This document shows positions 1 to 64,000 of a DNA stretch of 64,000 nucleotides, one piece after another. A program made the translations under genes and the position numbers. Source of the stretch: a phage. The notes beneath the pieces are model-generated. The model was not told the DNA's origin, did no database searches, and saw nothing but the letters and a program-made list of their open reading frames with translations. How positions within the stretch are numbered: position 1 is the first letter of the stretch; every line of letters starts with the position of its first letter. Location: the sequence record PZ402305.1; one strand, written 5' to 3'.

Positions 1-2076
1 GTGGCAAAGAAAAAGGCAGCAGGTAGTTTAGCTGGAGTAGATATTGAAGTAAAGGCTCAACCAGGTAAACAGACTCTTGCAATGGATTTAATGCCAGAAG
101 TTATGATTTATGGTGGTGCCGCTGGATGTGTTTCGGCTGAAACGGAATATCTTACAAAAGATGGTTGGAGGCAGATTAGTGAATATTCGGGAGAGGATAT
201 TTACCAATACAATCCTAAGAATAAGCGTTTAGAATTGGTAACACCTTATTTTGTAGAATATGATTTAAATGGAGATAACCTATACAGAATAACAAATGGT
301 GTAGGATTGTTCCAAGAACTTAGTATGGAACACCGTTTTGTATTCTATAAGAAAAAGAAATCAAAGAAACATTTCGAGATTCTTGTAGGAGATCTTATTG
401 CATTACAGCAAATAGGAAAACCCCTGCAAGGTTATGTAGAAAATCCATTCGGTAAACGTGTTCCTTTTAACATACCTGGTAAAAAGAGCACTTACTTAAA
501 AATACACGAGGTTATTTCAACAGATGATAAGAAATATTGTTTTGAGACTCCAAGCAGCTATATTGTCTTTAGACGTGGCGATCACTGCTTCGTTACTGGG
601 AATAGCGGCAAGTCTCGTCTGCTATTGCTGAAAGCTTTAAAATACGCCTATAAAGACCCTTTGTTTGGTGGAATACTTTTCCGTAAGAACACCACTGCTC
701 ACCGTAAACCAGGTGGTCTGTTTACAGAAGCAAAACGTTTGTATCTTCCTTTACAACCACACGTAAAAGAAAGTACAATGGATATCATTTTTGAAGCCAC
801 TGGTGGTGGAACCCTCAAATTTGACCATTTGGAAAATGATAACGTAACAGCAGAAACAAACCATCAGGGTACACAGTATTCAATGGTAGGTTTTGACGAG
901 TTAACCCACTTCACACAATATGAAATGCTCTATCTTCTGGGACGTATGCGTTCAGAGTCAGAAACAAGTTTCATGTTGTGCACATGTAACCCTGACGCAG
1001 ATAGTTGGGTTTTGAATTGGGTGTTACCTTATCTTGATGAGGGTGGTTATCCTAGAGAAGATATGTGTGGTAAACAAAAATATTTCATCATTGTTAACGA
1101 TGAACCTGTTTTTGCTGACACACCTGAAGAACTGAAAGAAAAATATCCAGAAAACTGTTTCATGGAAAACCCTAATACAGGGGAGACAGTTGTTATTGAA
1201 CCACAAACTTTCGTATTTATTGGTGGGACAATATTTGATAACCCAGAACTCATTAGGCTTAACCCTAATTACTTAGCACAGCTTAAATCACAAACAGCGA
1301 TCAAAAGAGCACAGCTTCTGGACGGTTGTTGGTTTGCACGTATCCAGAAAGAATCTTTCTTTCAACGTGAATGGTTACATAAAATATCTTATAAAGATGT
1401 TCCTAACAATCTTAAACTAATGCGAGCATGGGATAAAGCGGTTTCAGTTCCTACAGAAACTTACCGTTATCCAGACTATACAACATCTGTCAAAATGGGT
1501 AAAGACCAAGATGGAAATATCTACATCTTTGGCGACTATGATTATGATGCTGTGGATGAGAAAAGTAAAATTTTCGGAAGGTTTCGAAGACTACCTGGGG
1601 AAAGGGATAACCTGATTCTAAATCAATGTAAGATTGATGGACCAGAAGTTACAGTAGTGCTTCCTAAAGACCCATCTGGTGCTGGGACAATAGAATACAC
1701 AGAGTCTGCAAAGAAACTTATTCTAGAGGGTTTTGTTGTTAAACCAGATGCTATGCCAGGTAACAAGAAAAAGCTTCAGCGTTTTATGCCTTTTAGTAGT
1801 GCGTGTCAAAACGGCTTTGTTTATATTGTTGAAGATTCTTTCCCTAATGTGGAAACTTTAACCCACTTTTATAAAGAATTGGAATCTTTCAATGGTGAAA
1901 GATCTACAGCCACTATTAAAGATGACATTCCCGATGCTGCTGCCTCTTGTTTTAATACTCTGTCAAAAGAGAATACTTTCAAAGCAGTAGCAATCCCTAC
2001 AACAACAAATGCTCCTACAGGATACAGTAGAATGAACAGCGGATTTCATCAACCGTATAGTGTCCGTAAAAGATAA
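1..2076 (+). CDS. terL: Large terminase subunit, interrupted by a mini-intein; 5' end may lie upstream of the window
   Basis: 691-aa ORF directly upstream of the portal gene; removing residues 43-201 rebuilds a Walker A P-loop GGAAG|SGKS; ORF begins at window position 1 with GTG. Confidence 0.75.
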   Translation: MAKKKAAGSLAGVDIEVKAQPGKQTLAMDLMPEVMIYGGAAGCVSAETEYLTKDGWRQISEYSGEDIYQYNPKNKRLELVTPYFVEYDLNGDNLYRITNGVGLFQELSMEHRFVFYKKKKSKKHFEILVGDLIALQQIGKPLQGYVENPFGKRVPFNIPGKKSTYLKIHEVISTDDKKYCFETPSSYIVFRRGDHCFVTGNSGKSRLLLLKALKYAYKDPLFGGILFRKNTTAHRKPGGLFTEAKRLYLPLQPHVKESTMDIIFEATGGGTLKFDHLENDNVTAETNHQGTQYSMVGFDELTHFTQYEMLYLLGRMRSESETSFMLCTCNPDADSWVLNWVLPYLDEGGYPREDMCGKQKYFIIVNDEPVFADTPEELKEKYPENCFMENPNTGETVVIEPQTFVFIGGTIFDNPELIRLNPNYLAQLKSQTAIKRAQLLDGCWFARIQKESFFQREWLHKISYKDVPNNLKLMRAWDKAVSVPTETYRYPDYTTSVKMGKDQDGNIYIFGDYDYDAVDEKSKIFGRFRRLPGERDNLILNQCKIDGPEVTVVLPKDPSGAGTIEYTESAKKLILEGFVVKPDAMPGNKKKLQRFMPFSSACQNGFVYIVEDSFPNVETLTHFYKELESFNGERSTATIKDDIPDAAASCFNTLSKENTFKAVAIPTTTNAPTGYSRMNSGFHQPYSVRKR
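127..603 (+). other. Mini-intein (159 aa) inserted in the terminase P-loop
   Basis: Insertion starts with Cys (CVSAETEY) right after GGAAG and ends ...HCFVTGN followed by Ser of SGKS; too small for a homing endonuclease domain; SxxH block-B-like motif. Confidence 0.6.
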
Positions 2077-2079
2077 TTG

Positions 2080-2108
2080 TTGACAAAAGTCACTTTAAAG
2101 TGTATTAT
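2080..2108 (+). promoter_or_regulatory. Sigma70-like promoter (TTGACA-N17-TATTAT) upstream of portal gene
   Basis: Consensus -35 hexamer at 2080-2085, 17-nt spacer, -10 at 2103-2108, in the 101-nt gap after the terminase stop. Confidence 0.5.
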
Positions 2109-2177
2109 AACTAGATAGGTGAGGTTGTATATAATACAGCCTTGCCTTAACGATTTTATACCTGACTGGAGGAACAA

Positions 2178-3743
2178 GTGTCAACAGGAAAAAGAACGTA
2201 CACTAAAAAGTCAGAATACTGGGACAAAGGTGCTGCAAATAAAGCTGCTCTCTCTCCAACAAAAGAGGCAGAGAAAGAGAAAACGTTACTCCTGTCACCT
2301 GAAATAGGAACGATCGGATTAAACTCAATCAAAGCATTTACGAATTTCATGCAACCTTATGAGACTCGTTTCCCAGAATGTATTCGCACTTTTAAAGAGA
2401 TGGGTGAAGACCCTGATGTAGCTACTGCTCTTGACGCTACATATATCTTTGTAGATAGAGCATTCTTTGATTTCAAGATAAAATACAATGTAAACTCGGC
2501 AAAGTCAAGAAAAGCTGCTAAGTTTATTGATTACATGCTGCGCAATATGCAAGCCCCTCTACGTCAATATGTTAGATCACTTTTGACATATAAGCAATAT
2601 GGTTTTGCATTTGCAGAGAAAGTTTATGAGTTGGATGAAGATCCTAAAAGTCCTTACTTTGGGTATTGGCGATTAACCAAACTGGCTTTTAGACCACAAG
2701 ACACTCTTTACATGGCTCAACCTTTTACATATTCGGCAGACGGACGTTCTATTCTATCTGTTAACCAGAATATCACCAATACGATGTTAGCTCCAGGCAA
2801 TACAACTTTAGAAACTGGTATTAAAGAAATTCCTTTCAGTAAAGTTTTATTTGTTGGTAGCAACATTACAGAGAATAACCCACTAGGAGTTAGTCCGCTT
2901 TTAGCTGTATATCGTAGCTGGCGTGAAAAATCTCTTATTCAGGAATTTGAGGTTATTGGGGTATCTAAAGATTTAGGTGGTATGCCAGTTCTTAAGGTTC
3001 CAAGTGACATTCTAAACAGGGCATCTTTAGATCCTGCTGGGGATGAAGCACAATCTCTTCGAGTTCTCCAAGCCAACATCGCTAACCTGCACTCTGGTGA
3101 GCAAGCCTACATGGTATTGCCTTCAGACGTTTATGAAGGCACAGTGATGCGTCAATACGATCTTGTATTCCAAGGTGTTGATGGCACGGGTAAACAGTTT
3201 GACACTCAAGCACTAATCAAACAACGCAAACTGGACATTTATAACCGCTTTGGTGCGGGTGTGTTGATTATGGGTGATGGTGATGCAGGAAGTTTTGCGC
3301 TTTCTGACAACAAACAAACACTATTGTCTCATTTTATTGAGCGAGATGTAGATATTGTTGTAGAAGCTATAAACTCTCAACTGATCCCTCAAACACTACG
3401 ACTAAACAATATCTTCCTTTCTGATGAAGATATGCCTAAGTTTGTCAGTGGTGAAATGGGTGATCCTGATATTGAAGTAAATGCTAAAGCTATTCAGCAG
3501 TTGGTAGCCTCTGGTGCAATACCTTTAACCCCAGAAGTTATTAACGAGTTCCTTGAAAAAATTGGTTTTGAATATCGCATCCCTGACGATATTGTTGCCA
3601 ATAAAGAGAAATTCTTTGAATTCATGGATAACTATATGCCTGACAAAACTTCACGATCAGGAGATGGTTTAGCTACAGCGGGAACTGGAACATCTGACAC
3701 TGTTTCTGCTTTAGATCCTTCAGCACAAAACCTGTCGAATTAA
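2178..3743 (+). CDS. Portal protein (putative)
   Basis: 521-aa ORF immediately downstream of terminase; GTG start preceded by GGAGG RBS; size and position typical of portal. Confidence 0.65.
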   Translation: MSTGKRTYTKKSEYWDKGAANKAALSPTKEAEKEKTLLLSPEIGTIGLNSIKAFTNFMQPYETRFPECIRTFKEMGEDPDVATALDATYIFVDRAFFDFKIKYNVNSAKSRKAAKFIDYMLRNMQAPLRQYVRSLLTYKQYGFAFAEKVYELDEDPKSPYFGYWRLTKLAFRPQDTLYMAQPFTYSADGRSILSVNQNITNTMLAPGNTTLETGIKEIPFSKVLFVGSNITENNPLGVSPLLAVYRSWREKSLIQEFEVIGVSKDLGGMPVLKVPSDILNRASLDPAGDEAQSLRVLQANIANLHSGEQAYMVLPSDVYEGTVMRQYDLVFQGVDGTGKQFDTQALIKQRKLDIYNRFGAGVLIMGDGDAGSFALSDNKQTLLSHFIERDVDIVVEAINSQLIPQTLRLNNIFLSDEDMPKFVSGEMGDPDIEVNAKAIQQLVASGAIPLTPEVINEFLEKIGFEYRIPDDIVANKEKFFEFMDNYMPDKTSRSGDGLATAGTGTSDTVSALDPSAQNLSN

Positions 3744-3771
3744 AAATATTTAATATTTTTTAATTTTTCTA

Positions 3772-3800
3772 TTGACAAAACAACAAATATCCTGTAGACT
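3772..3800 (+). promoter_or_regulatory. Sigma70-like promoter (TTGACA-N17-TAGACT) with AT-rich upstream element
   Basis: -35 at 3772-3777, -10 at 3795-3800 preceded by TG; AT-rich tract 3744-3771. Confidence 0.45.
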
Positions 3801-3836
3801 AAGATTTATGGGATATCTGTTTTTAAGAGGTTTCAA

Positions 3837-4316
3837 ATGGAACTCAATAAAGATACACTGTGGGAACTCTTCAAAACCTTCGCTGGTTTTAAAGAGAATT
3901 CTGAATCCCAACAAGATTCTATACCATCTCAAAAACCTGAAACTCTAGTCAAACAAAATAAATTTGATGAAGAAAAGATGCAGGTTATTGAGGTCTTGTA
4001 TTGTCCACCTGAAGAAGACGATCTCCACGGAGAGCGCATGTCTGATTTGGAAATCAGGAAGATGGTTGACAACTTCAATGAGAATATTACCAACATTAGT
4101 GGTAATCTTGGTCACATGAAGAACACCGATAAGTTTTCTCCAATTAAAGCTTGGGTAAATGAAGTCGATTGTTACATTGGTGACGAACTCGTTGTGGAAG
4201 GAACTCCCCTCGTTAAAATCCAATTCAACGACCCTGAATTATATCAAGCTCGTAAAGACGGCGTTCTTAAAGGTTTGAGTATAGGCGCAATGGGCGTTAA
4301 AGTCAAGAAGGACTAA
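3837..4316 (+). CDS. Hypothetical head-morphogenesis protein
   Basis: 159-aa ORF with AGAGG RBS between portal and scaffold-like gene. Confidence 0.6.
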   Translation: MELNKDTLWELFKTFAGFKENSESQQDSIPSQKPETLVKQNKFDEEKMQVIEVLYCPPEEDDLHGERMSDLEIRKMVDNFNENITNISGNLGHMKNTDKFSPIKAWVNEVDCYIGDELVVEGTPLVKIQFNDPELYQARKDGVLKGLSIGAMGVKVKKD

Positions 4317-4318
4317 TC

Positions 4319-5434
4319 GTGGCAAATACATATTTAACTAACGTAGACTTTTCTGGAAAAGCTACGGAAGAGTCACTAGGTGCTCATATTGCTTACACTT
4401 TTGATTTTCAAGGTGGAGCGGCATCTGGTTACAATACCCCCCTTTTATTTAAGTCAGACGGATCTCCAGACATAACTTTTGAAAAGTTAGAAGCTCTCAC
4501 TAAAATGGGAGAAGATGTTACAGAGTTACGTAAAAGCTATATTCAACAAGTGATGGATCGCATTTCTGAAAAAGTGCGTGAAAAATTTGAAGCTGGTTGG
4601 GATTGGGTTTACGTTATTGATGCTGACTTCGATGCGAACGTTGCAATTTTCTGTTCAGATAACGGTATGTTCTCTGTTGGCTTTAAAGTTGACGGACTGA
4701 ATGTTGAAGTTGAAGAGGTTGCTAAACCTGTTGTTCGTGTTACTGATTATCAAGTTGTTGATGGTGATGTAATGATCTCCATTGATTTCTTTGAGGACGT
4801 TTTAGACGATGCTTTGAGTAATCTCGTTAAGAGTTCCTTGAAACAAAGTCAAGTTAAAGATTATTTAGTGAAAGCTCACGCTAAAGCTAATACAAACTCT
4901 GTGGATGCAGAGGCTAACCCCGCAGGTGATAAATCTGCAAACACAACTGGAATCAATAAAGGAGAAACCCCTTTGGAAAATATCAACAAAGAAGAATTCC
5001 TGAAATCTGCTGAATTCCAAGAACTGATGAAAGCACAGATCGCTGAAGCTGTAGAAAAAGCAGCCGCAGATGCACGTGCAGCCGCAGAACTTGAAGCACA
5101 GGAAAAAATCGCTAAGGCAGAACAGGAAGCAGAAGAACTTCGTAAAGCTGAACAAGCTCGTATCGAAGAAGAATATACAACTGTTGTTAAATCCTATTCT
5201 TTCGTAGAAGAAGACAAAGTTGAAGCTCTCGTTAAATATCTGGTAGACAATAAAGATATCGCTGAAACTATCGTCAAAGCATTCGAAAAAGCACGTGCAG
5301 AAGTGGACGCAGTTAAGAAAGAATTTGGAACAGAACGTGGTGTTGACGTGATCAATACTCAACCTGTAGCTAAATCTTCTTCTGAACTGATTAGTCAGAA
5401 AGCTGCTGAACTTAAAAAAGCCCAGAAACAATAA
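4319..5434 (+). CDS. Scaffolding-like protein (putative)
   Basis: 371-aa acidic ORF with long Ala/Glu/Lys-rich coiled-coil-like C-terminal half (AEELRKAEQARIEEE); GTG start 2 nt after upstream stop; lies between portal and capsid genes. Confidence 0.5.
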   Translation: MANTYLTNVDFSGKATEESLGAHIAYTFDFQGGAASGYNTPLLFKSDGSPDITFEKLEALTKMGEDVTELRKSYIQQVMDRISEKVREKFEAGWDWVYVIDADFDANVAIFCSDNGMFSVGFKVDGLNVEVEEVAKPVVRVTDYQVVDGDVMISIDFFEDVLDDALSNLVKSSLKQSQVKDYLVKAHAKANTNSVDAEANPAGDKSANTTGINKGETPLENINKEEFLKSAEFQELMKAQIAEAVEKAAADARAAAELEAQEKIAKAEQEAEELRKAEQARIEEEYTTVVKSYSFVEEDKVEALVKYLVDNKDIAETIVKAFEKARAEVDAVKKEFGTERGVDVINTQPVAKSSSELISQKAAELKKAQKQ

Positions 5435-5453
5435 TCTTAGGAGATTAAATTAA

Positions 5454-5852
5454 ATGGCTAAAGGAATTACTTTATCTAACTCTCGCCAGGAATTCGGACA
5501 CCTGGTTCTGGGTGGAGTGTTTAGCTCTGACCTTGGACACTGTGTACGTGAAGTTAACCTGGTTAAAACAGCAACCATGAAAATTGGTTCTATCCTGAAA
5601 GCTGACAACACTGAAGCTGCTAAAGCTGAAGCTGCCGATGCTGCTAAAGTTCTGATTTGGACTGATGCTCTGTTCGGTATTGACGATGTAGCAGTAGGTG
5701 ACACTTTCACCGCAGTTGTTGGCGTACGTGATCTTACTCTGAACCGCTTTGCAGTATACTACAAAGATGGCTCCCTGGTAGATGACGCTGGCGTAGCAGC
5801 ACTGGAAACACATGATCTGAAACTGACCGAAAAAGTCGTTTTCACTTCTTAA
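5454..5852 (+). CDS. Head decoration-like / minor capsid protein (putative)
   Basis: 132-aa ORF immediately upstream of the major capsid gene; shares the RBS context TAGGAGATTAA with the capsid gene. Confidence 0.4.
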   Translation: MAKGITLSNSRQEFGHLVLGGVFSSDLGHCVREVNLVKTATMKIGSILKADNTEAAKAEAADAAKVLIWTDALFGIDDVAVGDTFTAVVGVRDLTLNRFAVYYKDGSLVDDAGVAALETHDLKLTEKVVFTS

Positions 5853-5873
5853 TTTTAATAGGAGATTAATATA

Positions 5874-6875
5874 ATGCCAGCAGTAATTTTAGATCAGGTT
5901 GTAGATTTCAGCCCTATGATCGAACTTCAGGATTCCCCTGATACACTGATTGCCAGCCTGAATCTGTTCAGTGTTGACTATCATTCAACTACCGCTATTG
6001 AAATCGGTAAAGAAAAAGCTGAAGATGCTCTGATCTCCGCTCGTGAGCGTGGTGGTGAGCGTAACTTCCTGACCATGAAAAATCCAGAACTGAAAGCGTT
6101 CCGCATTCCGTTCTTCCCTCTGGATAAAAACATCAAAGCCCAAGATATTCAATCTTTCCGTAGCTTTGCAATGGCAGGAATCAATGACTCTCTGCGCACA
6201 GACGCTGAAGTTGTTAACCGCTATATGTCCCAGATTCTGCGTGACGTAGCAAAAACCAAAGAGAAAATCTTTGCAGAAGCAGTTATGGGTCGTGCCTATA
6301 ACGGCGTAGGTGGTGCAGCTAACTCTGCATACAACTGGTATACCGAATGGGGTGCTACCCAGAAATCTGTTGCTGTAGACTTTGCTTCTACCACTGTTTC
6401 TCCAGCAGCCACTATCGAACAAGAAGCTCGTGCTTACATCATCGATACTAAACAAGATGGCTCTACCGCTACCCGTATCGTAGCTCTGTGTTCTCGTGAG
6501 TTTTTCGCATCTCTGGTTAACTCTCCATTTGTTCGCCAGGCATATCAGTATTTCCAGGGAACTCCTAACCTTCTGCGTGACCGCCTTAGCGGTAACATGG
6601 ATGTTCAGGTGTTCGAATGGAACGGTGTAACTTACATTGAAGATATCCACGGTAACATCCCTGCTGGTGAAGCATATGTTCTGCCTATGGGTATCGAAGG
6701 TATGTTCCAGGCGCACTACGCTCCTGCGGATACTCCAGAACTGGCTAACACCCAGGCTCGTGAACTGTATACCTTCATGATCAGCCAGCACCGCACTATT
6801 CAGCTTCAGTCTGAATTCTCGCTGCTCGCAGTTAACACCCGTCCAGAACTGGTAGTTAAACTGACTACGGCTTAA
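5874..6875 (+). CDS. Major capsid protein (lambda gpE-like)
   Basis: 333-aa ORF; C-terminal ...NTQAR... segment resembles lambda gpE family; strong RBS; followed by a strong intrinsic terminator. Confidence 0.7.
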   Translation: MPAVILDQVVDFSPMIELQDSPDTLIASLNLFSVDYHSTTAIEIGKEKAEDALISARERGGERNFLTMKNPELKAFRIPFFPLDKNIKAQDIQSFRSFAMAGINDSLRTDAEVVNRYMSQILRDVAKTKEKIFAEAVMGRAYNGVGGAANSAYNWYTEWGATQKSVAVDFASTTVSPAATIEQEARAYIIDTKQDGSTATRIVALCSREFFASLVNSPFVRQAYQYFQGTPNLLRDRLSGNMDVQVFEWNGVTYIEDIHGNIPAGEAYVLPMGIEGMFQAHYAPADTPELANTQARELYTFMISQHRTIQLQSEFSLLAVNTRPELVVKLTTA

Positions 6876-6895
6876 TAGAACTCTGTTAATATTAG

Positions 6896-6929
6896 AGGCT
6901 CGTCCGTGATGGGCGAGCCTTTTCTGTTT
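6896..6929 (+). terminator. Rho-independent terminator after major capsid gene
   Basis: 10-bp GC-rich stem (aggctcgtcc / gggcgagcct), 5-nt loop, then tttctgttt. Confidence 0.7.
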
Positions 6930-6959
6930 ACAATAAGAGTTTACAATGAGGAGATTGAT

Positions 6960-7304
6960 ATGTCAAACCCAGAATTGAAACGTTACTTTAGTTATCACGA
7001 AATGATTCGTGATTTCGAATCGCTTTCACCACTGATTGATGCTGATAAAACATTAGTATCTGCGCCACCAATGTCTTTCTATCTGAAAGATGGTCGTATT
7101 GCATTAGGTGGAAACTTCATTCACTTCCTCACACGTTTGAGAGAAGAAACAGGTATTCTTGTGCATCCTTTTGCAAGTGAAGAACACATGGGTTACTATC
7201 TTGTAAGTTACGAAGACTATTCGCCTGTAAAAATCAAAGAAGAAGTTTTAAAAGTAGAAGTGGTAGACACTCCAGCTAAAAAACGTTCCCTTCGTAAAAA
7301 ATAA
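6960..7304 (+). CDS. Hypothetical head-tail joining protein (start revised to ATG 6960)
   Basis: Track ORF 6906..7304 starts inside the terminator stem; in-frame ATG at 6960 has a GAGGAG RBS. Confidence 0.55.
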   Translation: MSNPELKRYFSYHEMIRDFESLSPLIDADKTLVSAPPMSFYLKDGRIALGGNFIHFLTRLREETGILVHPFASEEHMGYYLVSYEDYSPVKIKEEVLKVEVVDTPAKKRSLRKK

Positions 7305-7313
7305 GGTGGGCTT

Positions 7314-7862
7314 ATGCTGAATGCGGTAGAGTTGGCACCACTGATCCGAATTCTTGTTTATAACCCTTCTCAAGAAGTATTGCCAGATGCAATGCTGATT
7401 CAGATCATCCAAACTTGGATTGATATCATAGGGAATGAAGATAAGGATAAGTGTGCAGTATTGTGGAACAGCTTGATTTCTGTTTTAGAGTATTTATGGA
7501 ACAACGATGTTCTTAACAACAGTACTCAAACAGGAGGAGCTATGTCCCGCAGAGAAAAGATGGGTGAAGTCGAAGTTGAAGTTAAATTTAACAACGGTCA
7601 AGTCACTTATAAATCTCCGTGGGAAGATATCTATCATAACTATTTAAATGGTCTTATGGTGATCCCTGGGTGCACGGCAGGACGAGGAGCAACTAGCAAA
7701 GTTCTTATTGGCGGTGTGGATGCTCGTGAGATTGATCGAGTAAACAGCGATCCTAACTCTGTAAATGGTCTTGGTAATGTTGCAAGTGTTGATCGTAATA
7801 CACGCAACGTTAATTATTTGCGAAATTACGGACCTGTTTCTTTTTATCGTAGGGACAAATAA
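7314..7862 (+). CDS. Hypothetical neck/adaptor protein
   Basis: 182-aa ORF with AAGGTGG RBS in the head-tail connector region. Confidence 0.55.
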   Translation: MLNAVELAPLIRILVYNPSQEVLPDAMLIQIIQTWIDIIGNEDKDKCAVLWNSLISVLEYLWNNDVLNNSTQTGGAMSRREKMGEVEVEVKFNNGQVTYKSPWEDIYHNYLNGLMVIPGCTAGRGATSKVLIGGVDAREIDRVNSDPNSVNGLGNVASVDRNTRNVNYLRNYGPVSFYRRDK

Positions 7863-8350
7863 TGGAAAGTGAGATCTTACCAGGTGACGATACAGATTGG
7901 GAAACCATTATCAAAAAGATGATGGACCTTGAACAAGTTCAAATCGAAGCTGGTTTTTTAACAAACAAAAGGCATCCTGAATCAGATCTCACTATTCCTG
8001 CAATAGCAGCTATTCAACAATATGGTAATGAAACAAATAACATACCTGCTCGCCCTTTTATAACAGATGGTGCTGTTATCTCACAGAACAATATCGCTAA
8101 AAAGATGAAGCAGGTGTTTGCAAATTACTTAATGAATAATGTCGGGTTAGCTGTTTTTGAGCCTATAGCGAGAGCCTCTAGAGAAGGAATAGCTCAAGCG
8201 ATTGCAATGCAACGTTATCGTCCTTTATCTCCTGTGACAATTAAGATACGACAAGATAAAGGCAACTATTCTAATCATATCTTAATAGATACGGCACACA
8301 TGATAAATGCAATCGAAACAAAAATCACAAAAAGCAAGTCTAAAAAATAA
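7862..8350 (+). CDS. Hypothetical neck protein
   Basis: 162-aa ORF; TAATG start/stop overlap with upstream gene. Confidence 0.55.
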   Translation: MESEILPGDDTDWETIIKKMMDLEQVQIEAGFLTNKRHPESDLTIPAIAAIQQYGNETNNIPARPFITDGAVISQNNIAKKMKQVFANYLMNNVGLAVFEPIARASREGIAQAIAMQRYRPLSPVTIKIRQDKGNYSNHILIDTAHMINAIETKITKSKSKK

Positions 8351-8351
8351 C

Positions 8352-8380
8352 TTGCATAAACTTTGTTTTTGATGTATACT
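8352..8380 (+). promoter_or_regulatory. Sigma70-like promoter (TTGCAT-N17-TATACT)
   Basis: -35 at 8352-8357, -10 at 8375-8380 preceded by TG, followed by AGGAG RBS and GTG at 8396. Confidence 0.5.
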
Positions 8381-8395
8381 AAAAAGGAGATACAA

Positions 8396-8812
8396 GTGTT
8401 ACTAGATCAATTTACTCTCCTTGATCTAACTGAATACCAAGGTCGTAGACGAGTCTACAAAGAGGCCGTTGGTTCAGTTATTGCTAACTTAGAAAGTAGT
8501 GTAGAATATGAACCATTTACTATTGAAGCGGCAAGCTTACAACCGATATCTGGTAAAACACTGAATGCACTACCCGAAGGTTACAGATCTAAGGCTCAAT
8601 ATAGTTTCTGGACTAAAACAGAAATGAAGGGGTTACAACAAGGAACAGAACAGTTATCAGATCAAATATTGATAGATGGTAAATGGTATTCTGTTTATTC
8701 CCTTAAAGATTGGACCAGAACATCTTTCTTAGTCCATCATCATTGTGTTGCAATATTAGACGATCAAAACAACTCCTGGTCTTATGGAACAGAAGGAGGA
8801 AACTTTGGCTAA
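8396..8812 (+). CDS. Hypothetical tail-completion/neck protein (start revised to GTG 8396)
   Basis: Track ORF start 8363 lies inside the predicted promoter; in-frame GTG at 8396 has an AAGGAG RBS. Confidence 0.5.
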   Translation: MLLDQFTLLDLTEYQGRRRVYKEAVGSVIANLESSVEYEPFTIEAASLQPISGKTLNALPEGYRSKAQYSFWTKTEMKGLQQGTEQLSDQILIDGKWYSVYSLKDWTRTSFLVHHHCVAILDDQNNSWSYGTEGGNFG

Positions 8813-9443
8813 TATTTACCAACAAATAGAAGCATACGAAAATGCCATCTACTTAAATATAGGTGGCTTCCTTCAAGAATTAGTGGGGTTGCCAGTCTAT
8901 GTTATGGATAAGCCATTCATTAAACCGGATACTCCTTACCTAGCACTACGTATTATCACTTCCAGCGATTCTGGAGGTTGGTCTTACCGAAGCTCTATTC
9001 AAAATGATATGTATTCCTACGAGATGGATAATACCTACGAGATTGAACTTGTAGCCTATCGTGGAAGACCTACCACTTTGATGAGCTATGTTCTGGCTGC
9101 TCTCCGTGGTGCAGAGGAATTAAAATACAAACATCTCTATTCTAAAGGTCTTGGTTTTTTAGGAGCCTCCAATATAGCTCAAGCCAATACTATTGTAGAC
9201 GGAGATAAGACTGAATTAAGAGCGCGTATGGTTATGACGTTCAACACTCGTATGAGTATTGAAGATATTGCTACTACACCAATAGAAGCAATCAACATGC
9301 ACATCCGTTCATTCAGAGATAGTTACAATGATCCTATCCCTTTAGATTTAATTCTAAACAGGGTTTATGCAATTACTTTGGTTCCAGGCGAATACTCGTC
9401 AGTCAATCAAAATGGATCATTATTTAACAACCCTACCGAATAA
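8784..9443 (+). CDS. Hypothetical tail/neck protein
   Basis: 219-aa ORF overlapping upstream gene end by 29 nt; precedes sheath gene. Confidence 0.5.
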   Translation: MEQKEETLANIYQQIEAYENAIYLNIGGFLQELVGLPVYVMDKPFIKPDTPYLALRIITSSDSGGWSYRSSIQNDMYSYEMDNTYEIELVAYRGRPTTLMSYVLAALRGAEELKYKHLYSKGLGFLGASNIAQANTIVDGDKTELRARMVMTFNTRMSIEDIATTPIEAINMHIRSFRDSYNDPIPLDLILNRVYAITLVPGEYSSVNQNGSLFNNPTE

Positions 9444-9477
9444 ACTCATTGGAATTAAGTTTCTAACAGGAGCATAA

Positions 9478-10851
9478 ATGGCAACTTTTCGTGAAAAGGT
9501 AGCAACCGTAACTTTACTGTATGGTGCTACATCAATTCGTGAAACCCAGTTCGATATTCCCCTGATCCTTACAGGTCAGAACGTAACTGGCGAAGCGATT
9601 CAATATTACTCTTCTTCCGATGCACTTTTGGAAGCAGGTTATGGATTAAATGATCCAGCGTATATTATGGCAGTCAAACTGTTTAACGGTTTGTTCCCAC
9701 CAGATCAAGTTATGGTTGGTAAGCGTGAAGTTACAAACTTTACTCTAACTCCAATCGTAGAAGATAGTGCAACTTACACAATTACCATCAAAAATGGTAC
9801 CAAGAAAAAAGAATTTAAATTCATTGCTGATGACACTGCAACTGCACAAGAGATTGTAGTTGGTCTGACTGAAATGATCAATGCAGATCTTGTTTATGGC
9901 CCACTGTTTACAGTAGCTAACAACGGCGCTGCAATGACTTTCACTCCAGTAGAAGGTAAGTTTGGTTCTATTGACAGCACAGGTTTCACTCAAGAAACTG
10001 TCTATGCTAATGCTATTACGGAAGATATTGCTGCTCTGCATGATATTGATAGTAGCTGGTTCTGGACCCTTTCAGATTCCCATGAAACAGAAGATGTTCT
10101 AGCTTTGGCTGCATGGGTAGAAGAGAATGATAAAGTTTACTTCTTCTCTAGTTCTGAACCTGGAATTAAAACGAAAGCAGAAGATAACGTTCTGGAACGA
10201 CTGAATGACCTCGGTTATAATAACACTTGCTTTGCTTTGTGGATGACCGATGCAGATTCTGTATTCCCAGAAGCAGCAGTTGTTGGTGCAATCTGTTCTC
10301 GTCAACCTGGTTTAACTACTCTTCACGGTAAAACACTGGTAGGTGTAGAGATCGAGAAACTGGATCAGACTTCGGAAAACAATATTGTTCAACAGAACGG
10401 TAACATCTATCGTAAAGAGCATGGAACTCTGTTCTATCGTGATGGATTGATGGTTAGCGGTTTCTTTGTTGACTATGTTGTTCATGCTTTGTGGTTTAAA
10501 GCTCGCACAGAAGAATCACTGTTTACACTGTTTAAACAACAGTCTATGCTGGGTGGTGGTGTTCGTGCTACTTCAAACGGTCTGGCTTTGATTCGACAAG
10601 CTGTTCTGGCTAACCCGATCCAAGTAGGTATCCTCAACGGTTCCATCGCTAATGAAGTTGTTACTTCTGAAGAGACTGGTTTGCGTGTCGATCTGAAACC
10701 TATTGTTTATATTCCTTCTCGTGCCGATATGACTGATGCGCAAATCAATGCTCGTCTGGTCGATGGGATGAAGATTGAATATGTTTACGCTGGCTTCTTC
10801 CATTACGTTAAAGTTCAGGTCAACGTCCTGACTAACCGTACTGCAAACTAA
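9478..10851 (+). CDS. Tail sheath protein (putative)
   Basis: 457-aa ORF directly upstream of a ~160-aa tube-like gene, chaperone and tape measure; followed by a hairpin. Confidence 0.6.
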   Translation: MATFREKVATVTLLYGATSIRETQFDIPLILTGQNVTGEAIQYYSSSDALLEAGYGLNDPAYIMAVKLFNGLFPPDQVMVGKREVTNFTLTPIVEDSATYTITIKNGTKKKEFKFIADDTATAQEIVVGLTEMINADLVYGPLFTVANNGAAMTFTPVEGKFGSIDSTGFTQETVYANAITEDIAALHDIDSSWFWTLSDSHETEDVLALAAWVEENDKVYFFSSSEPGIKTKAEDNVLERLNDLGYNNTCFALWMTDADSVFPEAAVVGAICSRQPGLTTLHGKTLVGVEIEKLDQTSENNIVQQNGNIYRKEHGTLFYRDGLMVSGFFVDYVVHALWFKARTEESLFTLFKQQSMLGGGVRATSNGLALIRQAVLANPIQVGILNGSIANEVVTSEETGLRVDLKPIVYIPSRADMTDAQINARLVDGMKIEYVYAGFFHYVKVQVNVLTNRTAN

Positions 10852-10856
10852 TACGG

Positions 10857-10873
10857 CGGGGGTTAAGCCCCCG
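10857..10873 (+). terminator. GC hairpin after sheath gene (weak terminator or RNA-stability element)
   Basis: cggggg / cccccg stem with 5-nt loop; only a short U-tract follows. Confidence 0.3.
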
Positions 10874-10897
10874 TTATCAAAATAAAGAGGATCTATA

Positions 10898-11377
10898 ATG
10901 GATAAAATGCTTACTGGCGTAATGGCCTACGACCCATCTCAAGTTATCCTTTCATTAGGTGGTTGGGAACCGTGGGGTTTTGCGGCTGATACTAAAATCG
11001 TTATTGCTAAATCTAACGATATTATCAACCCTTATTCAGGGACTGATGGCGACGTTTCACTAGCTTTGAGTCGTAACCGTTTGGGAACACTCACAATGTC
11101 TTTGCAACGCACATCTCCAGCTAACGAAGTACTTGCAACATATGCACAAACAATGTATTCTACTCGTCAAGTAGCGTTCAGTGTTTATTTAGAAGACCCA
11201 CGTGGCTATTACATTAGCACGATTGGATGGATTCAAAGTCAGCCTGAAGATACTATTGGCGAAATGATTACAGAGAACCAATGGGTTATTGGTCTTAAAG
11301 ATGCAAGCCTTCTGCGTAATGAAGTTGGTGTAGGTTTGAGCACCCTTAACTCAATCTCTGCTCTGACAATTCAATAA
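10898..11377 (+). CDS. Tail tube protein (putative)
   Basis: 159-aa ORF between sheath and chaperone genes; followed by intrinsic terminator. Confidence 0.55.
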   Translation: MDKMLTGVMAYDPSQVILSLGGWEPWGFAADTKIVIAKSNDIINPYSGTDGDVSLALSRNRLGTLTMSLQRTSPANEVLATYAQTMYSTRQVAFSVYLEDPRGYYISTIGWIQSQPEDTIGEMITENQWVIGLKDASLLRNEVGVGLSTLNSISALTIQ

Positions 11378-11383
11378 TAAATA

Positions 11384-11404
11384 AAGGGCAGAAATGCCCT
11401 TTTT
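11384..11404 (+). terminator. Rho-independent terminator after tube gene
   Basis: aagggca-gaaa-tgccctt stem-loop followed by tttt. Confidence 0.65.
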
Positions 11405-11422
11405 ATCATTAGAGAGGAAAAT

Positions 11423-11905
11423 ATGTCACAAGAACAAGATAACACAATTCAAAAATATGCTCGACCAGAAGAAGTAGTTGAGATTCCGTTAGATGGAAAC
11501 AGATCTGTTACTTTCCGTATTATGAAGTGGAGTCCATCTAAAGTGTTTGACAGGATTCCAGAATTGGGTAGTGTTCTGGTTGTTCCTATGACTATGTATA
11601 GCACAGCAACAATGTCCGCAGACGAAGACCTTGAGTCACGTATTGCTATGGCACTGATCCAACTTTTTGCAGGTTTGGAAGAAAAGAATTTAACGGTCTT
11701 TTTGCGTAAAATTTTAGATGAGGTTTATACTCAAGACGGTTATAACGTTGCAGAAAATTTTGATGAATTATTTATGGCTCACCCAGAACTAGTGTTAGAT
11801 CTTACTGCTAAAGTTCTGGAGGTAAACTACGGCCCTTTTTTCAAACGAGGTTTCGGAAAACTGTTCACACAGCTTCAGGCGATGACGAGTTTAGCAGCAA
11901 ATTAA
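11423..11905 (+). CDS. Tail assembly chaperone (short, G-like product)
   Basis: 160-aa ORF immediately upstream of tape measure gene; contains slippery heptamer near 3' end. Confidence 0.6.
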   Translation: MSQEQDNTIQKYARPEEVVEIPLDGNRSVTFRIMKWSPSKVFDRIPELGSVLVVPMTMYSTATMSADEDLESRIAMALIQLFAGLEEKNLTVFLRKILDEVYTQDGYNVAENFDELFMAHPELVLDLTAKVLEVNYGPFFKRGFGKLFTQLQAMTSLAAN

Positions 11906-12171
11906 CACCTGCGATTGAACATGCTATCGACATAGCAACGAAAACCCTTACTTTGAAGTGGTATGAGGTTATTCTTTGCAAAGTCGTTAAAGATACCTCG
12001 GAAACACTGAAAACATTGGATAACTACGGTGTAGATTATCTTTTAAAACTATATGAGTATTTAACATACGAAGAGTATGTTGAAGCCATGTATGTTAAAG
12101 ACACTTCAATAAAGAGAAAACATCAAAACCAGACAAATAAAATGTCAGATTTGTTTAAGAAACTTGTTTAA
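11423..12171 (+). CDS. Tail assembly chaperone, -1 frameshifted long (GT-like) product; shift at 11836-11842
   Basis: The -1 frame is open from 11764 to 12171 and overlaps the 3' end of the zero frame; slippery T_TTT_TTC in the overlap; predicted fusion about 249 aa. Confidence 0.5.
11836..11842 (+). other. Programmed -1 ribosomal frameshift slippery heptamer T_TTT_TTC
   Basis: X_XXY_YYZ heptamer in the zero frame of the chaperone gene (codons TTT TTC = Phe139-Phe140). Confidence 0.5.
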
Positions 12172-12191
12172 TCCAACACGAGGAACATACT

Positions 12192-14180
12192 TTGTTAGAA
12201 ATTAACGCCTCCAAAATTAGTAACGTGGTTACGTTTAAGGTGGACAAGAACAGTCTCAAGGAAGCAAAAGATGCCGTGTTGAGTGTTCAGAAGTTTGCAA
12301 ATAAAATGCAACCCACTATGAACATGACCAAGTTTAGACAACAAATGAAAGAGATTGAGCGTGAACTTAAGAAAGCTCAAACTCAAAGTCAAAAACCTAT
12401 GCGAGCACCTACTCCCGCTGGAGCGGGTGCTCCTGTAGGCGGATCTGGTAGACCTAGAACTCCTAAAACCCCGCAAGGAAGAGAAGAAGAAAAAGCTCGT
12501 AAAGCTGCTGAACGCGAAGCTAAAGCAGCAGCACGTAGGGAAGATTTAGGTAATCTTCGTTTGCAGAACTTTAACTATCGAGCAAGAGCATTTAGTAAAG
12601 CTAGTCCTGGCGCTATGCAAGAAGCTAGAGACGTTATGGGTAAAGCTGTAGAGCAATACAAAAAGGGTGAAATAACTCTTCAACGTATGAACCAAGCTCT
12701 TGCTCACCAGTTGGATGCTTTACGCAGATCTCATCGTGAAAAGAATGCTGAAATAGAAGACGAGGTTCGCGGTCGTCGCCGTATTCGTAGAGAGTTAGAA
12801 GCAGAAGCTAAAATGCGTATACGTATGCGAAATCGTGAACTTAGGGATATAGAACGAAATCGTAAGCGTGAATTAGCACAACAAAAACGTGATCGTGACC
12901 GTAGATATGGACAATTAAAAGAAGGTGCAGCAGGTCTTAATCCACGTATGATTGCATCCTCTTTGATAGGTGCTGGGCTGTTTGCAGGTGGTTCTGTAGT
13001 TGGTAACACGTTGATGAATACTAACGAAAGAATTAAACTTGTAAGCCGTGGTGCTGAAAACGTTCAGACAAACGCCAACGCTATTTTGGCAATGACAGCT
13101 TGGGGTGAACAGAACGGTGTAGACTCTGCAAATATTATTAAATCAATAGATAATATTAAAGACGTTCGTGAACGTCTTGGTAATACAGTTTTAGCTGCAA
13201 AGTGGAATGAGAAAGAAGGGAAGTGGAAAGGCGGTGATAATGGCATAACTGACATTATGAACTTGTTTGGATGGAATCCAGAACAGCTTAAACCTTTACA
13301 GAACGATCCTTTAGCTTTTATTCAGGCTACTGTTAATGAAGGTGAGCGTCGAGGTATGAACTCTGCTCAAATCGGGCGACTTCTTGAAAACCTTGGTGAT
13401 GACCTTATGCACTACCAACGTATGTTTAGTAAAAACGGCGAAGGGTATAATGAAGTATTGAAAATGCTTCAAAGAACAGGTGCAACATTAACTCAAGAAC
13501 AAATAGATGCTTCTAAAGAGTTTACTCGTTTTGCTGCAACAGTTCAGCTTGTAGGTCAAGGTATGCAGAACCATTTCTTAGAGGGTTTTGTAAAAGCTTT
13601 ACCTAAAGATGATTCTTGGTTGGATAACGTTAAAGTGCTAGATCAGTTCGCCAAAGATTTAGGTGAAGAACTTGGTAAAACAACAGTTCAACTTGGTGGT
13701 TTTGCTAAAGAATTAGGAGATGGTTTCGGATCTTTTACCAATTGGCTTAAAGAAACATTCCCAGATACCTTCGGAGACAACACAGATCCTAATAAATCTT
13801 TGGCACAAAAAGCATACGAGGCAACGCAAAGTGGAGACAGCAATCCTGTAGCAGATTGGTTGTACAATTTAACAGGTATTGATACACAAGATATTGGTCG
13901 TATGTGGAGAGGAGAACAAACAAGGACACGTGCTTTTGGATTTGGTAATCCTCTTGAAGATTTACGTGAATCAGCCTATACACCTAACGTAAGTTTGGCT
14001 CGTAATCAACCTGTTGTTGAGAATACGGTAGCAATACCAAGTGATCTTATCAAAGTTACGATCAGCCCTTCTTCCGAGTTTGGAAATATTCTTGATGCAA
14101 GAATTCAAAATAGCGGAAATAGTATTTTCCAACGTTTGTCTCTTTCAACTCTAAGTGGACAATCTAACACTGGTGGTTAA
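12192..14180 (+). CDS. Tail tape measure protein
   Basis: 662-aa ORF after chaperone pair; Arg/Glu-rich coiled-coil N-terminal half and hydrophobic glycine-rich segment (IGAGLFAGGSVVG); TTG start with GAGGAA RBS. Confidence 0.7.
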   Translation: MLEINASKISNVVTFKVDKNSLKEAKDAVLSVQKFANKMQPTMNMTKFRQQMKEIERELKKAQTQSQKPMRAPTPAGAGAPVGGSGRPRTPKTPQGREEEKARKAAEREAKAAARREDLGNLRLQNFNYRARAFSKASPGAMQEARDVMGKAVEQYKKGEITLQRMNQALAHQLDALRRSHREKNAEIEDEVRGRRRIRRELEAEAKMRIRMRNRELRDIERNRKRELAQQKRDRDRRYGQLKEGAAGLNPRMIASSLIGAGLFAGGSVVGNTLMNTNERIKLVSRGAENVQTNANAILAMTAWGEQNGVDSANIIKSIDNIKDVRERLGNTVLAAKWNEKEGKWKGGDNGITDIMNLFGWNPEQLKPLQNDPLAFIQATVNEGERRGMNSAQIGRLLENLGDDLMHYQRMFSKNGEGYNEVLKMLQRTGATLTQEQIDASKEFTRFAATVQLVGQGMQNHFLEGFVKALPKDDSWLDNVKVLDQFAKDLGEELGKTTVQLGGFAKELGDGFGSFTNWLKETFPDTFGDNTDPNKSLAQKAYEATQSGDSNPVADWLYNLTGIDTQDIGRMWRGEQTRTRAFGFGNPLEDLRESAYTPNVSLARNQPVVENTVAIPSDLIKVTISPSSEFGNILDARIQNSGNSIFQRLSLSTLSGQSNTGG

Positions 14181-14187
14181 TAAAATA

Positions 14188-14209
14188 CCTCGCTTCGGCG
14201 GGGTTTTTT
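14188..14209 (+). terminator. Rho-independent terminator after tape measure gene
   Basis: cctcgc-ttcg-gcgggg stem-loop (UUCG tetraloop) followed by tttttt. Confidence 0.7.
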
Positions 14210-14217
14210 CGTTTCCC

Positions 14218-14247
14218 TTGACACGAAGTTTCTATATGTGTTACAAT
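14218..14247 (+). promoter_or_regulatory. Sigma70-like promoter with extended -10 (TTGACA-N18-TGtTACAAT)
   Basis: -35 at 14218-14223, TG at 14239-14240, -10 at 14242-14247; 60-nt leader before ATG 14307. Confidence 0.6.
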
Positions 14248-14257
14248 AATCAATATG

Positions 14258-14280
14258 GGAAGATCTTGCATCTTCCTTTT
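14258..14280 (+). promoter_or_regulatory. Leader stem-loop followed by U-run, just after the predicted transcription start
   Basis: ggaagat-cttgc-atcttcc hairpin followed by tttt, about 10 nt downstream of the -10 element. Confidence 0.3.
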
Positions 14281-14306
14281 GGCATTATCATTACTACGAG
14301 GTTATC

Positions 14307-15008
14307 ATGGCAGCAATGACTCCACAACAGTCGGTGAGAGCCGTCTATAAGGCAGAACAGGAAATCAACTCTACCGAGAATAAAAATACCTCGGCATCTA
14401 CTGTAAAGGGTGATAATGGTTTCTGCATTTTAGCAAGTGTTTATAATAGTTCAAGTGATCAATACATTCAAAACTTTAAAGCAATTACTTTCGATTCGGT
14501 CCCTGAAGTAGGTGTAACTCGTGAGGCAGATGTTACAAGTTTTCCAGTAGAATCAGGATCGGATGTAAGTGATCACGTTCAAATAAAAAACAACAGATTT
14601 AAACTTTCAGGTATAATTACCGAAACACCAATTCGGCTTATGCGAGATCAATTATACAGTGCAGGTGTAAATGGGGCAAGGATTTCTCAAGCAATAGAAT
14701 ATCTAGATCAAATATTTGAGTCAAGACAACCAATAGTTCTTTTGACAGAACATAGGACTTTTGAAAATGTTATTCTCAAAGGCTACTCTTATGATTATAA
14801 ATCTGAATTTGCTATGCAATTTGATTTAGAGTTCGAACAAATCCGTCTAGTCTCTAAAGCCACTACTAACGCTATTGCTGTAAAAACAGCACCAAATAAG
14901 TCAACTGGTGGTGATGTGAAAGGTCAAGTTGCTTCCAATGGTCCTAAGTCAGATATTACAGTAAGAACTGCTGAAGCTACTAATACCCCAACAAACAACG
15001 GAGGTTAA
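14307..15008 (+). CDS. Hypothetical tail/baseplate protein
   Basis: 233-aa ORF with own promoter and RBS, downstream of tape measure. Confidence 0.55.
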   Translation: MAAMTPQQSVRAVYKAEQEINSTENKNTSASTVKGDNGFCILASVYNSSSDQYIQNFKAITFDSVPEVGVTREADVTSFPVESGSDVSDHVQIKNNRFKLSGIITETPIRLMRDQLYSAGVNGARISQAIEYLDQIFESRQPIVLLTEHRTFENVILKGYSYDYKSEFAMQFDLEFEQIRLVSKATTNAIAVKTAPNKSTGGDVKGQVASNGPKSDITVRTAEATNTPTNNGG

Positions 15009-15010
15009 TA

Positions 15011-15424
15011 GTGACAACTTATTCTAAAACAACAAGGTCTACAAGTAATACAGGCTACAGTGCAGTTTATCTAGAGGACCATTCTACTTATTTTGCATGG
15101 TATCTGAAAACTGAAGAGTATCCTGATCAAACATATACAGTTACATTGGATGGAGTTGATTATGACATTCGTTTAAGGTGGAACACTAGGGACGAGTCTT
15201 GGCAATGTCAGATTGGATTATCTGGAGATGATCCAAGTATAAGTTTCAAAGTTACAAATGGTTTAGATCTTCTTAAACCTTATAAATATCTTGAAAGTGT
15301 GCCAGATGGTCAATTGTATATAGTAGATACAGTTAAGATTAATGGTCGTCCTGGGTATACAACTACAGGTCGAGATAAACGTTTTGTATTGGTTTATATT
15401 GATAACAAACCTAATCAGGCGTAA
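15011..15424 (+). CDS. Hypothetical tail protein
   Basis: 137-aa ORF, GTG start with GGAGG RBS. Confidence 0.55.
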   Translation: MTTYSKTTRSTSNTGYSAVYLEDHSTYFAWYLKTEEYPDQTYTVTLDGVDYDIRLRWNTRDESWQCQIGLSGDDPSISFKVTNGLDLLKPYKYLESVPDGQLYIVDTVKINGRPGYTTTGRDKRFVLVYIDNKPNQA

Positions 15425-15433
15425 GGAGATAAT

Positions 15434-16444
15434 ATGGCAGAAAGAGAGTATACAAAAGCTCCTGCCCCTAATTTAAACAGGGCATACAAATTATTAATTG
15501 GTTCTGCCACAAATACAATACAGAAGAGAACTAAGAACTCGGCATTTAAATCTACAGTAGATTTGGATACCAAGTTAGGAACAACAGAAAAATCCTCTTC
15601 TAATTTGTATTTGTTGCAAGACCATCAAATAACCTTCAGTATTAAGAAAGATAATAACAAAGATCCTAACCAAGCAGAGATTGTAGTTTATAACCTTTCG
15701 GATGATACTGTTAACTATATAAACCGTGGTATCCGAAATAACTTGGCTGTTGCTTTAGCGGTAGGATACGAAGGTGAAGAGTTGGTTATGGTCTTCAAAG
15801 GAACTATCCAGTGGGTTAGTGATACTTTTGACTCGGTAGACAGGAAAACCACTTTACACTGTTTGGATGGCGGTATTAACATTGCAGAAGCAAGAACAAG
15901 TCGCAGTTATCCAAAAGGAACTAAAATCAAACGTGTTGTGACAGATTTGGTAAAGGATTTAGGAACTACAGAAGGTAATATACACGTAGATAATGATCAA
16001 ACCTTATCTTCAGCAACAGCTATGTGTGGAAACACTTCACATTACCTAGAACATATTTGTAAAAGTATTGATCACAATGTGTCAATACAAGATGGATCTG
16101 TTTATGTCACTCCTCGTTCACAAATGTCTAGTGCACGTAGCGCCTATATTAGCCCTGAAACTGGTCTGATAGGAAGTCCAGAACCATTCCACAACGATAT
16201 AAAACCTACTAAAAAAGTTACCAAGTCATCTAAGAAGGCAAAGAAACCTACAGATGGTGTTAAATTCAAATGCCAAATGAATGGTGCAATATTACCAGAA
16301 AAAACAATCTGGTTAAAAAGCCGAGATTATGATGGCCCATTTAAAGTTGTTTCTGTTTCTCACAATGGTGATAAAGAGGGTAAAGAGTGGGTTACTGAAG
16401 TGGAGTGTGTATCCGTGTCTGAAATAATGACTAAGGAGAAATAA
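15434..16444 (+). CDS. Baseplate hub-like protein (putative)
   Basis: 336-aa ORF between tape measure and spike-like gene; call is by position only. Confidence 0.4.
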   Translation: MAEREYTKAPAPNLNRAYKLLIGSATNTIQKRTKNSAFKSTVDLDTKLGTTEKSSSNLYLLQDHQITFSIKKDNNKDPNQAEIVVYNLSDDTVNYINRGIRNNLAVALAVGYEGEELVMVFKGTIQWVSDTFDSVDRKTTLHCLDGGINIAEARTSRSYPKGTKIKRVVTDLVKDLGTTEGNIHVDNDQTLSSATAMCGNTSHYLEHICKSIDHNVSIQDGSVYVTPRSQMSSARSAYISPETGLIGSPEPFHNDIKPTKKVTKSSKKAKKPTDGVKFKCQMNGAILPEKTIWLKSRDYDGPFKVVSVSHNGDKEGKEWVTEVECVSVSEIMTKEK

Positions 16445-17178
16445 TGGATGCATTGAATTTTGTCACAGCAATGCGTGGCTTAATGACAGAACAATTAGCA
16501 GAAGTCCATACAGCCTTGCCAGTCCGTGTGACTGGCGTTAATTATGGTGCTAAGACTGTCACCTTAGAATCTATTGTTAAAAACACACGATCTAGTGAAG
16601 ATGAAATAGATTATCCTACTTTTGAAGATGTTCCTTTTATGGTTAATGGGGGTGGGACAGGAAGAATCTCATTCCCTATTAAAGCTGGCGATTTAGGAAC
16701 TGTTATATTTTCTGAAAGAGATCCTTCTAATGCACTGCAAACTAGTGGAGAAACCTCTTCATCATCCACTTTTATGCAGCCTTGTGGATTATACCCTATT
16801 TGTTTTATTCCCAAAATAGCTACAGGAACAGATTCAACAGAAGCTGTAGATTCTGAAAAGGTAGTTATTTCTAATAACAAAAACACGTACGCTTCTTTCG
16901 ACCCTACAGGTAATATTTCAATATGGAATAGTCAAGGGATGAAAATAGATATTACTACCTCTGGTATTACTATTACAGATGGCACAGGGACTTTGGATCT
17001 AAAAGGTGGTAATTTAACTTTCAAAGGCGGCGTAGCAGATATTAATGGTCTTAAAATAGATCAGAACGGTTTGATGACAGATGGTAATGGCATCGGATTC
17101 CATACTCACACGCACACGGTTCGTAACATTCAGAGCGGTAGCTCAAGTGCCGAGTCCTTAAAACCAACAGGAGCCTAA
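16444..17178 (+). CDS. Baseplate central spike protein (gpV-like), His-rich apex
   Basis: 244-aa ORF; C-terminal Gly-rich segment (GGNLTFKGG) then HTHTHT motif, like the metal-binding HxH apex of contractile-tail spikes. Confidence 0.5.
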   Translation: MDALNFVTAMRGLMTEQLAEVHTALPVRVTGVNYGAKTVTLESIVKNTRSSEDEIDYPTFEDVPFMVNGGGTGRISFPIKAGDLGTVIFSERDPSNALQTSGETSSSSTFMQPCGLYPICFIPKIATGTDSTEAVDSEKVVISNNKNTYASFDPTGNISIWNSQGMKIDITTSGITITDGTGTLDLKGGNLTFKGGVADINGLKIDQNGLMTDGNGIGFHTHTHTVRNIQSGSSSAESLKPTGA

Positions 17179-17179
17179 C

Positions 17180-17806
17180 ATGGGAATCCCTTTTGACTTA
17201 AAGCTTGGACCAAACAACGACCTCATCATGGACGATGGGGATTTGGTCCTCACCACAACCAGAACAGAAATTGCAGCACAAACTCTTGGGATAACTCTGA
17301 ACACGTATCGTGGAGAGTGGTTTTTAAATACTAACTTCGGTGTTCCTTACTTACAAGAGATTATTGGTGTTGCTAGAAAGAAAGATATTGTAGACAGAAT
17401 ATTTTTAGCGGAGATTGCCAAAAACGTTTACATAGATACAATAAACAGTTATAAATCTGCTTATGACATGGACCAACGTTATTACTCAATGACAGTTATG
17501 GTGACAGTTGGAGCAGATACAGTAACATCCATATTCAATACTCAACCTTCTGAAGAGTTTATTTACCCTGAAGCTGGTGAAGACAATGCAGCGATCATTT
17601 GTGAAGCTTACAGTATTGTTGAGAATTCGAATAGACTTTATCGCTTTATCAACTTTGTTGGTTTGCCACGTGATACCTACTCTACTTGGTGGAATGAATG
17701 GTCTACAGAGTCAGCAGGGGAAAGAATCATGGTTAACGAAAAAGGTGATGCATTAGCTACAAACAATAATTTCGGTATAACAGCTATGACAGGAGTAGAA
17801 GAATAA
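17180..17806 (+). CDS. Baseplate protein (putative)
   Basis: 208-aa ORF directly after spike gene with AGGAG RBS. Confidence 0.4.
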   Translation: MGIPFDLKLGPNNDLIMDDGDLVLTTTRTEIAAQTLGITLNTYRGEWFLNTNFGVPYLQEIIGVARKKDIVDRIFLAEIAKNVYIDTINSYKSAYDMDQRYYSMTVMVTVGADTVTSIFNTQPSEEFIYPEAGEDNAAIICEAYSIVENSNRLYRFINFVGLPRDTYSTWWNEWSTESAGERIMVNEKGDALATNNNFGITAMTGVEE

Positions 17807-18279
17807 TGGCAGATTTAACTACGATCAAAGTTTCTGATCTTACACAAACAACCTCTGTATCTGATACAGATTTCTTTGTAACAGATCAGGCTGGAATAAC
17901 AAAGAAGACTTCTTTGAAAGTGCTGTTGATTGGTGCAGGGGTAACTAGAAACCGTTTAAATGCACGTGGAACAGTAACTAGCACCTTGGCATTAGATATT
18001 AGTTCAGCAGAATATTTTTCGGCAACTTTATCTTCTGCAACATGCACAATTAGTTTTACTAATATTCCAGTAGCAACGAATGCAGTTTTAAACTTTACTT
18101 TAGCTTTGCGTCAAGGAAGTGGCGCAAATAAAGTCGTATGGCCTTCTTCTGTAAAATGGAGTTTTGGTCGTTCCCCAGTTTTGAGTTATCGTCAAGGTGC
18201 AACAGACACTTTTGAGTTTATCAGTTATGATAATGGTGCAACTTGGACAGGTAGCTTAGTTTTAGCAGGAGTTATTTAA
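17806..18279 (+). CDS. Hypothetical baseplate/tail protein
   Basis: 157-aa ORF, TAATG coupling with neighbours. Confidence 0.5.
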   Translation: MADLTTIKVSDLTQTTSVSDTDFFVTDQAGITKKTSLKVLLIGAGVTRNRLNARGTVTSTLALDISSAEYFSATLSSATCTISFTNIPVATNAVLNFTLALRQGSGANKVVWPSSVKWSFGRSPVLSYRQGATDTFEFISYDNGATWTGSLVLAGVI

Positions 18280-21155
18280 TGTCAAGAGTTAAGCACAATA
18301 TTGACAACACGTTTCAGTTGATTGAAGGGTTGGTTCAGTTTTTGGAAAGAAATACTGGGCTTACCATAGATCCTACGGTTCAGCATTACATTATCAACCC
18401 ACAAAACGTATTGGCGAACAACAGACACTTTATTAACTGGACAGCGCAGGAAGGGCAACCAAACGGTGACGCTACTACCGAAGGTCAATCTGTACTTATC
18501 ACTGGTTTTGCTTATGCATATTTGGCTACAGGGGATAAAAAATATCTTGAATCTGCCGAGAAGTATTGGCAAGCCTATATAGATCACTTCTTCGGGGGCC
18601 AACCTATTCCTGATCCTCCGGCTAAGTATCGTCCCAACTGGATCATCAATGGTAAAGAACCACGTTTAGCACATTACCCTCTCACAGATGATGGGTATCC
18701 TACGCACGGTGGGTTCAAAGGTAGCATGATGACTTGGATTAACGGAAGGACTGTTATTCCTAAAGGTGCACCGCATTGGGGGGAATACTTAGATAAAGCT
18801 TGGTTTGCTTTCAATGGCAATCTTGGTTGGAACTCCGTTAACGCAACAGTTTATGCAACTAATCCAGATGGTTCAACCAACTGGAAAGAATATGGAGATC
18901 AGTGGGACGTTGAATGGATTATAGATCGTCTAGGACGTAAAGTTGATTGGGATGGTAACATTTTATCTACAGGTCACAGCTTCGCAGAATATGGAACAGT
19001 GCAACTTAAAAATGCTTCTGTGAACGGTGATTATAAATTCAACTACGCTACATGCAACCCTGTAGAACACGGTGGATATCTGCTTAAGCGTAATGAGATG
19101 TGGCATAACCGTCCTGTAAACGTTCCGGTAGAGTTAGGTTATCAAGATAATGCTTCCGATGCTGAAACGTGGTGGTGTGATGCAAACTACTTGATGTATC
19201 AGATCACAGGAGAGAGAAAATACTGGCTTTGCTGGCAATCTTCTTTATTGTTGTGTCAAGACTACTCAAACATCGATATGTTTGATAAATTCTTCCGTAG
19301 ATCTACGACAGCAATAATTCCTTTTACAGATGGTATCTCGTATGATTACTCATACCCATCTACAGCAATACCTAAATATTCTCGTGACGAATTAGGATAC
19401 ACAGTAATTCGCCAAGATGTTTCAGCACAAACAACTCTAGAACAACAGGCAGTTTGGTTCAGAGTAGATCAGAATTCAAAACTGCGTATTGAGTTTCAAG
19501 GTGTAGATGATGCAGGGGAAGGTGTTCTTTTCCGTCCAGAGCTAGAATTAAGCAAAACTAAGAGTGAAACAGACACAGTGACATATCGTTGTGGCTTACC
19601 TCTTGGTGCAGCTAATATGACTAAGATGGATATACCTTTATCTAGTTTTATGCGCACAGAACCTCCTGGAGGTGGTGTATATATTATTGCTGAACCCAGA
19701 ATTATTGTTGACTGGGGAAGCAATACTGTGATACAATATAAATATGCAACTGGTATTGCTGGGACAAATAGTGATCAGATAGTTTCTGCTAATATGGATT
19801 CAGATGGTGGTTTTACTGTTGGGTTTTGGTTAACACCAACTAAAACAGCCAATTTAAAATCTATTACGTATCGTTCATACGCAGATGATTTTAACATCAC
19901 TATTACGGATTCCGCAGGTTGGAGATGGTGGGCCATGTTAGAAAAAACAAATTCTGCATGGGTTACTAAAGCTTTAAGTCCTGCCGATTTCAAATTAAGT
20001 ACTTGGCAACCTAATCACGAAGACACAGAGGCAAAACCTTCGTCAATAAACCTGACTGCTGTTGATCAGATCAATATTGCATTGGATTCTGAACCTGCAA
20101 ATGGCTTGACAGGGGCAATCGATTTTTATTGCGTTAACGATATCCCATCTTTGTATTCTTCAGCCACTGGTGATGATTACACAATGTATTTCAGGGTTAC
20201 AGTTTCATCTGAAAATCCTTATACAGCAAAACTTGGAGATTGTACAATACTGGACTACAAACTTAACAGTTTGAATTATACTCCAGGAATCATTCCATTT
20301 TCCAATATCAGTGATCCTAACACAGCCTTATATGACGGTTGGCGTGGTATTCCTTACCCAGGTTATCAATACCCATCCTTATATTGTTTTAAAGGGAGAG
20401 ATATTGATTGGGTTCGTATGAACAACAGTATAGACTTTTTATATGATTCACAAATGTGGTTTTATAATAAGTTTGCTCCTGTGATGCCTGGACCAATGGC
20501 ACAAGCTTATGTTTGGGATCGTTGGGATGCTCATAAATACGGAAACAAGAATGAGTTCACAATGTATCATTGGAACGATAAAGCTTGGGATGGTTATGAA
20601 GCACGAGCATTCTTCTGTGCGTGTCATACAGTATACGAACTGAAACAACGAGGAGCAGAAGTTCCTGAAAAACTTTTAACAGTTTGTAAAAACTGGATCA
20701 ACTATCTAAAGTGGTTCCAAGACAACAACGAAGGAAGAACACCAACAATATTTTATCCCAACGGAGAAGTGGCAGCACCTGTAGATGACTTTACAAGTCA
20801 CATGTCTGCGCTCTTTATGGCAGGATGTGCTATAATGGGGATGGCTGGGTATGATTCAGAAATTCCTAACATTAAAATAGTAGCAGACCGCTGTTTTGAA
20901 CTTATTCAGGAAAATTATATTGTTCTTGGTCCTAATCATGTTATGAATGGCTGTTGGAGTTCCGCTCCTAGACCAGATAGTGATAACGGAGTCTTCTTTG
21001 GCTTCCACGCTGGAGAGTTGTTACGTGGTTTTGGGTTGTATGCTTTATACAAAAAACTTAATCCCCAAAATGCATTACCTGTTTTGGATTCGAGCAATAT
21101 TCCTGCACTTACTGTTTTGACAATGGCAAACATTAGTGTGGACGTTACCGAGTAA
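18279..21155 (+). CDS. Large virion structural protein (tail fiber or baseplate-associated, putative)
   Basis: 958-aa ORF in tail module, Trp/Tyr/Asn-rich, TAATG-coupled start. Confidence 0.45.
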   Translation: MSRVKHNIDNTFQLIEGLVQFLERNTGLTIDPTVQHYIINPQNVLANNRHFINWTAQEGQPNGDATTEGQSVLITGFAYAYLATGDKKYLESAEKYWQAYIDHFFGGQPIPDPPAKYRPNWIINGKEPRLAHYPLTDDGYPTHGGFKGSMMTWINGRTVIPKGAPHWGEYLDKAWFAFNGNLGWNSVNATVYATNPDGSTNWKEYGDQWDVEWIIDRLGRKVDWDGNILSTGHSFAEYGTVQLKNASVNGDYKFNYATCNPVEHGGYLLKRNEMWHNRPVNVPVELGYQDNASDAETWWCDANYLMYQITGERKYWLCWQSSLLLCQDYSNIDMFDKFFRRSTTAIIPFTDGISYDYSYPSTAIPKYSRDELGYTVIRQDVSAQTTLEQQAVWFRVDQNSKLRIEFQGVDDAGEGVLFRPELELSKTKSETDTVTYRCGLPLGAANMTKMDIPLSSFMRTEPPGGGVYIIAEPRIIVDWGSNTVIQYKYATGIAGTNSDQIVSANMDSDGGFTVGFWLTPTKTANLKSITYRSYADDFNITITDSAGWRWWAMLEKTNSAWVTKALSPADFKLSTWQPNHEDTEAKPSSINLTAVDQINIALDSEPANGLTGAIDFYCVNDIPSLYSSATGDDYTMYFRVTVSSENPYTAKLGDCTILDYKLNSLNYTPGIIPFSNISDPNTALYDGWRGIPYPGYQYPSLYCFKGRDIDWVRMNNSIDFLYDSQMWFYNKFAPVMPGPMAQAYVWDRWDAHKYGNKNEFTMYHWNDKAWDGYEARAFFCACHTVYELKQRGAEVPEKLLTVCKNWINYLKWFQDNNEGRTPTIFYPNGEVAAPVDDFTSHMSALFMAGCAIMGMAGYDSEIPNIKIVADRCFELIQENYIVLGPNHVMNGCWSSAPRPDSDNGVFFGFHAGELLRGFGLYALYKKLNPQNALPVLDSSNIPALTVLTMANISVDVTE

Positions 21156-21163
21156 GGGGTAAA

Positions 21164-23317
21164 ATGAAACAAGCTATATTTACTGTCACGCGAGACAAGA
21201 GAGTAAATGCGAGTTCATTTAACTACACGACTGTTGATGGAACAGCAGTCGCTGGTAGAGATTATATTGCAAAATCGGGAACACTTGTGTTCCCTGATGA
21301 TGCTGATTCTGCTACCATTGTGGTTGAAGTATTTGAACGACCAAAGAACTCAATAGATCTTAACTTCTCCCTCCAAGTTTCAGGGATTAGTCAAAATAAT
21401 ATGATGGTTGAAACAACCATCAATTGTATTATAACTACTATCCAAGAAAATACCACTCCAATAACTTGGACTACAAAAGACGTTAAAATGTTCTCTCCTA
21501 TGTATTGGACAATAGATTCTCAAGCAACGGAAAGTTGTTCTATTGTATCTCATGGAGACTCTTTTACTGCAAGATTTGTAAACAGAACAACAGCAGGTTT
21601 GGCAGGGGTTATCTGGAGCACAGTTGACAAATATGACCATAAAGGTGTTGGGTATTTACCCCACACAGATTTAAGTTCAGAGAAACTTTGGTTTAAAATG
21701 GAAATTAGTCAAAACATGCCAGGTTTTAAAGAAGAACCTTTGGTGCCGACTTTGACTGTAACTCTCCTGGATAAAAGTGTTCATTATGTCAGTTTAGGAT
21801 TCTACGCTTCAGATATTTCAGAAGATGGTAAAACAGCTACAATCAAGTTAGATTTTGGTAATATCTTTTCTGGCCCTAACAATGATATTCCTTTAGATAT
21901 GAGTGCTGTAGATAATATTTTCTTCTCTTTGATTACAGCAAGGTATGAAGAAATAGAAGAGATTGTACCTATTGCCAGTCAAGAGGCTTGGTTTACTTTC
22001 ACTCTTCTTGAACCTACTTCTGGTTACAGTATGATGAAAGTCAGCAACCTTGTCCAGCCTGAACATGATATTCGCATGTGCACATCTTATGATGATATGT
22101 ATAACCTGACCCCAGAGAGAGTTATTTACAATACATATGCACTAGGTTATCGTGGAATGATTAACCATTACAACGGAATGTCTCACTATTATGAATTCTC
22201 ATGGAACGGAACATCTTGGGCTTTAAATAGATCTGTTTTCCTGAATCCGGCTACAGAAGCTTGGCTTAACAGTTTCCATTCTATAGCTAATGAAAATGGC
22301 TACACAATAATGAACTCTTTGAGTTTTGAGTTGATGAGCACAGTTTGTCCTGTAGAATGGGTTCAACATGATTGGAACGATGCTCTTGCAGCAACAGGTT
22401 ATGAGCCGCCTAGTTATGTATTATCTCCAACAATTGATGAAGGTATGGAATATTTGCAAAATGTTATTAACAAAATAGCATCTATTTCTCAAGCTAACAA
22501 TATTCCAGTCGTCATTCAAATTGGTGAACCTTGGTGGTGGTATAATACAGCAAGTAAAATGCCTTGTATATATGATTACACTACCAAACTGGCATTCAAT
22601 ACAGAAACAGGCTTATTTGCACAAGATGCAGGAACAATAGATAATTATAAAACAGGAACGCCATTTGACGAATACTATGCATTTTTGTCTCGTAAACTAG
22701 GGTTAAGAGTTACAAAGTTTGCAACAGACACCAGAGCAACTTATCCTGGAGCTAAAGTAACATTGCTTCCGTTCTTACCATCAATTATCGGCAACGGTTT
22801 GATGGAGAAAGTTAACTTTCCGTCTGATTACTACATTCCTGAAGCTTTTGATTTTTATTGTTCAGAGTGTTACGACTGGCTTCTGGAAGGTAAAATGATG
22901 AAAGCATTTGATGCAATTACCATACCACATGAAAAATTAGGCTTTGAATATTCTGATATTCACTACCTTTCAGGTTTTGTTCCAGATGCTACTCTTGCAC
23001 CTTTGTATGGCTTTGTTCCTGAATCAAACTACCGCACATATCTTTGGAAGATGATTATAGGTAATATAGTGTTGAACGCCAATAAGTTCAATGGGCTTAC
23101 ACAATATATATGGGCCTATCCTCAAATAATGCATGATTCCATCACGGTAGTTAATTCTCAATCCCAAGTTTTCTATATGGGTAATGTGCCTTTGAATTGT
23201 TATTTGCAAGATATCACTCTTAAACAAGCAAATGTTGAGATTGCTACCATAAGTGGAATTACATTAGCTACTAAATCTGGAGAAGATTTAGTAACAACAC
23301 AAAAATTTTATATATAG
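21164..23317 (+). CDS. Tail fiber/structural protein (putative)
   Basis: 717-aa ORF with AAGGGG RBS in tail fiber region. Confidence 0.45.
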   Translation: MKQAIFTVTRDKRVNASSFNYTTVDGTAVAGRDYIAKSGTLVFPDDADSATIVVEVFERPKNSIDLNFSLQVSGISQNNMMVETTINCIITTIQENTTPITWTTKDVKMFSPMYWTIDSQATESCSIVSHGDSFTARFVNRTTAGLAGVIWSTVDKYDHKGVGYLPHTDLSSEKLWFKMEISQNMPGFKEEPLVPTLTVTLLDKSVHYVSLGFYASDISEDGKTATIKLDFGNIFSGPNNDIPLDMSAVDNIFFSLITARYEEIEEIVPIASQEAWFTFTLLEPTSGYSMMKVSNLVQPEHDIRMCTSYDDMYNLTPERVIYNTYALGYRGMINHYNGMSHYYEFSWNGTSWALNRSVFLNPATEAWLNSFHSIANENGYTIMNSLSFELMSTVCPVEWVQHDWNDALAATGYEPPSYVLSPTIDEGMEYLQNVINKIASISQANNIPVVIQIGEPWWWYNTASKMPCIYDYTTKLAFNTETGLFAQDAGTIDNYKTGTPFDEYYAFLSRKLGLRVTKFATDTRATYPGAKVTLLPFLPSIIGNGLMEKVNFPSDYYIPEAFDFYCSECYDWLLEGKMMKAFDAITIPHEKLGFEYSDIHYLSGFVPDATLAPLYGFVPESNYRTYLWKMIIGNIVLNANKFNGLTQYIWAYPQIMHDSITVVNSQSQVFYMGNVPLNCYLQDITLKQANVEIATISGITLATKSGEDLVTTQKFYI

Positions 23318-23325
23318 GAGTAAAA

Positions 23326-25392
23326 ATGTCAACTACAATTACTAATTTACCCGAAACATCAAAAGTTAATGATTCTGATTACCTGGTTTTAGACCAACCT
23401 GATAAGACTGTTAAAAGCACAGTTTCCAACTTTCTTACTGATACTGGGGTGGTTTTAGCCACCCAGTTGAAAGATACAAATGGAGCAGATTTAATACAAT
23501 CCTCAAATGGTAATACTGTTCAGGAAGAGTTGAATAACAATCTTCTTAATGATCGTGAACAGTGGCGTCGTAGTCTTGCCGAGGCTGGGTTAACTCTTGT
23601 TGATGGTAGTTTTGAAGAAGGGGCTACAGTGGGCAGTGTAACTGATGCTGTTTGGCACATTGCTGGTGGACAGTGTTATACATGGGACGGTGCTCTCCCT
23701 AAAACTGTTCCTGCTGACTCAACCCCTGAATCATCTGGTGGGGTTGGTGGCCGGAAGTGGGTTAGTGTTGGTGATGCGTCTTTAAAGACCATGCTTTATG
23801 GGTGGCAGGGCTATTCATTCATTGACGGTGGCAACTTATCATTATACAAAAAGAAAGGTATCTTTGGTGATTCAGGAACAATTCAAGATAAATACGAAGT
23901 AATTAAATATTCTGATGGGTTCTGGTATAAATATAACAACTCATTGCCATTCTCTTATGGTTCAGCCCCTGATTCCACTTGGACTAACGTAGGTAAGCTG
24001 AATGGTTTTGACGAGAATACCCCAGAGAATTTCGGGGCGGTTGTAAATAATAGTACGTATGACTGCCTGGATGCCATCAACAAGGCAATGGCGACTGGAT
24101 TTTTACGACTCACTGCTGGTGCTACTTATTTTGTTAGCGATGAAGTTGTTATCCCATCGAATTTAGTGATGGAAACAAACGGCGCAACCATTAAAGCGAT
24201 GAGTGGATATTCATGGGGCGGAAAGGCTGTAGTTCGAGCCAGCAAAAAACCAGTAGGAACATCCCCGGATCTTTCATTGCCTGAACAACAAGTTCGTGGA
24301 ATTAGGCACATTGGTACATTAAATATTGATGCTAACAATGTTGCGCCTTACGGTTTTTATGGTTTTGGTGTAGTTGCAGAATCTACCACAGACATTATAT
24401 ATGCTTATAATGCCACAGAAGTTGGAATTGTACTTCTTGGGAGTTGGTATCATAAAGTAAATCAATATATGGCAATTGATTGTGCACGAGGTGTATCTTT
24501 GGCACATGGTTTCTCCGGTGAAACCGGAGACGTAAACGTTAATGGTGTTGAATTTGGTGTCGTCGCTGCGTATAACACATCAAAATCTTTGTCCTATGGG
24601 TATGATCCGTATTCATCATCTTTAACCCCACAGCTCATAGGTGCTGGTGTCACTCTCGGGCAAGGATTGGCATCAAGAATAGGAACATTAATAGCTGAAA
24701 CCACAGCAGGCGCTGGTTTAGCTACTGTTAACGCTGTTAGTTGGTCTGTTGGTTCTATGTACTTCGAAAAATGCAGTGAAGCGCTTGAAGATAGTGCAGA
24801 GCCTGATATTGCGATATTATCAACTACAGGAAATGTCGAGGACCACGTATTTGACATTGGTAATATCCATTTTGGTATAGGGACTGGTATACTGCAAAGA
24901 GCAACGGCAAGTGAGTTTCTCAACATCCAATCCATATACCGTATAGACAATAAAAAAACATGGCATAGTTCTTCAAAGGCATCTTCAAGTTTTGTAAATT
25001 TCGTAAACTATTACGTTCTCAATCCTTATGATTACGTTAAACCTGCCCAACTAACTACTGACGTTGGCAAAGAGGTTGTCAGTTCATCGTCAATGCTTAA
25101 CTTTAAGGATTTTTCAAATACACCAAGTATACCTTTTGTATACACTGGAGGTGAGATAGCGATTCACGTTTCCATCTCTTCCGGTAGTGTAGTATCTACT
25201 GAATTCCAGGTGACTTCTGATTCAGGAATAGAATACATCACATGCACTGGCTCGCCTTTTCAGTTTAACCTTACGCAGCCGAGGACGGTAGGTAATACCT
25301 ATACCGTGACTCTAGCAACTGCGCAATCGGCAGCTTCCGGTCAAGGGGCGATACATATACTGAAACAAAAACCAAGCCAATGGCTTAGGTAA
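23326..25392 (+). CDS. Tailspike-like protein (putative beta-helix)
   Basis: 688-aa ORF; conserved-looking N-terminal anchor segment then Gly/Val/Asn-rich repeats suggestive of a beta-helix; followed by hairpins. Confidence 0.45.
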   Translation: MSTTITNLPETSKVNDSDYLVLDQPDKTVKSTVSNFLTDTGVVLATQLKDTNGADLIQSSNGNTVQEELNNNLLNDREQWRRSLAEAGLTLVDGSFEEGATVGSVTDAVWHIAGGQCYTWDGALPKTVPADSTPESSGGVGGRKWVSVGDASLKTMLYGWQGYSFIDGGNLSLYKKKGIFGDSGTIQDKYEVIKYSDGFWYKYNNSLPFSYGSAPDSTWTNVGKLNGFDENTPENFGAVVNNSTYDCLDAINKAMATGFLRLTAGATYFVSDEVVIPSNLVMETNGATIKAMSGYSWGGKAVVRASKKPVGTSPDLSLPEQQVRGIRHIGTLNIDANNVAPYGFYGFGVVAESTTDIIYAYNATEVGIVLLGSWYHKVNQYMAIDCARGVSLAHGFSGETGDVNVNGVEFGVVAAYNTSKSLSYGYDPYSSSLTPQLIGAGVTLGQGLASRIGTLIAETTAGAGLATVNAVSWSVGSMYFEKCSEALEDSAEPDIAILSTTGNVEDHVFDIGNIHFGIGTGILQRATASEFLNIQSIYRIDNKKTWHSSSKASSSFVNFVNYYVLNPYDYVKPAQLTTDVGKEVVSSSSMLNFKDFSNTPSIPFVYTGGEIAIHVSISSGSVVSTEFQVTSDSGIEYITCTGSPFQFNLTQPRTVGNTYTVTLATAQSAASGQGAIHILKQKPSQWLR

Positions 25393-25399
25393 AACAAAA

Positions 25400-25415
25400 C
25401 CCCGCTTCAGCGGGG
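25400..25415 (-). terminator. GC hairpin, terminator-like in minus orientation
   Basis: ccccgc-ttca-gcgggg stem-loop preceded by an A-run on the plus strand, so the U-tract is on the minus strand. Confidence 0.3.
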
Positions 25416-25505
25416 AATTATAAAGGTACTATCATGGTCTTCATTACGATTCACACAAACTATGTCCTGCAAGCGCATGTCATCGCCATGTGATAAAATG
25501 ATGAA

Positions 25506-25604
25506 AACATATCGTAGCAGGGTTAATCTTGTCTTTAGTTACTATCGTACTAACTCAAAATGTTGTCACTACCACTGCAAGCCCCTCCAAAGAGGGGTTT
25601 ACTT
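25506..25604 (+). ncRNA. Candidate small RNA (about 100 nt) between tailspike gene and next operon
   Basis: Extended -10-like element TGaTAAAAT at 25491-25499, no convincing RBS-led ORF, and an intrinsic terminator at 25582-25604. Confidence 0.2.
25582..25604 (+). terminator. Rho-independent terminator (plus strand)
   Basis: cccctc-caaa-gagggg stem-loop followed by tttactt. Confidence 0.5.
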
Positions 25605-25624
25605 AGAAAAACAAAGAGGTTGTT

Positions 25625-25933
25625 ATGAACGAAATGTTCTCCCAAGGTGGTAAAGGTTCAACCGGAATCTTAACCAATAAACAAGCAGTAGCCCGTCACT
25701 TTGGAGTTAAACAATCTGAGGTTGTTTACTTCTCAGTTGGTGTGGATTTGGGTGGGTATAAGGTTATCTATGATAAGGAGACGCAAAGGGCGTATTCCCT
25801 ACCTGCTGATATTGCCCTAGGTACTACTGCCATTAGTCTTAGTGCTGCTGTACTTGTGCATTCAGCGGGTTCTGTAGACCTTGGGGAATTAGCTGTATCT
25901 CGTGATTTAAAAAGTAAGGAGAACGCACCATGA
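25625..25933 (+). CDS. Hypothetical protein
   Basis: 102-aa ORF with AAGAGG RBS. Confidence 0.55.
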   Translation: MNEMFSQGGKGSTGILTNKQAVARHFGVKQSEVVYFSVGVDLGGYKVIYDKETQRAYSLPADIALGTTAISLSAAVLVHSAGSVDLGELAVSRDLKSKENAP

Positions 25934-26172
25934 GAAAGTTTTTAATCGGAATGTTTTGTACTTATCCAAACAACAAAATCAGTTCTACTAAAGTGTGGAA
26001 CGCACTGGGAATGCTAACCATGACAGGCATGTTTATCTTTTTAGGAATAGAAAAAGAAATTCCTGAATGGATGGGTTGGGCTTTTGTTTTCATGATAACC
26101 CCTTCTCGCCTCATGAAAAATCTTATTGATTTACGTTGGGGCAGATCACAATCTACCAAAGAGGATGACTAA
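25930..26172 (+). CDS. Small membrane protein (two predicted TM helices, charged C-terminus)
   Basis: 80-aa ORF with hydrophobic segments (MLTMTGMFIFLGI; WMGWAFVFMITP) and AAGGAG RBS; start overlaps upstream stop. Confidence 0.5.
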   Translation: MRKFLIGMFCTYPNNKISSTKVWNALGMLTMTGMFIFLGIEKEIPEWMGWAFVFMITPSRLMKNLIDLRWGRSQSTKEDD

Positions 26173-27659
26173 TGGACGAATATGGTTTGACAGATGCGGG
26201 ATTTGTAATCCCGACTTTTGACGATGTTCTAAACAATTATATGACAGCAGTAAAAAACACATTTGGTGCAGATGCAGCCACTTCGGAAGATACTGTGATC
26301 GGACAACTGTTTAGAATAATTGCATACACAGATTACACATTGTGGGAAGGTATGCAAGGTGTTTATAATACTCAAACACTGGATGGTGCAGAAGGTATTT
26401 ATCTTGACGAAATCTTTTCTAAACGCGGTTTCTATCGAGCAGGGGCAGCAGCAAGTACAGGTTATGCCTATGTTAAGAGTAATAACAAAGCAGCTTGGAC
26501 TTATGAGTTAGGCACGGATATTTACTTCAACTCTGATAGTGATATGAACTACTATGTTAGCACACCAACTATGTTGAATGCTAAGATTGCAGCTTATCAA
26601 ATCTCTCGTGCTAATGCAACTGCTACAGGTGTTCCAAATATTACTTTTTATGCACAAAGTGCGGTAGACGGAGGACTAAACAGTAAAACACTTGCACCTG
26701 GTTCTTCTACATTTATAACAGATCTTGAAACCTTTATCAAGGCGAATTTAACAGAAGCTGATCGTAGTCTTGTATTTTCTGATTCAGGTAACTTATCAAT
26801 TGGTTTTACTTCTTTAACCAGTGATACTCCAGTGGGACTGGTAACTCCTATTAAATTTTATGCTAGTGTTCCGGTTGGAACCAAGTGGAGTGAGATTCCG
26901 GTAGTTGCAGCAGAGAAAGGATACAATCCTGTTGGTGTGGAGTCTATTACAGGAATATCTTCTACCTTTACAGGTTATCTTGACAGCGGTAACTTCTATT
27001 CATTTTCTCCTGGTCGAGATGTTGAGACAGACGCAGAATTCCGCTCTCGTTTCAATGACAATGTTGATGAAGCTAACGCAGGGACACGAGCAGCCATTGT
27101 GAAAGCTCTGCTACTTACAGATGGTGTTACTAAGGTGAAGATTTATGATAACCCTACGTTACATGATCAAGAACACGCTCCAGCTATGACTTTCCAGACT
27201 ATAGTTTATGGAGGGAGTGCTGAAGAAGTTGCTGAAGTTATTTACAAAACTAAACCAATCAACAGTTTGACACATGGAACAACCAACATAACTGTTACAA
27301 CAGAAGACGGAGGACAAGAAATTATTCGTTTTTCTCCTGGTGCTTCTGCTACGTATTCCGTAAAACTTGTTTATCAAACTGTCAACGGAACAACTTTAAG
27401 TGGAACAGAAAAACAAAACATTGTAGAAGCTTTACAAAACCTGCAAGCTTACTTTGAATTAGGTTCTTCAGTAACGAACGATCAAATCAAAGGTGTTATT
27501 TATGCAGCACTTGCTTTTGGACGCTTGACTTCTCTTCGTGTTTATGTTAAACTTAATACTGAGGATGACAGTAAATATACAGAGAATAATATAGTTCCTG
27601 CTTATAATGTTGTCCCTTCTTTTGACCTTGATAACATTTCTTACGAGTACGGAGTGTAA
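26172..27659 (+). CDS. Baseplate wedge (J-like) protein (putative)
   Basis: 495-aa ORF upstream of I-like protein, tail fiber and fiber-assembly genes, a P2-like J-I-H-G gene order. Confidence 0.4.
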   Translation: MDEYGLTDAGFVIPTFDDVLNNYMTAVKNTFGADAATSEDTVIGQLFRIIAYTDYTLWEGMQGVYNTQTLDGAEGIYLDEIFSKRGFYRAGAAASTGYAYVKSNNKAAWTYELGTDIYFNSDSDMNYYVSTPTMLNAKIAAYQISRANATATGVPNITFYAQSAVDGGLNSKTLAPGSSTFITDLETFIKANLTEADRSLVFSDSGNLSIGFTSLTSDTPVGLVTPIKFYASVPVGTKWSEIPVVAAEKGYNPVGVESITGISSTFTGYLDSGNFYSFSPGRDVETDAEFRSRFNDNVDEANAGTRAAIVKALLLTDGVTKVKIYDNPTLHDQEHAPAMTFQTIVYGGSAEEVAEVIYKTKPINSLTHGTTNITVTTEDGGQEIIRFSPGASATYSVKLVYQTVNGTTLSGTEKQNIVEALQNLQAYFELGSSVTNDQIKGVIYAALAFGRLTSLRVYVKLNTEDDSKYTENNIVPAYNVVPSFDLDNISYEYGV

Positions 27660-27661
27660 AA

Positions 27662-28291
27662 ATGGCAGTGAGTGTTGACCATGTAACTACTTGGGCCAGT
27701 ATCAATGAAGACGTTAAAAACCTTCTGATTGAAGATTTTAAATCTTCTCCTAACATTGTCAAGCTCCTCTACATCGTATCCAGTGAAAAGCAAAAGATAG
27801 ATCAGGCAATGATCTATCTTGCTAAACACCGCTTGATCTCCACAGCCACAGGCAAATACCTAGATATCTTAGGAGAAGAAATGGGGATCGAACGTAATGG
27901 CTCTGATGATGAAGAGTATAGAACAATATTAAAAATCAGGGCTTACCGCGTAGCCTCCTCTGGGACTCGTGGTGACATAATTGATATCTTCGCCCGTTTC
28001 ACAGGAACAGAGCGTGAAACGCTTAATACTTACGTAGGTTTGAATAAAACCTTTGATGTGTTTTTCTACAACCTGTGTCTTCAATCTGATCAAGCTTTAG
28101 AGCAGTTGCTAAGTGTTTTCCCTATTATTAGTAGCTACCGTCTTGGAGCAAAAGCAGGATCAGCTTTTGGTTTTAGTTCTTATTATGCTACCAAACCGCC
28201 TCATGGTATTGGTGGTTTAGGTTCCCTGTACATGGAATCTACTGGGGATGAAACAGGACGCATGTGTACGCTTCTCAAGCAAATAGATTAA
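27662..28291 (+). CDS. Baseplate/tail protein (I-like, putative)
   Basis: 209-aa ORF between J-like and tail fiber genes. Confidence 0.4.
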   Translation: MAVSVDHVTTWASINEDVKNLLIEDFKSSPNIVKLLYIVSSEKQKIDQAMIYLAKHRLISTATGKYLDILGEEMGIERNGSDDEEYRTILKIRAYRVASSGTRGDIIDIFARFTGTERETLNTYVGLNKTFDVFFYNLCLQSDQALEQLLSVFPIISSYRLGAKAGSAFGFSSYYATKPPHGIGGLGSLYMESTGDETGRMCTLLKQID

Positions 28292-28300
28292 GGAGTTTAA

Positions 28301-29362
28301 ATGGCGAAGCCAATATATTATCCTGACTGGGCTACACAAACTGTAACGCTCCCAGGAACTTTAAACACAAACAAAATTAGACCTAAAGAAACCATCCGCA
28401 CAGTTGGGATGGATTATGGTCAAATCATGACTTGCGAAGAAATGAACTGGATTCTTAATAATATCGGTTTATGGATTCGCTATTTGGTGGATGACTTTCT
28501 TCCAACTTTACCTGATACTTACTTGCCTTTAGTTGGAACTAAGATTACAATGGCAGGTGATGCTACTGGTGAGGCTACTTGGAATGGTAATAAAGAAGTT
28601 ACTTTATCTATCCAAGTTCAAGATAACAGTCATAATCACTTGTCGGCAAACATTACAGATGCCACTAGTTCAACAGTAACACCAAACGTGTTGGTAAAAC
28701 GTGATGCGGGTGGTGCTATTTATGGTGGTGATGTTTATGTTAACGGTACTTCCACAACAGATCCTGCGACACTGTTTTTCAAAAACTTTGCAGGACAAAC
28801 TAATGGTGAGATTTCTGCCGAATACCAAAGTGGAGGTCAGCTTTATATTTATCGTAGAAATCCTAGCACAGGTAGTGTATCAGCAGGTGTTCGTTTATAT
28901 GATGCAGGTTATGTTCTAATAGACAGTCCAAGATCAAACAGTGGACAAGATACTTCTAACGGAAACGCTTTAGTTCGCTTAGATTATCTGAATTCTCGTT
29001 TGACTTCTCTTCAGAACACATTGCAGACGAATATTAACACTGTTCAAAACAACCTGAATAGTGTTAACAGCAACCTCTCTTCCCGTATAAACAATGTAGA
29101 AAGTAATCATCAAAGTCAGATTACAAACAACTACAATTATGCTAACGGAACCTTTGTAAGAGATATTCGTTACACTAGCCAAGGTGTGTATTATCCACCA
29201 GGGAACGAAGTTTCTTGGACTTATATCTGTTCTTCTGGTTATGTTCTTTCTGGTATTATTGTCCAGGAAACAGGGCGTAGTTCTGCGGATAACATCGGTG
29301 GGGTTTATTTCAAACGCCTCCAGCGCAACGTTAACGGAAACTGGTACGATATCGGAGGCTAA
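28301..29362 (+). CDS. Tail fiber protein
   Basis: 353-aa ORF, Asn/Ser/Thr/Gly-rich with short repeats (NTLQTNINTVQNNLNSVNSNLSSRINNV), followed by a tail-fiber-assembly-like gene. Confidence 0.5.
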   Translation: MAKPIYYPDWATQTVTLPGTLNTNKIRPKETIRTVGMDYGQIMTCEEMNWILNNIGLWIRYLVDDFLPTLPDTYLPLVGTKITMAGDATGEATWNGNKEVTLSIQVQDNSHNHLSANITDATSSTVTPNVLVKRDAGGAIYGGDVYVNGTSTTDPATLFFKNFAGQTNGEISAEYQSGGQLYIYRRNPSTGSVSAGVRLYDAGYVLIDSPRSNSGQDTSNGNALVRLDYLNSRLTSLQNTLQTNINTVQNNLNSVNSNLSSRINNVESNHQSQITNNYNYANGTFVRDIRYTSQGVYYPPGNEVSWTYICSSGYVLSGIIVQETGRSSADNIGGVYFKRLQRNVNGNWYDIGG

Positions 29363-29908
29363 ATGATATTTACAAATTTTAAAAGATATACTCCCGAAGA
29401 TCCCGAACTAAAAGAATTGGTAGAAGTAGAGAACATTCTTTTTCTTCGTTGCGATCAAGGTTACGATTGGTATGATTTACGTAGCACAGAATTCAATAAC
29501 GATAAAATGAAAGTCGTTTTTGACGATCAAAATCGTATTGTGTTTTGGAACACTGATCCTACATTACTTTGCCCTGAAGATCTTTCTATAGCACAAGTGG
29601 ACTTTAATATAGACACTTTTGAGGATATTAGAAACAAGGTTCTGGATTTAGAAACTTTGACTCTTAAGGATAAAGAGTATTCCCGTGAAGAGTTGATGAC
29701 ACAAGCTAGTGCAAAAATTCGCTCTTTACAAGAAACAGCGGTAGCACTTATAACACCTTTACAGTATGCTAAAGATTTAGAAATGGCTACTGAAGATGAA
29801 TTAGCTTATCTTAAAAATCTTCAAGTTTATGTGGTTAAACTAAACCGTGTTCCGCTTCAAAAAGACTATCCTTACACTATAGATTGGCCTACATTACCAA
29901 CGGAATAA
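29363..29908 (+). CDS. Tail fiber assembly protein (Tfa-like chaperone, putative)
   Basis: 181-aa ORF immediately downstream of a tail fiber gene; start overlaps fiber stop (TAAATG). Confidence 0.45.
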   Translation: MIFTNFKRYTPEDPELKELVEVENILFLRCDQGYDWYDLRSTEFNNDKMKVVFDDQNRIVFWNTDPTLLCPEDLSIAQVDFNIDTFEDIRNKVLDLETLTLKDKEYSREELMTQASAKIRSLQETAVALITPLQYAKDLEMATEDELAYLKNLQVYVVKLNRVPLQKDYPYTIDWPTLPTE

Positions 29909-29917
29909 GGGATCATT

Positions 29918-30253
29918 ATGGAATTTCAAGAAGCATGGGGACTTGCAAAGGATGCAATCATCCCTTTAATCGGAGTCATCTGGTTCTTTTTCAAACAAAA
30001 AATGGATAAATTCGGCTCTGATCTTGAGGAAATGGAGGAGAAAAGTCGAGAGCTAGAGAAGAAGTTGGTCTTTGTTGAATCAACCTATGCAACTAAAGCC
30101 GAACTTACCCAGATGCTAAATCAAATTAACTCTACATTAATGGCAAATAATAACACTCTTGAGCAAAAAATTGAAAAGATTATGGACCTCAAGAATGCGA
30201 CTATTCAAATGATGCTAGATGACATAGTTAAACGTACACAGAATAAGGGGTAA
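29918..30253 (+). CDS. Small protein with N-terminal TM helix and coiled-coil tail
   Basis: 111-aa ORF; hydrophobic segment IIPLIGVIWFFF then heptad-like charged region. Confidence 0.5.
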   Translation: MEFQEAWGLAKDAIIPLIGVIWFFFKQKMDKFGSDLEEMEEKSRELEKKLVFVESTYATKAELTQMLNQINSTLMANNNTLEQKIEKIMDLKNATIQMMLDDIVKRTQNKG

Positions 30254-30256
30254 TTA

Positions 30257-33200
30257 ATGGCAACATTCCCAACGTATCCAGCAACGTCTCTTGAACAGGG
30301 CGTAGATCTGGTTATTTTCTCGTCCAATCAACTTCATGATGTTATTAATGGAAGTGCGACAGAAAGTATTGAGACAGAATCAGGGTTGATACCAACCCTG
30401 AGAAAAGCCCTTGTTGATAACTTTTTCTTTAAAAGCCCATTGGATTGGGCGCAAGGCACAAATGAAACGGTTTTTAACCAACTACGTTATTTTCAGAATG
30501 GGGTATTGAGCGGTTATTATTATGCTCCTAATGCTACATTGGTAAACCCAATCCCTATGCAAGGTACTCCAGTAGGAGATAACAACTGGGTATTGTGGGG
30601 ATTGAAGACAGAACAATTGGCAACAGAAGTCACACCTTGGGTATATTCTGGTGCAACTGGTTATGAAACAGTAATCAGTCCTCCTTACATCTTTGATAGT
30701 GCTATTGTTACGATCAATGGTGTTATTCAGGTTCTGGGGGAAGCTTTCCGTATAGAAGATAGTAAGATCATCTTATCTGAACCTTTGGGACACGATCCTG
30801 CAACAGGACTGCCAAACAAGCTTTTTGCTTATATTGGTAAAATCGTAGCTTCAGCAGATACAGATCCTAATCTAGAGAACCGTCTTGTTAGTTTAGAAAC
30901 AAAAACGGAAGAACTAACAGAAAGCATGGATAAAGTCCCTCTGCAAACTATTGCTCGTAAGTATGGTTTGTTAGATGATGAGGTGGCTTACGCAACAGCA
31001 GGTCAATCGTTAACAGGGATTAAAGCTCTGTATGATCCGGTAGCACAGTCTTCCTACACATTACCTCCTAACATCACAGGAACTTTAACATCCTTATCTG
31101 TTTCTGGAGTAATGACTTATTCTGGAGGATCTGTAGACCTTTCTGCACTGGCTGTTGAGCGTGGACAGTTTGTTCATTTACCTACAAGCTTTGGTAATAA
31201 CGTAACTCTGACAGCTAAAAATCAGACGATTGGACGTGGTGCTGGTCGTTATCGTTGGGCTGGAAGTTTACCAAAAAGTATTTTGGCCTCTGATACATTG
31301 GAGACAAGCGGAGGATTAGGTCCAAATGCATGGGTTCTGACTAATACAGAAGGACTGTTAACCCCTCGTGGTGGAACATACAACGATCTATTCGATGTTG
31401 TCTACTTGTCAGAATTTGCTAACAATACAACTACCTATACCACACCAGAAGCAGCTTTCCAGGCGGCACTGTTAGCAGCAAAAGCTTCGAAAAGCAAGAT
31501 TCTCGATGCTTACGGTTGCGATATGACTTTCACGACAAGCTCTTTTGATATTCAAGATATCACTTTGCGTGGTGGTGTGTTCCGTGGTCAACGTGACTAT
31601 CGTGTGCAGAATGCTACAGTAGAAGGCACAACTTTCCGTAACTCTCGTGTTATGTATTGGGGTGGTGCTGTGCGCATGTTCGATTGTTTGTGGGACGGTG
31701 CTCCTCGCCCAGGTCAAGTTGGTAGCTTGGTATTCCAAGGCAACCCAATATCAGGTACTTTTGAAATTGATAATTGTACTTTTAAAAACGGGTTGTATGG
31801 CATCCTTCAACAAGGGACAGGGGAACCAGTAACACGCGGTGTCTTCCGTAACCTTACCTTCATGGACATGCAAGGTGATGCAATAGAACTGAACGTCATC
31901 AATAAACATTATGACGATGGTTGTGTGATTGAGAATATTTACCTGTCTAATATCGATGGGACTAACGCTCCTATTCCTCTGTCCAACTGGGGTATCGGTA
32001 TCGGTGTAGCTGGTAAAGGACCATATGGTTACGGAATCCCTGATGATCAATATTGCAAGAATATTACAATTCGTAACGTTTTTGCAAAACGTTGTCGTCA
32101 GATTGTCCACGTAGAAGTTGGTCGTAATATCTCTATCGAAAACATTCATGGCGATCCAGACCAGACCGTATCTGTTGGGACAGGTTTGGCAACTGGCGCA
32201 GTTGTAATGTATGGAAGTAAAGATTTTACGATTGACGGTGTTTACGGAGAGCCTAAAACAGACGGTAGCACACTTGCAAGTAATATCCGTATGATTTATT
32301 TGGAGTGGGGAACTAACGCAGTTCTGGACGAAGAGGGTAATCCGGTAGTTCCGGCACAGGGTAGACCTTCAAACCCATGCTTTAACTATTCTGTTCGTAA
32401 CATTCACACCAAAACTGGGCGTGTTTTTGCGGGAGTTTCCGCTGGGCCAGGTTATGAAAACAGAGTTAGCTTTGAAAATATTCGTTGCGCTGCATTGCAG
32501 TTGTTCGGTATAGCTTCTTGGCTTTCAATGTCTAACATCACCTGTAATATCTTCGATTGTGTTGGTCAACCTGAATCTGGTCCAGGGACATTTTATGATG
32601 GATTCTTCCGTAGAGAAAAATCTGTTCTTGAAATGGTTAACGTAAACTGTTACCCAGATGGCAAGACGATGGTTACTGGTCGTCCACAGTGGAGCCGTTG
32701 CCGTTACTCGGATATTCATCGTGTCAACTGTAATGTTGAAGCTAATATGTATACCAATATCGCAGGTGGTATTGGAGCTATTGTAGGGACAACGGGCAAA
32801 GTTTATTACTTAGAGCCTAATCCTAGTCGAAACATTGATGGAATGCATTTCCCAACAGGGAAAGAGTTTGACAAAGGTGATATGATAGTCAAGGCGGATA
32901 ATACGTTCTTCCTTGTAACAACAAGTGGGGCATATATTCCAGATATCCCAGCTTTCGGTATTCGAGCTACACAGGCAGGAGATACCTTCCTGACACAGAA
33001 CTTGACTCCTAACGGGACAGCAACAAATGCTTCTTGGTTGTATCATTACCCTCTGTCAGCAGGGACACGTATTCGTATTCCTGGTGCTGGCGTAGGTGGA
33101 GCAGATTTGGACACAGTTATTACTCGTGCACCTTATCAAGATAATGATACGTGGACTAACCCAGTTAAAATAGACATTGCAGATCCAATTGTAACGCCTA

Positions 33201-33310
33201 CAAGTGCTGGAGTTAGAATTAAAACCATACCTAATGATTCCAGTAATGTTTCTGTAGGTAATACTGCGGTTATTCGCCCAACGCCAGTAGTAGATGTGCC
33301 AACAACCTAA
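30257..33310 (+). CDS. Tailspike/tail fiber with predicted right-handed beta-helix (depolymerase-like)
   Basis: 1017-aa ORF; central region with repeated N-x-x-I/V-x-N ladders (NITIRNVFAKRC..NISIENIHGD) typical of pectate-lyase-like beta-helices. Confidence 0.5.
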   Translation: MATFPTYPATSLEQGVDLVIFSSNQLHDVINGSATESIETESGLIPTLRKALVDNFFFKSPLDWAQGTNETVFNQLRYFQNGVLSGYYYAPNATLVNPIPMQGTPVGDNNWVLWGLKTEQLATEVTPWVYSGATGYETVISPPYIFDSAIVTINGVIQVLGEAFRIEDSKIILSEPLGHDPATGLPNKLFAYIGKIVASADTDPNLENRLVSLETKTEELTESMDKVPLQTIARKYGLLDDEVAYATAGQSLTGIKALYDPVAQSSYTLPPNITGTLTSLSVSGVMTYSGGSVDLSALAVERGQFVHLPTSFGNNVTLTAKNQTIGRGAGRYRWAGSLPKSILASDTLETSGGLGPNAWVLTNTEGLLTPRGGTYNDLFDVVYLSEFANNTTTYTTPEAAFQAALLAAKASKSKILDAYGCDMTFTTSSFDIQDITLRGGVFRGQRDYRVQNATVEGTTFRNSRVMYWGGAVRMFDCLWDGAPRPGQVGSLVFQGNPISGTFEIDNCTFKNGLYGILQQGTGEPVTRGVFRNLTFMDMQGDAIELNVINKHYDDGCVIENIYLSNIDGTNAPIPLSNWGIGIGVAGKGPYGYGIPDDQYCKNITIRNVFAKRCRQIVHVEVGRNISIENIHGDPDQTVSVGTGLATGAVVMYGSKDFTIDGVYGEPKTDGSTLASNIRMIYLEWGTNAVLDEEGNPVVPAQGRPSNPCFNYSVRNIHTKTGRVFAGVSAGPGYENRVSFENIRCAALQLFGIASWLSMSNITCNIFDCVGQPESGPGTFYDGFFRREKSVLEMVNVNCYPDGKTMVTGRPQWSRCRYSDIHRVNCNVEANMYTNIAGGIGAIVGTTGKVYYLEPNPSRNIDGMHFPTGKEFDKGDMIVKADNTFFLVTTSGAYIPDIPAFGIRATQAGDTFLTQNLTPNGTATNASWLYHYPLSAGTRIRIPGAGVGGADLDTVITRAPYQDNDTWTNPVKIDIADPIVTPTSAGVRIKTIPNDSSNVSVGNTAVIRPTPVVDVPTT

Positions 33311-33316
33311 TGGAAT

Positions 33317-33340
33317 AGAGGGGGAATCCCCCTCTTCTTC
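33317..33340 (+). terminator. Rho-independent terminator
   Basis: gagggggaatccccctc hairpin followed by ttcttcc. Confidence 0.6.
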
Positions 33341-33371
33341 CAATAGAATGGTCTAATGATAGGAGAGATAA

Positions 33372-35396
33372 ATGAATTTAACAAGACCTAATAGTGCGAT
33401 AGCCGATCTGGTAGAAGCTACTTATCGAAAACGTCGCAGCTTTGAGGCAGGTTTTACATTACGTAATTCCCGTGAAGTTTTGCTGTTAGCAGCAGAAGGG
33501 AATTATTACCAATGGAAAGGAACTTTTCCTAAAGTAGTTCCAGCAAACTCTACGCCAGCCACCACAGGTGGTATTTCTTCCCTTGCATGGCAAAGTGTTG
33601 GGACCGCTGATGATATAGCAATTATCAATGCCAAGTTTACGGCAATGCAGCAACAAATTGATGATCTGTCGGAAACAATACCTGAAGCTGGTAAATCGGC
33701 TTATCAGATCGCACTTGATAATGGTTTTGTTGGAACAGAAGCACAATGGCTTGCCTCTTTGAAAGGGGATACTGGTGCTCAACTCAATATTAAAGGATCA
33801 TTAGCAAGCACTAGTGAACTACCATCCACAGGTAACGTTGCAGGGGATGGTTATATCGTAGGCGATGTAATCTACGCTTGGGATGGTTCTGTTTGGAAAC
33901 TTATTTCTTCTCTTGGACCAGAAGGTAAATCAGCTTACGAGGTATGGTTGGCAGATGGTAATACAGGATCTGTTTATGATTTTCTTACCTCTATAAAAGG
34001 TGATAAAGGCGATGTTGGTCCTACAGGGCCACAGGGAGCACCTGGTGTTAACGCCAACGGTTTTGATTATCGTGGAGATTTGCCTTCTACAAGTAACTTA
34101 CCACAACCTAACTCTGAAAACGTAAGCCAAGCTTATTCTATCAGTGGTAATCTTTATGTCTCTAATGGGACAGCTTGGGTCAACATGGGTAATATTGTTG
34201 GTCCTCAAGGTCCACAAGGTGAGGCAGGTAAAGACGGTCTAGATGGAACAGATGGAGATGAAGGGAAATCTGCATATCAAAGTTGGCTGGATGCTGGTAA
34301 TGAAGGGACAGAAGTAGATTTTATTGCCTCGCTTAAAGGTCCAAAAGGAGACAAGGGTGATCAAGGAGAGCGAGGTCCACAAGGCGAATTAGGTCCACAA
34401 GGACCAGTAGGCGCAACAGGATCAGGCTTAGAGATTATCGGGGTTCTGAACAGCGAAGCTGAACTTCCTCCGACTGGAGAAGTAGGTGATGCATATAAAA
34501 TTAATAATGATTTGTATGTTTGGGTCCAAGATGCTACGGAATGGATGAATGTTGGCAGTCTCGGAGGAACATCAATTACAGCTAAAGGTCATGTTCCGAA
34601 CAGTGAAGCTCTCCCTGTTTACAATAACTATGGTGATGCTTACTTAACTGAAGACACTAGTAATCTTTACATCTATACCTACGATCAAGACACCAATTCC
34701 GCATCTTTTGTTGACATGGGAAGTATTAAAGGCGACAAAGGTGAAAAAGGGGATAAAGGAGATAAGGGTGATCCTGGAACAAACGGAACCAACGGTACTG
34801 ATGGGACCAACGGTAAGGACGGCGCACAGTGGTTTGTAGCAACAACTAATCCAGTCGCAGGAGACGGTGTTATCAATGATTACGCCTTCAATACTACCAC
34901 TGGAGCAGTGTTTAAGAAAACAGATTCTTCTACGTGGACACTTATAGGAACTCTTCCTAGTATACCAGAAGCCCCTCAAGACGGCTTGACGTATGGTCGT
35001 TCTGATGGAAACTGGATCGAAATATCAGGATCAGATCCTACGGAAGCTATAACACCAACTAGAGTTACAGCAGGTTTCATGGAACTTGAAACAACTACTG
35101 CCAACTCTGGAGCATCTTGGACTCCTTCTGGAACTTCCAATATGTATGTTGTTACAGTAACTGACGCTCTGACAGTTGGAGCATGGCCTGGTGTCACTGG
35201 CTCTACAAAACCTAAAGCGTTTTCAGCAATGATTTATTTGATTCAAGATACAACGGGACACACGGTTACACTAGATGCGTCTTATGGAGCACTAAATGAT
35301 ACAGAAATAGCAACTACTGCTAACGCAGTAACAATTTTGCAATTAACGTATCCTGGTGTGGGTGATATCGTGGACATGGTTGTTGTAACACGATAA
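33372..35396 (+). CDS. Tail fiber protein with collagen-like Gly-X-Y repeats
   Basis: 674-aa ORF with runs of GPQGPQGEAGKDGLDGTDG and GDKGEKGDKGDKGDPGTNGTNGTDGTNGKDG. Confidence 0.7.
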   Translation: MNLTRPNSAIADLVEATYRKRRSFEAGFTLRNSREVLLLAAEGNYYQWKGTFPKVVPANSTPATTGGISSLAWQSVGTADDIAIINAKFTAMQQQIDDLSETIPEAGKSAYQIALDNGFVGTEAQWLASLKGDTGAQLNIKGSLASTSELPSTGNVAGDGYIVGDVIYAWDGSVWKLISSLGPEGKSAYEVWLADGNTGSVYDFLTSIKGDKGDVGPTGPQGAPGVNANGFDYRGDLPSTSNLPQPNSENVSQAYSISGNLYVSNGTAWVNMGNIVGPQGPQGEAGKDGLDGTDGDEGKSAYQSWLDAGNEGTEVDFIASLKGPKGDKGDQGERGPQGELGPQGPVGATGSGLEIIGVLNSEAELPPTGEVGDAYKINNDLYVWVQDATEWMNVGSLGGTSITAKGHVPNSEALPVYNNYGDAYLTEDTSNLYIYTYDQDTNSASFVDMGSIKGDKGEKGDKGDKGDPGTNGTNGTDGTNGKDGAQWFVATTNPVAGDGVINDYAFNTTTGAVFKKTDSSTWTLIGTLPSIPEAPQDGLTYGRSDGNWIEISGSDPTEAITPTRVTAGFMELETTTANSGASWTPSGTSNMYVVTVTDALTVGAWPGVTGSTKPKAFSAMIYLIQDTTGHTVTLDASYGALNDTEIATTANAVTILQLTYPGVGDIVDMVVVTR

Positions 35397-35400
35397 CAGA

Positions 35401-35425
35401 AGCCCCGAAAGGGGCTTTCTTTTTA
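35401..35425 (+). terminator. Rho-independent terminator
   Basis: agcccc-gaaa-ggggct stem-loop followed by ttcttttt. Confidence 0.7.
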
Positions 35426-35437
35426 TGGAGGGTTTAA

Positions 35438-38113
35438 ATGTTTCCAATTCCAATATTTACTATTATGACCAGCACTGGTGTTGTTCCTCTGCCAGCAGGT
35501 ATTGTTAAAAAAGTAATCACTTTAGATTACCCAGATAATGCTGGTAATTCTAACAGCAGTTTAGCAATTTTGCTTAATGATGGTAGATTGTTTACTCAAG
35601 GCGCAAACCTTTTTGGTGAGATTGCAGATGGAACTCGTAGTGCACGATTCAATAATTTCCATTTAGCTTCTACTGTAGTAGCGGATGTGTTTACCGCAGA
35701 TCGTTGTTTTGTTATTAAAACTAACAGTGGGGGATGGCAATATTCAGGATTGACAGCAGGGTTGGTAGGATCTATAGCAGCAGGTGGTACGGACGCATGT
35801 GTAACTACTTGGACCAGCTTTCCATCTGTAATAACAGGGACTATCTCTTTAGCTAATCTTAAAGAGGTTAAGGGAGGATATAACAACACTCTCTGGTTAA
35901 TGAATAGTGGTGTTCTTTATGGATCAGGTCAAAACACAGTAGGCAGTTTAGGTGCAAGTACTACTAACGAAGTTTCTACTCCTCGTCAGATAACAAGTGC
36001 AGCAGTTGCTTTTGATGCAGGTTACAACCAATGCTCTTATGTCAACAATGTGGGAACCTTGCGTGTTTGTGGAGCTAGTAAAGGTTTAGCAGGTAATAAT
36101 AACACAACAACAGCTTTTGTCAATGCTAAGATATCCGCTACTGAAACAGTGTATGTCAAAGATTACATCAATACAGTTTCCCAGACAATAGTTGTAGGAG
36201 ATACCTCCGGTGGCACGGGTACAGTAAACTACTTATATGTTAGGTCTAATACAGAAACAACCTACACTAAACTGGATACCTTTGCAGCAGGTTTCTCAAC
36301 ATGGAAGTTTCCACCAAGCCGCCACTCTTTTTTCGTTGGGATCAATAATTCCTTGTGGGCTATTGGTAAGAACTACACTGCAAACTTAGGTTTGGGGTAT
36401 GATTCTGCGAGCGGAGATCCACTCCAAGTGGGAAAACCAGTTAAACCTGAAGGAGTGGGTTCTTGGGATATAAACAAGCTCACAAGCGTTCATACGCTGA
36501 ATATGGATGTTACTAACCAATTAGGTTATCAAGGAACCTTTTTCGTTTATAATGGAGATATGTATTATTCCGGTATTTGGAAAGATGGGAAAGCCTCGTA
36601 TCTGTTCAATAGCGGTCTAAACTATAATAAATTCACACCAATAGCAAGCTCCGTGATTACGGGTGATATTCTGGCAACTGGCTTAACTACAGATTCTTTA
36701 GGAATTTGTATTGTAGGTGGAACTAAACAGTTGACACATTCTGTTAGCCCAGAAGGAGGTAAACTTTTCAATATTAAATACACTTCTTCTGCCCCTGCAA
36801 ACATGACAATATCATCTACTGGTTTAATGACTTTCCATGCAGAAGGTGGTTTTGATGCAGGTATGACAGCCTTAAACGCCGAAGGAACAACTTTATCAGA
36901 TACCTCTGGAGGATATGCTTCAACATTGAGTGTTTACACCCCTAGCTTATCTGCGATGGATGTAGGAACAACACAAACAATGGTAGCAGAAATAACGCCA
37001 ACAGGAGCAGCAAGCTTACCTGGTATGGTTGTTGAGTATTTCTCTAATGACCCTACGGTAGCAACAGTTGACCCTGTTACAGGCGTTATTACAGCGGTTG
37101 CTGATGGAGGTTGTCGTATCGGTTGTAGAGCAACTTATCAAGGTGTGGTAACTGCCGAAGATAGTTCTTATCTCACAGTGAATGCTGTGGTGATTGTGAT
37201 GGATTATGATTTGACGCAAGAAACTATTCCGGCGGATGTAAAGGTCAACAGGAGTAACCGTTATGCCAGGGCTTCTGGAGATATCCTTGTACCTACAGAG
37301 AGTTCTGCTCCCGTAGCACCTTTAGAATATGTTGGTACAACTCCACAAGGTAGACGTGTTGTAGCAGCCAACCGTACACATATCTTTATCAACAATAACT
37401 TGACAACAGCTTCCCCGTGGTTGAAGACGAACTTGACAGTCACAGCATCAACAATCAACTCTCCGGTTGGAACTACGGCTAACACTTACAAGTTAACACC
37501 TTCTACAACTTCAGGACAACATATTTTATCAGCAGTGAATACAGCTTCTGATATTACAGCAGGTAAGCACTGGGCGGCATCCGTATTCTTGAAGCCAGAT
37601 GGGATCACTAAAGTGAAACTCAAATTGACTTCAGGAGATGAGATTAACGAAGGGACTTATGATCTTGTAGCTGGAACATTTACAGGTGCAGATGCAAACA
37701 TAATCGATATGGGGAATGGTTGGTATCGTGTAATTCTACACAAAGTGACAGTTGCCAAACAAGCATCTATAACCTATGAGATTATAGCTTTGAATGCAAG
37801 TGGATCAGACACTTTCGCAGGAGATGGTACGGCAGGTCTTATTGCTTGGGTTCCACAGCTTGAGATGGGTGATATGACAAATCCAGTTTGGGCGGGGACA
37901 CCATTTGTTTGTTCTTATGCACGAGACACTACCAGTGCTGTTACCTTCACTATTCCTAAGAATGGACATACTGGCGTGGACATTTACCACACTGATGGTA
38001 CTGTGCAACGAGAGGTCTTCACTGGTACAGCTACAACTTGGATGTTGACGTTCACCGCCGCAAGTGCGGATTGGGGATCGAAGTTCATTACAGGTTTGAA
38101 ATATTACGACTAA
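35438..38113 (+). CDS. Tail fiber / receptor-binding protein (putative)
   Basis: 891-aa Thr/Gly/Ser/Ala-rich ORF, last gene of plus-strand arm. Confidence 0.45.
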   Translation: MFPIPIFTIMTSTGVVPLPAGIVKKVITLDYPDNAGNSNSSLAILLNDGRLFTQGANLFGEIADGTRSARFNNFHLASTVVADVFTADRCFVIKTNSGGWQYSGLTAGLVGSIAAGGTDACVTTWTSFPSVITGTISLANLKEVKGGYNNTLWLMNSGVLYGSGQNTVGSLGASTTNEVSTPRQITSAAVAFDAGYNQCSYVNNVGTLRVCGASKGLAGNNNTTTAFVNAKISATETVYVKDYINTVSQTIVVGDTSGGTGTVNYLYVRSNTETTYTKLDTFAAGFSTWKFPPSRHSFFVGINNSLWAIGKNYTANLGLGYDSASGDPLQVGKPVKPEGVGSWDINKLTSVHTLNMDVTNQLGYQGTFFVYNGDMYYSGIWKDGKASYLFNSGLNYNKFTPIASSVITGDILATGLTTDSLGICIVGGTKQLTHSVSPEGGKLFNIKYTSSAPANMTISSTGLMTFHAEGGFDAGMTALNAEGTTLSDTSGGYASTLSVYTPSLSAMDVGTTQTMVAEITPTGAASLPGMVVEYFSNDPTVATVDPVTGVITAVADGGCRIGCRATYQGVVTAEDSSYLTVNAVVIVMDYDLTQETIPADVKVNRSNRYARASGDILVPTESSAPVAPLEYVGTTPQGRRVVAANRTHIFINNNLTTASPWLKTNLTVTASTINSPVGTTANTYKLTPSTTSGQHILSAVNTASDITAGKHWAASVFLKPDGITKVKLKLTSGDEINEGTYDLVAGTFTGADANIIDMGNGWYRVILHKVTVAKQASITYEIIALNASGSDTFAGDGTAGLIAWVPQLEMGDMTNPVWAGTPFVCSYARDTTSAVTFTIPKNGHTGVDIYHTDGTVQREVFTGTATTWMLTFTAASADWGSKFITGLKYYD

Positions 38114-38120
38114 TAAAAAA

Positions 38121-38149
38121 GGGAACCCGCAAAGGTTCCCTTTTCTTTT
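38121..38149. terminator. Bidirectional rho-independent terminator at the convergence of the two arms
   Basis: gggaacc-cgcaaa-ggttccc stem-loop flanked by an A-run (38114-38120) and T-run (38141-38149), between convergent stop codons at 38113 and 38177. Confidence 0.75.
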
Positions 38150-38176
38150 ATAAAAACTCTTTATAAATCAATAAGA

Positions 38177-39064
38177 TCAGAATGGAATATCATCGTCGAA
38201 GTCCATTGGAGGTTCTTCTTGATTACTTGGAGTTGGTTCTGGTTGTGGTTCAGGTTTCTTAACTTCTTTCTTCTCTTCTTTCTTAGGCTGTTCTGCGGAA
38301 CCACGAATGGCAGCAGCAACTTTATCAGACAGAGCCAGAACTTTACGAGCAGAATCAATCAGATCTTCTACAGAGACAGTCTTAATGGTATGGTCTTTAC
38401 AAGCATTGAGAATAGCGTGACCAACAGATGCCCCAAGATCATAATCATTAATATCAACGCCACGAGATTCAGCAATTTCAGATTTCAGCGTGACAGTTGC
38501 AGATTGAACAACCCCAGCGATATCGAAAGCATCGCCTTTAACACCATTACGAATCAGTTCCAGTGCACCATTTACTGCGTGACCAGTTTCCAGACCTACA
38601 GTATCACGTTTTTTATAGGACTGCTTAGGAGCAGCATCGTTGGAACCTTTATTGCCAGAAGATTTGTTAGACTTCTGAACACCATCGGTAGACAATACTG
38701 TAATACGAGATTTTTTAGTATTGTAGTAAGTTTTACCGCCTTTATTGTCAACGCGATCAATATCAATACTTACTTCTACACCTTTTTCAATAGTGATCCA
38801 ATTATCACCTTCTTTGACTTGCAGGTTTTCATAACCTTCTTTCAGTTCAATGTCACCAAGAGAAATCCAAACACCTTTCTCATCTGGTTTAGCACCTTTC
38901 TCTTTCAGAACAAGAGAAGCTCGGTGAGTTGAAACAATCGTTTTTCCTTCCCAATGGAAAGTTTTAGGTTCAGCGAATTTATCCAGTTTAACGTAGTCTA
39001 CGATACCAGTTGCATAAGTTACGGTTTTGCCTTTACGATCAGTTTCAGTATTAATTACGGACAT
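38177..39064 (-). CDS. ssb: Single-stranded DNA-binding protein with acidic C-terminal tail
   Basis: 295-aa ORF; Pro/Glu/Lys-rich linker and C-terminal ...MDFDDDIPF, the hallmark acidic tail of bacterial-type SSBs. Confidence 0.65.
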   Translation of the reverse strand: MSVINTETDRKGKTVTYATGIVDYVKLDKFAEPKTFHWEGKTIVSTHRASLVLKEKGAKPDEKGVWISLGDIELKEGYENLQVKEGDNWITIEKGVEVSIDIDRVDNKGGKTYYNTKKSRITVLSTDGVQKSNKSSGNKGSNDAAPKQSYKKRDTVGLETGHAVNGALELIRNGVKGDAFDIAGVVQSATVTLKSEIAESRGVDINDYDLGASVGHAILNACKDHTIKTVSVEDLIDSARKVLALSDKVAAAIRGSAEQPKKEEKKEVKKPEPQPEPTPSNQEEPPMDFDDDIPF

Positions 39065-39080
39065 TATTATCTCCTCTACA

Positions 39081-39473
39081 TTACATTAATTTTGCACAGA
39101 AAGAGCGGAGTCTTTCCATATCATCTTGCTCTAACAGGTATTTACCTTTACCTATTCCAACTCCAATTTCACCATTAGGAAAATGAACTATTTGCACTGG
39201 GAAACCTCCGAGTTTAATTGTGGCAGCTTTGCCTTCTTCGTCTATAACGTTTCGGATTGTATCTTGTAGTGAAATGAATTCTTTGTTTGTAACAGTGGTT
39301 TCAATTATTTCAGATGTTTCGACACGAGCAGTTAGCTTCTTGTTTCCACCTTGAATAACCAAAATTTGAAAATAAAAAGAGTTGTCAAGACCTACAACAT
39401 TTTTCTCAACTAGTGTCAAACTGGTATAGTTTCCATAAACAGTTTCAACAGCTATCTTAGAACGTTCAGTCAT
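39081..39473 (-). CDS. Hypothetical protein
   Basis: 130-aa ORF with AGGA RBS. Confidence 0.55.
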   Translation of the reverse strand: MTERSKIAVETVYGNYTSLTLVEKNVVGLDNSFYFQILVIQGGNKKLTARVETSEIIETTVTNKEFISLQDTIRNVIDEEGKAATIKLGGFPVQIVHFPNGEIGVGIGKGKYLLEQDDMERLRSFCAKLM

Positions 39474-39518
39474 TGAATGCTATCCTATCATAAAATGTTT
39501 AATATTGTCAAGCTTTAA

Positions 39519-40112
39519 TTACCAAGGAATATCATCTTCTTCCAATCTGGTATCTACTTGAGGTGGACGTGGAACCTTAACCTCTTTCACAAAACGAAGA
39601 TATGGGAAACGTGTAGCAATTTTAATAACATGTTTGGCATCTTCTCTAACATCTTTGTGCAAGAAGCAGATCCCTGTTTCCAAGGTTGTTTCAAAATCTT
39701 TAGAATAATAACAGTCCTTCCCATCAAATGCAGCCTGGCAGATGGACAGATCGAACTCATTTAGAAAGGTTGTCATTACGCTTGGTTCCATAATCATAAG
39801 GTTGCAAAGCTGACCATCACGTTCAAACTCAAAAACGTGTTTAAGACCAGTAACACCTTCATAATTGTCAGAAGCCTCTTTGTTTCCTAGTTTACGAATA
39901 TTGGTTCCCATTAAAGCAGATGCAATTAATCCTTGTATTTGTTCTTCAGTCCGATGTGCAGGAAGGGATGTATAGAAATCCAGATCACGTCCAGCAATAT
40001 CAAGAATACGCCAATCACGAACAGCACCGCCAGCCAAGACAGAATTAGGATCAGCGATCTTTAGTATGGTAAGAATTTCTTTGGCAATATTGATTTGTTT
40101 TGATTTAGTCAT
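39519..40112 (-). CDS. Pol-beta-superfamily nucleotidyltransferase (CCA-adding/poly(A) polymerase head-domain-like, putative)
   Basis: 197-aa ORF containing GGAVRDWRILDIAGRDLDF, matching the GG-x-VRD ... D-x-D signature of tRNA nucleotidyltransferase head domains. Confidence 0.4.
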   Translation of the reverse strand: MTKSKQINIAKEILTILKIADPNSVLAGGAVRDWRILDIAGRDLDFYTSLPAHRTEEQIQGLIASALMGTNIRKLGNKEASDNYEGVTGLKHVFEFERDGQLCNLMIMEPSVMTTFLNEFDLSICQAAFDGKDCYYSKDFETTLETGICFLHKDVREDAKHVIKIATRFPYLRFVKEVKVPRPPQVDTRLEEDDIPW

Positions 40113-40323
40113 TGATACGCTCCACAGTTACTTTTACAACATCGTCCATATTAATCTCATCCCCCAAGACCTCAATAACACCTTCCTCATAAAGTCGAGC
40201 GCATTCTTCCCACACTTCAGCTTCCGTCATTCCACCTGCAATCTTATTTGCAAGACCTTTAATAACATCTTCATTTTGTTCATCAACAAGAATTGAAACA
40301 TTAAAGCTCACTAATTTACGCAT
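40105..40323 (-). CDS. Hypothetical small protein
   Basis: 72-aa acidic ORF with AAGGAG RBS. Confidence 0.5.
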   Translation of the reverse strand: MRKLVSFNVSILVDEQNEDVIKGLANKIAGGMTEAEVWEECARLYEEGVIEVLGDEINMDDVVKVTVERIND

Positions 40324-40333
40324 TGTTTTCTCC

Positions 40334-40501
40334 TTATACTTCTAAACGGAAAGTTTCTTTAGATACAAAATCGTATCCACCTTTTTCAAGCCAGTCATTG
40401 TAAACCTCATCGGCTTGAGACTCTATCATAAAATACCGAGTGGTAACTTCGTCTCCGACAATACGCACAATTTTATAGCAAATCATGATACCATTTCCCA
40501 T
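40334..40501 (-). CDS. Hypothetical small protein (55 aa; shorter than the ORF track's 60-aa cut-off)
   Basis: ATG overlaps upstream stop (TAATG) and is preceded by a GGAGGAAG RBS; fills an otherwise empty gap. Confidence 0.4.
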   Translation of the reverse strand: MGNGIMICYKIVRIVGDEVTTRYFMIESQADEVYNDWLEKGGYDFVSKETFRLEV

Positions 40502-40797
40502 TAATCTTCCTCCAGATCAATTTCATTATAACAATGTATGCAGAAACCATCATTGTGCATATGTTGTTCATAAGACATATCTTTACCACAAGACCAACAA
40601 CGGATATCCCCATCGTCCCATTCACGTTCTTCTTCACCTTCAAATTCATCTGGTAGGTAAGGCATACCAAGACAATCTAAATCGTAACTCATATCTTCTC
40701 CTATAAAGGGGCAGAAGCCCCTTATAAAACAATACGTTAGATCAGTGACAACTGGCCCAGGAATTCCCCACATCATATCCAGCAGTAAGCTGAACAT
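40501..40797 (-). CDS. Small zinc-ribbon protein
   Basis: 98-aa ORF with CWSCGKD ... CIHCYN Cys pairs. Confidence 0.5.
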   Translation of the reverse strand: MFSLLLDMMWGIPGPVVTDLTYCFIRGFCPFIGEDMSYDLDCLGMPYLPDEFEGEEEREWDDGDIRCWSCGKDMSYEQHMHNDGFCIHCYNEIDLEED

Positions 40798-43339
40798 TAA
40801 GATTGTAAAATTCTCCAGCCTTAGTAACAGCTAAGGCAGCAAGTTCACCTGCCCGACTATAGGCTGTAAACCATCCACCTTTGGGAGATTCATGAATGTT
40901 AGCCCAAATTTGTCCCGTCTCTTTTTCCTTATTATGCTTCCATTCTTCAACTTTAGCAAGGCATTCTTTATCAATTTTCTTTTGTTCTTCAGGATCGTCT
41001 ACTTTCTTCCAACCTAATGATTCAGGTGAAAACCATTTAAATTCTACAAGGTTACGAGAAACTTCAAGCTGGGCTTCATCGTGATATGCAATCATTTGTT
41101 GCACGAAGTCTTTATTCTTCCAGTCATCTTTAAAGAAGTCAACACTTAGTCCTTCTTCTTCGATCATGTCGTCATAAATAACCATTGCACGTTTAGCACA
41201 GATAACCCCACCACTTTGGAACAGAGAGTTAAGAATCGCGTGAGCAGAACGAGTAGGAACCTTACGACCGTCAATACCCAAAACATATTGTTTACCAGTC
41301 TTAACCCAGAAATCGTTTAAACGTTCTTTAAGACGCGCCAATGGGAATGCAGCTTCCCAGAAAGCATCAAACACTAATTGACCTGTAAACTTATCGCTAC
41401 CAATTGTTTTAGCAACCTTGTCGGCTTGTGCACCATAGGTAATACCATACTTAACAGCTTTAGCAGGACTACGTTCAAATTTACGTCCAATAGTTTCAGT
41501 GATACGTTTTGCCATCATTGTGTGAACATCGTTAGGTTTCTCTAACAACAGAGCGTTACAATATTCGTGTGGCTCCGGCTCGTACCGCCAACAGTAGTGT
41601 GATTCAATTTTTGCTTCCAAAGAGTCGAAGTCGTAGCCGATCTGGAAGTATTTAGGAACCTCTACACCAAACAAGTTACGCATCTCCCATCCAAACAAAG
41701 ATGTGACACGAGGAATATTAGCTACAGATCTATGCTTCATACGAGAGGTTGCAGCATCACATGTAGCGGCTGGGGTAGGAATACGCCCATCCGCCCTTAC
41801 TGCGGCTAAGAAACCTTTATCGTATTCTTGATCTTCTTCATCTTCTTCCCAATCAGCACCGCCACCTAAAATAGAGTTCCTACGATGCTTATACGTTAAG
41901 TATTCTACAATCTGTGTAGCATAAGGAAACTTCTCACCCAAAGCTTGCAGGTTAGGACAAATTTCTTTTTCCTGACCTTTGGTAAAACATGGGTTAGTCA
42001 ATACTTTAAGACCGCGACCTTTACCTTTTGCTATACGCTCTTGAATCTTCCTTTCCAGGGTTTCCGGTGTGCACTCCAGATGATCACAACGATCCTGACA
42101 AAAATTAGAAGATAGAGTTTGCTCAACGTAAGCTCGAATACCTTTCTGAAGTTCTTCCTCGCTCTTTTTAATCTTGGTGCCAGATTTAAGAGTCAAGTCT
42201 TTATCTTTATATTCAGACGGTACCCAACCTAATCCTACAAGCCAGTTTTTAATATGGGTTGTATCGTTCAATGTTGCAGGAATGTTAGGATCACATAGAG
42301 GTTCATCTGCTGCAACTGGCAGTTTCCACTCTTTCCCCAACATAACTAACCACCAATCGCCATCCCTCTCTTCCAAATGACCATCATGTTTCTTAGCAAA
42401 ATTGATCATATGGTTAGTTGGCTCTAAGTTCTTTTTAATTTGCAACTTAGGTGGAATAAAAGCCTTAAGATAACCTTTTGTTGCTGGTTTAGGTGGCAAA
42501 ATAGGCTCAACGAGTAAACGAAGACGCTCCATTTCTGCATCCAAAAAAGCAAGGTTCTCTTCTGCTTGTTTCATGTTAAAAGCAAACCCACGGTGCTCCT
42601 GGCGTGTAATAATGTCTGCTACACGTTGTTCAAGTTCAAATGGACCTTCCCATTTATCATAATCACCCCATTCTTCCATAAGGTAATTATATACGCTCGT
42701 ATTGGCTTTGTTGTCATAGATACAGTAATAAAGCATATCAGCAGCAAAAGTCTTAAATCGATCTTCTTCTGGAATCTCTTTACGGAAATCTATTTTTACA
42801 TCACCACCTGCCTTTCGAGAAAGTGCTGCCAAACTATGTCCTGATTTGCCCTCAATCTTTCGATCTGGGTTTAACACTTTACTCAAAATCAAGGAGTCAA
42901 TAAGTTTTACCTTATTTTTGCCCCACGTATTATATTTAACACTGTAATCTAATCCATAAAACAGTTTTGTAGCCAACCAGTCGTAGTTGATACCGTTGTG
43001 AGCCACAGCCATTTCAACCAGATATTCAGGCTTGTCTTTAAAATAACCTTCATGATTAATAAAATCTGGGAAATCTTTTAGTTGAAAATGTGTGTAATCT
43101 TGCGCCACATACTCTTTAAGAACATATGTGTATTTACCATCTGACTCTTCATAAGGACGCCCATCAAAGATGTATTTAGGGCCATCGTGGAAAGCTACTA
43201 TTTCTCCTGTTTCATGGTTCTCTAAGACAATACAGTGCATTTGAAATGTGTCTTTGAGACGATAAGGACTAGCTAAATAATCAATAGTGTCATTATTCAA
43301 CAATCCGTTTGCTTCAATATCCCATGTAAACTTACTCAC
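40742..43339 (-). CDS. DNA polymerase, family A (T7-like, with 3'-5' exonuclease domain)
   Basis: 865-aa ORF; exo motif DIEANGL near N-terminus; polymerase motif A (GYDFDSLEAKIE), motif B (RSPAKAVKYGITYG) and motif C (YHDEAQLE). Confidence 0.85.
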   Translation of the reverse strand: MSKFTWDIEANGLLNNDTIDYLASPYRLKDTFQMHCIVLENHETGEIVAFHDGPKYIFDGRPYEESDGKYTYVLKEYVAQDYTHFQLKDFPDFINHEGYFKDKPEYLVEMAVAHNGINYDWLATKLFYGLDYSVKYNTWGKNKVKLIDSLILSKVLNPDRKIEGKSGHSLAALSRKAGGDVKIDFRKEIPEEDRFKTFAADMLYYCIYDNKANTSVYNYLMEEWGDYDKWEGPFELEQRVADIITRQEHRGFAFNMKQAEENLAFLDAEMERLRLLVEPILPPKPATKGYLKAFIPPKLQIKKNLEPTNHMINFAKKHDGHLEERDGDWWLVMLGKEWKLPVAADEPLCDPNIPATLNDTTHIKNWLVGLGWVPSEYKDKDLTLKSGTKIKKSEEELQKGIRAYVEQTLSSNFCQDRCDHLECTPETLERKIQERIAKGKGRGLKVLTNPCFTKGQEKEICPNLQALGEKFPYATQIVEYLTYKHRRNSILGGGADWEEDEEDQEYDKGFLAAVRADGRIPTPAATCDAATSRMKHRSVANIPRVTSLFGWEMRNLFGVEVPKYFQIGYDFDSLEAKIESHYCWRYEPEPHEYCNALLLEKPNDVHTMMAKRITETIGRKFERSPAKAVKYGITYGAQADKVAKTIGSDKFTGQLVFDAFWEAAFPLARLKERLNDFWVKTGKQYVLGIDGRKVPTRSAHAILNSLFQSGGVICAKRAMVIYDDMIEEEGLSVDFFKDDWKNKDFVQQMIAYHDEAQLEVSRNLVEFKWFSPESLGWKKVDDPEEQKKIDKECLAKVEEWKHNKEKETGQIWANIHESPKGGWFTAYSRAGELAALAVTKAGEFYNLNVQLTAGYDVGNSWASCH

Positions 43340-44133
43340 TATTCCTCCTTTCTAATGTTCTCCAGAACCCACTGAAGTTCTTTTAAACTTAAACTTCTTA
43401 CTCCCGCAGTTTTACTAGCTTCAGCTTTAAGTAACGGGTAAGCCTCAATGATACGTGTTTTAAGATCAGAAGTCAAGGCTTTTAAAAAGTAGGTAGAGGC
43501 TTCAGATAAAGAATCCTCTTCTGATAACACTTTACCTGCACTTGCTCCCGCTCTCCTAACGGCTATGTCGTAGTCTTTACTGTTGCCTAATACGAATAGT
43601 CGATTTTCTCCTAAAACAACGGGAGAACGCTTCTCGTTGCGTTTAATCCATATCTGGAATACACAAGGAACATCCCAAGGTTCTCCATGAAGAATAAAAG
43701 ATCCTTTTGGACATTCTTCTTCGTAAAGAAGATGCATGTGGGGATTTAGTTTGTGTGCAAAAAAGATTTTTTGAAATGTGCGAGGCAAGATAAAACAAAT
43801 ACCACCTTCGTTATCCAGCATTTCAGCACAATGGTTAAAGAATTTAATGGCAAGACTAGCATTTTTTCCAAACGGAGGATTACCGACAAAAGCAGTTACA
43901 CTGCCAACAGACTCAACAGATTGAGCTAAAAAATCTGCCTCAATACAATCTTCAAACTTAGGGTCAATATCAAAAGAAGTTATGTTTTTAAAACAAGAAG
44001 AGAAAGCTCCTTCTCCCGCAGATGGTTCTACGTAGTTAGCTTCCTCTCCAAAAATTTCTTTGATCTTATCACATAAGAACCCCGCATAAGCGGGGTTAGT
44101 GTAATATTGATCAAGTGTGTTCAACTTGCTCAA
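43339..44133 (-). CDS. DNA N6-adenine methyltransferase (gamma-class amino-MTase, putative)
   Basis: 264-aa ORF with DQYYTNP (Q-Y/F-F/Y-T-P-like motif X), EPSAGEGAF (AdoMet motif I) and NPPFG (motif IV). Confidence 0.6.
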   Translation of the reverse strand: MSKLNTLDQYYTNPAYAGFLCDKIKEIFGEEANYVEPSAGEGAFSSCFKNITSFDIDPKFEDCIEADFLAQSVESVGSVTAFVGNPPFGKNASLAIKFFNHCAEMLDNEGGICFILPRTFQKIFFAHKLNPHMHLLYEEECPKGSFILHGEPWDVPCVFQIWIKRNEKRSPVVLGENRLFVLGNSKDYDIAVRRAGASAGKVLSEEDSLSEASTYFLKALTSDLKTRIIEAYPLLKAEASKTAGVRSLSLKELQWVLENIRKEE

Positions 44134-44142
44134 TAGTCCTCC

Positions 44143-44574
44143 TTAGTTGTTAGCGAACTCAATAGTGAGGTCAACTTTACCATCGTCAGAAATAACCATG
44201 TTTTTGGTATTTTTAAAGATGATATCTACTTTACCTTCACTTACACGACAGAATGCAACACCATCTGCAACTTTATCGATATAATATTTGTAAGAAAGAA
44301 TACCCACTTTACTACGACCAGCACCTTTTGTGAAAGAAGGGCTTACATCGAAACGGAAACCTTTAGAAGAAACAACACGGTAAGAACGTCCAGTTGGAAG
44401 ATGTTCAATAACAGAGACATTGTTCTCAACAACTTTTACAGCAAACTCTTCAGGATGATCCTCAACAATCATATGTGGGATGGCAAATGCCAACGCTTGT
44501 TTGTGTTTAATAACACCAGCACCCAGAGCACCAGCAGCTTTAACTTTTGCATTCAGATCGATTGTCATACGCAT
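44143..44574 (-). CDS. Hypothetical protein (own promoter)
   Basis: 143-aa ORF with GAGGAG RBS downstream of a predicted sigma70 promoter. Confidence 0.55.
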   Translation of the reverse strand: MRMTIDLNAKVKAAGALGAGVIKHKQALAFAIPHMIVEDHPEEFAVKVVENNVSVIEHLPTGRSYRVVSSKGFRFDVSPSFTKGAGRSKVGILSYKYYIDKVADGVAFCRVSEGKVDIIFKNTKNMVISDDGKVDLTIEFANN

Positions 44575-44607
44575 TTTTACTTCTCCTCTTGTTTGGTTGA
44601 TGAGACA

Positions 44608-44636
44608 AGTATAAGTCCCTTCCGTAAAGTTGTCAA
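44608..44636 (-). promoter_or_regulatory. Sigma70-like promoter (TTGACA-N17-TATACT) on minus strand
   Basis: -35 at 44631-44636 and -10 at 44608-44613 (minus-strand reading), about 27-nt leader with RBS before ATG at 44574. Confidence 0.55.
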
Positions 44637-44640
44637 CAGG

Positions 44641-44668
44641 TATTTTTAATAAAAGGGCCGAAGCCCTT
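44641..44668 (-). terminator. Rho-independent terminator after primase-helicase gene
   Basis: Minus-strand aagggc-uucg-gcccuu stem-loop followed by UUUUAUU; overlaps the stop codon. Confidence 0.6.
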
Positions 44669-46445
44669 AATAGTTGCTATCCGTAGGCAAATTAGCAGGA
44701 TTGTTGAAATACTGCTCTTTGTCATGCAGAGTTGCAGTTCTAATGTCATAGTAAAACTGCCCTGCCGGACCAGTTTCCGAGAACTCACGGTTTTTTAGGA
44801 TAAAGCAATGAGTCGTATTGCGTTCTACAGGGTCTTCAGCGGCTTTATCTCGTTCCAAAGCCAAGGTAATACCAGCACCTTTAGCCAAGAAACTACTACC
44901 CATTGCATCGTCCTCTGTTAAGTGTTCATTGCCACCATTAGCCGACTTCTTAACGTGTGAGATGACGATAATGGTTATAGCATACTCTTTCATGATGCGC
45001 TTCAACCATGTTGCTAACTCTTCCTGGGCTTGAACATCCATACCAGAAAGCAAATCAGAATAAGGGTCGATAACAAGAATTGTTACTCCAAAATAGATGA
45101 TCATCTCCAAAACTTTTTCTTTGATAGACTCCACATCTGCTCCACGATCATCACACACATAAAAACGTGGTGATCCATCTTCTCTTTCGTAAAAATCTAG
45201 GATTTTTTCTTTATTCTCTTCCAAGATTTGAAATTTCTCTTCCGGTGTTTTCCTGTGTAGAGGAATATGCAGGAACGAGGACAACAGGTTACGAGAATAT
45301 TTCTTATAAGTTGCTTCCAAGGACAGAATACCTAGGGTATGTTCTGGGTGTGCAACAATAATATGTTTGGTGATCTCATTCACCATCAAAGTTTTACCGA
45401 TACTGGTCTTTGCCAGGATGACTGTAATCTCTTCCTCTACTAAACCACCACCCAGCATATTTGCAGCAACACGCATAAAAGGAGGCAAGGTAATCATCTT
45501 GGATTCCAAGCATTCTAATGCAGCTTCATACAAGACATTAGAAGCATAAACACCTGCTGGGGTGTATAGACGAGCACTCCAAAAAGCTTTTACGAAATCT
45601 TTTGCACGACCTTCTTCCAGATACTGATTGGCATCCTTAAGATCCATCTGCATACGGTAGACTTTGTTACGAGGCAGCACCTTAACAATATTTTCAAATG
45701 CCTCATTACCTGCTTTGTCATTATCCATGCAAACAATAATCTTCTTAAATTTTTCAAAGAAAGGATATTGTGCCTGAACTTGTTTATACATACTGGTTTC
45801 ACCAGTTGTGCCACTAACTACTGCTGGAAGTTCATATTTGTTGTCCAAGTTTTCAGACAGCATTTGATAAGCTGCCAGAGCATCGTGTTCACCACCTGTA
45901 ATTACCACAGTATGAGAACGGTCTGCAAAACGAATTTGTCCAAAAAGATCTACATCTTTACCTACTTGACCAATAGGTTTGCTGAAATCTTTAGGATGAA
46001 TACGACGCTTAAAACCAACCAACTCTTTACCGATAGTAGTTGGATATAAACAACTTTCTACTACCATCTGATCCCCTTCCTGACGGTATTCATAACGAAC
46101 ACCATAGAAAGATGAAACTTTTTCTTTAATGCCTCGATAACCACGTGGGTTGGTTGATGTTTCTTGAACAATTTTACGATGAATCTGTTTATTAAATTCC
46201 GAACCCACAATCTCCTCCTCTTCTTCTAAAACTTCACCATTTTCTCGTAACCATTCTACGCTAGGAATAGTGTATTCACACGCAAAGCACTTAGCACCCT
46301 TATGCTCTCCATTAGAATCTAATCCATAAACCATCAGGTTATTACGAGAGCGATCCTTGCCATTTTTCATGCAGCGCGGACAACCTGTATGCCCTTCCTT
46401 GCTAAGATCAACATCAAATCCATATTTAGTTATAATGTGCGACAC
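44667..46445 (-). CDS. Bifunctional DNA primase-helicase (T7 gp4-like)
   Basis: 592-aa ORF; N-terminal zinc ribbon (CPRC ... CFAC), TOPRIM-like acidic motifs (GGEHD, CMDNDKAG), C-terminal DnaB-type Walker A (AKTSIGKT) and Walker B (ILVIDP). Confidence 0.85.
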   Translation of the reverse strand: MSHIITKYGFDVDLSKEGHTGCPRCMKNGKDRSRNNLMVYGLDSNGEHKGAKCFACEYTIPSVEWLRENGEVLEEEEEIVGSEFNKQIHRKIVQETSTNPRGYRGIKEKVSSFYGVRYEYRQEGDQMVVESCLYPTTIGKELVGFKRRIHPKDFSKPIGQVGKDVDLFGQIRFADRSHTVVITGGEHDALAAYQMLSENLDNKYELPAVVSGTTGETSMYKQVQAQYPFFEKFKKIIVCMDNDKAGNEAFENIVKVLPRNKVYRMQMDLKDANQYLEEGRAKDFVKAFWSARLYTPAGVYASNVLYEAALECLESKMITLPPFMRVAANMLGGGLVEEEITVILAKTSIGKTLMVNEITKHIIVAHPEHTLGILSLEATYKKYSRNLLSSFLHIPLHRKTPEEKFQILEENKEKILDFYEREDGSPRFYVCDDRGADVESIKEKVLEMIIYFGVTILVIDPYSDLLSGMDVQAQEELATWLKRIMKEYAITIIVISHVKKSANGGNEHLTEDDAMGSSFLAKGAGITLALERDKAAEDPVERNTTHCFILKNREFSETGPAGQFYYDIRTATLHDKEQYFNNPANLPTDSNY

Positions 46446-46457
46446 TTTGTTCTCCTG

Positions 46458-46736
46458 TTAAAATGGTTCGTTAGTCTCCATCATATATTCTGCTTCTAGT
46501 TCTTCCATGTGCTTTCTAAATTGGAAAGCAATTTCTGCTACAGTTACATTTAAATCTTTTTCAAAAACTTCTGTAGAGCCTTCATAAAAACGAATACCGT
46601 CAATTAAAAGCCCTCCGTGGTAATCCCAATCACTTTCACGAGAAAGCGGGTTAGGCTCTTCATAATAGTAATCCACCTCCACGACTAAGGCTTTCCCGTT
46701 ACGAGTGGTGTATTCAAAATCAAAAGTGTTAATCAT
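46458..46736 (-). CDS. Hypothetical protein
   Basis: 92-aa acidic ORF between helicase and glycosyltransferase genes. Confidence 0.5.
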   Translation of the reverse strand: MINTFDFEYTTRNGKALVVEVDYYYEEPNPLSRESDWDYHGGLLIDGIRFYEGSTEVFEKDLNVTVAEIAFQFRKHMEELEAEYMMETNEPF

Positions 46737-47680
46737 TATAGCTCCTCAAATAAAAGTCTACGACGCTCATTCAACACATCAATGTGATAATGAGTCCTGA
46801 CATACTTAGCTAATGCTAATCCTTTCTCCATGCAAACATCGGGAGCACTTAATAAGTATTCCGTAATATCTTTCCACTCGGAAGGTGTTTCAGCAAAGAA
46901 TAACAAATCTTTAAACTCTTGTGTATGATAATTCTCACGAGGAGAACAGATCAAAGGTAAACCCTTAGCACCTGCCTCAAGAATTTTAAGATTGCTTTTT
47001 GCATTATTAAACACGTTATCAAGCAATGGCGCAAGACTGATTTGATGACCATCGTAAGATTCCATGTAGTTGGCATATGGTCTTACACCTTCATAAACAC
47101 AAGTTGGTGCTACATTTTCTCTGATCACAGACCATTCACGACTACTTAAAACTTCAGAATCCCTACGAAAACCACATATTGTAAGATCTTTACCAAAATC
47201 GGGCAAGATAGCCAAATCTTGTTTATGTGTTTCACTTCCAGCCCAGACTAATGGAGTTTTGGAGTAGCGATCACGGGTCAACACAAATTGACCTTCATCG
47301 TAAGGAAGACCATTAGGGATTATGTGCACATTATCATTGTATTGTGAAAGTTCAACTTGCAAAGCAGGTGTCGTAGTTGTAACAAGATCGCTGTGCTCTA
47401 AAAACCATTTTAAATGTTCACGAATACCTGATTCAAAAATACCTTCTAACATGTGTCCTTTTGGAATAACTAAAGAGTCATCCAAATCCATAACCATTTT
47501 AAAGCCTAGGTTTTTAAGGGCTAAAAAGCCCTCTTTACCTTTTGTTGGCACTCCGTTAAAAACGAAAACGTTGTGTTTAGGTTGTGAAGAGAACTGCCTT
47601 GAGTAAGGCAGCACTACCCTATGGAAATCGCAGACACTATAATTGATTCCGTTACGATTGTCAAGAATTATTTGTCCCAT
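46736..47680 (-). CDS. Glycosyltransferase, GT-B-fold-like (paralog 2 of tandem pair)
   Basis: 314-aa ORF; paralogous to 47688..48635 (shared FNNAKSNLKILEAGAKGLP, VRTHY); the KILEAGAKG-P-hh motif resembles GT4-type donor-binding region. Confidence 0.45.
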   Translation of the reverse strand: MGQIILDNRNGINYSVCDFHRVVLPYSRQFSSQPKHNVFVFNGVPTKGKEGFLALKNLGFKMVMDLDDSLVIPKGHMLEGIFESGIREHLKWFLEHSDLVTTTTPALQVELSQYNDNVHIIPNGLPYDEGQFVLTRDRYSKTPLVWAGSETHKQDLAILPDFGKDLTICGFRRDSEVLSSREWSVIRENVAPTCVYEGVRPYANYMESYDGHQISLAPLLDNVFNNAKSNLKILEAGAKGLPLICSPRENYHTQEFKDLLFFAETPSEWKDITEYLLSAPDVCMEKGLALAKYVRTHYHIDVLNERRRLLFEEL

Positions 47681-47687
47681 ACTTCAC

Positions 47688-48635
47688 CTACAAACTTTCA
47701 ATAACCTGGCGTCGCAACTCGTTTGCATCTGCCAGATTATAATGTGTTCGAACATGTTCAGCCAAGAACAAGCCACGATCTTCCCGATAGTTTGGATTGC
47801 GAAGAAGCTTAACAATTTCGTAATGCCATTCTGCTTTATTCTCTGCGTAAGCAACAGCGCGAGCATCTACAGGGTTAAAATAAGGTAATACCTTAGAACA
47901 AACAATTGGAATACCTTTTGCTCCAGCTTCCAGGATTTTGAGATTACTTTTACAATTATTAAAATCATTATCTACCAAAGGAGCTATAGCAATAGCATGA
48001 CTTTCGTAAACACTCATGTAATTATCTAAATCTTTTACAGCGGCTTTATATTTGGCATTTGGTAAATTTCTGCGAATCTTAATCCACTCTTGTCCCGTGA
48101 TGCTTTGTGATGCTTCATATCCCGCAATAGTAAGAAGTTCATCATCGAAAGTATTAGAGACTAGTCGTAAGTCTGGTTCGTGACTAGCACCGCCAGCCCA
48201 TACAACAGGGGTACCGGATGAACGATCATTTGACAAAGTGAATTGTCCGCTATCAAAAGGAAGTGCATTTCGGATCACAACAACATTCCTATTTAAGTGA
48301 CGGATCTTATATGCCAAATATTCCGTAGTCACAATAACCACATCAGCAAGCTTAACCATAGCTACAATAGCATGAGTGTTTGACTCGTATAGACTTGCTA
48401 AATAATGTTCTGGATTAAGTTGGTAAAAATCATCTAAGTCTACAACAACCTTAACACCTTGACGTTTCAAAGATAAAACGTATTCTGCACCTTTAGAGTG
48501 GATACGGTTAAACACAACAACATCTTTCTTAGGTTGAATATTATTGTTGTTAAATGGTATAACAATACGATGATAGTCACAACCGCTGTGAGGTTTTGCA
48601 TCAATTTTTAGTTTAGACCATTTTTTATTTGACAT
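47688..48635 (-). CDS. Glycosyltransferase, GT-B-fold-like (paralog 1 of tandem pair)
   Basis: 315-aa ORF; clear collinear similarity to 46736..47680. Confidence 0.45.
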   Translation of the reverse strand: MSNKKWSKLKIDAKPHSGCDYHRIVIPFNNNNIQPKKDVVVFNRIHSKGAEYVLSLKRQGVKVVVDLDDFYQLNPEHYLASLYESNTHAIVAMVKLADVVIVTTEYLAYKIRHLNRNVVVIRNALPFDSGQFTLSNDRSSGTPVVWAGGASHEPDLRLVSNTFDDELLTIAGYEASQSITGQEWIKIRRNLPNAKYKAAVKDLDNYMSVYESHAIAIAPLVDNDFNNCKSNLKILEAGAKGIPIVCSKVLPYFNPVDARAVAYAENKAEWHYEIVKLLRNPNYREDRGLFLAEHVRTHYNLADANELRRQVIESL

Positions 48636-49308
48636 GTGCTAGTGCCTCCTCATAGGAAATTCGGATTTTCCCATTTTTAATATCCTCTAAAGATGCTTTA
48701 TATTCTTCCCAGTTAATCCCAATAGCAGCCTCTTTCTCTTCTTTTGTCAGGTTAGCAAAAGGCATAGGATTGTTTCCAAAAACATCGTCTGGGTGGATAT
48801 AAGCCATGATACGAAGTGGACAAGGTGTTGCCTGAATACCATGATTCAAACCAGCAGCTTGCAAACGGTGTCCCCATTCAGCATCTTCAAAACCATAACC
48901 GTGAGTGTAAGGACGGAAATAACCCATCTTCTCAACAACGGCACGAGAATACATTGCAAATTGACACATTGCAAGTTCCCAGAGAATAACTTCTCCTTTG
49001 CTTCCAACAACTTTATCTTTGAAATACTCCGGCATACCAAAGAAATCCCATCCTCCAGAGACAGCTTGATCTACAAAGTATGTTTCCCATCCCTCCATGA
49101 CTGGGTAGCAATCATCGTCAAAAATAAACCAATAATCATAACCTTCTTCATAAAACTGGTGCATAAGTTCATTCCTGGCATAAGCTACACCTTTACGATC
49201 TGGATCGTTGAATACTCGAAAATCTGCACGTGGATCTGTTACAAGGTAGTCTTTAAGTGGACGGACACCTACAGTGATAACACCCACTCCGATTTTAATA
49301 TTTTCCAT
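48625..49308 (-). CDS. Glycosyltransferase, GT-A fold (family-2-like)
   Basis: 227-aa ORF with N-terminal GVGVITVGVRP, acidic DxD-type motif YWFIFDDDCYP, and GYGFEDAEWGHRL resembling the GT2 signature. Confidence 0.55.
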   Translation of the reverse strand: MENIKIGVGVITVGVRPLKDYLVTDPRADFRVFNDPDRKGVAYARNELMHQFYEEGYDYWFIFDDDCYPVMEGWETYFVDQAVSGGWDFFGMPEYFKDKVVGSKGEVILWELAMCQFAMYSRAVVEKMGYFRPYTHGYGFEDAEWGHRLQAAGLNHGIQATPCPLRIMAYIHPDDVFGNNPMPFANLTKEEKEAAIGINWEEYKASLEDIKNGKIRISYEEALAHVK

Positions 49309-49316
49309 TTTCTCTC

Positions 49317-49880
49317 CTAAATAGTTTTACTGTGATCATGACAGTGTAATAAATGATGTATAGACCGTTGAGGATTTGTTTGACCTAATCTGTAAATGTG
49401 AAACAGATACATTCCCCGCATCAATCCTAACCTCTTTCCTTTTTCATGTAAAGTGCGAGAGAAAATTAAGTCGAATTGGATAGATTTTTCTTCGAAAGGA
49501 ATTTCATTCCACAATGATTTTCTAAAAAGCAAAAAGAAACCTGCCAGAGGTGTTCCGAAAGGAACTTCTTCAACACTTACTTTATGATATTCTCTTGCAA
49601 TCTTAGCATATTCTATATGGTTTAGAATATCGGGATCATCGTTAATTTGGTTAGAGAAAAGCTGATAACCACTACCTAACCTGTTACAAGTTGCACCTAT
49701 TACATCAAAAGGCGGGTTTGACATAACAAGCTCTTCAAGCATAGAGGGTTGATCAGGTAGGAGGAACATTGTATCGGTATCTCTTAAACACACCCAACTA
49801 TCATCTGGAAGAACGGCAATGGCTTCATTGATAGCCTTGCCGATATTTCCTGTCAGATAGGGAGTAATATAATAAATCAT
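49317..49880 (-). CDS. Glycosyltransferase-like protein (GT-A-like, putative)
   Basis: 187-aa ORF with LRDTDTMF (DxD-like) motif; adjacent to three other glycosyltransferase-like genes. Confidence 0.35.
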   Translation of the reverse strand: MIYYITPYLTGNIGKAINEAIAVLPDDSWVCLRDTDTMFLLPDQPSMLEELVMSNPPFDVIGATCNRLGSGYQLFSNQINDDPDILNHIEYAKIAREYHKVSVEEVPFGTPLAGFFLLFRKSLWNEIPFEEKSIQFDLIFSRTLHEKGKRLGLMRGMYLFHIYRLGQTNPQRSIHHLLHCHDHSKTI

Positions 49881-49896
49881 TCTCCCCTCCGTTATA

Positions 49897-50088
49897 TTAA
49901 CTGTCAGCTACAATCCCACGTTTAATCATTTCTTGTTGGATCTGAATCACACGATCTCGTGCTTCCATATATTCTTTAAAAGATTCTTGGAGATGGTCAC
50001 GGGCTACGTCCCGTAGTTTAATCAGTTTGTCGTTTGTCACTTCTTGAAGACAGATCTCGCCAGTTTCATTGGTCCCAAGCGTTTTCAT
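49897..50088 (-). CDS. Hypothetical small protein
   Basis: 63-aa ORF. Confidence 0.4.
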   Translation of the reverse strand: MKTLGTNETGEICLQEVTNDKLIKLRDVARDHLQESFKEYMEARDRVIQIQQEMIKRGIVADS

Positions 50089-50344
50089 TTACAACCTCCT
50101 TAATAGCTACTGCACAGTTCTTACAAATACATTGACCTTTGTTCTTAGAAATTTCAATGTAAGGTTCATTTTCGTTTTCTCCGCGTCGTGAGTCATATAT
50201 TACTGTATTGAAGCAGACAACGCAAATGTTTTTAATAACGACATATTTTTGCACTTTCTGTTTAGTGCGAAAATTGACTTCAATGACTTCTCCCATCAAT
50301 GAATCTCCCCTAAAATGTTGTTTTGAGACATTACTGCGGAGCAT
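50066..50344 (-). CDS. Small Cys-rich (zinc-finger-like) protein
   Basis: 92-aa ORF with CVVC ... CICKNC. Confidence 0.45.
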   Translation of the reverse strand: MLRSNVSKQHFRGDSLMGEVIEVNFRTKQKVQKYVVIKNICVVCFNTVIYDSRRGENENEPYIEISKNKGQCICKNCAVAIKEVVNENAWDQ

Positions 50345-50580
50345 TCTACAGCATCATGAGTCCTTGCAAAACGCTCCCACAACACAGCATCTACTTTAAG
50401 AACCATACAAGGATAAATACTGTCGTTGATCATGTCAATGCTATATTTATCTACATCCTTTTCATCTTCCATAAACAAAGTAGCGTATGCTTCTAAATGC
50501 TTACGGGTGTAGTATACATCCTCTTCAGTAAGACCGACAACCAGGTAACTTGCTACAACAACAGTATTATCTTCTTGCAT
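50296..50580 (-). CDS. Hypothetical protein (start revised to ATG 50580)
   Basis: Internal ATG preceded by GGGGAG RBS lies just after the hydrolase stop; the track start 50643 would overlap the hydrolase by 62 nt. Confidence 0.5.
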   Translation of the reverse strand: MQEDNTVVVASYLVVGLTEEDVYYTRKHLEAYATLFMEDEKDVDKYSIDMINDSIYPCMVLKVDAVLWERFARTHDAVECSAVMSQNNILGEIH

Positions 50581-50581
50581 T

Positions 50582-51103
50582 TTAACTCCCCTTTGGTAGA
50601 TAGAAACCATGCACTTTATCTCGATAAACAAGACGCATATCACGTTCCCAGTGTGTCCTTATATTCCGTTTCTTGAAGTATAGAGCACCTTTAGTAACAT
50701 CTAAAACAGACCGCAATTCAGGAAAATGTTTCTCTAAATAAAGTAAACGCTCCGCTATTGCTTTTGCTTCCTGCCACTTATCTTTCTCTGTTACGTTAAA
50801 AGTTTTCGCATATGAGAATTGCCCTTTCTGGAACAAGACTTCTCTGACTGTGTTAGGGAAGTAGGTATCATTTCTTCTGTTGATTACCACATTCCCAACG
50901 GCATTCATTCCTTTTTTACCCAGACCGCGACCTTCTGCGTAAATTGCACAAGCTAATAGAATTTTATCATTATATTGCTTTGTACATTTGTGAACTACTT
51001 TAGCGGTTTTTACGTTTGCAGCTTCGGCTTTCGCCACAACAGGTGTAAATGTAAAAGCAGTTAAGGATAGTAACGCAACTGTTACAAAGTTTTTTATCAG
51101 CAA
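50582..51103 (-). CDS. Secreted cell-wall hydrolase (SleB/Hydrolase_2-like), candidate endolysin
   Basis: 173-aa ORF; N-terminal signal peptide (MLIKNFVTVALLSLTAFTFTPVVAKA); CAIYAEGRG motif resembling SleB-type hydrolases; TTG start with AAGGAGG RBS and own promoter. Confidence 0.5.
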   Translation of the reverse strand: MLIKNFVTVALLSLTAFTFTPVVAKAEAANVKTAKVVHKCTKQYNDKILLACAIYAEGRGLGKKGMNAVGNVVINRRNDTYFPNTVREVLFQKGQFSYAKTFNVTEKDKWQEAKAIAERLLYLEKHFPELRSVLDVTKGALYFKKRNIRTHWERDMRLVYRDKVHGFYLPKGS

Positions 51104-51135
51104 ATTTTGCCTCCTTTTTAAGTTAACGAATTTCT

Positions 51136-51164
51136 AGTATAACACGATAGAGGCTTTATTGCAA
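51136..51164 (-). promoter_or_regulatory. Sigma70-like promoter (TTGCAA-N17-TATACT, TG-extended) for the hydrolase gene
   Basis: -35 at 51159-51164 and -10 at 51136-51141 on minus strand; about 25-nt leader with RBS. Confidence 0.55.
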
Positions 51165-51184
51165 GAGGGGGATTTCTCCCCCTC
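51165..51184 (-). terminator. Terminator-like hairpin after TerD gene
   Basis: Minus-strand gaggggg-agaaau-cccccuc stem-loop 20 nt after the TerD stop; U-tract weak. Confidence 0.4.
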
Positions 51185-51202
51185 AAAATCATTTGTTAAT
51201 TA

Positions 51203-51805
51203 TTATGGACATTCATACCATTCTTTTTTACCACCGAAGGCCATCACCACATCACAAATATCCAGACCAGCTTTGCCTACACCATATGCTTTCAGCTTCC
51301 ATTCCCCATCTTCACGAACCAAGGAAGCCACGTGGCAGATTGTGTTGCCAGCTACTTCAGGAGCCAGGAAGTCAAAATCCAGAATTTCCACATTGCGCTC
51401 GGAGTCGAAGATTTTAAGCATACCTTCAGAAGCATGACCAAAACGTTTCAGACCTGTATCATCATCAATGGTCAGAACAAAGGCAATCTCTTGTGCATCA
51501 GGAGAGATTTTAGCCAGAGTAATATCAATCTGCTCCATGCTGCCAGTTCCATCACGAACATCGTCACCAGCGAAGGTAGAACGTTCAGGATCAAACTTGT
51601 TAGCATAGCAAACCAGATGACGTGCAGACAGCATTTCAGGATTGCCAGCGGCATTGTGACGACAAACCAGTGCACTTACATCCAGATCCAGTTTAGAATC
51701 AGATTTCCAAGAGAATTCCAGGCGCAGTTCTTTCAGAGCCGGAGCAACCTTCTTCAGGGAAATTTTTTCGCTAGAGCCTTTTTTCAGGGAAATTTTATCA
51801 GTCAT
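51203..51805 (-). CDS. terD: TerD-family protein (tellurite-resistance/stress response TerD domain)
   Basis: 200-aa ORF; collinear with TerD proteins: N-terminal ISLKK repeats, LDLDVSALV, FVLTIDDD and C-terminal GEWKLKAYGVGKAGL. Confidence 0.8.
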   Translation of the reverse strand: MTDKISLKKGSSEKISLKKVAPALKELRLEFSWKSDSKLDLDVSALVCRHNAAGNPEMLSARHLVCYANKFDPERSTFAGDDVRDGTGSMEQIDITLAKISPDAQEIAFVLTIDDDTGLKRFGHASEGMLKIFDSERNVEILDFDFLAPEVAGNTICHVASLVREDGEWKLKAYGVGKAGLDICDVVMAFGGKKEWYECP

Positions 51806-51820
51806 CTTTTGTCTCCTCTA

Positions 51821-52090
51821 TTATTTAAGTGTAATACCAGTTACAGTCAATTCTACTTCCAAAAGCTTAGATGTGTTTTGGATTGATACTAATTGTGCAT
51901 GATGGTTTAGTTCTACAGCAGAATAATCATTTTCCCCATCATCTACTTTTAAATAAACAATAATTTCACTAAGGTCTAAACCATTTTCGTCAAATGCATT
52001 TTCATAGACGAAAGTATCTCCTACATCCAAATCTTTAATAGTAAGGCATCGTTTATTTACTTTTTGCTCATCAATTTCGAAGTTTAACAC
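51821..52090 (-). CDS. Small protein, paralog B of a duplicated ~90-aa family
   Basis: 89-aa ORF, GTG start with AGGAGG RBS; shares DLDVGxTF ... GLD ... TxTGITLK with 53112..53390. Confidence 0.55.
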   Translation of the reverse strand: MLNFEIDEQKVNKRCLTIKDLDVGDTFVYENAFDENGLDLSEIIVYLKVDDGENDYSAVELNHHAQLVSIQNTSKLLEVELTVTGITLK

Positions 52091-52319
52091 TTCTTCCTCC
52101 TAATGTTATCTCCGGTTTGTATATACGAAGAATTATAGCATTTTCATTTTCTTTGTCAACCCATTCTTCATAATCAGGCCATACATGAATCTCTACTCTA
52201 CTTACAATATCTTCCATTCGCACAGTCCCAATGAAATACTCTTTGAGACTGCGCATAATGAAAGCTTCTCTCTCACGCCAATAATTTTCTATGACTTGAG
52301 AGGCAAGCTCGTCGATCAT
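52071..52319 (-). CDS. Hypothetical small protein
   Basis: 82-aa ORF; start overlaps vWA stop (ATGA). Confidence 0.45.
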   Translation of the reverse strand: MIDELASQVIENYWREREAFIMRSLKEYFIGTVRMEDIVSRVEIHVWPDYEEWVDKENENAIILRIYKPEITLGGRSVKLRN

Positions 52320-53110
52320 TTTTTAGCACCTACTTTAACAACCCACTCTCCGAACTCTTCAGATAAGAGTTTGTCATAAAGCTCTGAATCTGTCAAGTCT
52401 AAATCTTTAATGCCAATAAAACCAACATTATCATAAGCATTTGCCAGTTCTTTCAGGAAGCCAAACTTCTCATTACCAACGCCAACCATGAACCAATAAA
52501 TAGGTTTATTCTTATTCTCTTCGATAAGACGACGAACAGCACTAGGATCACCATTCTCACCATCAGTCTGGAAGAATACAACACCAGGGGTAACGTCAGA
52601 ACCTGGTTCAGATACAGCTACAACTTTTTCACGCTCTACAGACACTGTTTCAGTTTTACCAAGCAGACGATTAAAGAAGCCTTTCTTTGGAGCCTCCTCT
52701 TGTACCACTTGTTTAGTGGTAATATATTTAGTAACAGTGCCAAAATACTCATCGTAGATATCCGCCATTACAGGGGCGTAATTTGTTCCACCTCCGATAC
52801 GAACATTACGCATACATTTACCAACATAGTCATCGTAAACATCTGCTGTTGCTGGAGTAAGCTCTTGGGAACTCGTATTGAAGGCCCACATATCAATTTG
52901 TTGATTATCGTCGAACAGCATACCAAAAGGAAGCAGTTTACCTACAAAATCACTCACTACCCCACTAGAATATAGACCATGCATACTACCAGAAATATCT
53001 AGAGCACATGCTACACGAAGAACAATCTTACCTTCATTCAGGTTCTTATTCTTTTTCAGAGAGAAAGCAAGGTTTTCTTGACGTTTTTTCAGGCTGATTT
53101 TCTCGGACAT
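52316..53110 (-). CDS. vWA-domain protein (TerY/TerF-like) with TerD-like N-terminal ISLKK motif
   Basis: 264-aa ORF; MIDAS motif DISGSM at start of a vWA-like domain; N-terminus MSEKISLKK mirrors the TerD N-terminus; AAGGAG RBS. Confidence 0.65.
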   Translation of the reverse strand: MSEKISLKKRQENLAFSLKKNKNLNEGKIVLRVACALDISGSMHGLYSSGVVSDFVGKLLPFGMLFDDNQQIDMWAFNTSSQELTPATADVYDDYVGKCMRNVRIGGGTNYAPVMADIYDEYFGTVTKYITTKQVVQEEAPKKGFFNRLLGKTETVSVEREKVVAVSEPGSDVTPGVVFFQTDGENGDPSAVRRLIEENKNKPIYWFMVGVGNEKFGFLKELANAYDNVGFIGIKDLDLTDSELYDKLLSEEFGEWVVKVGAKK

Positions 53111-53111
53111 A

Positions 53112-53390
53112 TTATTTCTCCTTCTTAAGTGTAATATTGGTAACTTCTAAATCTACTTCCACCATATTTGTATCTGGTGGGATGCAATGAGTATAGCCTC
53201 GTTGTGCTAGTGATCCATTAATACAGATCGCACTGTTTGTGGAATTTTTAATGAACACCAAGTTACGGTAGGTATCCAACCCTGCGTCTTCATAGGCATC
53301 ATAATACATGAATGTGGCCCCTACGTCAAGATCTTCGAAAGCAATAGGTAAATCCTGACTTTTTTCTTCTTGAATATTGAATCTAAACAC
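53112..53390 (-). CDS. Small protein, paralog A of duplicated family (start revised to internal GTG)
   Basis: Internal GTG at 53390 has a GAGGAGG RBS and aligns with the start of paralog B; track start 53456 lacks an RBS. Confidence 0.5.
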   Translation of the reverse strand: MFRFNIQEEKSQDLPIAFEDLDVGATFMYYDAYEDAGLDTYRNLVFIKNSTNSAICINGSLAQRGYTHCIPPDTNMVEVDLEVTNITLKKEK

Positions 53391-53946
53391 GCATACCTCC
53401 TCTACCAATTTTGAAGCCCAAATCGTAAGCTTCCTTAGTGATCTTTTGTAACTCACTTATAGGAAGTGTTACAAGAGGATCATCTTCTTCAATTTCCATC
53501 TTGTCATCTTCTGTTTCAATGAGAGTATTATGCACTTTGTGATAAGGGTTGTCAACACGTTTAAACTTATTCTTTTCTGTGCTGAAAAAACAATCTGGAT
53601 CTTCTTCACCATCACCCCAACCTTGGTTAGGATCTCCGTCAGATTGTTCTGTAGGGATTTCACCTGTAAAGTACTCTTCCAGCACCATAGCGATACCGTC
53701 CCTTGGATTTGAGGAATGCATCAAATCACAAACCTTACTCCAATCCATAGCCCATTCGAACCGTTCACGAACGCCGTTTTCATCCTCCTTTCCAGAGAAA
53801 ACACAACCATAACTATCATAGTTGCCATACATCTCTTCAATAACAACACCGTCCTTCAAAAGAAAGAGATAACAAGGCGATCCGTCGAAAGAAGTAGAAA
53901 GGGCAGCTTTGCCCGATTCTTTGCACAAAAAGCTAAAACAACCCAT
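53383..53946 (-). CDS. Hypothetical acidic protein
   Basis: 187-aa ORF within the Ter-like block; start overlaps upstream stop. Confidence 0.5.
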   Translation of the reverse strand: MGCFSFLCKESGKAALSTSFDGSPCYLFLLKDGVVIEEMYGNYDSYGCVFSGKEDENGVRERFEWAMDWSKVCDLMHSSNPRDGIAMVLEEYFTGEIPTEQSDGDPNQGWGDGEEDPDCFFSTEKNKFKRVDNPYHKVHNTLIETEDDKMEIEEDDPLVTLPISELQKITKEAYDLGFKIGRGGMRV

Positions 53947-54149
53947 TACAAACCCTCCTTCAGATTATCAAGAGCTACAGTGGTTTCACAAAAGTCTCCA
54001 TAAGTTTTATGATGTTCCAGAAAAGCTTCGGGTCCACCCCAGTCATTATCTTGTGTATTCCAGCCATCAATAAAAGCATCTTCAATGATTGTGATCAGTT
54101 CTTGTCGGGTTAACTGGATAATATTAGGATCGTTATCGTAGTTAAACAT
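53946..54149 (-). CDS. Hypothetical small protein
   Basis: 67-aa ORF; ATG overlaps the stop of the upstream micro-ORF. Confidence 0.45.
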   Translation of the reverse strand: MFNYDNDPNIIQLTRQELITIIEDAFIDGWNTQDNDWGGPEAFLEHHKTYGDFCETTVALDNLKEGL

Positions 54150-54315
54150 CCTCTTCCTCCTCTAAAATATGGAACCCGTAATTACAATAGTCCTGAAAGG
54201 TTTCGTGCGCAAGATCTTCTATATCCTCTTGAGACATATCATCTTCAATTTCGATATCCACAACCTCATTGCATCCACACCAAGCAGTTTCAATATTCAC
54301 TCGTAATATTTTCAT
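54142..54315 (-). CDS. Hypothetical small acidic protein (57 aa; shorter than the ORF track's 60-aa cut-off)
   Basis: ATG overlaps upstream stop (TAATG) and follows a GAGGAGGAG RBS; its stop overlaps the next start. Confidence 0.4.
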   Translation of the reverse strand: MKILRVNIETAWCGCNEVVDIEIEDDMSQEDIEDLAHETFQDYCNYGFHILEEEEDV

Positions 54316-54509
54316 TACTCCTCCTCATTGAAGTCAATATCTGCAAGGAGTTCGAATTTACGGAAGTTACGACAACCTTCATAAATATAACAATCACGAC
54401 AAACTGCTAGAACACTTGGGGGATATATGCCTCCCATCGGTGCGAATCGTTTTTCGTCATCATAACGGACACCAATGTCTTCATCAATTATATAGATACG
54501 GATTCTCAT
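54315..54509 (-). CDS. Hypothetical small protein
   Basis: 64-aa ORF; start overlaps TelA-like stop. Confidence 0.45.
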   Translation of the reverse strand: MRIRIYIIDEDIGVRYDDEKRFAPMGGIYPPSVLAVCRDCYIYEGCRNFRKFELLADIDFNEEE

Positions 54510-55618
54510 TTACCAAGCCCTCGTTTCACAGCAGCTACCATCCCGTCTTCCAGAGATTGAACTTCATTAATATAATCAACACGAGCAGCACGGGCTTCCG
54601 TATTGATGCGGTTAGTTTCTTCCAGCATCTTAACCAAGTTTTCCTGATCGTGACGCAGAGTTTCAATATCCAACACTTGACGGTTAGCCAGTGCTGCTGC
54701 TTCGATCTGATTCTGTGTGGCAAGATCGCTACCCAGTTTAATTGCCAGGTTAAATTCATCAAGAACGTTATTCTGCGTCTCTGCTGCTTTCATTTGACGT
54801 AAGCTCTCGATATACATTGAGAAGTTAGCAGAGTAAGCAGGAATAACATTATTTACTATGTTACGCGCAGATCGCATTAAGCTTGCAGAAACTTTTTGCA
54901 TACCTTGTACACGCGGTCCCATTTGGACACACAGTAGGCGCAATGCTTTTAAATCTGCAATACGAATCTCCAGAAGATCCAAAGTATCTCGGATCACTTG
55001 TCGCTGTTCTACTGCATCTTCTGGAAGAGCAGCCAAAGCTTGTTCTTCTTTTTCATAGGTTGCTGTTAGAAGCTGCATATCTCGGTTCAAACTTGCAGCA
55101 TATTGTCCAATAGCTTGATGTAGCTTTTCAAGATATACCAAGGAATCTTCTTCTTTGCGAATATCCATTTGAAGGTTCTTTACCAACTCTTCAATACGGT
55201 TATTAACATTATCAAACTCCCCAAACAGGTCTTCTTTCATACCCATAACTTTTTTAATGAGTTTAGTAATACCCTTGCTTTGTTTAATAGAGTTTGGATC
55301 AAGTTGTTTTGCCTGTTTAATCAAAGCTGTGAGTCGTTCACTCATCTGATCGCCTTGATTACTACGTTGATGTTTTAATACCTCGGCATTCAAGGAACGC
55401 AAGGTTGTTCCTGCCTCTGCCCCAATCTCTTCGATCTCTTGTCGGGTCATAGAAGGCAAAACTGGAACTTCTTGCGGTGCCGCTGGTGCATAAACAGGAC
55501 TGGCATCTAACACGCTTGGAGCGAATACAGATTTACTTGCATCTGTTGTTGCAGCAAATACGCTCATTTCAGGCTTCTTCTGACCACCAGTAGCTGCTTT
55601 TAAAAATGGACTTGTCAT
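54506..55618 (-). CDS. TelA-like (toxic anion resistance / KlaB-like) protein, putative
   Basis: 370-aa largely alpha-helical, Gln/Leu/Glu-rich ORF of TelA-typical size, between TerD/vWA and TerC genes; call rests mainly on context. Confidence 0.4.
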   Translation of the reverse strand: MTSPFLKAATGGQKKPEMSVFAATTDASKSVFAPSVLDASPVYAPAAPQEVPVLPSMTRQEIEEIGAEAGTTLRSLNAEVLKHQRSNQGDQMSERLTALIKQAKQLDPNSIKQSKGITKLIKKVMGMKEDLFGEFDNVNNRIEELVKNLQMDIRKEEDSLVYLEKLHQAIGQYAASLNRDMQLLTATYEKEEQALAALPEDAVEQRQVIRDTLDLLEIRIADLKALRLLCVQMGPRVQGMQKVSASLMRSARNIVNNVIPAYSANFSMYIESLRQMKAAETQNNVLDEFNLAIKLGSDLATQNQIEAAALANRQVLDIETLRHDQENLVKMLEETNRINTEARAARVDYINEVQSLEDGMVAAVKRGLGK

Positions 55619-56205
55619 TCTTCATTCTCCTCTTCTGCATCTCTTATATATGGTGAAACACCGTACTCTTTAGCTACTTTAACCCAATCGTCCCATTTAT
55701 ACAACCATAATTTTCCTTCGGTCCCTTCTTTATCTGATTTCAACCACATATTAGGTTGCTTACCTGGGTACATGCGATTAGGTTTACGATTATAACCTCT
55801 AACACATCTTGTCGCAAACCTATCTACCAGAACAAGAACATATTTATACTCGTGGTTCAACGGCTCTTTGGAAGTGGCTTTAGGATTAGCCCCTAATTCT
55901 GCTGCCAGTTTTTGCCAATGAGCACCGTGCCTACTAAACTTACCCATACAACCATCAATAGCATGAGCAATTTCGTGCTTCATTGTATCCACGATCATAT
56001 CTCTTGTGGAGTTCTTATGCAAGTGCCAATTTACAACAACAATTTTATCTCGGTAGTTGCACCAACCGAAAGAGTTATTCACTTTGTTTCTAACACAAGC
56101 TTTATATCCTGCTTCACGTAACATGTTGTAGTAAACAGGAAAATCTTCTTTTATTTCCTGCATCACTTCCCACCACAAGAGTTGCAAGTCTCTCTCGGTA
56201 TGCAT
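55615..56205 (-). CDS. SprT-like zinc metallopeptidase (putative)
   Basis: 196-aa ORF with HEIAH (HExxH) zinc-binding motif and a downstream His. Confidence 0.45.
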   Translation of the reverse strand: MHTERDLQLLWWEVMQEIKEDFPVYYNMLREAGYKACVRNKVNNSFGWCNYRDKIVVVNWHLHKNSTRDMIVDTMKHEIAHAIDGCMGKFSRHGAHWQKLAAELGANPKATSKEPLNHEYKYVLVLVDRFATRCVRGYNRKPNRMYPGKQPNMWLKSDKEGTEGKLWLYKWDDWVKVAKEYGVSPYIRDAEEENEE

Positions 56206-56208
56206 AAC

Positions 56209-56802
56209 TTACACCTTAAAAGTGAAATGCGTGGTCGTGGCTTCAAAATCAGGACCAGATAAACGTGCACTGAAATCTGAAATATTTGTAATTAAAAAGC
56301 TTTTATGCATACCTAACACAGCCACGCTTTCAATATCTTCTACTAACATTTCAATCATGTTAGAAACATGGCTGAACGTAGAGTTTTGTTTTTTGATGGT
56401 GTAGAAAGAAAGATTCCCACCTGCTGTATAAGATACCTCTTCAAAATCTTTAATCGTATATTGTGTGCCATCAGTAAAGAAAATGGTAGCTTTATTCGTA
56501 GCACGTTTCTTGTTTTTTGGTCCTTTTTTACGTTTACTGCGAGTAGGCAAACCGTTTGGGAACACCATAGCTACAAATTCTTCAGCAGAAACCTCCTTAC
56601 CGAAATCATAACCATAAGAGACAGCATCTATAAACTCGTCATCTTCATTTTTAAAATAATGGAAATAGGGCCAATTTGAAAGATTATCAAGCATCTTATG
56701 CTCGTCCACAGCAGAGAATGTATCCCTCAAAGCGCGTGTGATTTGCAAAGCATTAGGCAACCTTTTAACACCTACGATGGAAGTACGAATAGAAATTGTC
56801 AT
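56209..56802 (-). CDS. Hypothetical protein
   Basis: 197-aa ORF with AAGGAG RBS; Lys-rich central segment. Confidence 0.5.
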   Translation of the reverse strand: MTISIRTSIVGVKRLPNALQITRALRDTFSAVDEHKMLDNLSNWPYFHYFKNEDDEFIDAVSYGYDFGKEVSAEEFVAMVFPNGLPTRSKRKKGPKNKKRATNKATIFFTDGTQYTIKDFEEVSYTAGGNLSFYTIKKQNSTFSHVSNMIEMLVEDIESVAVLGMHKSFLITNISDFSARLSGPDFEATTTHFTFKV

Positions 56803-56816
56803 TGTTTTTCTCCTTA

Positions 56817-57254
56817 TTAACGTCGCTTGCTACGAGATGAACTCTTTTTACTTAAAGGGCTATTGTAAGATTTACGAGTTGTATAGCTACTATTTGTTTT
56901 AAAAGTTTGTCTCGGCTTTTCATAAGTTTTTATCTCTGGCTTAGGCTTACCATAAAAATTAGTTTTCGGTTTAGGTGTGTTATAATGTTTATTAATAATC
57001 GTTCTGTTATCGTTATAATCCCCGCTGCTACGATTACTACCGCCACTCATCATATGCCCTAACAACATACCTGTAGCAAACTCACCAACACCGCTACTAC
57101 TAGAACCGCCACCATTGTTGATAATAGTTGTATCTCCGTCAGATCCTTGTTGAGCGTATTGTTGAGGAGGTTGTTGGTATTGTGCAGGATTTGTTTCATC
57201 CTCGCAAGCTGTTAAAAAGATACAGCCAATTAAAATCAGGGCTAGTTTTTTCAT
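56817..57254 (-). CDS. Lipoprotein (start revised to ATG 57254)
   Basis: Signal peptide MKKLALILIGCIFLTAC with lipobox LTAC; internal ATG has GAGGA RBS; mature part Gln/Pro/Gly/Ser-rich. Confidence 0.5.
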   Translation of the reverse strand: MKKLALILIGCIFLTACEDETNPAQYQQPPQQYAQQGSDGDTTIINNGGGSSSSGVGEFATGMLLGHMMSGGSNRSSGDYNDNRTIINKHYNTPKPKTNFYGKPKPEIKTYEKPRQTFKTNSSYTTRKSYNSPLSKKSSSRSKRR

Positions 57255-57441
57255 ATTTGCTTTCCTCATTTTGACTATTAATACATCTGTGTTTGAAATC
57301 TCCAGAGAAGCAATAAAGTTGCTCTCCATCTCGGTATAAACTCACTTTACTGCCGTTGATTACGCTTGTCAATACAAAAATTACAACAAACAACCCTATT
57401 GCAAAACAAATATTTTCAAACACAATCAACAAGTATTTCAT
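57196..57441 (-). CDS. Small membrane protein (uncertain)
   Basis: 81-aa ORF with N-terminal hydrophobic helix; ATGA coupling to upstream gene; 3' end overlaps the lipoprotein start. Confidence 0.3.
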   Translation of the reverse strand: MKYLLIVFENICFAIGLFVVIFVLTSVINGSKVSLYRDGEQLYCFSGDFKHRCINSQNEESKYEKTSPDFNWLYLFNSLRG

Positions 57442-57788
57442 TTTAAAAATACCTCATCATCAGTTTCATTATCCCAGAAGAACAAATCCCAACCATTCGG
57501 ATCATTCCATTTGGCTGCTGGAGAAGTCCATATTTGTTCGATATCAATATTCAAAACTTCACCGTTTCGTTTTGAAACAGCTTTAGTTAATTCCCAACGA
57601 GATACAGGCTCTACTTCCCCTGAACCACTCCCACAACAAGCTACCACGTTAGGAGGCAAATTAATTGGATCTTTGGTCACGATCATAACGCTTACCCCAG
57701 GGTAAACTTTTGAAAGATAATCTAAAACGTAATCCACATCACCAGATAAATCCCAAACAAGTTCTTGAATTTCATCAAAATTATTCAT
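57438..57788 (-). CDS. Hypothetical acidic protein
   Basis: 116-aa ORF with AGGAGAG RBS just after the TerC terminator. Confidence 0.5.
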   Translation of the reverse strand: MNNFDEIQELVWDLSGDVDYVLDYLSKVYPGVSVMIVTKDPINLPPNVVACCGSGSGEVEPVSRWELTKAVSKRNGEVLNIDIEQIWTSPAAKWNDPNGWDLFFWDNETDDEVFLK

Positions 57789-57799
57789 AAGTCTCTCCT

Positions 57800-57824
57800 A
57801 TAAAATAGCCTCCCGAAGGAGGCT
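57800..57824 (-). terminator. Rho-independent terminator after TerC gene
   Basis: Minus-strand agccucc-uucg-ggaggcu stem-loop followed by AUUUUAU. Confidence 0.6.
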
Positions 57825-57830
57825 CATCTA

Positions 57831-58805
57831 TTAAACAGCAGCTTCTTCTTTTTCAGGGAAGATAAAGCTTGCAATAACACCAAGAGCTAATGTGCCTAGA
57901 ACAATCATCAGACTTACGTTAGGGGAAATATCATGCGGGAGGAATGACCACTTGGCATGAAGTGTTTCACCGAACGGGTGATACATAAGTTTAGCACCGA
58001 CAAATACCAGAACCACAGCAACAGCTTTCTCTAAGTGAACCAGATATTTCACAGCCACACTTAACACAAAGAAAAGTGCACGTAAACCAAGAACAGCCAT
58101 CAGCATTGCAGAATAAACTAGCAGAGGTTCTTGTGTCACACCGATCACAGCCGGAACTGAATCAAAAGAGAAGACAATATCTGTAAGCTCAATAACAAAC
58201 ACACAAAGAAGAGCAGGAGTTGCATATTTAATACCATTCTTAATGGTGATGAACTTTTCACCATCCAGTGCATTGTGCACAGGCAGAACTTTACCTACTA
58301 AACGAACAGCCCAATGCTTAGAGTAATCAATATCCTCTTCTTCGTCACCACCTTTGATGATAGCCACGGCAGACCAAGCTACAATCAAACCGAACAACAC
58401 TTGGACCGACCAATGAAGGTTAAACAAAGCGGTCCCTGCTGCAACAAAAATACCTCGGAAGACAATGGCTCCTGCAATTCCCCAAAGTAAAATCTTATGT
58501 TGGAGATGTGTGCTCTTAATTCCAAAGCTTGCAAAAATTGCCATGAACACCATCAGGTTATCTACAGAAAGACTCTTTTCCAACACATAGCCACTTAGGA
58601 AAAGCGCGGCAAACTCTTTACCATGTTCTACCCAAATGAATGCGTAATATCCTAAAGCTAAAGCAATCCAAAAAACAGACCAAAGCAAAGCAGATTTAAT
58701 TCCAATTTCTTTATTCTCTTTATGACCAAAGAAATCAATACCAATAGACAATGCTAAAATACCAACTAAAACAACTACATCAATAATGGGGAAACCAAGT
58801 TGCAT
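57831..58805 (-). CDS. terC: TerC-family integral membrane protein
   Basis: 324-aa ORF with multiple TM helices and the TerC-family signature EKSLSVDN. Confidence 0.75.
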   Translation of the reverse strand: MQLGFPIIDVVVLVGILALSIGIDFFGHKENKEIGIKSALLWSVFWIALALGYYAFIWVEHGKEFAALFLSGYVLEKSLSVDNLMVFMAIFASFGIKSTHLQHKILLWGIAGAIVFRGIFVAAGTALFNLHWSVQVLFGLIVAWSAVAIIKGGDEEEDIDYSKHWAVRLVGKVLPVHNALDGEKFITIKNGIKYATPALLCVFVIELTDIVFSFDSVPAVIGVTQEPLLVYSAMLMAVLGLRALFFVLSVAVKYLVHLEKAVAVVLVFVGAKLMYHPFGETLHAKWSFLPHDISPNVSLMIVLGTLALGVIASFIFPEKEEAAV

Positions 58806-58824
58806 TATTTTCTCCTTTCTCTTT

Positions 58825-58843
58825 GCGGGGAACCACTCCCCGC
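58825..58843 (-). promoter_or_regulatory. 5' leader stem-loop upstream of TerC start
   Basis: gcgggga-guggu-uccccgc hairpin between predicted -10 and the AAGGAG RBS. Confidence 0.3.
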
Positions 58844-58855
58844 CTCATGTGATAC

Positions 58856-58883
58856 ATCTTACTCTATTCTAAAACTTTGTCAA
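58856..58883 (-). promoter_or_regulatory. Sigma70-like promoter (TTGACA-N16-TAAGAT) dedicated to TerC
   Basis: -35 at 58878-58883 and -10 at 58856-58861 on minus strand, 50-nt leader to ATG at 58805. Confidence 0.5.
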
Positions 58884-58886
58884 CAC

Positions 58887-59108
58887 TTATTTTGAAGAAC
58901 TTGAGGAAAAGATCCCACGTAGTACAGCCATGATAAATGCCACACACACCACAGTCCAGAAGGTGACAGGAACAGTGATATCTGTGTGACCCATCATTTC
59001 AACAACGTAGTTATAAGCCAGCAGCAGAAGCCATGCTGGAATCATACTAATCAGAAAAGCAATAACAAACACAATAATCACTGCAAGAATACCTGCTAAA
59101 ACGTCCAT
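58887..59108 (-). CDS. Small membrane protein (two TM helices)
   Basis: 73-aa hydrophobic ORF (MDVLAGILAVIIVFVIAFLISMIPAWLLLLAY...). Confidence 0.5.
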   Translation of the reverse strand: MDVLAGILAVIIVFVIAFLISMIPAWLLLLAYNYVVEMMGHTDITVPVTFWTVVCVAFIMAVLRGIFSSSSSK

Positions 59109-59121
59109 AATATTTCTCCTC

Positions 59122-59595
59122 TTAAAGTTTATAAATAGTCACATCGTGACCTGTTTTTACTAAAGTTTCTTCAATCATCACTTCAATGATAGCCCAATTA
59201 CCTCCTGCCAACCCTGCTCCAATCATAGGTAAGCCGATCTTACATTTTTGGTCACGGAGAAGCAAATCGTTAGCCATAGCTATTAGTGCATCGTAAAGTG
59301 CATCATAGTCCAACTGACGACCTTTAGCATTGTATCCGTAACGGTATTGCCCGTATAGATTATATACCAAAGGGTCTGATTGTTCGTCTGGCACCCCTAA
59401 ACTAAAACAACCTAGTTTACTTTGATCACCAGCCATTGTGTCTAAGTCTGCTGCATATGCGTAAGGAAATGCTTGTTTGATTTGTGGGGCAATACCTGCC
59501 CCCATATTACACATACAGTTGCAACAATGAGCAATAACAGTTACTTCACCTGCTTTAGCGGCATCAATAAGATTACCTGTTTTCATTTTAAGCAT
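59122..59595 (-). CDS. Macro-domain protein (ADP-ribose binding/processing, putative; start revised to ATG 59595)
   Basis: Macro-like motifs VIAHCCNCMCNMGAGIA and GLPMIGAGLAGGNW; ATG at 59595 has AAGGAG RBS just after the PRTase stop. Confidence 0.45.
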   Translation of the reverse strand: MLKMKTGNLIDAAKAGEVTVIAHCCNCMCNMGAGIAPQIKQAFPYAYAADLDTMAGDQSKLGCFSLGVPDEQSDPLVYNLYGQYRYGYNAKGRQLDYDALYDALIAMANDLLLRDQKCKIGLPMIGAGLAGGNWAIIEVMIEETLVKTGHDVTIYKL

Positions 59596-59608
59596 TTTTA
59601 GCTCCTTA

Positions 59609-60436
59609 TTACAGAATGTGTTGTTTTGTGTAACGATCCAAGAATTCAAAGTTTTCAGCATACTTTGAAATTCGGTTGTAACCTTCTCCCAAGCATCCAA
59701 AGAAAAGTTGCTCTACATAGTAATGTGGCAATTGGCTAAGAATGATTTTGAAGTCTTCATGATTTTGGCCCATAAGATACTTAATAGGACGAACAAGACA
59801 CTGTGCATCACGTTCTTCATTAATCATTTTAACAAACGCTTCTGGTGTATTAATGTAGTTAAAATTCAGTTTAGCTTCGGTATCTGCTTGATTACCTTCA
59901 TATTTTGCAAAATACAGGAAGTAAACATCATTTTTAACTTGATTTTCATTAAGGATCTCAATCAGTTTGTCTTCATGCGTTCCAGTGATATTTACATCAT
60001 CAATGAATACAAGCTTCTTATCACCCCAGAATTCTTTGTTACAGTAGAATGTATCCCCATCAATAAGTTTCTTACGACTAGCTTTATCCAAGAAACCATA
60101 ATCGTTGATATAGCTAACTTTACGATGAATAATGTCCAGTTCTGCTGAACGACCTTGATCATATTGTGCTTGCAACATATTAAAGTAATTAATAAAATGA
60201 TCTGTCATCATTGTTGCAGCATTATGCACATGGTTGTAAGGAGAAGGAATGATAACAAATTGTTCCCCAATATGTTTCATTGCCACTTGAGCAAAAAACT
60301 GAAGTGCCAATTCTTTACCCATACGACGCGCAGCTTGGTTACTACCAAATTTCAATTTTGAATAATCTTGGATATCAAAAGTAGCAGTTTCCAGGTCATC
60401 AAATTTATTTGCAAAAATTTGAGTTTGATTACGCAT
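59609..60436 (-). CDS. Phosphoribosyltransferase (type I PRTase fold) domain protein
   Basis: 275-aa ORF with PRPP-binding signature KKLVFIDDVNITGTHEDKL. Confidence 0.55.
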   Translation of the reverse strand: MRNQTQIFANKFDDLETATFDIQDYSKLKFGSNQAARRMGKELALQFFAQVAMKHIGEQFVIIPSPYNHVHNAATMMTDHFINYFNMLQAQYDQGRSAELDIIHRKVSYINDYGFLDKASRKKLIDGDTFYCNKEFWGDKKLVFIDDVNITGTHEDKLIEILNENQVKNDVYFLYFAKYEGNQADTEAKLNFNYINTPEAFVKMINEERDAQCLVRPIKYLMGQNHEDFKIILSQLPHYYVEQLFFGCLGEGYNRISKYAENFEFLDRYTKQHIL

Positions 60437-61085
60437 TTACAATTTCTCCTCTTTTAAGTTTCTCTAGTAAGTCGTTAGGGTTCTTAATATGACAGAAGTT
60501 AAACCCTAAGTCAACACATTTTCCATCATATTCTTCACTATCGCCTACGTGCAACACTTCGTGCCCTAACAGAGGGATCGGAGAATACGTGAGCGTGCGA
60601 GCAAAGAATCGCGGATCTGGTTTACAAAGTAAAGCTTCATCCGAGAAATGGGTGAACTCAAAACAATTCCAACTATCAAACTTACAAGCACGACGCAGAA
60701 TATCCCCTGATATGAAGTTGGTATTGCTCTTAATACTCAAATCATAACGCCCAGAAAGATACAGCAAGTACATCGGCAGATCTACGGCTACGTGTGGTGG
60801 AAACTTAAGAAACCACTGTTCACACTCGAAACGAAGCTTTGCAGACTTCCAAGGCGTTATCCCAAGTTCAGAACCAAGTCTTTCCCAGGCGTATGCTGCA
60901 CACTCGGCTTTGCCTTGAAGTGCTGCATTATCCAGTTCCTTTTTGATCTTTTTATAAGCTGCTCTTGCTTCAACTTCCGTAATATCTCCATATTTTGCGA
61001 TAGTCCAGGCTCGCATGTCTGCGTAATTGGAGTTTGCTGTGATCAGTGTGTTCCATACATCAAAAGAGATATGTTTAATAGTCAT
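60429..61085 (-). CDS. HAD-superfamily hydrolase (phosphatase-like)
   Basis: 218-aa ORF with HAD motif I-like FDVWNTL, motif III-like KPDPRFF and motif IV-like VGDSEEYD. Confidence 0.55.
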   Translation of the reverse strand: MTIKHISFDVWNTLITANSNYADMRAWTIAKYGDITEVEARAAYKKIKKELDNAALQGKAECAAYAWERLGSELGITPWKSAKLRFECEQWFLKFPPHVAVDLPMYLLYLSGRYDLSIKSNTNFISGDILRRACKFDSWNCFEFTHFSDEALLCKPDPRFFARTLTYSPIPLLGHEVLHVGDSEEYDGKCVDLGFNFCHIKNPNDLLEKLKRGEIVNA

Positions 61086-61086
61086 A

Positions 61087-61692
61087 TTAAGCCCACCATG
61101 CGTCTAAGTTAAGATTACTGTCCACTACCACTTGTTCTATGTGGTAGCCTTTTATCTGTATCCCACTGTTCAAGAGCATATCATACGCTTCATTGAAACG
61201 CAACTTATCTTCTGCGGAATATAAGCGAGCATTATAAAATCGGTAATCAATTTCTTCAGCATTAGAAGAAATACGGAAGAAGTTTGTTTCTACTTCGGGA
61301 TCACTTGCTGAAGTCTTAATGTGAACTTCTCCATAATTTTCTTTACTTAGATCCATGAAAAGAACACAGGCAACATGTTTAAACATTCGTTCCAGTTTGT
61401 AACGAACAACATTGAAACCTGCATTCTCAAGTTTTTCTACACACTGCAACATTAAAGTAGTGTCGAGATCGCTTTGATACTTTGTTAACATACGATCACG
61501 TTGAGACTTTGTATCCCGATGTAAATCAATTGTTGTGCATTTGGCACCAATAATCTTAGCTGCTTTCATCAACTCTTCAGAACTAACGTTAGATAAAGTA
61601 AGATGAAAATGGGCTTTCCACACTTTTTTAGCAGGGACACCAAAAGATTTATCCCCACTATTCGGCATGTTGACTACTACACTATGTTGCAT
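61087..61692 (-). CDS. Hypothetical protein (one HLTL motif reminiscent of 2H phosphoesterases; unconfirmed)
   Basis: 201-aa ORF; only a single H-x-T-x motif seen, so the 2H assignment is not supported. Confidence 0.5.
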   Translation of the reverse strand: MQHSVVVNMPNSGDKSFGVPAKKVWKAHFHLTLSNVSSEELMKAAKIIGAKCTTIDLHRDTKSQRDRMLTKYQSDLDTTLMLQCVEKLENAGFNVVRYKLERMFKHVACVLFMDLSKENYGEVHIKTSASDPEVETNFFRISSNAEEIDYRFYNARLYSAEDKLRFNEAYDMLLNSGIQIKGYHIEQVVVDSNLNLDAWWA

Positions 61693-61707
61693 TACTTATC
61701 TCCTCAC

Positions 61708-61899
61708 TTAAAATGGAAGTCTTTGAAGTTCATCTCCTCCGATATCAAGTAATTTAGCAACATCTCGATCAGAAAGCAACTCTTTTCTTTGTAAAATATC
61801 CACAAGGGTTGCAAGAATGTCCTTAACGTCCCGATCACTGTTCTTCAAAAGTTCTCCTGCCGTCCCTACTCTATCTCCTACAGCAAAATATGTAACCAT
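61708..61899 (-). CDS. Hypothetical small protein (start revised to ATG 61899)
   Basis: Internal ATG preceded by AGGAGG RBS directly downstream of nrdG; the track start 61932 would overlap nrdG. Confidence 0.45.
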   Translation of the reverse strand: MVTYFAVGDRVGTAGELLKNSDRDVKDILATLVDILQRKELLSDRDVAKLLDIGGDELQRLPF

Positions 61900-61912
61900 G
61901 AAACCTCCTAAG

Positions 61913-62383
61913 TTAATCTGATTGCCAACCACTTGCCGTTTTGGTCCATAATCTTTGATTATCTGACCCTCTGAAAGGTTTTGTAGTTGGATTGTTTATT
62001 TCATACTTTCCGTCTACAATAATGTCAACAAGATTTTTAATATACAAAGGCACTTCCTCAAAAGTATATCCTGTATACACCATTATATCTTTGCTTGACC
62101 CATAAACATCTCTAACCTTTTCTATAAGGTTTTTAACATTGTAAATATTCTGCGGATCTAATGGCTCTCCTCCTAAAATTGTTAAACCTTTTACAAACGG
62201 TCTTGACAAATCTTTTAAAACTTGCTCTACATTTTCGTGAGTAAACGGTTTCCCATAAGAATAAGACCAGGCTTTTTGGTTAAAACAGCCACGACAACCG
62301 TGGCTACAACCACTAACCCAGAGTGAGCACCTAACTCCCTCGCCATTAATAAGATCTACAGGTTCATATCCTGCAAAATTCAA
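61913..62383 (-). CDS. nrdG: Anaerobic ribonucleotide reductase activating protein (radical SAM)
   Basis: 156-aa ORF with CxxxCxxC radical-SAM cluster motif (CSHGCRGC); ATGA-coupled to nrdD. Confidence 0.8.
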   Translation of the reverse strand: MNFAGYEPVDLINGEGVRCSLWVSGCSHGCRGCFNQKAWSYSYGKPFTHENVEQVLKDLSRPFVKGLTILGGEPLDPQNIYNVKNLIEKVRDVYGSSKDIMVYTGYTFEEVPLYIKNLVDIIVDGKYEINNPTTKPFRGSDNQRLWTKTASGWQSD

Positions 62384-64000
62384 AGATGTTTCTCCCTTTG
62401 CAAAACTTCCTGCATTTTACCTTTGTTGTAAGGGCGTGAATTAGGGGCAGAAAGATACCCTGACACACGTCTAACTACAGAAATAGTTTCTTCTTCATGG
62501 TTGCCACAATCAGGACACTCAAACCCTTTAGCCGTTGCCTTAAATTCTCCATGAAAACCACACTTAAAGCATTGATCCACGGGCTGATTAATACCAAAAT
62601 AGTGAATATGTTCATAAGCGTAGTCTACTAAAGTCTCCAAAGCTTCTAAGTTATTCTTTAAGTTTGGTGTTTCGACATAACTTATGTTACCACCATTACT
62701 AATCTGTGCAAAACCTGCTTCATAATCCCATTTTTCAAAAGGATTTGTTACCAGCCATACAGGTTGATGAAAAGAGTTAGTAAGATAGTCTCTTTCTACC
62801 AAACCTGGGTATTTTTCATTTAAAGCTGTTGCAAACTTATAGCACAAGGATTCTGCTGGAGTTCCATAGAGACTAAACGCCAGCTTAGATCGTTCTTTAA
62901 ACACAGCACACACATCTTTCATATGTTGCAGAATGCTTTTACCAAGTTCCTTTTTATCTTTTTCTTCTGGATAAAGGATTTCCAAAGCTTCGGCAAGACC
63001 TACATAACCAATACTAATAGAAGCATAACCACCTTCAAACAAAACACCAATTTCATCATTGGCATTTAAACGCGCTAAAGCCCCTTCCATGAAAAGAATA
63101 GGGTTTTCAGATGCTTTGGTATGTCTGATACGGTTTACACGTAGCATGTGAGCATCATAGGCTATCTCCATATGTTTATTAAGAAGATCGGTGAAAGATT
63201 CTCCTTTACTTCTCGCTTCCGCAGCGATCAGAGGTAAGTTGATAGAAACTACTCCAAGGTTGAATCGTCCATCGTATTTTTCTCCTTGTTCGGTGGCATA
63301 GTACGACAAAAAGGAACGACAACCCATACTCGTAACAGTACCATCTGCTGATCCCGTAACTTCTTTGTTCAAAGGAACAGAAATAAAATCTGGATAAATA
63401 CGATCAGCACAACATGCCAAAGCTTGTTGCTTAAGATCATAGTTAGGATCACTAGGTTTCATGTTAACACCTTCTTGTAAAAAGAAAATAACTTTAGGGA
63501 ATACAGGCGTTACATGATCTTTGCCTAGACCGTTACTATGCACTTTAAGATAGTTGGCTGTGATCATTCTGCCAAAAACAGAGGTATCCAGACCCATACT
63601 GATTGTAATAAAAGGAGATTGTCCATTAACACTCATTAAAGTATTAACCTGATACAAGAGAGTTTGCATAGCATCGTATACATCTTGTTCGGTCATTTCT
63701 AGGGCTTCTTTCCTTGCATAACAACCGTAGCGACGTTTGGTTATCTCCATGTTTTTAAGGAAACTAGCTTCAACATAAGGACTAAGACCTTTATCAATGT
63801 GCGCACACGTCTGACCTCCATACTGACTGGAGGCAACAGCTTGGATGATTTGAGTTAGCACTGTGGTAGCTACTCCAATAGATTTTGGTTTTTCTATCTG
63901 TGCAGCACCGATCTTAAAACCATTTTCTAACATATCTTGATAATTAACAAGACAACAGTTTGTAAGAGGAGAGAGCAGATAATCCAAGTCGTGAATATGT
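62380..64000 (-). CDS. nrdD: Anaerobic ribonucleoside-triphosphate reductase, C-terminal part (N-terminus beyond window end)
   Basis: Reading frame stays open to position 64000; C-terminal glycyl-radical motif RVSGYL and zinc ribbon CFKCGF ... CPDCGN. Confidence 0.8.
   Translation of the reverse strand, partial: HIHDLDYLLSPLTNCCLVNYQDMLENGFKIGAAQIEKPKSIGVATTVLTQIIQAVASSQYGGQTCAHIDKGLSPYVEASFLKNMEITKRRYGCYARKEALEMTEQDVYDAMQTLLYQVNTLMSVNGQSPFITISMGLDTSVFGRMITANYLKVHSNGLGKDHVTPVFPKVIFFLQEGVNMKPSDPNYDLKQQALACCADRIYPDFISVPLNKEVTGSADGTVTSMGCRSFLSYYATEQGEKYDGRFNLGVVSINLPLIAAEARSKGESFTDLLNKHMEIAYDAHMLRVNRIRHTKASENPILFMEGALARLNANDEIGVLFEGGYASISIGYVGLAEALEILYPEEKDKKELGKSILQHMKDVCAVFKERSKLAFSLYGTPAESLCYKFATALNEKYPGLVERDYLTNSFHQPVWLVTNPFEKWDYEAGFAQISNGGNISYVETPNLKNNLEALETLVDYAYEHIHYFGINQPVDQCFKCGFHGEFKATAKGFECPDCGNHEEETISVVRRVSGYLSAPNSRPYNKGKMQEVLQREKHL

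What the first reader, a model, noticed from the sequence alone, without database searches (positions are those of the whole stretch)
18279..38113. Unusually large receptor-binding arsenal: about seven fiber or spike genes in 20 kb
The 3' third of the structural arm encodes proteins of 958, 717, 688, 353 (+181-aa Tfa-like chaperone), 1017, 674 and 891 aa. They include a collagen-repeat fiber (33372-35396) and at least one Asn-ladder beta-helix tailspike (30257-33310), each ending in its own terminator. Multiple distinct fibers and depolymerase-like spikes suggest a branched, multi-receptor adsorption apparatus and broad or capsule-dependent host range.
Basis: partly seen in the sequence, partly recalled or inferred. 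Interest (0 to 1): 0.45.

Follow-up and report, generated by a model that had tools for sequence, protein, structure and literature searches.

The report
Known multi-receptor tail locus of phAPEC8-like phage

Summary
The ORFs exist exactly as listed. The region is 97-98% identical over its full length to deposited Phapecoctavirus genomes (TSP7_1, UP17) and is gene-for-gene syntenic with phi92 gp140-gp152, the published "multivalent adsorption apparatus".

What each of the seven proteins is:
- **688 aa:** a beta-helix tailspike. It is the only variable cassette in the locus.
- **1017 aa:** a colanidase-like beta-helix tailspike.
- **674 aa:** a collagen-repeat fibre.
- **353 + 181 aa:** a short tail fibre with its Tfa chaperone.
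- **717 aa:** not a fibre. It is an N4 gp64/gp65-like TIM-barrel protein, a predicted glycan deacetylase.
- **958 aa:** not a fibre. It is a highly conserved globular protein with a glycoside-hydrolase-like (alpha/alpha)6 barrel.
- **891 aa:** an RCC1-type propeller, an Ig domain and a variable C-terminal tip. Its place on the virion is unknown.

Stable hairpins follow four genes, and only two of these look like canonical terminators.

The multi-receptor interpretation is supported, but it is the hallmark of this subfamily rather than something unusual. One modest new inference: natural fusion proteins suggest the chain wedge → 958-aa protein → 717-aa protein. The phi92 homologues of those two proteins are not placed in the 2026 cryo-EM study.

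The parts
17806..18279 (+). 157-aa small tail protein, homologue of phi92 gp140.
   Evidence: 84% identical to phi92 gp140. The phi92 2026 paper lists gp140 among fibre-like candidates. No Pfam hit.
18279..21155 (+). 958-aa conserved globular protein (phi92 gp141 homologue). It has a glycoside-hydrolase-like (alpha/alpha)6 barrel with beta-sandwich (CBM-like) insertions. It is probably attached to the wedge and carries the 717-aa protein.
21164..23317 (+). 717-aa protein made of Calx-beta + NCTSP_N + TIM barrel (phi92 gp142 homologue). It is related to the N4 gp64/gp65 sheath-type receptor-binding proteins. Predicted glycan deacetylase that targets the conserved wecB/nfrB-dependent surface glycan.
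   Evidence: Pfam: TIM-barrel_NCTSP 8.4e-80, NCTSP_N 2.2e-16, Calx-beta 8.9e-11. PDB: 9lc0_M N4 Gp64 at 7.9e-30 and N4 gp65 at 8e-12. 77% identical to gp142. Literature: PMC8594841 and PMC8669472.
23326..25392 (+). 688-aa right-handed beta-helix tailspike. It is the only variable cassette of the locus. The N-terminal anchor (aa 1-54) is shared with the phi92 and phAPEC8 endosialidases, followed by a Tail_spike_N neck (aa 93-150) and a foreign receptor-binding/depolymerase module (aa ~160-688).
   Evidence: aa 1-54 are 94% identical to gp143 and the rest is unrelated. Full length is present in only 3 of 50,697 phage records. The slot holds a 921-aa endosialidase in phAPEC8, a 762-aa spike in Ro121c4YLVW, and nothing in ESCO37. 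AF2 beta-helix with pLDDT above 90 for aa ~230-490. Top Foldseek hits are CBA120 TSP4/3/1 and the Klebsiella K2-2 TSP. Module homologues occur in ~40-kb phage contigs and in P22-like E. coli prophage tailspikes.
25400..25415 (+). GC-rich hairpin directly after the 688-aa gene. There is no U-tract on the + strand.
   Evidence: Folding energy -12.2 kcal/mol, z -2.6.
25625..25933 (+). 102-aa orphan ORF. It is the N-terminal (TD1-type) stub of a foreign tailspike, probably a relic of cassette acquisition.
   Evidence: Up to ~92% identical over aa 1-94 to the N-termini of tailspikes of some Kuttervirus and ~72-kb N4-like phages. 43% identical to aa 230-302 of the 1017-aa protein. Present only in relatives with a spike-type cassette.
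25930..26172 (+). 80-aa small hydrophobic protein, in the position of phi92 gp144.
   Evidence: Translation. Annotated 'membrane protein' in Ro121c4YLVW and phi92.
26172..27659 (+). 495-aa baseplate wedge subunit (phi92 gp145 homologue). It is the docking platform for fibres I and III.
   Evidence: Baseplate_J 2.5e-8. phrog_6. 80% identical to gp145. Role in phi92.
27662..28291 (+). 209-aa baseplate wedge subunit (phi92 gp146 homologue).
   Evidence: phrog_4056 at 6.8e-81. 87% identical to gp146.
28301..29362 (+). 353-aa short tail fibre (phi92 gp147 = fibre III homologue). The distal tip differs from the phi92 tip.
   Evidence: 75% identical to gp147 over aa 1-267 only. phrog_4465. The C-terminal tip matches the phiTE short tail fibre 9cuy_c at 5.7e-23. 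gp147 is assigned as fibre III.
29363..29908 (+). 181-aa tail fibre assembly chaperone.
   Evidence: Caudo_TAP 2.9e-13. phrog_136 at 4.6e-42.
29918..30253 (+). 111-aa small protein with an N-terminal hydrophobic segment and a coiled-coil-like remainder (gp149 homologue).
   Evidence: 76% identical to gp149. The translation shows no lipobox cysteine.
30257..33310 (+). 1017-aa colanidase-like beta-helix tailspike. It consists of a gp150-type N-terminal anchor (aa 1-215), an inserted CBA120-type TD1/TD2 neck (aa ~226-372), and a catalytic beta-helix (aa ~426-1000).
   Evidence: 6e0v at 1.5e-78. CBA120 TSP1/3/4 and G7C gp63.1 N-terminal domains at 1e-26 to 1e-30. Tail_spike_N 2.4e-9. phrog_6117 'colanic acid degradation' at 6.8e-283. 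75% identical to gp150 at the N-terminus and 33% in the catalytic part.
33311..33342 (+). Strong hairpin after the 1017-aa gene, with a weak U-tract.
   Evidence: Folding energy -20.4 kcal/mol, z -3.0.
33372..35396 (+). 674-aa collagen-repeat tail fibre (phi92 gp151 homologue) with an N-terminal Tail_spike_N domain.
   Evidence: Tail_spike_N 1.3e-19 and Collagen 3.3e-12. G-X-Y runs in the translation. 60% identical to gp151. The C-terminal tip matches the phiTE tail fibre 9cuy_g at 4.2e-8.
35399..35418 (+). Canonical intrinsic terminator after the 674-aa gene.
   Evidence: The phAPEC8 record annotates a terminator here.
35438..38113 (+). 891-aa protein made of an RCC1-like beta-propeller (aa ~40-330), a Big_2 Ig domain (aa ~505-560) and a variable C-terminal domain (aa ~615-831) related to the RcGTA head-spike fibre. 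It is a putative receptor-binding protein whose position on the virion is unknown.
   Evidence: Pfam RCC1 and Big_2. 6tb9 Rcc01080 at 5.7e-14. Only aa 411-587 match phi92 gp152. Relatives keep aa 1-~590 but swap the C-terminal third.
38117..38144 (.). Terminator hairpin at the convergence of the rightward structural arm and the leftward genes.
   Evidence: -16 kcal/mol, z -4.3. The GC skew changes sign here.

Best explanation
The region is the baseplate-periphery and receptor-binding gene block of a Phapecoctavirus (phAPEC8-like, subfamily Stephanstirmvirinae) myophage. It is orthologous gene-for-gene to phi92 gp140-gp152.

Proposed working (inferred from homologues unless marked otherwise). 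Six copies of a wedge built from the 495-aa and 209-aa proteins carry several different receptor-binding proteins at once:
1. A conserved pair: the 958-aa protein (glycoside-hydrolase-like barrel) and the 717-aa protein (N4 gp64-like deacetylase-type TIM barrel). This pair addresses a conserved, wecB/nfrB-dependent surface glycan.
2. A swappable beta-helix tailspike (688 aa). It docks through a conserved 54-residue N-terminus, and its foreign catalytic module sets O-antigen or capsule specificity.
3. A colanic-acid-degrading tailspike (1017 aa).
4. A collagen-like fibre (674 aa).
5. A propeller-Ig protein with an exchangeable tip (891 aa).
6. A short fibre (353 aa, folded with the help of the 181-aa chaperone). 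This is the homologue of phi92 fibre III, which binds the LPS core and whose rearrangement triggers sheath contraction.

Shown here: gene content, domain content, orthology, and which module varies between relatives. Inferred: the receptors, the enzymatic activities and the positions on the virion.
For: - Identity to deposited Phapecoctavirus genomes: 97.8-98.4% over 99-100% of the region.
- Synteny and 60-87% protein identity with phi92 gp135-gp151.
- Domain hits: Tail_spike_N in three proteins, plus Collagen, Caudo_TAP, Baseplate_J, NCTSP TIM barrel, Big_2 and RCC1; PHROG tail families.
- PDB sequence hits: 6e0v colanidase 1.5e-78, N4 Gp64 7.9e-30, CBA120 tailspikes, phiTE short and long fibres.
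- AF2 plus Foldseek give a beta-helix tailspike for the 688-aa protein.
- Within the genus every gene is 96-100% identical except the 688-aa slot. That slot holds an endosialidase, another spike, or nothing in relatives.
- Literature: three co-expressed fibre sets with fibre II branching from fibre I in phi92, and gp147 as fibre III (PMC13450770); dependence on wecB/nfrB and on the LPS core for this phage group (PMC8594841, PMC8669472); broadest host range for Phapecoctavirus isolates (PMC10844046); Phapecoctaviruses isolated in a second-round screen against phage-resistant mutants that included a colanic-acid overproducer, one of them encoding a colanic-acid-degrading protein (PMC12753057).
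Against: - No experimental data exist for this particular phage, and all activities are inferred.
- The catalytic part of the 1017-aa protein is only 33% identical to the phi92 colanidase, so its substrate could differ.
- The 958-aa, 717-aa and 891-aa proteins have no assigned density in any published structure. gp141 and gp142 are not mentioned in the 2026 phi92 paper.
- The 891-aa C-terminus resembles a head-spike fibre, and phi92 gp151 resembles a head spike of phage Pa223. One or two of these proteins might therefore sit on the head or neck rather than the baseplate.
- gp10-like XD branching domains of the Ackermannviridae type were not detected.
Confidence: 0.87

Rival explanations
1. Only part of the block is an adsorption arsenal. 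The 958-aa, 717-aa and perhaps the 891-aa proteins would be conserved structural components (baseplate periphery, tail or head decoration). Their carbohydrate-enzyme-like folds would be catalytically dead scaffolds, so the phage would effectively have three or four receptor-binding proteins rather than seven.
For: The 958-aa protein is far more conserved than a typical receptor-binding protein: about 45% identity across phages of different bacterial orders, at constant length. It and the 717-aa protein are 98-99% identical across the genus. In N4, gp64 is the minor subunit of a structural sheath. The 891-aa C-terminus matches a head-spike fibre. No catalytic residues were verified for any of these proteins.
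Confidence: 0.3
2. The several spikes and fibres are not displayed together. They would be alternatives, for example differentially expressed or incorporated, giving a mixed particle population instead of one multivalent particle.
For: Separate hairpins or terminators follow the 688-, 1017-, 674- and 891-aa genes. These could allow graded or independent expression. Some relatives lack the 688-aa slot gene altogether and are still viable.
Against: All genes are on one strand in one tight late-gene block with no convincing internal promoters (47 promoter-like sites against 52 expected by chance). phi92 cryo-EM shows three fibre sets simultaneously with six-fold occupancy. The proteins have different N-terminal anchors rather than one shared anchor competing for one site.
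Confidence: 0.07

Closest known systems
Escherichia phage phi92 multivalent adsorption apparatus (gp140-gp152; Justusliebigvirus, Stephanstirmvirinae)
   Same: Same gene order from the tape measure to the last fibre. Protein identities: gp141 83%, gp142 77%, gp145 80%, gp146 87%, gp147 75% (aa 1-267), gp151 60%. gp150 is 75% identical over the N-terminal 215 aa and 33% in the catalytic part. The anchor, wedge and short-fibre logic is the same.
   Different: The fibre-I slot carries a 688-aa beta-helix tailspike instead of the 918-aa endosialidase, and only the first 54 aa are shared. The colanidase-like spike has an extra ~240-aa TD1/TD2 neck insertion. The last gene is 891 aa (propeller + Ig + tip) instead of the 202-aa Ig protein gp152. 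The short-fibre tip and the chaperone are diverged (24% identity for the chaperone).
Phapecoctavirus genomes: phAPEC8 (type), Ro121c4YLVW, vB_EcoM_UP17, TSP7_1, ESCO37
   Same: 96-100% protein identity for every gene of the block except one. UP17 and TSP7_1 also share the 688-aa spike at 99%.
   Different: The slot between the 717-aa gene and the small membrane-protein gene differs: a 921-aa endosialidase in phAPEC8, a 762-aa spike in Ro121c4YLVW, and empty in ESCO37.
Ackermannviridae (CBA120) branched tailspike complex TSP1-4
   Same: Three proteins here carry the Tail_spike_N / TD-type N-terminal domain. Two are right-handed beta-helix spikes whose best structural matches are CBA120 TSP1, TSP3 and TSP4. 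Receptor-binding modules are exchanged horizontally in the same way.
   Different: No gp10-like XD2/XD3 branching domains were detected. The anchoring N-termini are phi92-type. The spikes are scattered among baseplate genes rather than forming one four-gene cluster.
Phage N4 non-contractile sheath gp64/gp65 (PDB 9LC0, 9YF4)
   Same: The 717-aa protein combines the NCTSP_N domain (as in gp65) with the gp64-type TIM barrel. Phages carrying this module share dependence on wecB/nfrB.
   Different: Here the two parts are fused into one chain with an added N-terminal Calx-beta domain, on a contractile-tailed phage. It does not form a sheath around a podovirus tail.
Vequintavirinae (rV5) lateral tail-fibre locus
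   Same: A large conserved locus with several glycan-active proteins, a few variable large fibre genes, Mu gpS/gpU-like short fibres and a chaperone.
   Different: rV5 has two short-fibre paralogues and different large fibres (1272-1279 aa). Its DNA is not closely related.

Membership tests
Stephanstirmvirinae / Phapecoctavirus receptor-binding locus (phi92-type multivalent adsorption apparatus) | Near-identity of the DNA to classified Phapecoctavirus genomes | tested here: met
   97.8-98.4% identity over 99-100% of the 19.8 kb to TSP7_1 and UP17. 54 records cover at least 80%.
Stephanstirmvirinae / Phapecoctavirus receptor-binding locus (phi92-type multivalent adsorption apparatus) | Gene-for-gene synteny with phi92 gp135-gp152 (hub, spike, sheath initiator, gp141, gp142, variable spike, wedge pair, short fibre + chaperone, colanidase, fibre) | tested here: met
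   Every gene has its phi92 counterpart in the same order.
Stephanstirmvirinae / Phapecoctavirus receptor-binding locus (phi92-type multivalent adsorption apparatus) | Several fibre or spike types displayed simultaneously on the baseplate | not testable with these tools
   Shown only for phi92 by cryo-EM (PMC13450770).
Right-handed parallel beta-helix tailspike depolymerases | Beta-helix fold of the central domain (688-aa protein) | tested here: met
   AF2 pLDDT is above 90 for aa ~230-490. Foldseek probability 1.00 to CBA120 TSP4/3/1, the K2-2 TSP, Sf6 TSP and others.
Right-handed parallel beta-helix tailspike depolymerases | Beta-helix catalytic domain homologous to a characterised enzyme (1017-aa protein against the phi92 colanidase gp150) | tested here: met
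   6e0v E 1.5e-78 over aa 426-1000, 33% identity. Conservation of catalytic residues was not examined.
Right-handed parallel beta-helix tailspike depolymerases | Trimeric assembly and polysaccharide-degrading activity | not testable with these tools
   Only monomer models were made and there is no biochemistry.
Ackermannviridae-type branched TSP complex | TD/Tail_spike_N N-terminal domains | tested here: met
   PF18668 is above its cut-off in the 688-, 1017- and 674-aa proteins.
Ackermannviridae-type branched TSP complex | T4 gp10-like XD2/XD3 domains that link spikes into a branched complex | tested here: inconclusive
   No Pfam or PDB sequence match to an XD region. The only match to full-length TSP2 (6w4q aa 159-258, E 1.1e-7) overlaps the TD-type neck. 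No structure-based search of the N-terminal regions was done.
N4 gp64/gp65-type glycan-deacetylase receptor-binding proteins | NCTSP_N domain plus NCTSP TIM barrel | tested here: met
   PF23844 at 60.1 bits and PF23845 at 268.8 bits, both with a cut-off of 27. 9lc0_M at 7.9e-30.
N4 gp64/gp65-type glycan-deacetylase receptor-binding proteins | Deacetylase activity, and infection dependent on wecB/nfrB | not testable with these tools
   Known genetically for N4, Vequintavirinae and phi92-like phages, not for this phage.
Short tail fibre + Tfa chaperone pair (Mu gpS/gpU, P2 gpH/gpG type) | A fibre gene immediately followed by a Caudo_TAP chaperone gene | tested here: met
   The 353-aa gene ends at 29362 and the chaperone gene starts at 29363. 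Caudo_TAP E 2.9e-13.
Collagen-like phage tail fibres | Runs of G-X-Y triplets | tested here: met
   Pfam Collagen 3.3e-12. Runs at about aa 210-227, 276-298, 322-351 and 472-504.
(alpha/alpha)6-barrel glycoside hydrolases (GH8, GH76, GH88, GH105-like), for the 958-aa protein | Complete (alpha/alpha)6 barrel fold | tested here: met
(alpha/alpha)6-barrel glycoside hydrolases (GH8, GH76, GH88, GH105-like), for the 958-aa protein | Sequence membership in a CAZy/Pfam GH family, and catalytic acid/base residues in place | tested here: not met
   No Pfam family at E <= 0.01 and no PDB sequence hit. Identity to the structural matches is only 9-14%. Catalytic residues were not mapped. It works-like or looks-like a GH barrel, but it is not filed as a member.

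The most novel reading that the evidence does not exclude
The 958-aa and 717-aa proteins (phi92 gp141 and gp142) may form a wedge-attached, enzymatically active glycan-processing module. Neither protein is mentioned in the 2026 phi92 cryo-EM study. The module would correspond to the density that study leaves unassigned, either fibre II or the proximal arm of fibre I. The 958-aa protein would be a new, sequence-orphan family of virion-borne (alpha/alpha)6 glycosidases, conserved across phages of Enterobacterales, Pseudomonas, Stenotrophomonas and marine bacteria. The attachment order wedge -> 958 -> 717 is suggested by natural fusion proteins: Tail_P2_I + 958-like, and 958-like + 717-like.
Probability: 0.3. 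Interest if true: 0.45.

Novelty: already known. Interest (0 to 1): 0.15.

Why it matters
The multi-receptor tail of phi92/phAPEC8-like phages is a recognised reason for their broad host range and their use in phage-therapy cocktails, so this window adds another near-identical example and no new principle.

Two practical points follow:
- Within the genus, host-specificity differences should map almost entirely to one swappable cassette, the 688-aa spike. A second, smaller contribution may come from the tip of the 891-aa protein. Both are obvious targets for engineering.
- The two large conserved proteins not mentioned in the 2026 phi92 cryo-EM study can now be given a testable position (wedge -> 958 -> 717) and a testable fold-based function.

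Tried and rejected
- **Sigma-70 promoter scan:** fewer sites than expected by chance (47 against 52.4), so it says nothing about internal promoters.
- **Terminator scan:** the total count is at chance (15 against 13.6). Only the position directly after stop codons and the folding energies make four hairpins credible.
- **Wedge fusion partner:** I tested whether the Tail_P2_I part of fusion protein P0169 resembles the window's 209-aa wedge protein. There is no similarity, so the fusion argues for wedge attachment only in general terms.
- **Phage LHE287:** I suspected it was a Phapecoctavirus with a second, intact spike at the position of the 102-aa stub. Its context (a VriC gene and three large tail proteins) shows it is not.
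- **Original phi92 paper (PMC3457257):** not held in the library. Statements about it rest on papers that cite it.
not found in any protein.
- **'Lipoprotein' annotation of the 111-aa ORF:** not supported by its sequence.


Full report

Yes for the genes.

| Coordinates | Length |
|---|---|
| 18279-21155 | 958 aa |
| 21164-23317 | 717 aa |
| 23326-25392 | 688 aa |
| 28301-29362 | 353 aa |
| 29363-29908 | 181 aa |
| 30257-33310 | 1017 aa |
| 33372-35396 | 674 aa |
| 35438-38113 | 891 aa |

The GC skew changes sign at about 38 kb, which marks the end of the rightward structural arm.

**2. What the window is.**

The 19.8-kb region matches 223 phage records. It is 97.8% identical over 100% of its length to Dompiswa phage TSP7_1 and 98.4% over 99% to Escherichia phage vB_EcoM_UP17. 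It is 97-99% identical over 86-92% to phAPEC8, Ro121c4YLVW, ESCO13, Schickermooser and many others. All of these that carry a classification are Stephanstirmvirinae, genus Phapecoctavirus.

The sister genus is represented by phi92, whose locus is syntenic. A local blastp gives the following identities to phi92 proteins:

| Window protein | phi92 homologue | Identity |
|---|---|---|
| 958 aa | gp141 | 83% |
| 717 aa | gp142 | 77% |
| 495 aa | gp145 (wedge) | 80% |
| 209 aa | gp146 (wedge) | 87% |
| 353 aa | gp147 | 75% over aa 1-267 |
| 111 aa | gp149 | 76% |
| 1017 aa | gp150 | 75% over aa 1-215, 33% over the catalytic part |
| 674 aa | gp151 | 60% |
| 891 aa | gp152 | 62% over aa 411-587 only |

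**3. Protein by protein.**

*958 aa.*
- It has no Pfam family and no PDB sequence hit.
- Its homologues have a constant length of about 940 aa and are about 45% identical, even in phages or prophages of Pseudomonas, Stenotrophomonas and marine bacteria. More than 100 columns are invariant. That is the signature of a conserved machine part or enzyme, not of a variable fibre.
- The AlphaFold2 model is confident (pLDDT 84.9, pTM 0.81) and globular: helical hairpins interrupted by beta-sandwich domains.
- It is therefore not a fibre or spike, but it does have a glycan-enzyme-like fold.

*717 aa.*
- Pfam finds Calx-beta, NCTSP_N and the NCTSP TIM barrel (E 8.4e-80).
- The PDB hits are phage N4 Gp64 (7.9e-30) and N4 gp65 (8e-12).
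- In N4 these two proteins form the receptor-binding 'non-contractile sheath' (PMC13434306).
- Sellner et al. showed that all these phages depend on wecB and nfrB, that is, on the N4 glycan receptor rather than on ECA itself (PMC8669472).

*688 aa.*
- aa 1-54 are 94% identical to the phi92 endosialidase gp143. The rest is unrelated to it.
- Tail_spike_N lies at aa 93-150.
- The AF2 model shows a right-handed beta-helix with pLDDT above 90 for aa ~230-490. Its best structural matches are CBA120 TSP4, TSP3 and TSP1 and Klebsiella or Acinetobacter depolymerases.
- Only 3 of 50,697 phage records contain the full-length protein.
- The same receptor-binding module occurs at 93-97% identity in 661-aa spikes of ~40-45-kb phage contigs. 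It occurs at 79-84% in P22-like prophage spikes of E. coli (with a head-binding domain), and at ~40% in T7-like fibres. This is a classic horizontally exchanged module.

*353 + 181 aa.*
- These are a short tail fibre and its Caudo_TAP chaperone.
- The homologue gp147 is fibre III of phi92. It attaches to the bottom of wedge protein gp145, and its rearrangement is proposed to trigger contraction.
- The distal tip (after aa 267) differs from phi92. It resembles the tip of the phiTE short tail fibre (PMC11972413).

*1017 aa.*
- The catalytic part matches the crystal structure of the phi92 colanidase tailspike gp150 (6e0v, 1.5e-78).
- aa ~226-372 match the N-terminal tandem domains of CBA120 TSP1, TSP3 and TSP4 and of G7C gp63.1. 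This ~240-aa neck is an insertion relative to gp150.
[quoted passage not shown] This is consistent with the predicted activity but does not prove it.

*674 aa.*
- It has an N-terminal Tail_spike_N domain, four G-X-Y collagen runs, and a tip related to a phiTE fibre.

*891 aa.*
- Its homologues are confined to ~140-156-kb phage contigs. They keep aa 1-~590 but carry different C-terminal thirds. That is the usual pattern of a receptor-binding protein with an exchangeable tip.
- Where it sits on the virion is unknown.

**4. Which parts vary.**

I compared six relatives by tblastn. Within Phapecoctavirus every gene of the block is 96-100% identical, with one exception: the slot occupied here by the 688-aa spike. 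That slot holds a 921-aa putative endosialidase in phAPEC8, a 762-aa spike in Ro121c4YLVW, and nothing in ESCO37. This agrees with published remarks that Phapecoctavirus isolates differ in 'a specific putative RBP' (PMC10844046).

Next to the cassette lies a 102-aa ORF (25625-25933). It is up to ~92% identical to the first 94 residues of tailspikes of some Kuttervirus and ~72-kb N4-like phages. It occurs only in relatives with a spike-type cassette. I read it as a relic of the recombination that brought the cassette in.

**5. Terminators.**

Stable hairpins lie directly after four genes:

| After gene | Folding energy | U-tract |
|---|---|---|
| 688 aa | -12.2 kcal/mol | none |
| 1017 aa | -20.4 kcal/mol | weak |
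| 674 aa | -15.2 kcal/mol | good |
| 891 aa | -16.0 kcal/mol | good |

The phAPEC8 record annotates the last two as terminators. No hairpin follows the 958-, 717- or 353/181-aa genes.

**6. Mechanism.**

By orthology with phi92, six wedges (495 + 209 aa) carry several receptor-binding proteins at once. In phi92 there are three fibre sets, and fibre II branches from the base of fibre I.

The most likely sequence of events is inferred from the literature on this phage group:
1. The spikes clear or bind variable and protective glycans: O-antigen or capsule for the 688-aa spike, and colanic acid for the 1017-aa spike.
2. The conserved 717-aa module addresses the wecB/nfrB-dependent glycan.
3. The short fibre binds the LPS outer-core glucose and triggers contraction.

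Shown here: the domains, the orthology and the pattern of variability. Not shown: any activity, any receptor or any position on the virion.

**7. A small new inference.**

Two metagenomic proteins are natural fusions:
- P0169 (1097 aa) joins a Tail_P2_I wedge domain to a 958-like protein (43% identity over aa 182-1082).
- P0177 (1557 aa) joins a 958-like protein (44% identity) to a 717-like NCTSP_N + TIM barrel (51% identity). It lacks only the Calx-beta N-terminus of the 717-aa protein.

This argues for a physical chain: wedge -> 958-aa protein -> 717-aa protein. The 2026 phi92 cryo-EM paper never mentions gp141 or gp142, and it leaves fibre II and the proximal arm of fibre I unassigned. This is a hypothesis, not a result.

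**8. Comparison and novelty.**

[quoted passage not shown] The sequence itself is 97-99% identical to deposited genomes.

But nothing here is new in kind, so I rate it 'already known' with low interest. The only open points are the placement and activity of the 958-, 717- and 891-aa proteins.

Noticed in passing
window 25625-25933 (+): A 102-aa ORF with its own ribosome-binding site, preceded by a hairpin. It is up to ~92% identical to the first 94 residues of tailspikes of some Kuttervirus and ~72-kb N4-like phages, and 43% identical to aa 230-302 of the window's 1017-aa spike. It looks like a truncated relic of a foreign tailspike gene. RefSeq and GenBank records label it 'tail protein' or 'tail spike protein'.
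   Followed up: partly
window 23326-23487 (aa 1-54 of the 688-aa protein): The first 54 residues are 94-96% identical to the N-terminus of the phi92 and phAPEC8 endosialidases, while the rest of the proteins are unrelated. This is a sharply bounded docking adaptor that defines the recombination boundary of the variable cassette.
   Followed up: partly
window 29918-30253 (+): The 111-aa ORF is annotated 'lipoprotein' in RefSeq relatives. It has no lipobox cysteine. It has one N-terminal hydrophobic segment followed by a coiled-coil-like sequence, so the annotation looks wrong.
   Followed up: partly
window 37200-38113 (C-terminal third of the 891-aa protein): Relatives such as phage tuntematon and phiWec190 keep the first ~590 residues at 78-98% identity but carry a different C-terminal third. 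This is a second, less obvious variable receptor-binding tip in the locus. This tip is distantly related to the head-spike fibre of the Rhodobacter gene transfer agent.
   Followed up: partly
proteins P0169 and P0177 (metagenomic homologues of window 18279-21155): Natural fusions of the 958-aa family: one to a P2 gpI-type wedge domain, the other to the 717-aa family. Other homologues of 1420-1660 aa carry a glycine-rich C-terminal domain (PF21722).
   Followed up: yes
locus L006 (ESCO37) 4386-6702, compared with window 21164-26172: In ESCO37-type relatives the variable spike gene, the hairpins and the 102-aa stub are all missing. The 717-aa homologue is shortened to 687 aa and overlaps the next gene. 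The phage is evidently viable without a fibre-I-slot spike.
   Followed up: partly
window 38117-38144: A hairpin flanked by an A-run and a U-run sits between the convergent 891-aa gene (+) and the 295-aa gene (-), at the point where the GC skew changes sign. It probably works as a bidirectional terminator.
   Followed up: partly
window 14307-15008 (+): The 233-aa protein is annotated 'tail fiber protein' in RefSeq relatives. It has a Dit-like domain (PF21821, 9e-27) and is the homologue of the phi92 tube initiator gp135, so that annotation is also misleading.
   Followed up: partly

What the first reader, a model, noticed from the sequence alone, without database searches (positions are those of the whole stretch)
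25393..25624. 232-nt non-coding gap with opposed terminator hairpins and a possible small RNA
Downstream of the 688-aa tailspike-like gene there is a gap with no credible coding capacity; the only track ORF (25462..25653) lacks an RBS and runs through a terminator. The gap is bounded by a GC hairpin whose U-tract is on the minus strand (25400-25415) and a plus-strand intrinsic terminator (25582-25604). An extended -10-like element TGaTAAAAT (25491-25499) would place a start near 25506, giving a ~100-nt RNA ending at the terminator. This could be a phage small RNA or a cis-regulatory leader separating two tail-fiber operons.
Basis: inference. Interest (0 to 1): 0.4.

Follow-up and report, generated by a model that had tools for sequence, protein, structure and literature searches.

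The report
Mosaic junction between tailspike gene cassettes
The 232-base gap is best read as a patchwork recombination junction between swappable phage tailspike genes: two terminator-type hairpins of a kind already reported, with a short DNA piece between them that is shared with unrelated phages and contains a promoter-like box; there is no positive evidence for a dedicated small RNA gene.

Summary
The window is a Phapecoctavirus (Stephanstirmvirinae), 99% identical here to Dompiswa phage TSP7_1.

Comparison with relatives shows the gap is a mosaic of four pieces:
- **A-tract plus hairpin 1 (25393-25415).** This looks like the left half of a tailspike terminator that has both an A-tract and a T-run in Kuttervirus SS3. 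That would explain why the U-tract falls on the minus strand.
- **A roughly 100-nt piece (25416-25514).** It carries a 19-codon ORF and a TGTGATAAAAT extended -10 box. Small uncultured BUCT618-like myoviruses, whose proteins are only 23-32% identical, share it at 88-94% DNA identity. In those phages it lies 23-26 nt upstream of the baseplate J gene.
- **An orphan 64-nt piece (25515-25578).**
- **Hairpin 2 plus the ribosome-binding region (25579-25624).** This travels with the tailspike N-terminal anchor module in Kuttervirus and Gamaleyavirus.

The core occurs in only 19 of about 142 related records. Its 99% conservation also covers the adjacent 102-aa gene, even in relatives only 75% identical in the next genes, so recent exchange explains it.

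Rfam gave nothing, and 0 of 30 predicted RNA pairs covary.

Most likely function: leaky terminators, a probable internal promoter, and homology arms for swapping receptor-binding domains. This is ordinary and largely a known kind.

The parts
25393..25415 (+). A-tract (AACAAAA) plus hairpin 1, CCCCGC-TTCA-GCGGGG at 25400-25415. It starts 7 nt after the tailspike stop codon. There is no U-tract on the + strand; the T-run lies on the minus strand only.
   Evidence: -11.1 kcal/mol. The same hairpin, with a UUCG loop, occurs in W22, UP17, U1G, Ro121c4, P3322, PD114 and L021. Kuttervirus SS3 has the form with tracts on both sides, AACAAAAC-CCCCGCTTAGGCGGGG-TTTTTATTT. It fits the published 20-nt 'motif three' downstream of RBP genes (PMC10408124).
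25416..25433 (+). Variable spacer with an SD-like AAAGG, 7 nt before the ATG of the small ORF.
   Evidence: Three or four non-homologous or strongly diverged spacer types exist, and most carry a purine-rich SD-like motif upstream of the start position.
25434..25493 (+). 19-codon ORF (MVFITIHTNYVLQAHVIAM). Its TGA stop codon is the TGA of the extended -10 box. Whether it is translated is unproven.
   Evidence: an ATG start and an open frame in 13 of 18 sequences and a GTG start in 1. It is disrupted in 4: UP17 (AGG), Ro121c4 and P3322 (ATT), and EF1-1 (frameshift). My hand count on the sequences gives minimum substitutions of 4/12/17 at codon positions 1/2/3 in the 5' half. In L014, homology begins at the ATG.
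25470..25514 (+). Nearly invariant 45-nt block, CAAGCGCATGTCATCGCCATGTGATAAAATGATGAAAACATATCG. It contains the extended -10 box TGTGATAAAAT (25489-25499). The inferred start site is about 25505-25507. There is no sigma-70 -35 hexamer.
   Evidence: Homology with the BUCT618-like contigs L014, L015 and L020 ends at 25514, and with L021 at 25510. BUCT618 has GTGATATAAT at the same position upstream of baseplate J. The block is single-copy in the window.
25515..25578 (+). Orphan 64-nt segment, found only in core-carrying Stephanstirmvirinae and in U1G. It would be the body of the hypothetical RNA or leader.
   Evidence: Searches found no other context. Identity is 99% among carriers. There is no covariation. 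A weak minus-strand promoter-like site, GTGACA-17-GATAGT at 25569..25541, scores only 9/12, at the level seen in shuffles.
25579..25606 (+). Hairpin 2: core CCCCTC-CAAA-GAGGGG at 25582-25597, 9 bp when extended, followed by the degenerate tail TTTACTTAG. It is terminator-derived and probably leaky.
   Evidence: -14.1 kcal/mol. Homologous hairpins have TTTTTT (nieznany), CTTTTTT (SS3) or TTTCCT (PhAPEC7, dw-ec) tails. The loop is inverted to TTTG in G1 and P3322 with the stem kept.
25607..25624 (+). Translation-initiation region (SD AAGAGG at 25614-25619) of the downstream ORF. It moves together with hairpin 2 and the anchor module across phage families.
   Evidence: AGAAAAACAAAGAGGTT(G/T)(T/A)TATG is conserved in Kuttervirus, Gamaleyavirus and Stephanstirmvirinae.
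25625..25933 (+). 102-aa ORF consisting only of the N-terminal anchor module of tailspikes, with no receptor-binding body. It belongs to the same recently exchanged block as the gap core.
   Evidence: phrog_7992, 18484 and others match residues 1-94; 97-99% identity even in Justusliebigvirus relatives that are 75% identical in the baseplate J gene. W22, UP17 and DIJ07P2 carry a 49-aa deletion form.
25462..25653 (+).
   Evidence: It has no SD, its frame is broken by 1-nt indels in ukendt and G1, and it has no PHROG hit.

Best explanation
The gap is a recombination junction that built up at the right-hand edge of an exchangeable tailspike (receptor-binding) cassette. It is not a purpose-built RNA gene.

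**Shown**
- The variable 3' part of the 688-aa tailspike gene lies between two sequences shared with otherwise unrelated phages: the Tail_spike_N coding region on the left and the gap on the right.
- The gap is itself made of separately distributed pieces:
  - A-tract plus hairpin 1, matching the upstream tract and stem of the Kuttervirus SS3 tailspike terminator.
  - A roughly 100-nt piece with a 19-codon ORF and an extended -10 box, shared with BUCT618-like myoviruses.
  - A 64-nt orphan segment.
  - Hairpin 2 plus the ribosome-binding region, which belong to the tailspike anchor module of Kuttervirus and Gamaleyavirus.

**Inferred**
- Direction of transfer: the last 26 nt of the shared piece match the sequence upstream of baseplate J in BUCT618, which has no tailspike cassette there. 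The piece was therefore probably imported into Stephanstirmvirinae.
- Hairpin 1 has lost its U-tract, so on the + strand it stabilises or weakly attenuates the tailspike mRNA rather than terminating it.
- TGTGATAAAAT probably acts as a -35-independent sigma-70 promoter starting near 25506.
- Hairpin 2, with its weak U-tract, lets most transcripts continue into the 102-aa anchor ORF and the baseplate genes. A roughly 100-nt terminated by-product is possible.
- The conserved pieces act mainly as homology arms for swapping receptor-binding domains between phages.
For: **Mosaic structure**
- Homology with 12 relatives begins at different points: window 25393, 25399, 25424, 25434, 25440 and 25452.
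- The tailspike proteins share only their N-terminal 150-250 residues.
- L021 matches the window at 23508-23775 (79%) and at 25390-25510 (94%), with nothing in between.
- L015 shares 138 nt with PD114 at 95.7% and nothing else.
- L015 proteins are only 23-32% identical to those of the window.

**Shared piece and its native context**
- In L014, L015, L020 and L021 the shared piece abuts a Baseplate_J (phrog_6) gene, which is followed by DUF2612 in L014. This gene order matches the window.
- BUCT618 has no tailspike at this position but carries GTGATATAATGATTAAAAATTACCGGGGGTGGCATG there.

**Hairpins**
- SS3 shows the form of hairpin 1 with an A-tract and a T-run. nieznany, SS3, PhAPEC7 and dw-ec show hairpin 2 directly after a tailspike or small ORF.

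**Conservation reflects exchange, not constraint**
- W22 and PD114 are 75% identical to the window in the baseplate J gene, yet 99-100% identical in the core and 97-99% in the 102-aa gene.
- The core is present in 19 of about 142 related records.

**Literature**
- A conserved 20-nt predicted terminator lies 0-19 nt downstream of RBP genes in Gamaleya-, Kutter- and Justusliebigvirus and was proposed as a recombination hotspot (PMC10408124).
- Composite promoter/terminator cassettes mediate shuffling in T4-like phages (PMC2839356).
Against: - No transcript data exist, so promoter activity and terminator leakiness are inferred from sequence only.
- The box lacks a -35 hexamer, unlike the TTGACA promoters elsewhere in the window.
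- U1G has lost the TG of the extended -10 box.
- Relatives such as dw-ec express the same downstream genes with no such promoter, so it cannot be essential.
- The 45-nt block is more conserved between element types than the 5' half of the small ORF. Recombinational homogenisation may explain this, but so could an unknown constraint such as a protein-binding site.
- The origin of the 64-nt orphan segment is unknown.
Confidence: 0.55

Rival explanations
1. Neutral scar. The segment 25416-25578 is trapped DNA left by successive tailspike-cassette exchanges. It has no regulatory or coding role, and the promoter-like box and small ORF are inert passengers.
For: - The segment is present in only 19 of about 142 related records. 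dw-ec and nieznany lack it and keep the same downstream genes.
- The small ORF is disrupted in 4 of 18 copies, and the TG of the -10 box is lost in U1G.
- The high identity extends into the 102-aa gene, which points to recent exchange rather than constraint.
- The -10 match alone is not above chance.
Against: - The 45-nt block stays about 96-100% identical between element types whose adjoining 36 nt differ by about 30%.
- The extended -10 box is retained, and is closer to consensus (TATAAT), in BUCT618 at the same distance from baseplate J.
Confidence: 0.3
2. Plus-strand small RNA. An RNA of about 100 nt starts near 25506 from the extended -10 promoter, ends at hairpin 2 and acts in trans.
For: - The -10 box is conserved.
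- The interval 25505-25606 folds with a z-score of -2.5 into two stem-loops plus the terminal hairpin.
- The segment is invariant in 13 carriers.
Against: - Rfam found no family.
- Of 30 pairs, none is compensatory, and the few substitutions break or wobble pairs.
- The tail CUUACUUAG is a poor terminator and a poor Hfq-type 3' end, whereas homologous hairpins elsewhere have U6.
- The body (25515-25578) exists only in one recently exchanged block.
- No complementarity of 15 nt or more was found within the window, and there was no match in E. coli genomes.
Confidence: 0.12
3. Functional micro-protein. The 19-codon ORF 25434-25493 is translated, and the peptide, for example a beta-hairpin that assists tailspike or baseplate assembly, travels with tailspike cassettes.
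For: - The ORF is exactly 19 codons (20 in U1G) in five upstream contexts, most with an SD-like motif.
- Homology in L014 begins at the ATG, with a stop codon immediately upstream.
- There are no indels across types that differ by about 30%.
- Replacements are conservative (F/Y, I/V/T, H/Q, N/S), and substitutions by my hand count are 4/12/17 at codon positions 1/2/3, roughly p = 0.02.
Against: - Four of 18 copies have lost the start codon or the frame.
- Position 2 varies more than position 1, which is unusual for a constrained protein.
- The 3' half is conserved at the nucleotide level together with 20 nt beyond the stop codon, which suggests a DNA signal rather than a peptide.
Confidence: 0.15
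4. Minus-strand RNA. Hairpin 1 with its TTTTGTTTTA tail terminates an antisense transcript. This could start at the weak site at 25569..25541, giving about 140 nt, or at the near-consensus site at 27762..27735, giving about 2.3 kb.
For: - On the minus strand, hairpin 1 is the best terminator match in 20 kb.
- The A-tract is kept in most carriers despite different upstream genes.
- A TTGACA-16-TAAAAT site lies at 27762..27735.
- The interval 25390-25535, minus strand, folds with a z-score of -2.6.
Against: - The A-tract is explained by the SS3 form, which has both an A-tract and a T-run.
- The 9/12 promoter-like site is at chance level: 2 sites found against 8 expected in 3 kb.
- Hairpin 1 is absent in ZCKP1, G1, DIJ07P2, EF1-1 and L014, and degenerate in L015 and L020.
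- No reading frame is open on the minus strand across the variable half of the small ORF (my reading of the sequence; one search lists only a 23-aa minus-strand ORF whose stop lies in the hairpin-1 loop).
Confidence: 0.07

Closest known systems
Conserved non-coding 'motif three' downstream of receptor-binding-protein genes in Gamaleya-, Kutter- and Justusliebigvirus (PMC10408124, section 20)
   Same: - It is a roughly 20-nt GC hairpin starting 0-19 nt after the RBP stop codon, predicted to be a terminator.
- It is conserved across phage families and was proposed as a recombination hotspot that, with an N-terminal motif, brackets the exchangeable receptor-binding domain.
- Hairpins 1 and 2 fit this position and distribution.
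   Different: - The window has two such hairpins in tandem with 163 nt trapped between them.
- Hairpin 1 has lost its downstream T-run.
- The trapped DNA adds a further conserved arm of about 100 nt, shared with BUCT618-like myoviruses, a group not covered by that paper.
- The published logo could not be read because it is a figure, so sequence identity to motif three is not verified.
PeSL cassettes (promoter-early stem-loops) of T4-like phages (PMC2839356, PMC4122927)
   Same: They are small composite terminator/promoter sequences lying between a stop codon and the next SD, at the borders of variable genes. They are thought to work both as regulatory punctuation and as homology for modular shuffling.
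   Different: - PeSLs occur about 50 times per genome, carry full -35/-10 sigma-70 promoters and sit mostly in early hyperplastic regions.
- This element is single-copy per genome, lacks a -35 hexamer, lies in the late tail module and is shared between unrelated phage groups rather than repeated within one.
Rho-independent (intrinsic) terminators and sigma-70 extended -10 promoters of E. coli
   Same: - Both hairpins have GC-rich 6-9 bp stems with tetraloops, and most relatives have the stable C(UUCG)G loop.
- TGTGATAAAAT matches TRTGnTAtAAT at the TG and at 5 of 6 positions of the hexamer.
   Different: - Hairpin 1 has no 3' U-tract on the coding strand.
- The U-tract of hairpin 2 is interrupted.
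- No -35 hexamer is present, and activity is untested.

Membership tests
Intrinsic terminator, + strand, hairpin 1 | GC-rich stem-loop followed within 0-2 nt by a U-rich tract on the transcribed strand | tested here: not met
   The stem is perfect (6 GC pairs, -11.1 kcal/mol), but the + strand tail is AATTATAAAGG. The scan calls it only on the minus strand.
Intrinsic terminator, + strand, hairpin 2 | GC-rich stem-loop followed by a U-rich tract | tested here: inconclusive
   The stem is met (-14.1 kcal/mol). The tail is TTTACTTAG in the window and CTTACTTAG in 12 relatives, and the scan did not call it. Homologues in nieznany and SS3 have T6 tails.
Sigma-70 extended -10 promoter | TG at -15/-14 plus a -10 hexamer close to TATAAT; -35 dispensable | tested here: met
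   TGTGATAAAAT at 25489-25499. BUCT618 has TGATATAAT at the homologous position. The match alone is at chance frequency.
Sigma-70 extended -10 promoter | A mapped transcription start about 7 nt downstream | not testable with these tools
   No transcript data for this phage group turned up in the literature search.
Known RNA family (Rfam 15) | Score at or above a family's gathering threshold | tested here: not met
   The best hits score 11-16 bits against thresholds of 40-80, with E-values of 2-7.
Structured small RNA gene | Base pairs maintained by compensatory changes in relatives | tested here: not met
   Of 30 predicted pairs, none has a change on both sides in 13 sequences. The covariation term is +0.33. 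Power is low because the sequences are 99% identical.
RBP-flanking 'motif three' (PMC10408124) | Non-coding motif of about 20 nt starting 0-19 nt after an RBP stop codon, predicted terminator, shared across genera | tested here: met
   Hairpin 1 starts 7 nt after the stop codon. The same hairpin follows tailspike genes in Justusliebigvirus W22 and PD114, Kuttervirus SS3 and the N4-like U1G. Identity to the published logo was not checked because it is held as an image only.
PeSL cassette | Many copies per genome at borders of variable genes | tested here: not met
   The 24-nt core motif occurs once in the 64-kb window with up to 3 mismatches allowed.
PeSL cassette | Full sigma-70 promoter (-35 and -10) combined with a stem-loop | tested here: not met
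   There is no -35 hexamer 16-18 nt upstream of TAAAAT; the sequence there is AAGCGC. The hairpins lie 74 nt upstream and 80 nt downstream of the box.
Protein-coding small ORF | Start codon with SD, open frame kept in relatives, codon-position bias in substitutions | tested here: inconclusive
   13 of 18 copies have an ATG and an open frame, and 4 are disrupted. Substitutions at codon positions 1/2/3 are 4/12/17 by my hand count.

The most novel reading that the evidence does not exclude
The roughly 100-nt piece (25416-25514) is a small mobile expression unit and not a scar. It would comprise a translated 19-residue peptide gene and an overlapping -35-independent promoter that move together with tailspike cassettes. 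The carriers are unrelated phage lineages: 150-kb Stephanstirmvirinae, 38-kb BUCT618-like myoviruses and an N4-like podovirus. The peptide or the promoter would contribute to assembly or expression of the newly acquired receptor-binding protein.
Probability: 0.12. Interest if true: 0.55.

Novelty: new member of a known kind. Interest (0 to 1): 0.27.

Why it matters
It shows at base-pair resolution how receptor-binding cassettes move between very different coliphages. Crossovers fall at a conserved terminator hairpin and in a short conserved non-coding arm, and fragments of the donor's regulatory DNA are carried along. This extends the published 'recombination hotspot' picture to a further phage group and a longer arm. 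The arm could be useful as a natural homology site for engineering host range. It does not reveal a new type of RNA or regulatory mechanism.

Tried and rejected
- **Rfam** at permissive E-values over 25000-26000 gave only chance hits. No tRNA or tmRNA was found.
- **63-aa ORF 25462-25653** was rejected as a gene.
- **Host-derived sequence:** there was no match in 5,426 E. coli genomes.
- **Prophage or bacterial copies:** the first genome-contig scan found nothing. The second returned 7 hits with unrelated flanks, which are chance matches of an AT-rich 20-mer.
- **Origin of the orphan segment 25515-25578:** two IMG/VR scans found only a Stephanstirmvirinae contig.
- **Trans-target complementarity in the window:** the longest match was a single 14-mer, with about 0.1 expected.
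- **RNA hairpin inside the small ORF (25462-25483):** by my reading of the sequences, variants break pairs and none compensates, so it was rejected.
- **Leader-peptide attenuator:** the MFE and consensus folds showed no alternative pairing with the hairpin-2 arm. By inspection the peptide has no run of regulatory codons, and the BUCT-like copies have no terminator after the ORF. It was rejected.
- **Minus-strand coding across the element:** stop codons appear in the frames I checked by hand on the sequence, and one search lists only a short 23-aa minus-strand ORF.
- **Pho-box (11/18) or CRP half-site resemblance** of ATGTCATCGCCATGTGAT: recalled from memory, wrongly placed relative to the -10 box, and not pursued.
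- **Published transcriptomes** for Stephanstirmvirinae: none found.

Full report
**Identity and setting**

The window is a Phapecoctavirus (Stephanstirmvirinae). The 401 nt around the finding are 99.3% identical to Dompiswa phage TSP7_1.

Positions 1-38113 form a tightly packed + strand structural module. The 232-nt gap at 25393-25624 is the largest gap in that module.
- Upstream lies a 688-aa tailspike with a Tail_spike_N domain (PF18668, residues 93-150).
- Downstream come four ORFs:
  - a 102-aa ORF that matches only the first ~94 residues of tailspike families;
  - an 80-aa membrane protein;
  - a 495-aa Baseplate_J protein;
  - a 209-aa DUF2612 protein.

**Observation check**

- The two hairpins are far more stable than chance: -11.1 and -14.1 kcal/mol, and none of 300 shuffles of the gap gave two such hairpins.
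- The terminator scan did not call the 'plus-strand terminator', because its tail (TTTACTTAG) is interrupted.
- The -10-like box occurs at chance frequency when taken alone.
- The 63-aa ORF is not a gene. It has no SD, its frame is broken in ukendt and G1, and it has no family match.

**Comparative anatomy**

Nineteen phage records (14 distinct phages) carry the core of the gap, out of about 142 records that share the baseplate J gene.

Aligning 12 of them shows that the upstream tailspike bodies are unrelated. Only the N-terminal 150-250 residues are shared. Homology to the window begins at different points: 25393, 25399, 25424, 25434, 25440 or 25452.

From about 25466 to 25580 the sequences are 99% identical, against about 90% in the downstream genes. 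This is not evidence of constraint. The Justusliebigvirus relatives W22 and PD114 are only 75% identical to the window in the baseplate J gene. Yet they are 99-100% identical in the core and 97-99% in the adjoining 102-aa ORF. The block from about 25466 to 25933 was therefore exchanged recently.

Other Stephanstirmvirinae lack the core entirely.
- dw-ec runs from the tailspike stop codon to hairpin 2 in about 35 nt.
- nieznany has two unrelated small ORFs in that position.

**Hairpin 2 and the ribosome-binding region (25579-25624)**

These belong to the tailspike anchor module. The same CCCCTC-loop-GAGGGG hairpin, followed by AGAAAAACAAAGAGGTTnnTATG, precedes anchor-module tailspike genes in Kuttervirus SS3 and Gamaleyavirus PhAPEC7 and the homologous 102-aa ORF in nieznany and dw-ec.
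- The tails there are TTTTTT, CTTTTTT or TTTCCT, so the window's tail is a degenerate version.
- In G1 and P3322 the loop is inverted (CAAA to TTTG) while the stem is kept.

**Hairpin 1 (25400-25415)**

Its minus-strand U-tract has a simple explanation. After its last tailspike, Kuttervirus SS3 carries AACAAAAC-CCCCGCTTAGGCGGGG-TTTTTATTT, with an A-tract upstream and a T-run downstream. The window keeps the A-tract and the stem, but different DNA follows (AATTATAAAGG, or GAAATGAATAC in PD114-type copies). This suggests crossovers at the hairpin's 3' edge.

This matches the published description of a 20-nt predicted terminator 0-19 nt after RBP stop codons in Gamaleya-, Kutter- and Justusliebigvirus, proposed as a recombination hotspot (PMC10408124).

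**The trapped piece (25416-25514)**

Pattern scans recovered four uncultured contigs carrying it:
- two metagenomic contigs, L014 and L015;
- two IMG/VR contigs, L020 and L021.

DNA identity to the window:

| Contig | Window interval | Identity |
|---|---|---|
| L021 | 25390-25510 | 94.3% |
| L015 | 25434-25514 | 91.4% |
| L014 | 25446-25514 | 88.4% |
| L020 | 25434-25514 | 87.8% |

- L015 also shares 138 nt with PD114 at 95.7%.
- L015's proteins are only 23-32% identical to those of the window.
- The closest cultured relative of these contigs is the 38-kb coliphage BUCT618, at 88% amino-acid identity in baseplate J.
- In all four contigs the piece ends 23-26 nt before the ATG of baseplate J. 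In L014 that gene is followed by DUF2612.
- Homology with the window stops just before that gene's SD.

BUCT618 itself has no tailspike and no small ORF at this position. It still carries GTGATATAATGATTAAAAATTACCGGGGGTGGCATG, a perfect extended -10 box at the homologous position. The last 26 nt of the window's piece therefore look native to BUCT618-like phages. This argues that Stephanstirmvirinae, and the N4-like podovirus U1G with 380 nt at 90.5%, imported it together with a tailspike cassette.

**What the trapped piece might do**

The 45-nt block 25470-25514 is nearly invariant across element types, while the adjoining 36 nt differ by about 30%. It spans roughly -37 to +8 of a promoter whose -10 hexamer is TAAAAT preceded by TGTG. 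There is no -35 hexamer, unlike the TTGACA promoters elsewhere in the window. I consider a -35-independent promoter the most likely function, at roughly 45%. Repeated recombinational homogenisation of a homology arm is an alternative.

The 19-codon ORF has the following properties:
- It has an ATG start and an open frame in 13 of 18 copies.
- Most upstream contexts carry an SD-like motif.
- Amino-acid replacements are conservative.
- Substitutions at codon positions 1/2/3 are 4/12/17 by my hand count.
- It is broken in four Stephanstirmvirinae copies.
- Its 3' half is conserved at the DNA level rather than the peptide level.

Translation therefore remains possible but unproven.

**Small-RNA hypothesis**

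A transcript running from about 25506 to hairpin 2 would be about 100 nt and folds with a z-score of -2.5. Against this:
- Rfam found nothing.
- None of 30 pairs covaries.
- The terminator tail is poor.
- The body of the RNA is a 64-nt orphan found only inside the recently exchanged block.
- No target-like complementarity was found.

A minus-strand RNA ending at hairpin 1 is also conceivable. It is less likely once the SS3 comparison accounts for the A-tract.

**Verdict**

The gap is a composite recombination junction at the edge of an exchangeable receptor-binding cassette. It is made of two copies of a known terminator-type motif, a fragment imported from BUCT618-like phages that probably carries a working promoter, and an orphan spacer.

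It most likely acts as leaky transcriptional punctuation and as a homology arm. In this it resembles the published RBP-flanking motifs and, functionally, PeSL cassettes (PMC2839356). It is not a PeSL member: it is single-copy and has no -35 hexamer.

Overall this is an ordinary finding with a modest new detail.

Noticed in passing
window 25625-25933: The 102-aa ORF is a 'headless' tailspike. It matches only the N-terminal ~94-residue anchor module of many tailspike families and has no receptor-binding body. W22, UP17 and DIJ07P2 carry an in-frame deletion of about 53 codons that leaves 49 aa. It may be a structural adaptor or a decaying remnant.
   Followed up: partly
window 27762..27735, 23332..23305 and 36123..36096 (minus strand): Three near-consensus sigma-70 sites (11/12: TTGACA-16-TAAAAT twice, and TTGACA-16-TATTAT with TG) lie on the minus strand inside + strand tail genes. 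The + strand of 20001-40000 has no site scoring 11/12. They are possible antisense promoters.
   Followed up: no
L015 (CYGL01000130.1), about 5669-5752, minus strand: A 27-codon, very hydrophobic ORF (MFIFAGILAVFVLFVVLVIRCSVAGYG) with an AAGGAG SD lies between the tailspike stop codon and hairpin 1. It resembles a small membrane peptide or a type I toxin. It is absent from the window.
   Followed up: no
window 25588-25591; L009 (G1) and L011 (P3322): The loop of hairpin 2 is CAAA in most phages but its reverse complement, TTTG, in G1 and P3322, with the stem unchanged. This is a signature of template switching at a palindrome.
   Followed up: partly
L002 (Escherichia phage U1G, Gamaleyavirus) 5001-5380: This N4-like podovirus carries 380 nt (window 25399-25777) at 90.5% identity, including both hairpins, the orphan segment and a truncated 107-aa anchor ORF. 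This is exchange between a podovirus and 150-kb myoviruses.
   Followed up: partly
L009 (vB_Ec-G1) 2752-3195: The annotated 147-aa 'hypothetical protein' runs straight through the gap. It is a deletion fusion of a ZCKP1-like 52-aa ORF to a non-coding frame of the gap, so it is probably an annotation artefact.
   Followed up: partly
window 14187-14247, 2080-2108 and 3772-3800: The structural module uses canonical TTGACA-17/18-TAnnnT promoters. At 14187-14247 one directly follows a UUCG-loop terminator, so late genes appear to be read by host sigma-70 RNA polymerase.
   Followed up: no
L014, L015, L020 compared with L029 (BUCT618): In the uncultured BUCT618-like contigs a tailspike cassette sits between the 117-aa-type gene and baseplate J. 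The upstream gene has gained a 25-residue C-terminal extension (142 aa), which marks the left junction of that insertion.
   Followed up: partly

Follow-up and report, generated by a model that had tools for sequence, protein, structure and literature searches.

The locus considered here raises the question of whether a small phage protein that carries the signature motif of tRNA nucleotidyltransferases is likely to act on tRNA and, if not, which role its sequence and genomic surroundings suggest. The gene (39519..40112; positions refer to the window, that is, the entire 64-kb stretch of phage DNA that was analyzed, unless a locus sequence or an accession is named) lies on the minus strand, a correction to the original prediction. 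It is a complete open reading frame (ORF), from ATG to stop, for a 197-aa mini nucleotidyltransferase (hereinafter NTase; PHROG 10174) that consists of a head domain and the first neck helices. A ribosome-binding site, GGAG (40120..40123, minus strand), can be read from the sequence 7 nt 5′ of the ATG, and the ATG itself (40110..40112) falls inside the final codons of an upstream 72-aa ORF (40105..40323), an overlap that suggests translational coupling of the NTase to this ORF. The GGAVRD...DLD motif from which the original prediction started belongs to motif A (residues 28-45, GGAVRDWRILDIAGRDLD; 39978..40031, minus strand; conservation assessed over 146 family members). Across all six reading frames of the 64 kb there is a single match to GG..RD-x(6-14)-D.D, and 200 shuffles gave none; this motif is therefore real and not a chance occurrence.

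The motif has been noticed before. The region is 97.7-99.5% identical to genomes of Phapecoctavirus (phAPEC8-like E. coli myophages of the subfamily Stephanstirmvirinae), and the NTase is 100% identical to a phAPEC8 product that has since 2012 been listed in GenBank as “putative tRNA nucleotidyl transferase/poly(A) polymerase”; other GenBank records name the same protein “nucleotidyltransferase”. The latter label is also attached to both PHROGs that match the NTase, PHROG 10174 (E 7.9e-63, residues 1-128) and PHROG 1614 (E 1.8e-11, residues 4-184), and some relatives are labelled PF26128.2. Thus, the observation made in the original prediction repeats a database annotation and, the gene and its label having been public since 2012, the finding as first noted is not new. 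Small genes of T7-like phages have been given the same call in genome papers, without an assay (PMC7693777, PMC9145550, PMC8541194), and the literature on phAPEC8, Stephanstirmvirinae, Autographiviridae nucleotidyltransferases, phage CCA repair and PF26128 yielded annotation statements only, assays not being found. What was not found in the searchable literature is the absence of the third carboxylate and the lack of conservation of motifs B and D across the family, the link to modules of polymerase A and primase/helicase across very distant phages, and the tail type common to the NTase and the nearby SSB-like protein, all of which are described below. The issue extends beyond a single locus: in thousands of phage genomes, small genes are called “tRNA nucleotidyltransferase” on the motif alone, and for the phAPEC8-type family this label goes well beyond the evidence. 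In one GenBank record (MZ553931.1, 10305..10895), a phiKMV-type mini nucleotidyltransferase is labelled “putative ppGpp synthetase”, which shows that the annotation of small phage NTase-like proteins is unsettled.

Retained and lost elements of the class II nucleotidyltransferase head

The Pfam profile PF01743 (PolyA_pol) matches the NTase with 13.9 bits (E 0.07), below the gathering threshold of 23, and the match spans profile positions 3-41 of 126 alone. A profile built from 48 family sequences matched CCA-adding enzymes in the PDB (E 1.4e-3), and a profile-profile comparison of the family with aligned class II enzymes (Cca and PcnB of E. coli, plus the PDB sequences 1MIV, 1VFG and 6IBP) yielded a probability of 85-90% (E 2e-6 to 6e-6), with residues 28-45 aligned to class II motif A at a probability of 85-90%. 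As judged from these comparisons, the N-terminal helix and motif A account for all of the sequence support for the class II link. The three-dimensional fold of the class II head domain is matched by the NTase, the model of which is structured up to about residue 178 and followed by a disordered tail. Among 146 family members that share less than 60% identity with each other, G28, G29, D43 and D45 are 100% conserved, and A30, R32 (97%), W34, Y84 and K164 (97%) are each kept in more than 96%. [quoted passage not shown]

The invariant elements of the class II alignment are GGxVRD, DxD, a Glu in an ExxxxR strand, RRD-T-N (motif B), and EDxxR followed by RxxRF (motifs D/E). The third catalytic carboxylate of class II enzymes is Glu79 in the enzyme of B. 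stearothermophilus. One column of a joint alignment holds the Glu of class II enzymes, the Asp found in five mini-NTases from Autographiviridae and the Asn or Gln of the present family, and the family HMM independently aligns “..VDLLLY” of LKD16 on “..vqiivm”; this assignment of the third carboxylate derives from the multiple alignment and the register of a hairpin, not from coordinates. Gln (121 sequences) and Asn (19) together occupy the column in 140 of the 146 family members (96%), and Asp is found in three; the NTase itself has Asn104, the last residue of the β-hairpin formed by residues 95-104 (39801..39830, minus strand). Of the catalytic carboxylate triad, the lack of which the original prediction regarded as evidence against its own assignment, the DxD pair is therefore intact, whereas the third position is occupied by an amide, both here and in nearly the whole family.

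The absence of the third carboxylate questions nucleotide transfer itself. Position 95 (Glu95 in the NTase) carries an acidic residue in 66% of the family and, with Glu95 located four residues before the hairpin turn and Asn104 four residues after it, the two should face each other across the hairpin, such that Glu95, on the neighboring strand, might substitute for the missing carboxylate. The three family members with Asp at position 104 have no acid at positions 95 or 97, and in 34 of the 146 sequences (about 23%) an amide at 104 is likewise accompanied by no acid at either position.

Motif B of class II enzymes, RRD(F)T(I)N, is responsible for recognition of the ribose 2′-OH, and motif D, EDxxR, is the protein template that selects CTP and ATP. 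The motif B region of the NTase reads EFDLSICQ: both Arg are missing, the Asn is replaced by Cys or Ser in the family, and only about 21% of the members retain the motif B Asp. The motif D/E region corresponds, in a low-confidence alignment, to E157-D158-A-K-H...K164...R168-F169, where E157 and D158 are not conserved in the family; K164 and F169 are conserved and, together with P170, belong to a neck-like helix (residues 160-170, KHVIKIATRFP; 39603..39635, minus strand). Nothing is present beyond the first neck helices: the tRNA/RNA-binding body and tail domains are absent, and a Pfam search of the NTase gave no match to the RNA-binding domain PF12627. The unconserved motifs, along with the absent body and tail, indicate that the NTase is a stripped-down, divergent class II offshoot and not a short CCA-adding enzyme. 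The NTase retains the NTP/metal site but is devoid of the third carboxylate and of the tRNA-binding elements, and the elements of specificity are not conserved.

These losses raise the alternative that the protein is a catalytically dead or weak nucleotide binder, a scaffold that would act by protein contacts, for example as a decoy or adaptor for SSB tails in the replisome. The Gln or Asn at the third-carboxylate position in 96% of the family, the 23% of the members that have no compensating acid nearby, and the lack of conserved ribose- and base-selecting motifs all point in this direction. However, the invariance of G28, G29, D43 and D45 and the retention of R32 in 97% of 146 diverse sequences are the usual mark of retained metal-NTP chemistry, whereas a pseudo-enzyme with this fold has in most cases lost the DxD; the C-terminal tail, discussed below, bears on this alternative from both sides.

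Compared with the class II enzymes (PF01743; the CCA-adding enzyme of B. stearothermophilus, 1MIV; E. coli PcnB, 3AQL; the A-adding enzyme of A. aeolicus, 1VFG), the NTase is half as long. The class II enzymes possess the body and tail, the Glu, RRD and EDxxR, whereas the NTase lacks the body and tail, has Asn/Gln in the family in place of the Glu, and does not conserve RRD or EDxxR; unlike the class II enzymes, the NTase family appears to be confined to phages. In size, the NTase resembles the small nucleotidyltransferases of Autographiviridae (phiKMV gp16, LKD16 ORF16, Pectobacterium PP2_018 and PP47 gp28, and the gh-1 nucleotidyltransferase), which span 170-250 aa. These proteins adopt the same fold as the NTase (E 1e-6 to 1e-5 in a BFVD comparison) and, in phiKMV, LKD16, PP2, gh-1 and fHe-Yen3-01, are encoded between helicase/primase, ligase and DNA polymerase A. 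They have been annotated by homology only, biochemistry not being found (PMC7693777). Their sequence relation to the NTase family profile is weak (17.5 bits), they have Asp in the third-carboxylate column and FDxxxNQ in motif B, as opposed to Asn/Gln and FxxSxC in the phAPEC8-type proteins, and they lack the DDIPW tail of the NTase. The Autographiviridae mini-NTases are best regarded as a sister group and not as part of the same family as the phAPEC8-type proteins. A bacterial counterpart in size is the 191-aa protein NP_344798.1 of S. pneumoniae (PDB 2LA3), a stand-alone “CCA-adding enzyme head domain”; a profile search detected no sequence relationship between this protein and the NTase family.

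Phage distribution and replication-gene neighborhood

An exhaustive profile search retrieved 1045 cluster representatives of the family at E <=1e-3, of which 334 remained at E <=1e-10. The members are almost all stand-alone proteins of 170-230 aa; fusions gave no functional clue, the extensions of about 10 longer members having either no Pfam match or only a match to PHROG 17589. A scan of one genome per species over 185,579 prokaryotic species yielded 3 loci, all on metagenome-assembled contigs, so that the family appears to be confined to (virulent) phages. Among cultured phages, it is represented in Stephanstirmvirinae, Zobellviridae, other Vibrio phages and ICP1. The ICP1 homolog (ORF223; 4956..5375 of the locus sequence) is truncated to about 137-139 aa and comprises the head only; it is encoded in a block of small ORFs near a DNA ligase and does not adjoin the polymerase.

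In the window, the NTase gene belongs to a run of minus-strand genes in the order primase/helicase, an ORF, Dam-type methylase, polymerase A, three small ORFs, NTase, a 130-aa protein, SSB-like protein and a likely terminator. The run includes a T7 gp4-type primase/helicase (592 aa, 44667..46445, minus strand) and, upstream of the NTase, a family A DNA polymerase (865 aa, 40742..43339, minus strand). The placement of the gene next to SSB in the original prediction holds only in part: an SSB-like gene is close by, and the gene for the 130-aa protein (PHROG 16560; 39081..39473, minus strand) lies in between. In phAPEC8- and phi92-like phages, the 130-aa gene is always located between the NTase and SSB-like genes; its product, which has no match in Pfam, PDB or PADLOC, may be a functional partner of the NTase. 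In the phi92-like phages, in which the NTase is 37% identical, the polymerase gene is still followed by those for the NTase, the 130-aa protein and the SSB-like protein, in this order, and in a 47-kb Vibrio zobellvirid the NTase follows primase/helicase, polymerase and a 5′-3′ exonuclease.

The same association recurs across the family. Genes were called in 80 loci on viral contigs, reduced to 47 with distinct NTases. A family A DNA polymerase is encoded within six genes of the NTase in 23 of the 47 loci, with a second polymerase cluster contributing another 4, and a T7 gp4-type primase/helicase in 22; HNH endonucleases (9 loci) and a 5′-3′ exonuclease (8 loci) are the next most frequent neighbors within the same distance. 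RNA ligase, polynucleotide kinase and other RNA-repair genes are not recurrent among the neighbors in these 47 loci.

Several further features of this run of genes can be mentioned. Two tiny conserved ORFs (40334..40501 and 40105..40323) are located by the NTase gene, and a Cys-rich ORF (40501..40797, minus strand, with a conserved core at about 40501..40692; PHROG 25582), which contains ..CWSCGKD...HNDGFCIHC.. and looks like a zinc-ribbon protein, lies between the polymerase and the NTase. The polymerase gene directly borders that for the Dam-type N6-adenine methyltransferase (43339..44133), and four consecutive genes annotated as glycosyltransferases (46736..49880, minus strand; annotation of OR062524) adjoin the primase/helicase in the replication run; the glycosyltransferases and the methylase may be tied to modification of DNA or of surface sugars. 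A strong 11-bp GC-rich hairpin flanked by A and T runs (38117..38144), situated between a convergent tail gene on the plus strand and the SSB-like gene on the minus strand, is likely a bidirectional terminator at which the replication operon ends. In the 45-nt gap after the NTase stop codon, a sigma-70-like promoter match (TTGACA-18-TAGGAT with TG; 39482..39511, minus strand) is only a hint that the pair of genes for the 130-aa and SSB-like proteins has a promoter of its own, and promoter-like matches near the NTase are no more frequent than in shuffles.

The original prediction held that the NTase might repair tRNA 3′ ends after nuclease attack. Such an enzyme would re-add C, C or A to tRNAs that had been trimmed or blocked by defense systems or nucleases, or else would mature phage tRNAs. 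Small size alone is no bar to a tRNA substrate: MenT/AbiEii are small toxins of the Pol-β fold that act on tRNA 3′ ends although they possess no additional domain for RNA binding (PMC11541572). Against this reading stand the absence of the body and tail domains, the lack of conservation of motif D (EDxxR, the template for C and then A) and motif B (RRD), the replacement of the third carboxylate, and the identity of the conserved partners, which are DNA replication genes and not RNA ligase, kinase-phosphatase or tRNA genes. The window contains no tRNA genes; the 11 tRNA genes of phAPEC8, located just to the left of the window (NC_020079, 59143..61148), all encode the 3′ CCA (11/11), so that no CCA synthesis is needed for their maturation; Vibrio phage 1.235.O (47 kb) carries an NTase homolog and 0 tRNA genes; and the host, E. 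coli, supplies a full-length Cca of its own. On the strength of the encoded CCA, the window free of tRNA genes and the homolog in a tRNA-less Vibrio phage, a function of the NTase in phage tRNA maturation was rejected, and tRNA repair in general is one possibility among several, improbable and not the best supported.

Tailing of RNA, the other activity originally suggested, would resemble that of poly(A) polymerase and would tag RNA primers, or transcripts of host or phage origin, so that they are degraded or stabilized. It is still harder to defend, given that the motif losses are the same as those that count against CCA addition, that no RNA-binding domain is present, and that no link to RNA-degradation genes emerged in the 47 loci. 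The anti-defense function that the original prediction saw in either activity is unsupported, the PADLOC models giving no match at E up to 1 for the NTase and three family members. The same null result speaks against a small-molecule or signaling nucleotidyltransferase that would make or consume a nucleotide signal, or nucleotidylate a metabolite or protein, to counter host defense. With such folds scoring well below the class II enzymes, a motif A of class II type, and supporting gene context not found, this reading is very improbable.

The SSB-type tail and a proposed role at the replisome

The NTase ends in ...LEEDDIPW, a disordered acidic tail (EEDDIPW-COOH; 39522..39542, minus strand; pLDDT <50 for residues 189-197) that resembles the C-terminal tail of SSB. 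The window contains, over its six frames, 219 ORFs with a length of 50 aa or more, of which only 2 end in an acidic run plus [IVLM]P[FWY], the NTase and the SSB-like protein encoded two genes downstream (295 aa, annotated as SSB; 38177..39064, minus strand). The last 12 residues of the latter, EPPMDFDDDIPF, match the C-terminus of E. coli SSB (DDDIPF) residue for residue, and the rest of the protein (PHROG 4477) has no sequence match in Pfam or PDB; it looks as if the SSB-like protein, with a putative OB fold, copies the docking tail of the host SSB. Many proteins of replication and repair dock on the tail of SSB, and the acidic, Phe-terminated tails of T7 gp2.5 and gp4 bind the T7 polymerase; in the T7 group, the gp2.5-type SSB of gh-1 ends in ...EDEDSNQYGSGDF. 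The NTase shares the disordered acidic end with E. coli SSB (...MDFDDDIPF) and with T7 gp2.5 and gp4, and with SSB also the I-P-aromatic ending. Unlike in these proteins, the tail is borne by an enzyme-like protein, not by an SSB or a helicase, and it ends in Trp rather than Phe, such that its docking role is putative. By this analogy, the tail suggests that in the phAPEC8-like clade the NTase could be recruited to the sites at which SSB tails dock.

The tail is a property of that clade and not of the family. The DDIPW ending is kept in 10 of 10 relatives, down to 58% identity, and is missing from the phi92-like homologs, which end in ...LDSFNNEEFKI. In the wider family, an acidic tail with an aromatic last residue is found in 12% of the members vs 5% of the neighboring proteins, those in the latter group being mostly SSB-like proteins and primase/helicases. 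Because DDIPW is confined to the phAPEC8-like clade and the tail type is seen in only 12% of the family, the tail cannot explain the core function of the family. As regards the catalytically dead or weak nucleotide binder, the match of the tail to an established protein-docking signal favors a role through protein contacts, but the presence of this tail in one clade only does not; taken together with the conservation of the active-site residues, this makes such a scaffold unlikely.

The NTase gene thus forms part of a T7-type replication module, and its product bears an SSB-type tail in the phAPEC8-like clade. The reading that we prefer, with a probability of roughly 0.45, is that the NTase binds a nucleotide and works at the phage replisome or close to it, where it would most likely transfer a nucleotide to a nucleic-acid 3′ end, with a specificity unlike that of CCA-adding enzymes. 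Under this scheme, the NTase would bind an NTP or dNTP with Mg2+ via motif A; the SSB-type tail would bring it to the readers of SSB tails, either the phage polymerase and replisome or host SSB-binding proteins; and there, where phage DNA is being replicated, it would transfer a nucleotide to the 3′ end of a nucleic acid or to some other acceptor, and would not restore the CCA ends of tRNA. Its specificity would differ from that of a CCA-adding enzyme, and catalysis would perhaps be slow, or dependent on Glu95 or on a partner. The location in the replication module could also reflect mere co-expression with early and middle genes, and the ICP1 homolog, truncated and apart from the polymerase, likewise counts against this scheme.

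A more specific and bolder version of the replisome reading is that the NTase is a new replisome accessory factor, a two-carboxylate mini-NTase with a tail copied from SSB, which docks on the phage polymerase or host SSB-binding proteins and either modifies the 3′ ends of DNA or primers at the fork or senses or gates the nucleotide supply. We regard this version as speculative and improbable; if it were true, neither the T7 nor the T4 model of replication would include a comparable activity, and the variation among phages could reflect counter-measures to defenses that watch replication proteins. Should the NTase prove to be a replisome-associated enzyme in the broader sense, the T7-type phage replication machinery would gain one more component; should it prove inactive or dispensable, the annotation would have to drop to “nucleotidyltransferase-fold protein”. 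As a soluble protein of 197 aa for which clear point mutants and a tail deletion can be designed, it is a defined and cheaply testable target.

Two additional observations concern tails of this kind in other phages. In Vibrio zobellvirids, a protein of about 230 aa encoded next to the polymerase (PHROG 862; one at 2759..3457 of the locus sequence) ends in ..DDGEDIPW, ..DGDDVPW or ..EGEDTPW, the same Trp-terminated tail type as in the NTase. This protein was considered as a candidate T7 gp2.5-type SSB on account of its EDIPW end, but the two have no detectable similarity, which leaves such a link speculative. In the phi92-like Escherichia phage muut, the SSB-like ORF (6026..6973 of the locus sequence) runs 19 residues past DFDDDIPF (..DDDIPFAPIGLQYGRNFLHCF), an extension that would bury the docking tail and may either be genuine or stem from an error in sequencing or annotation.
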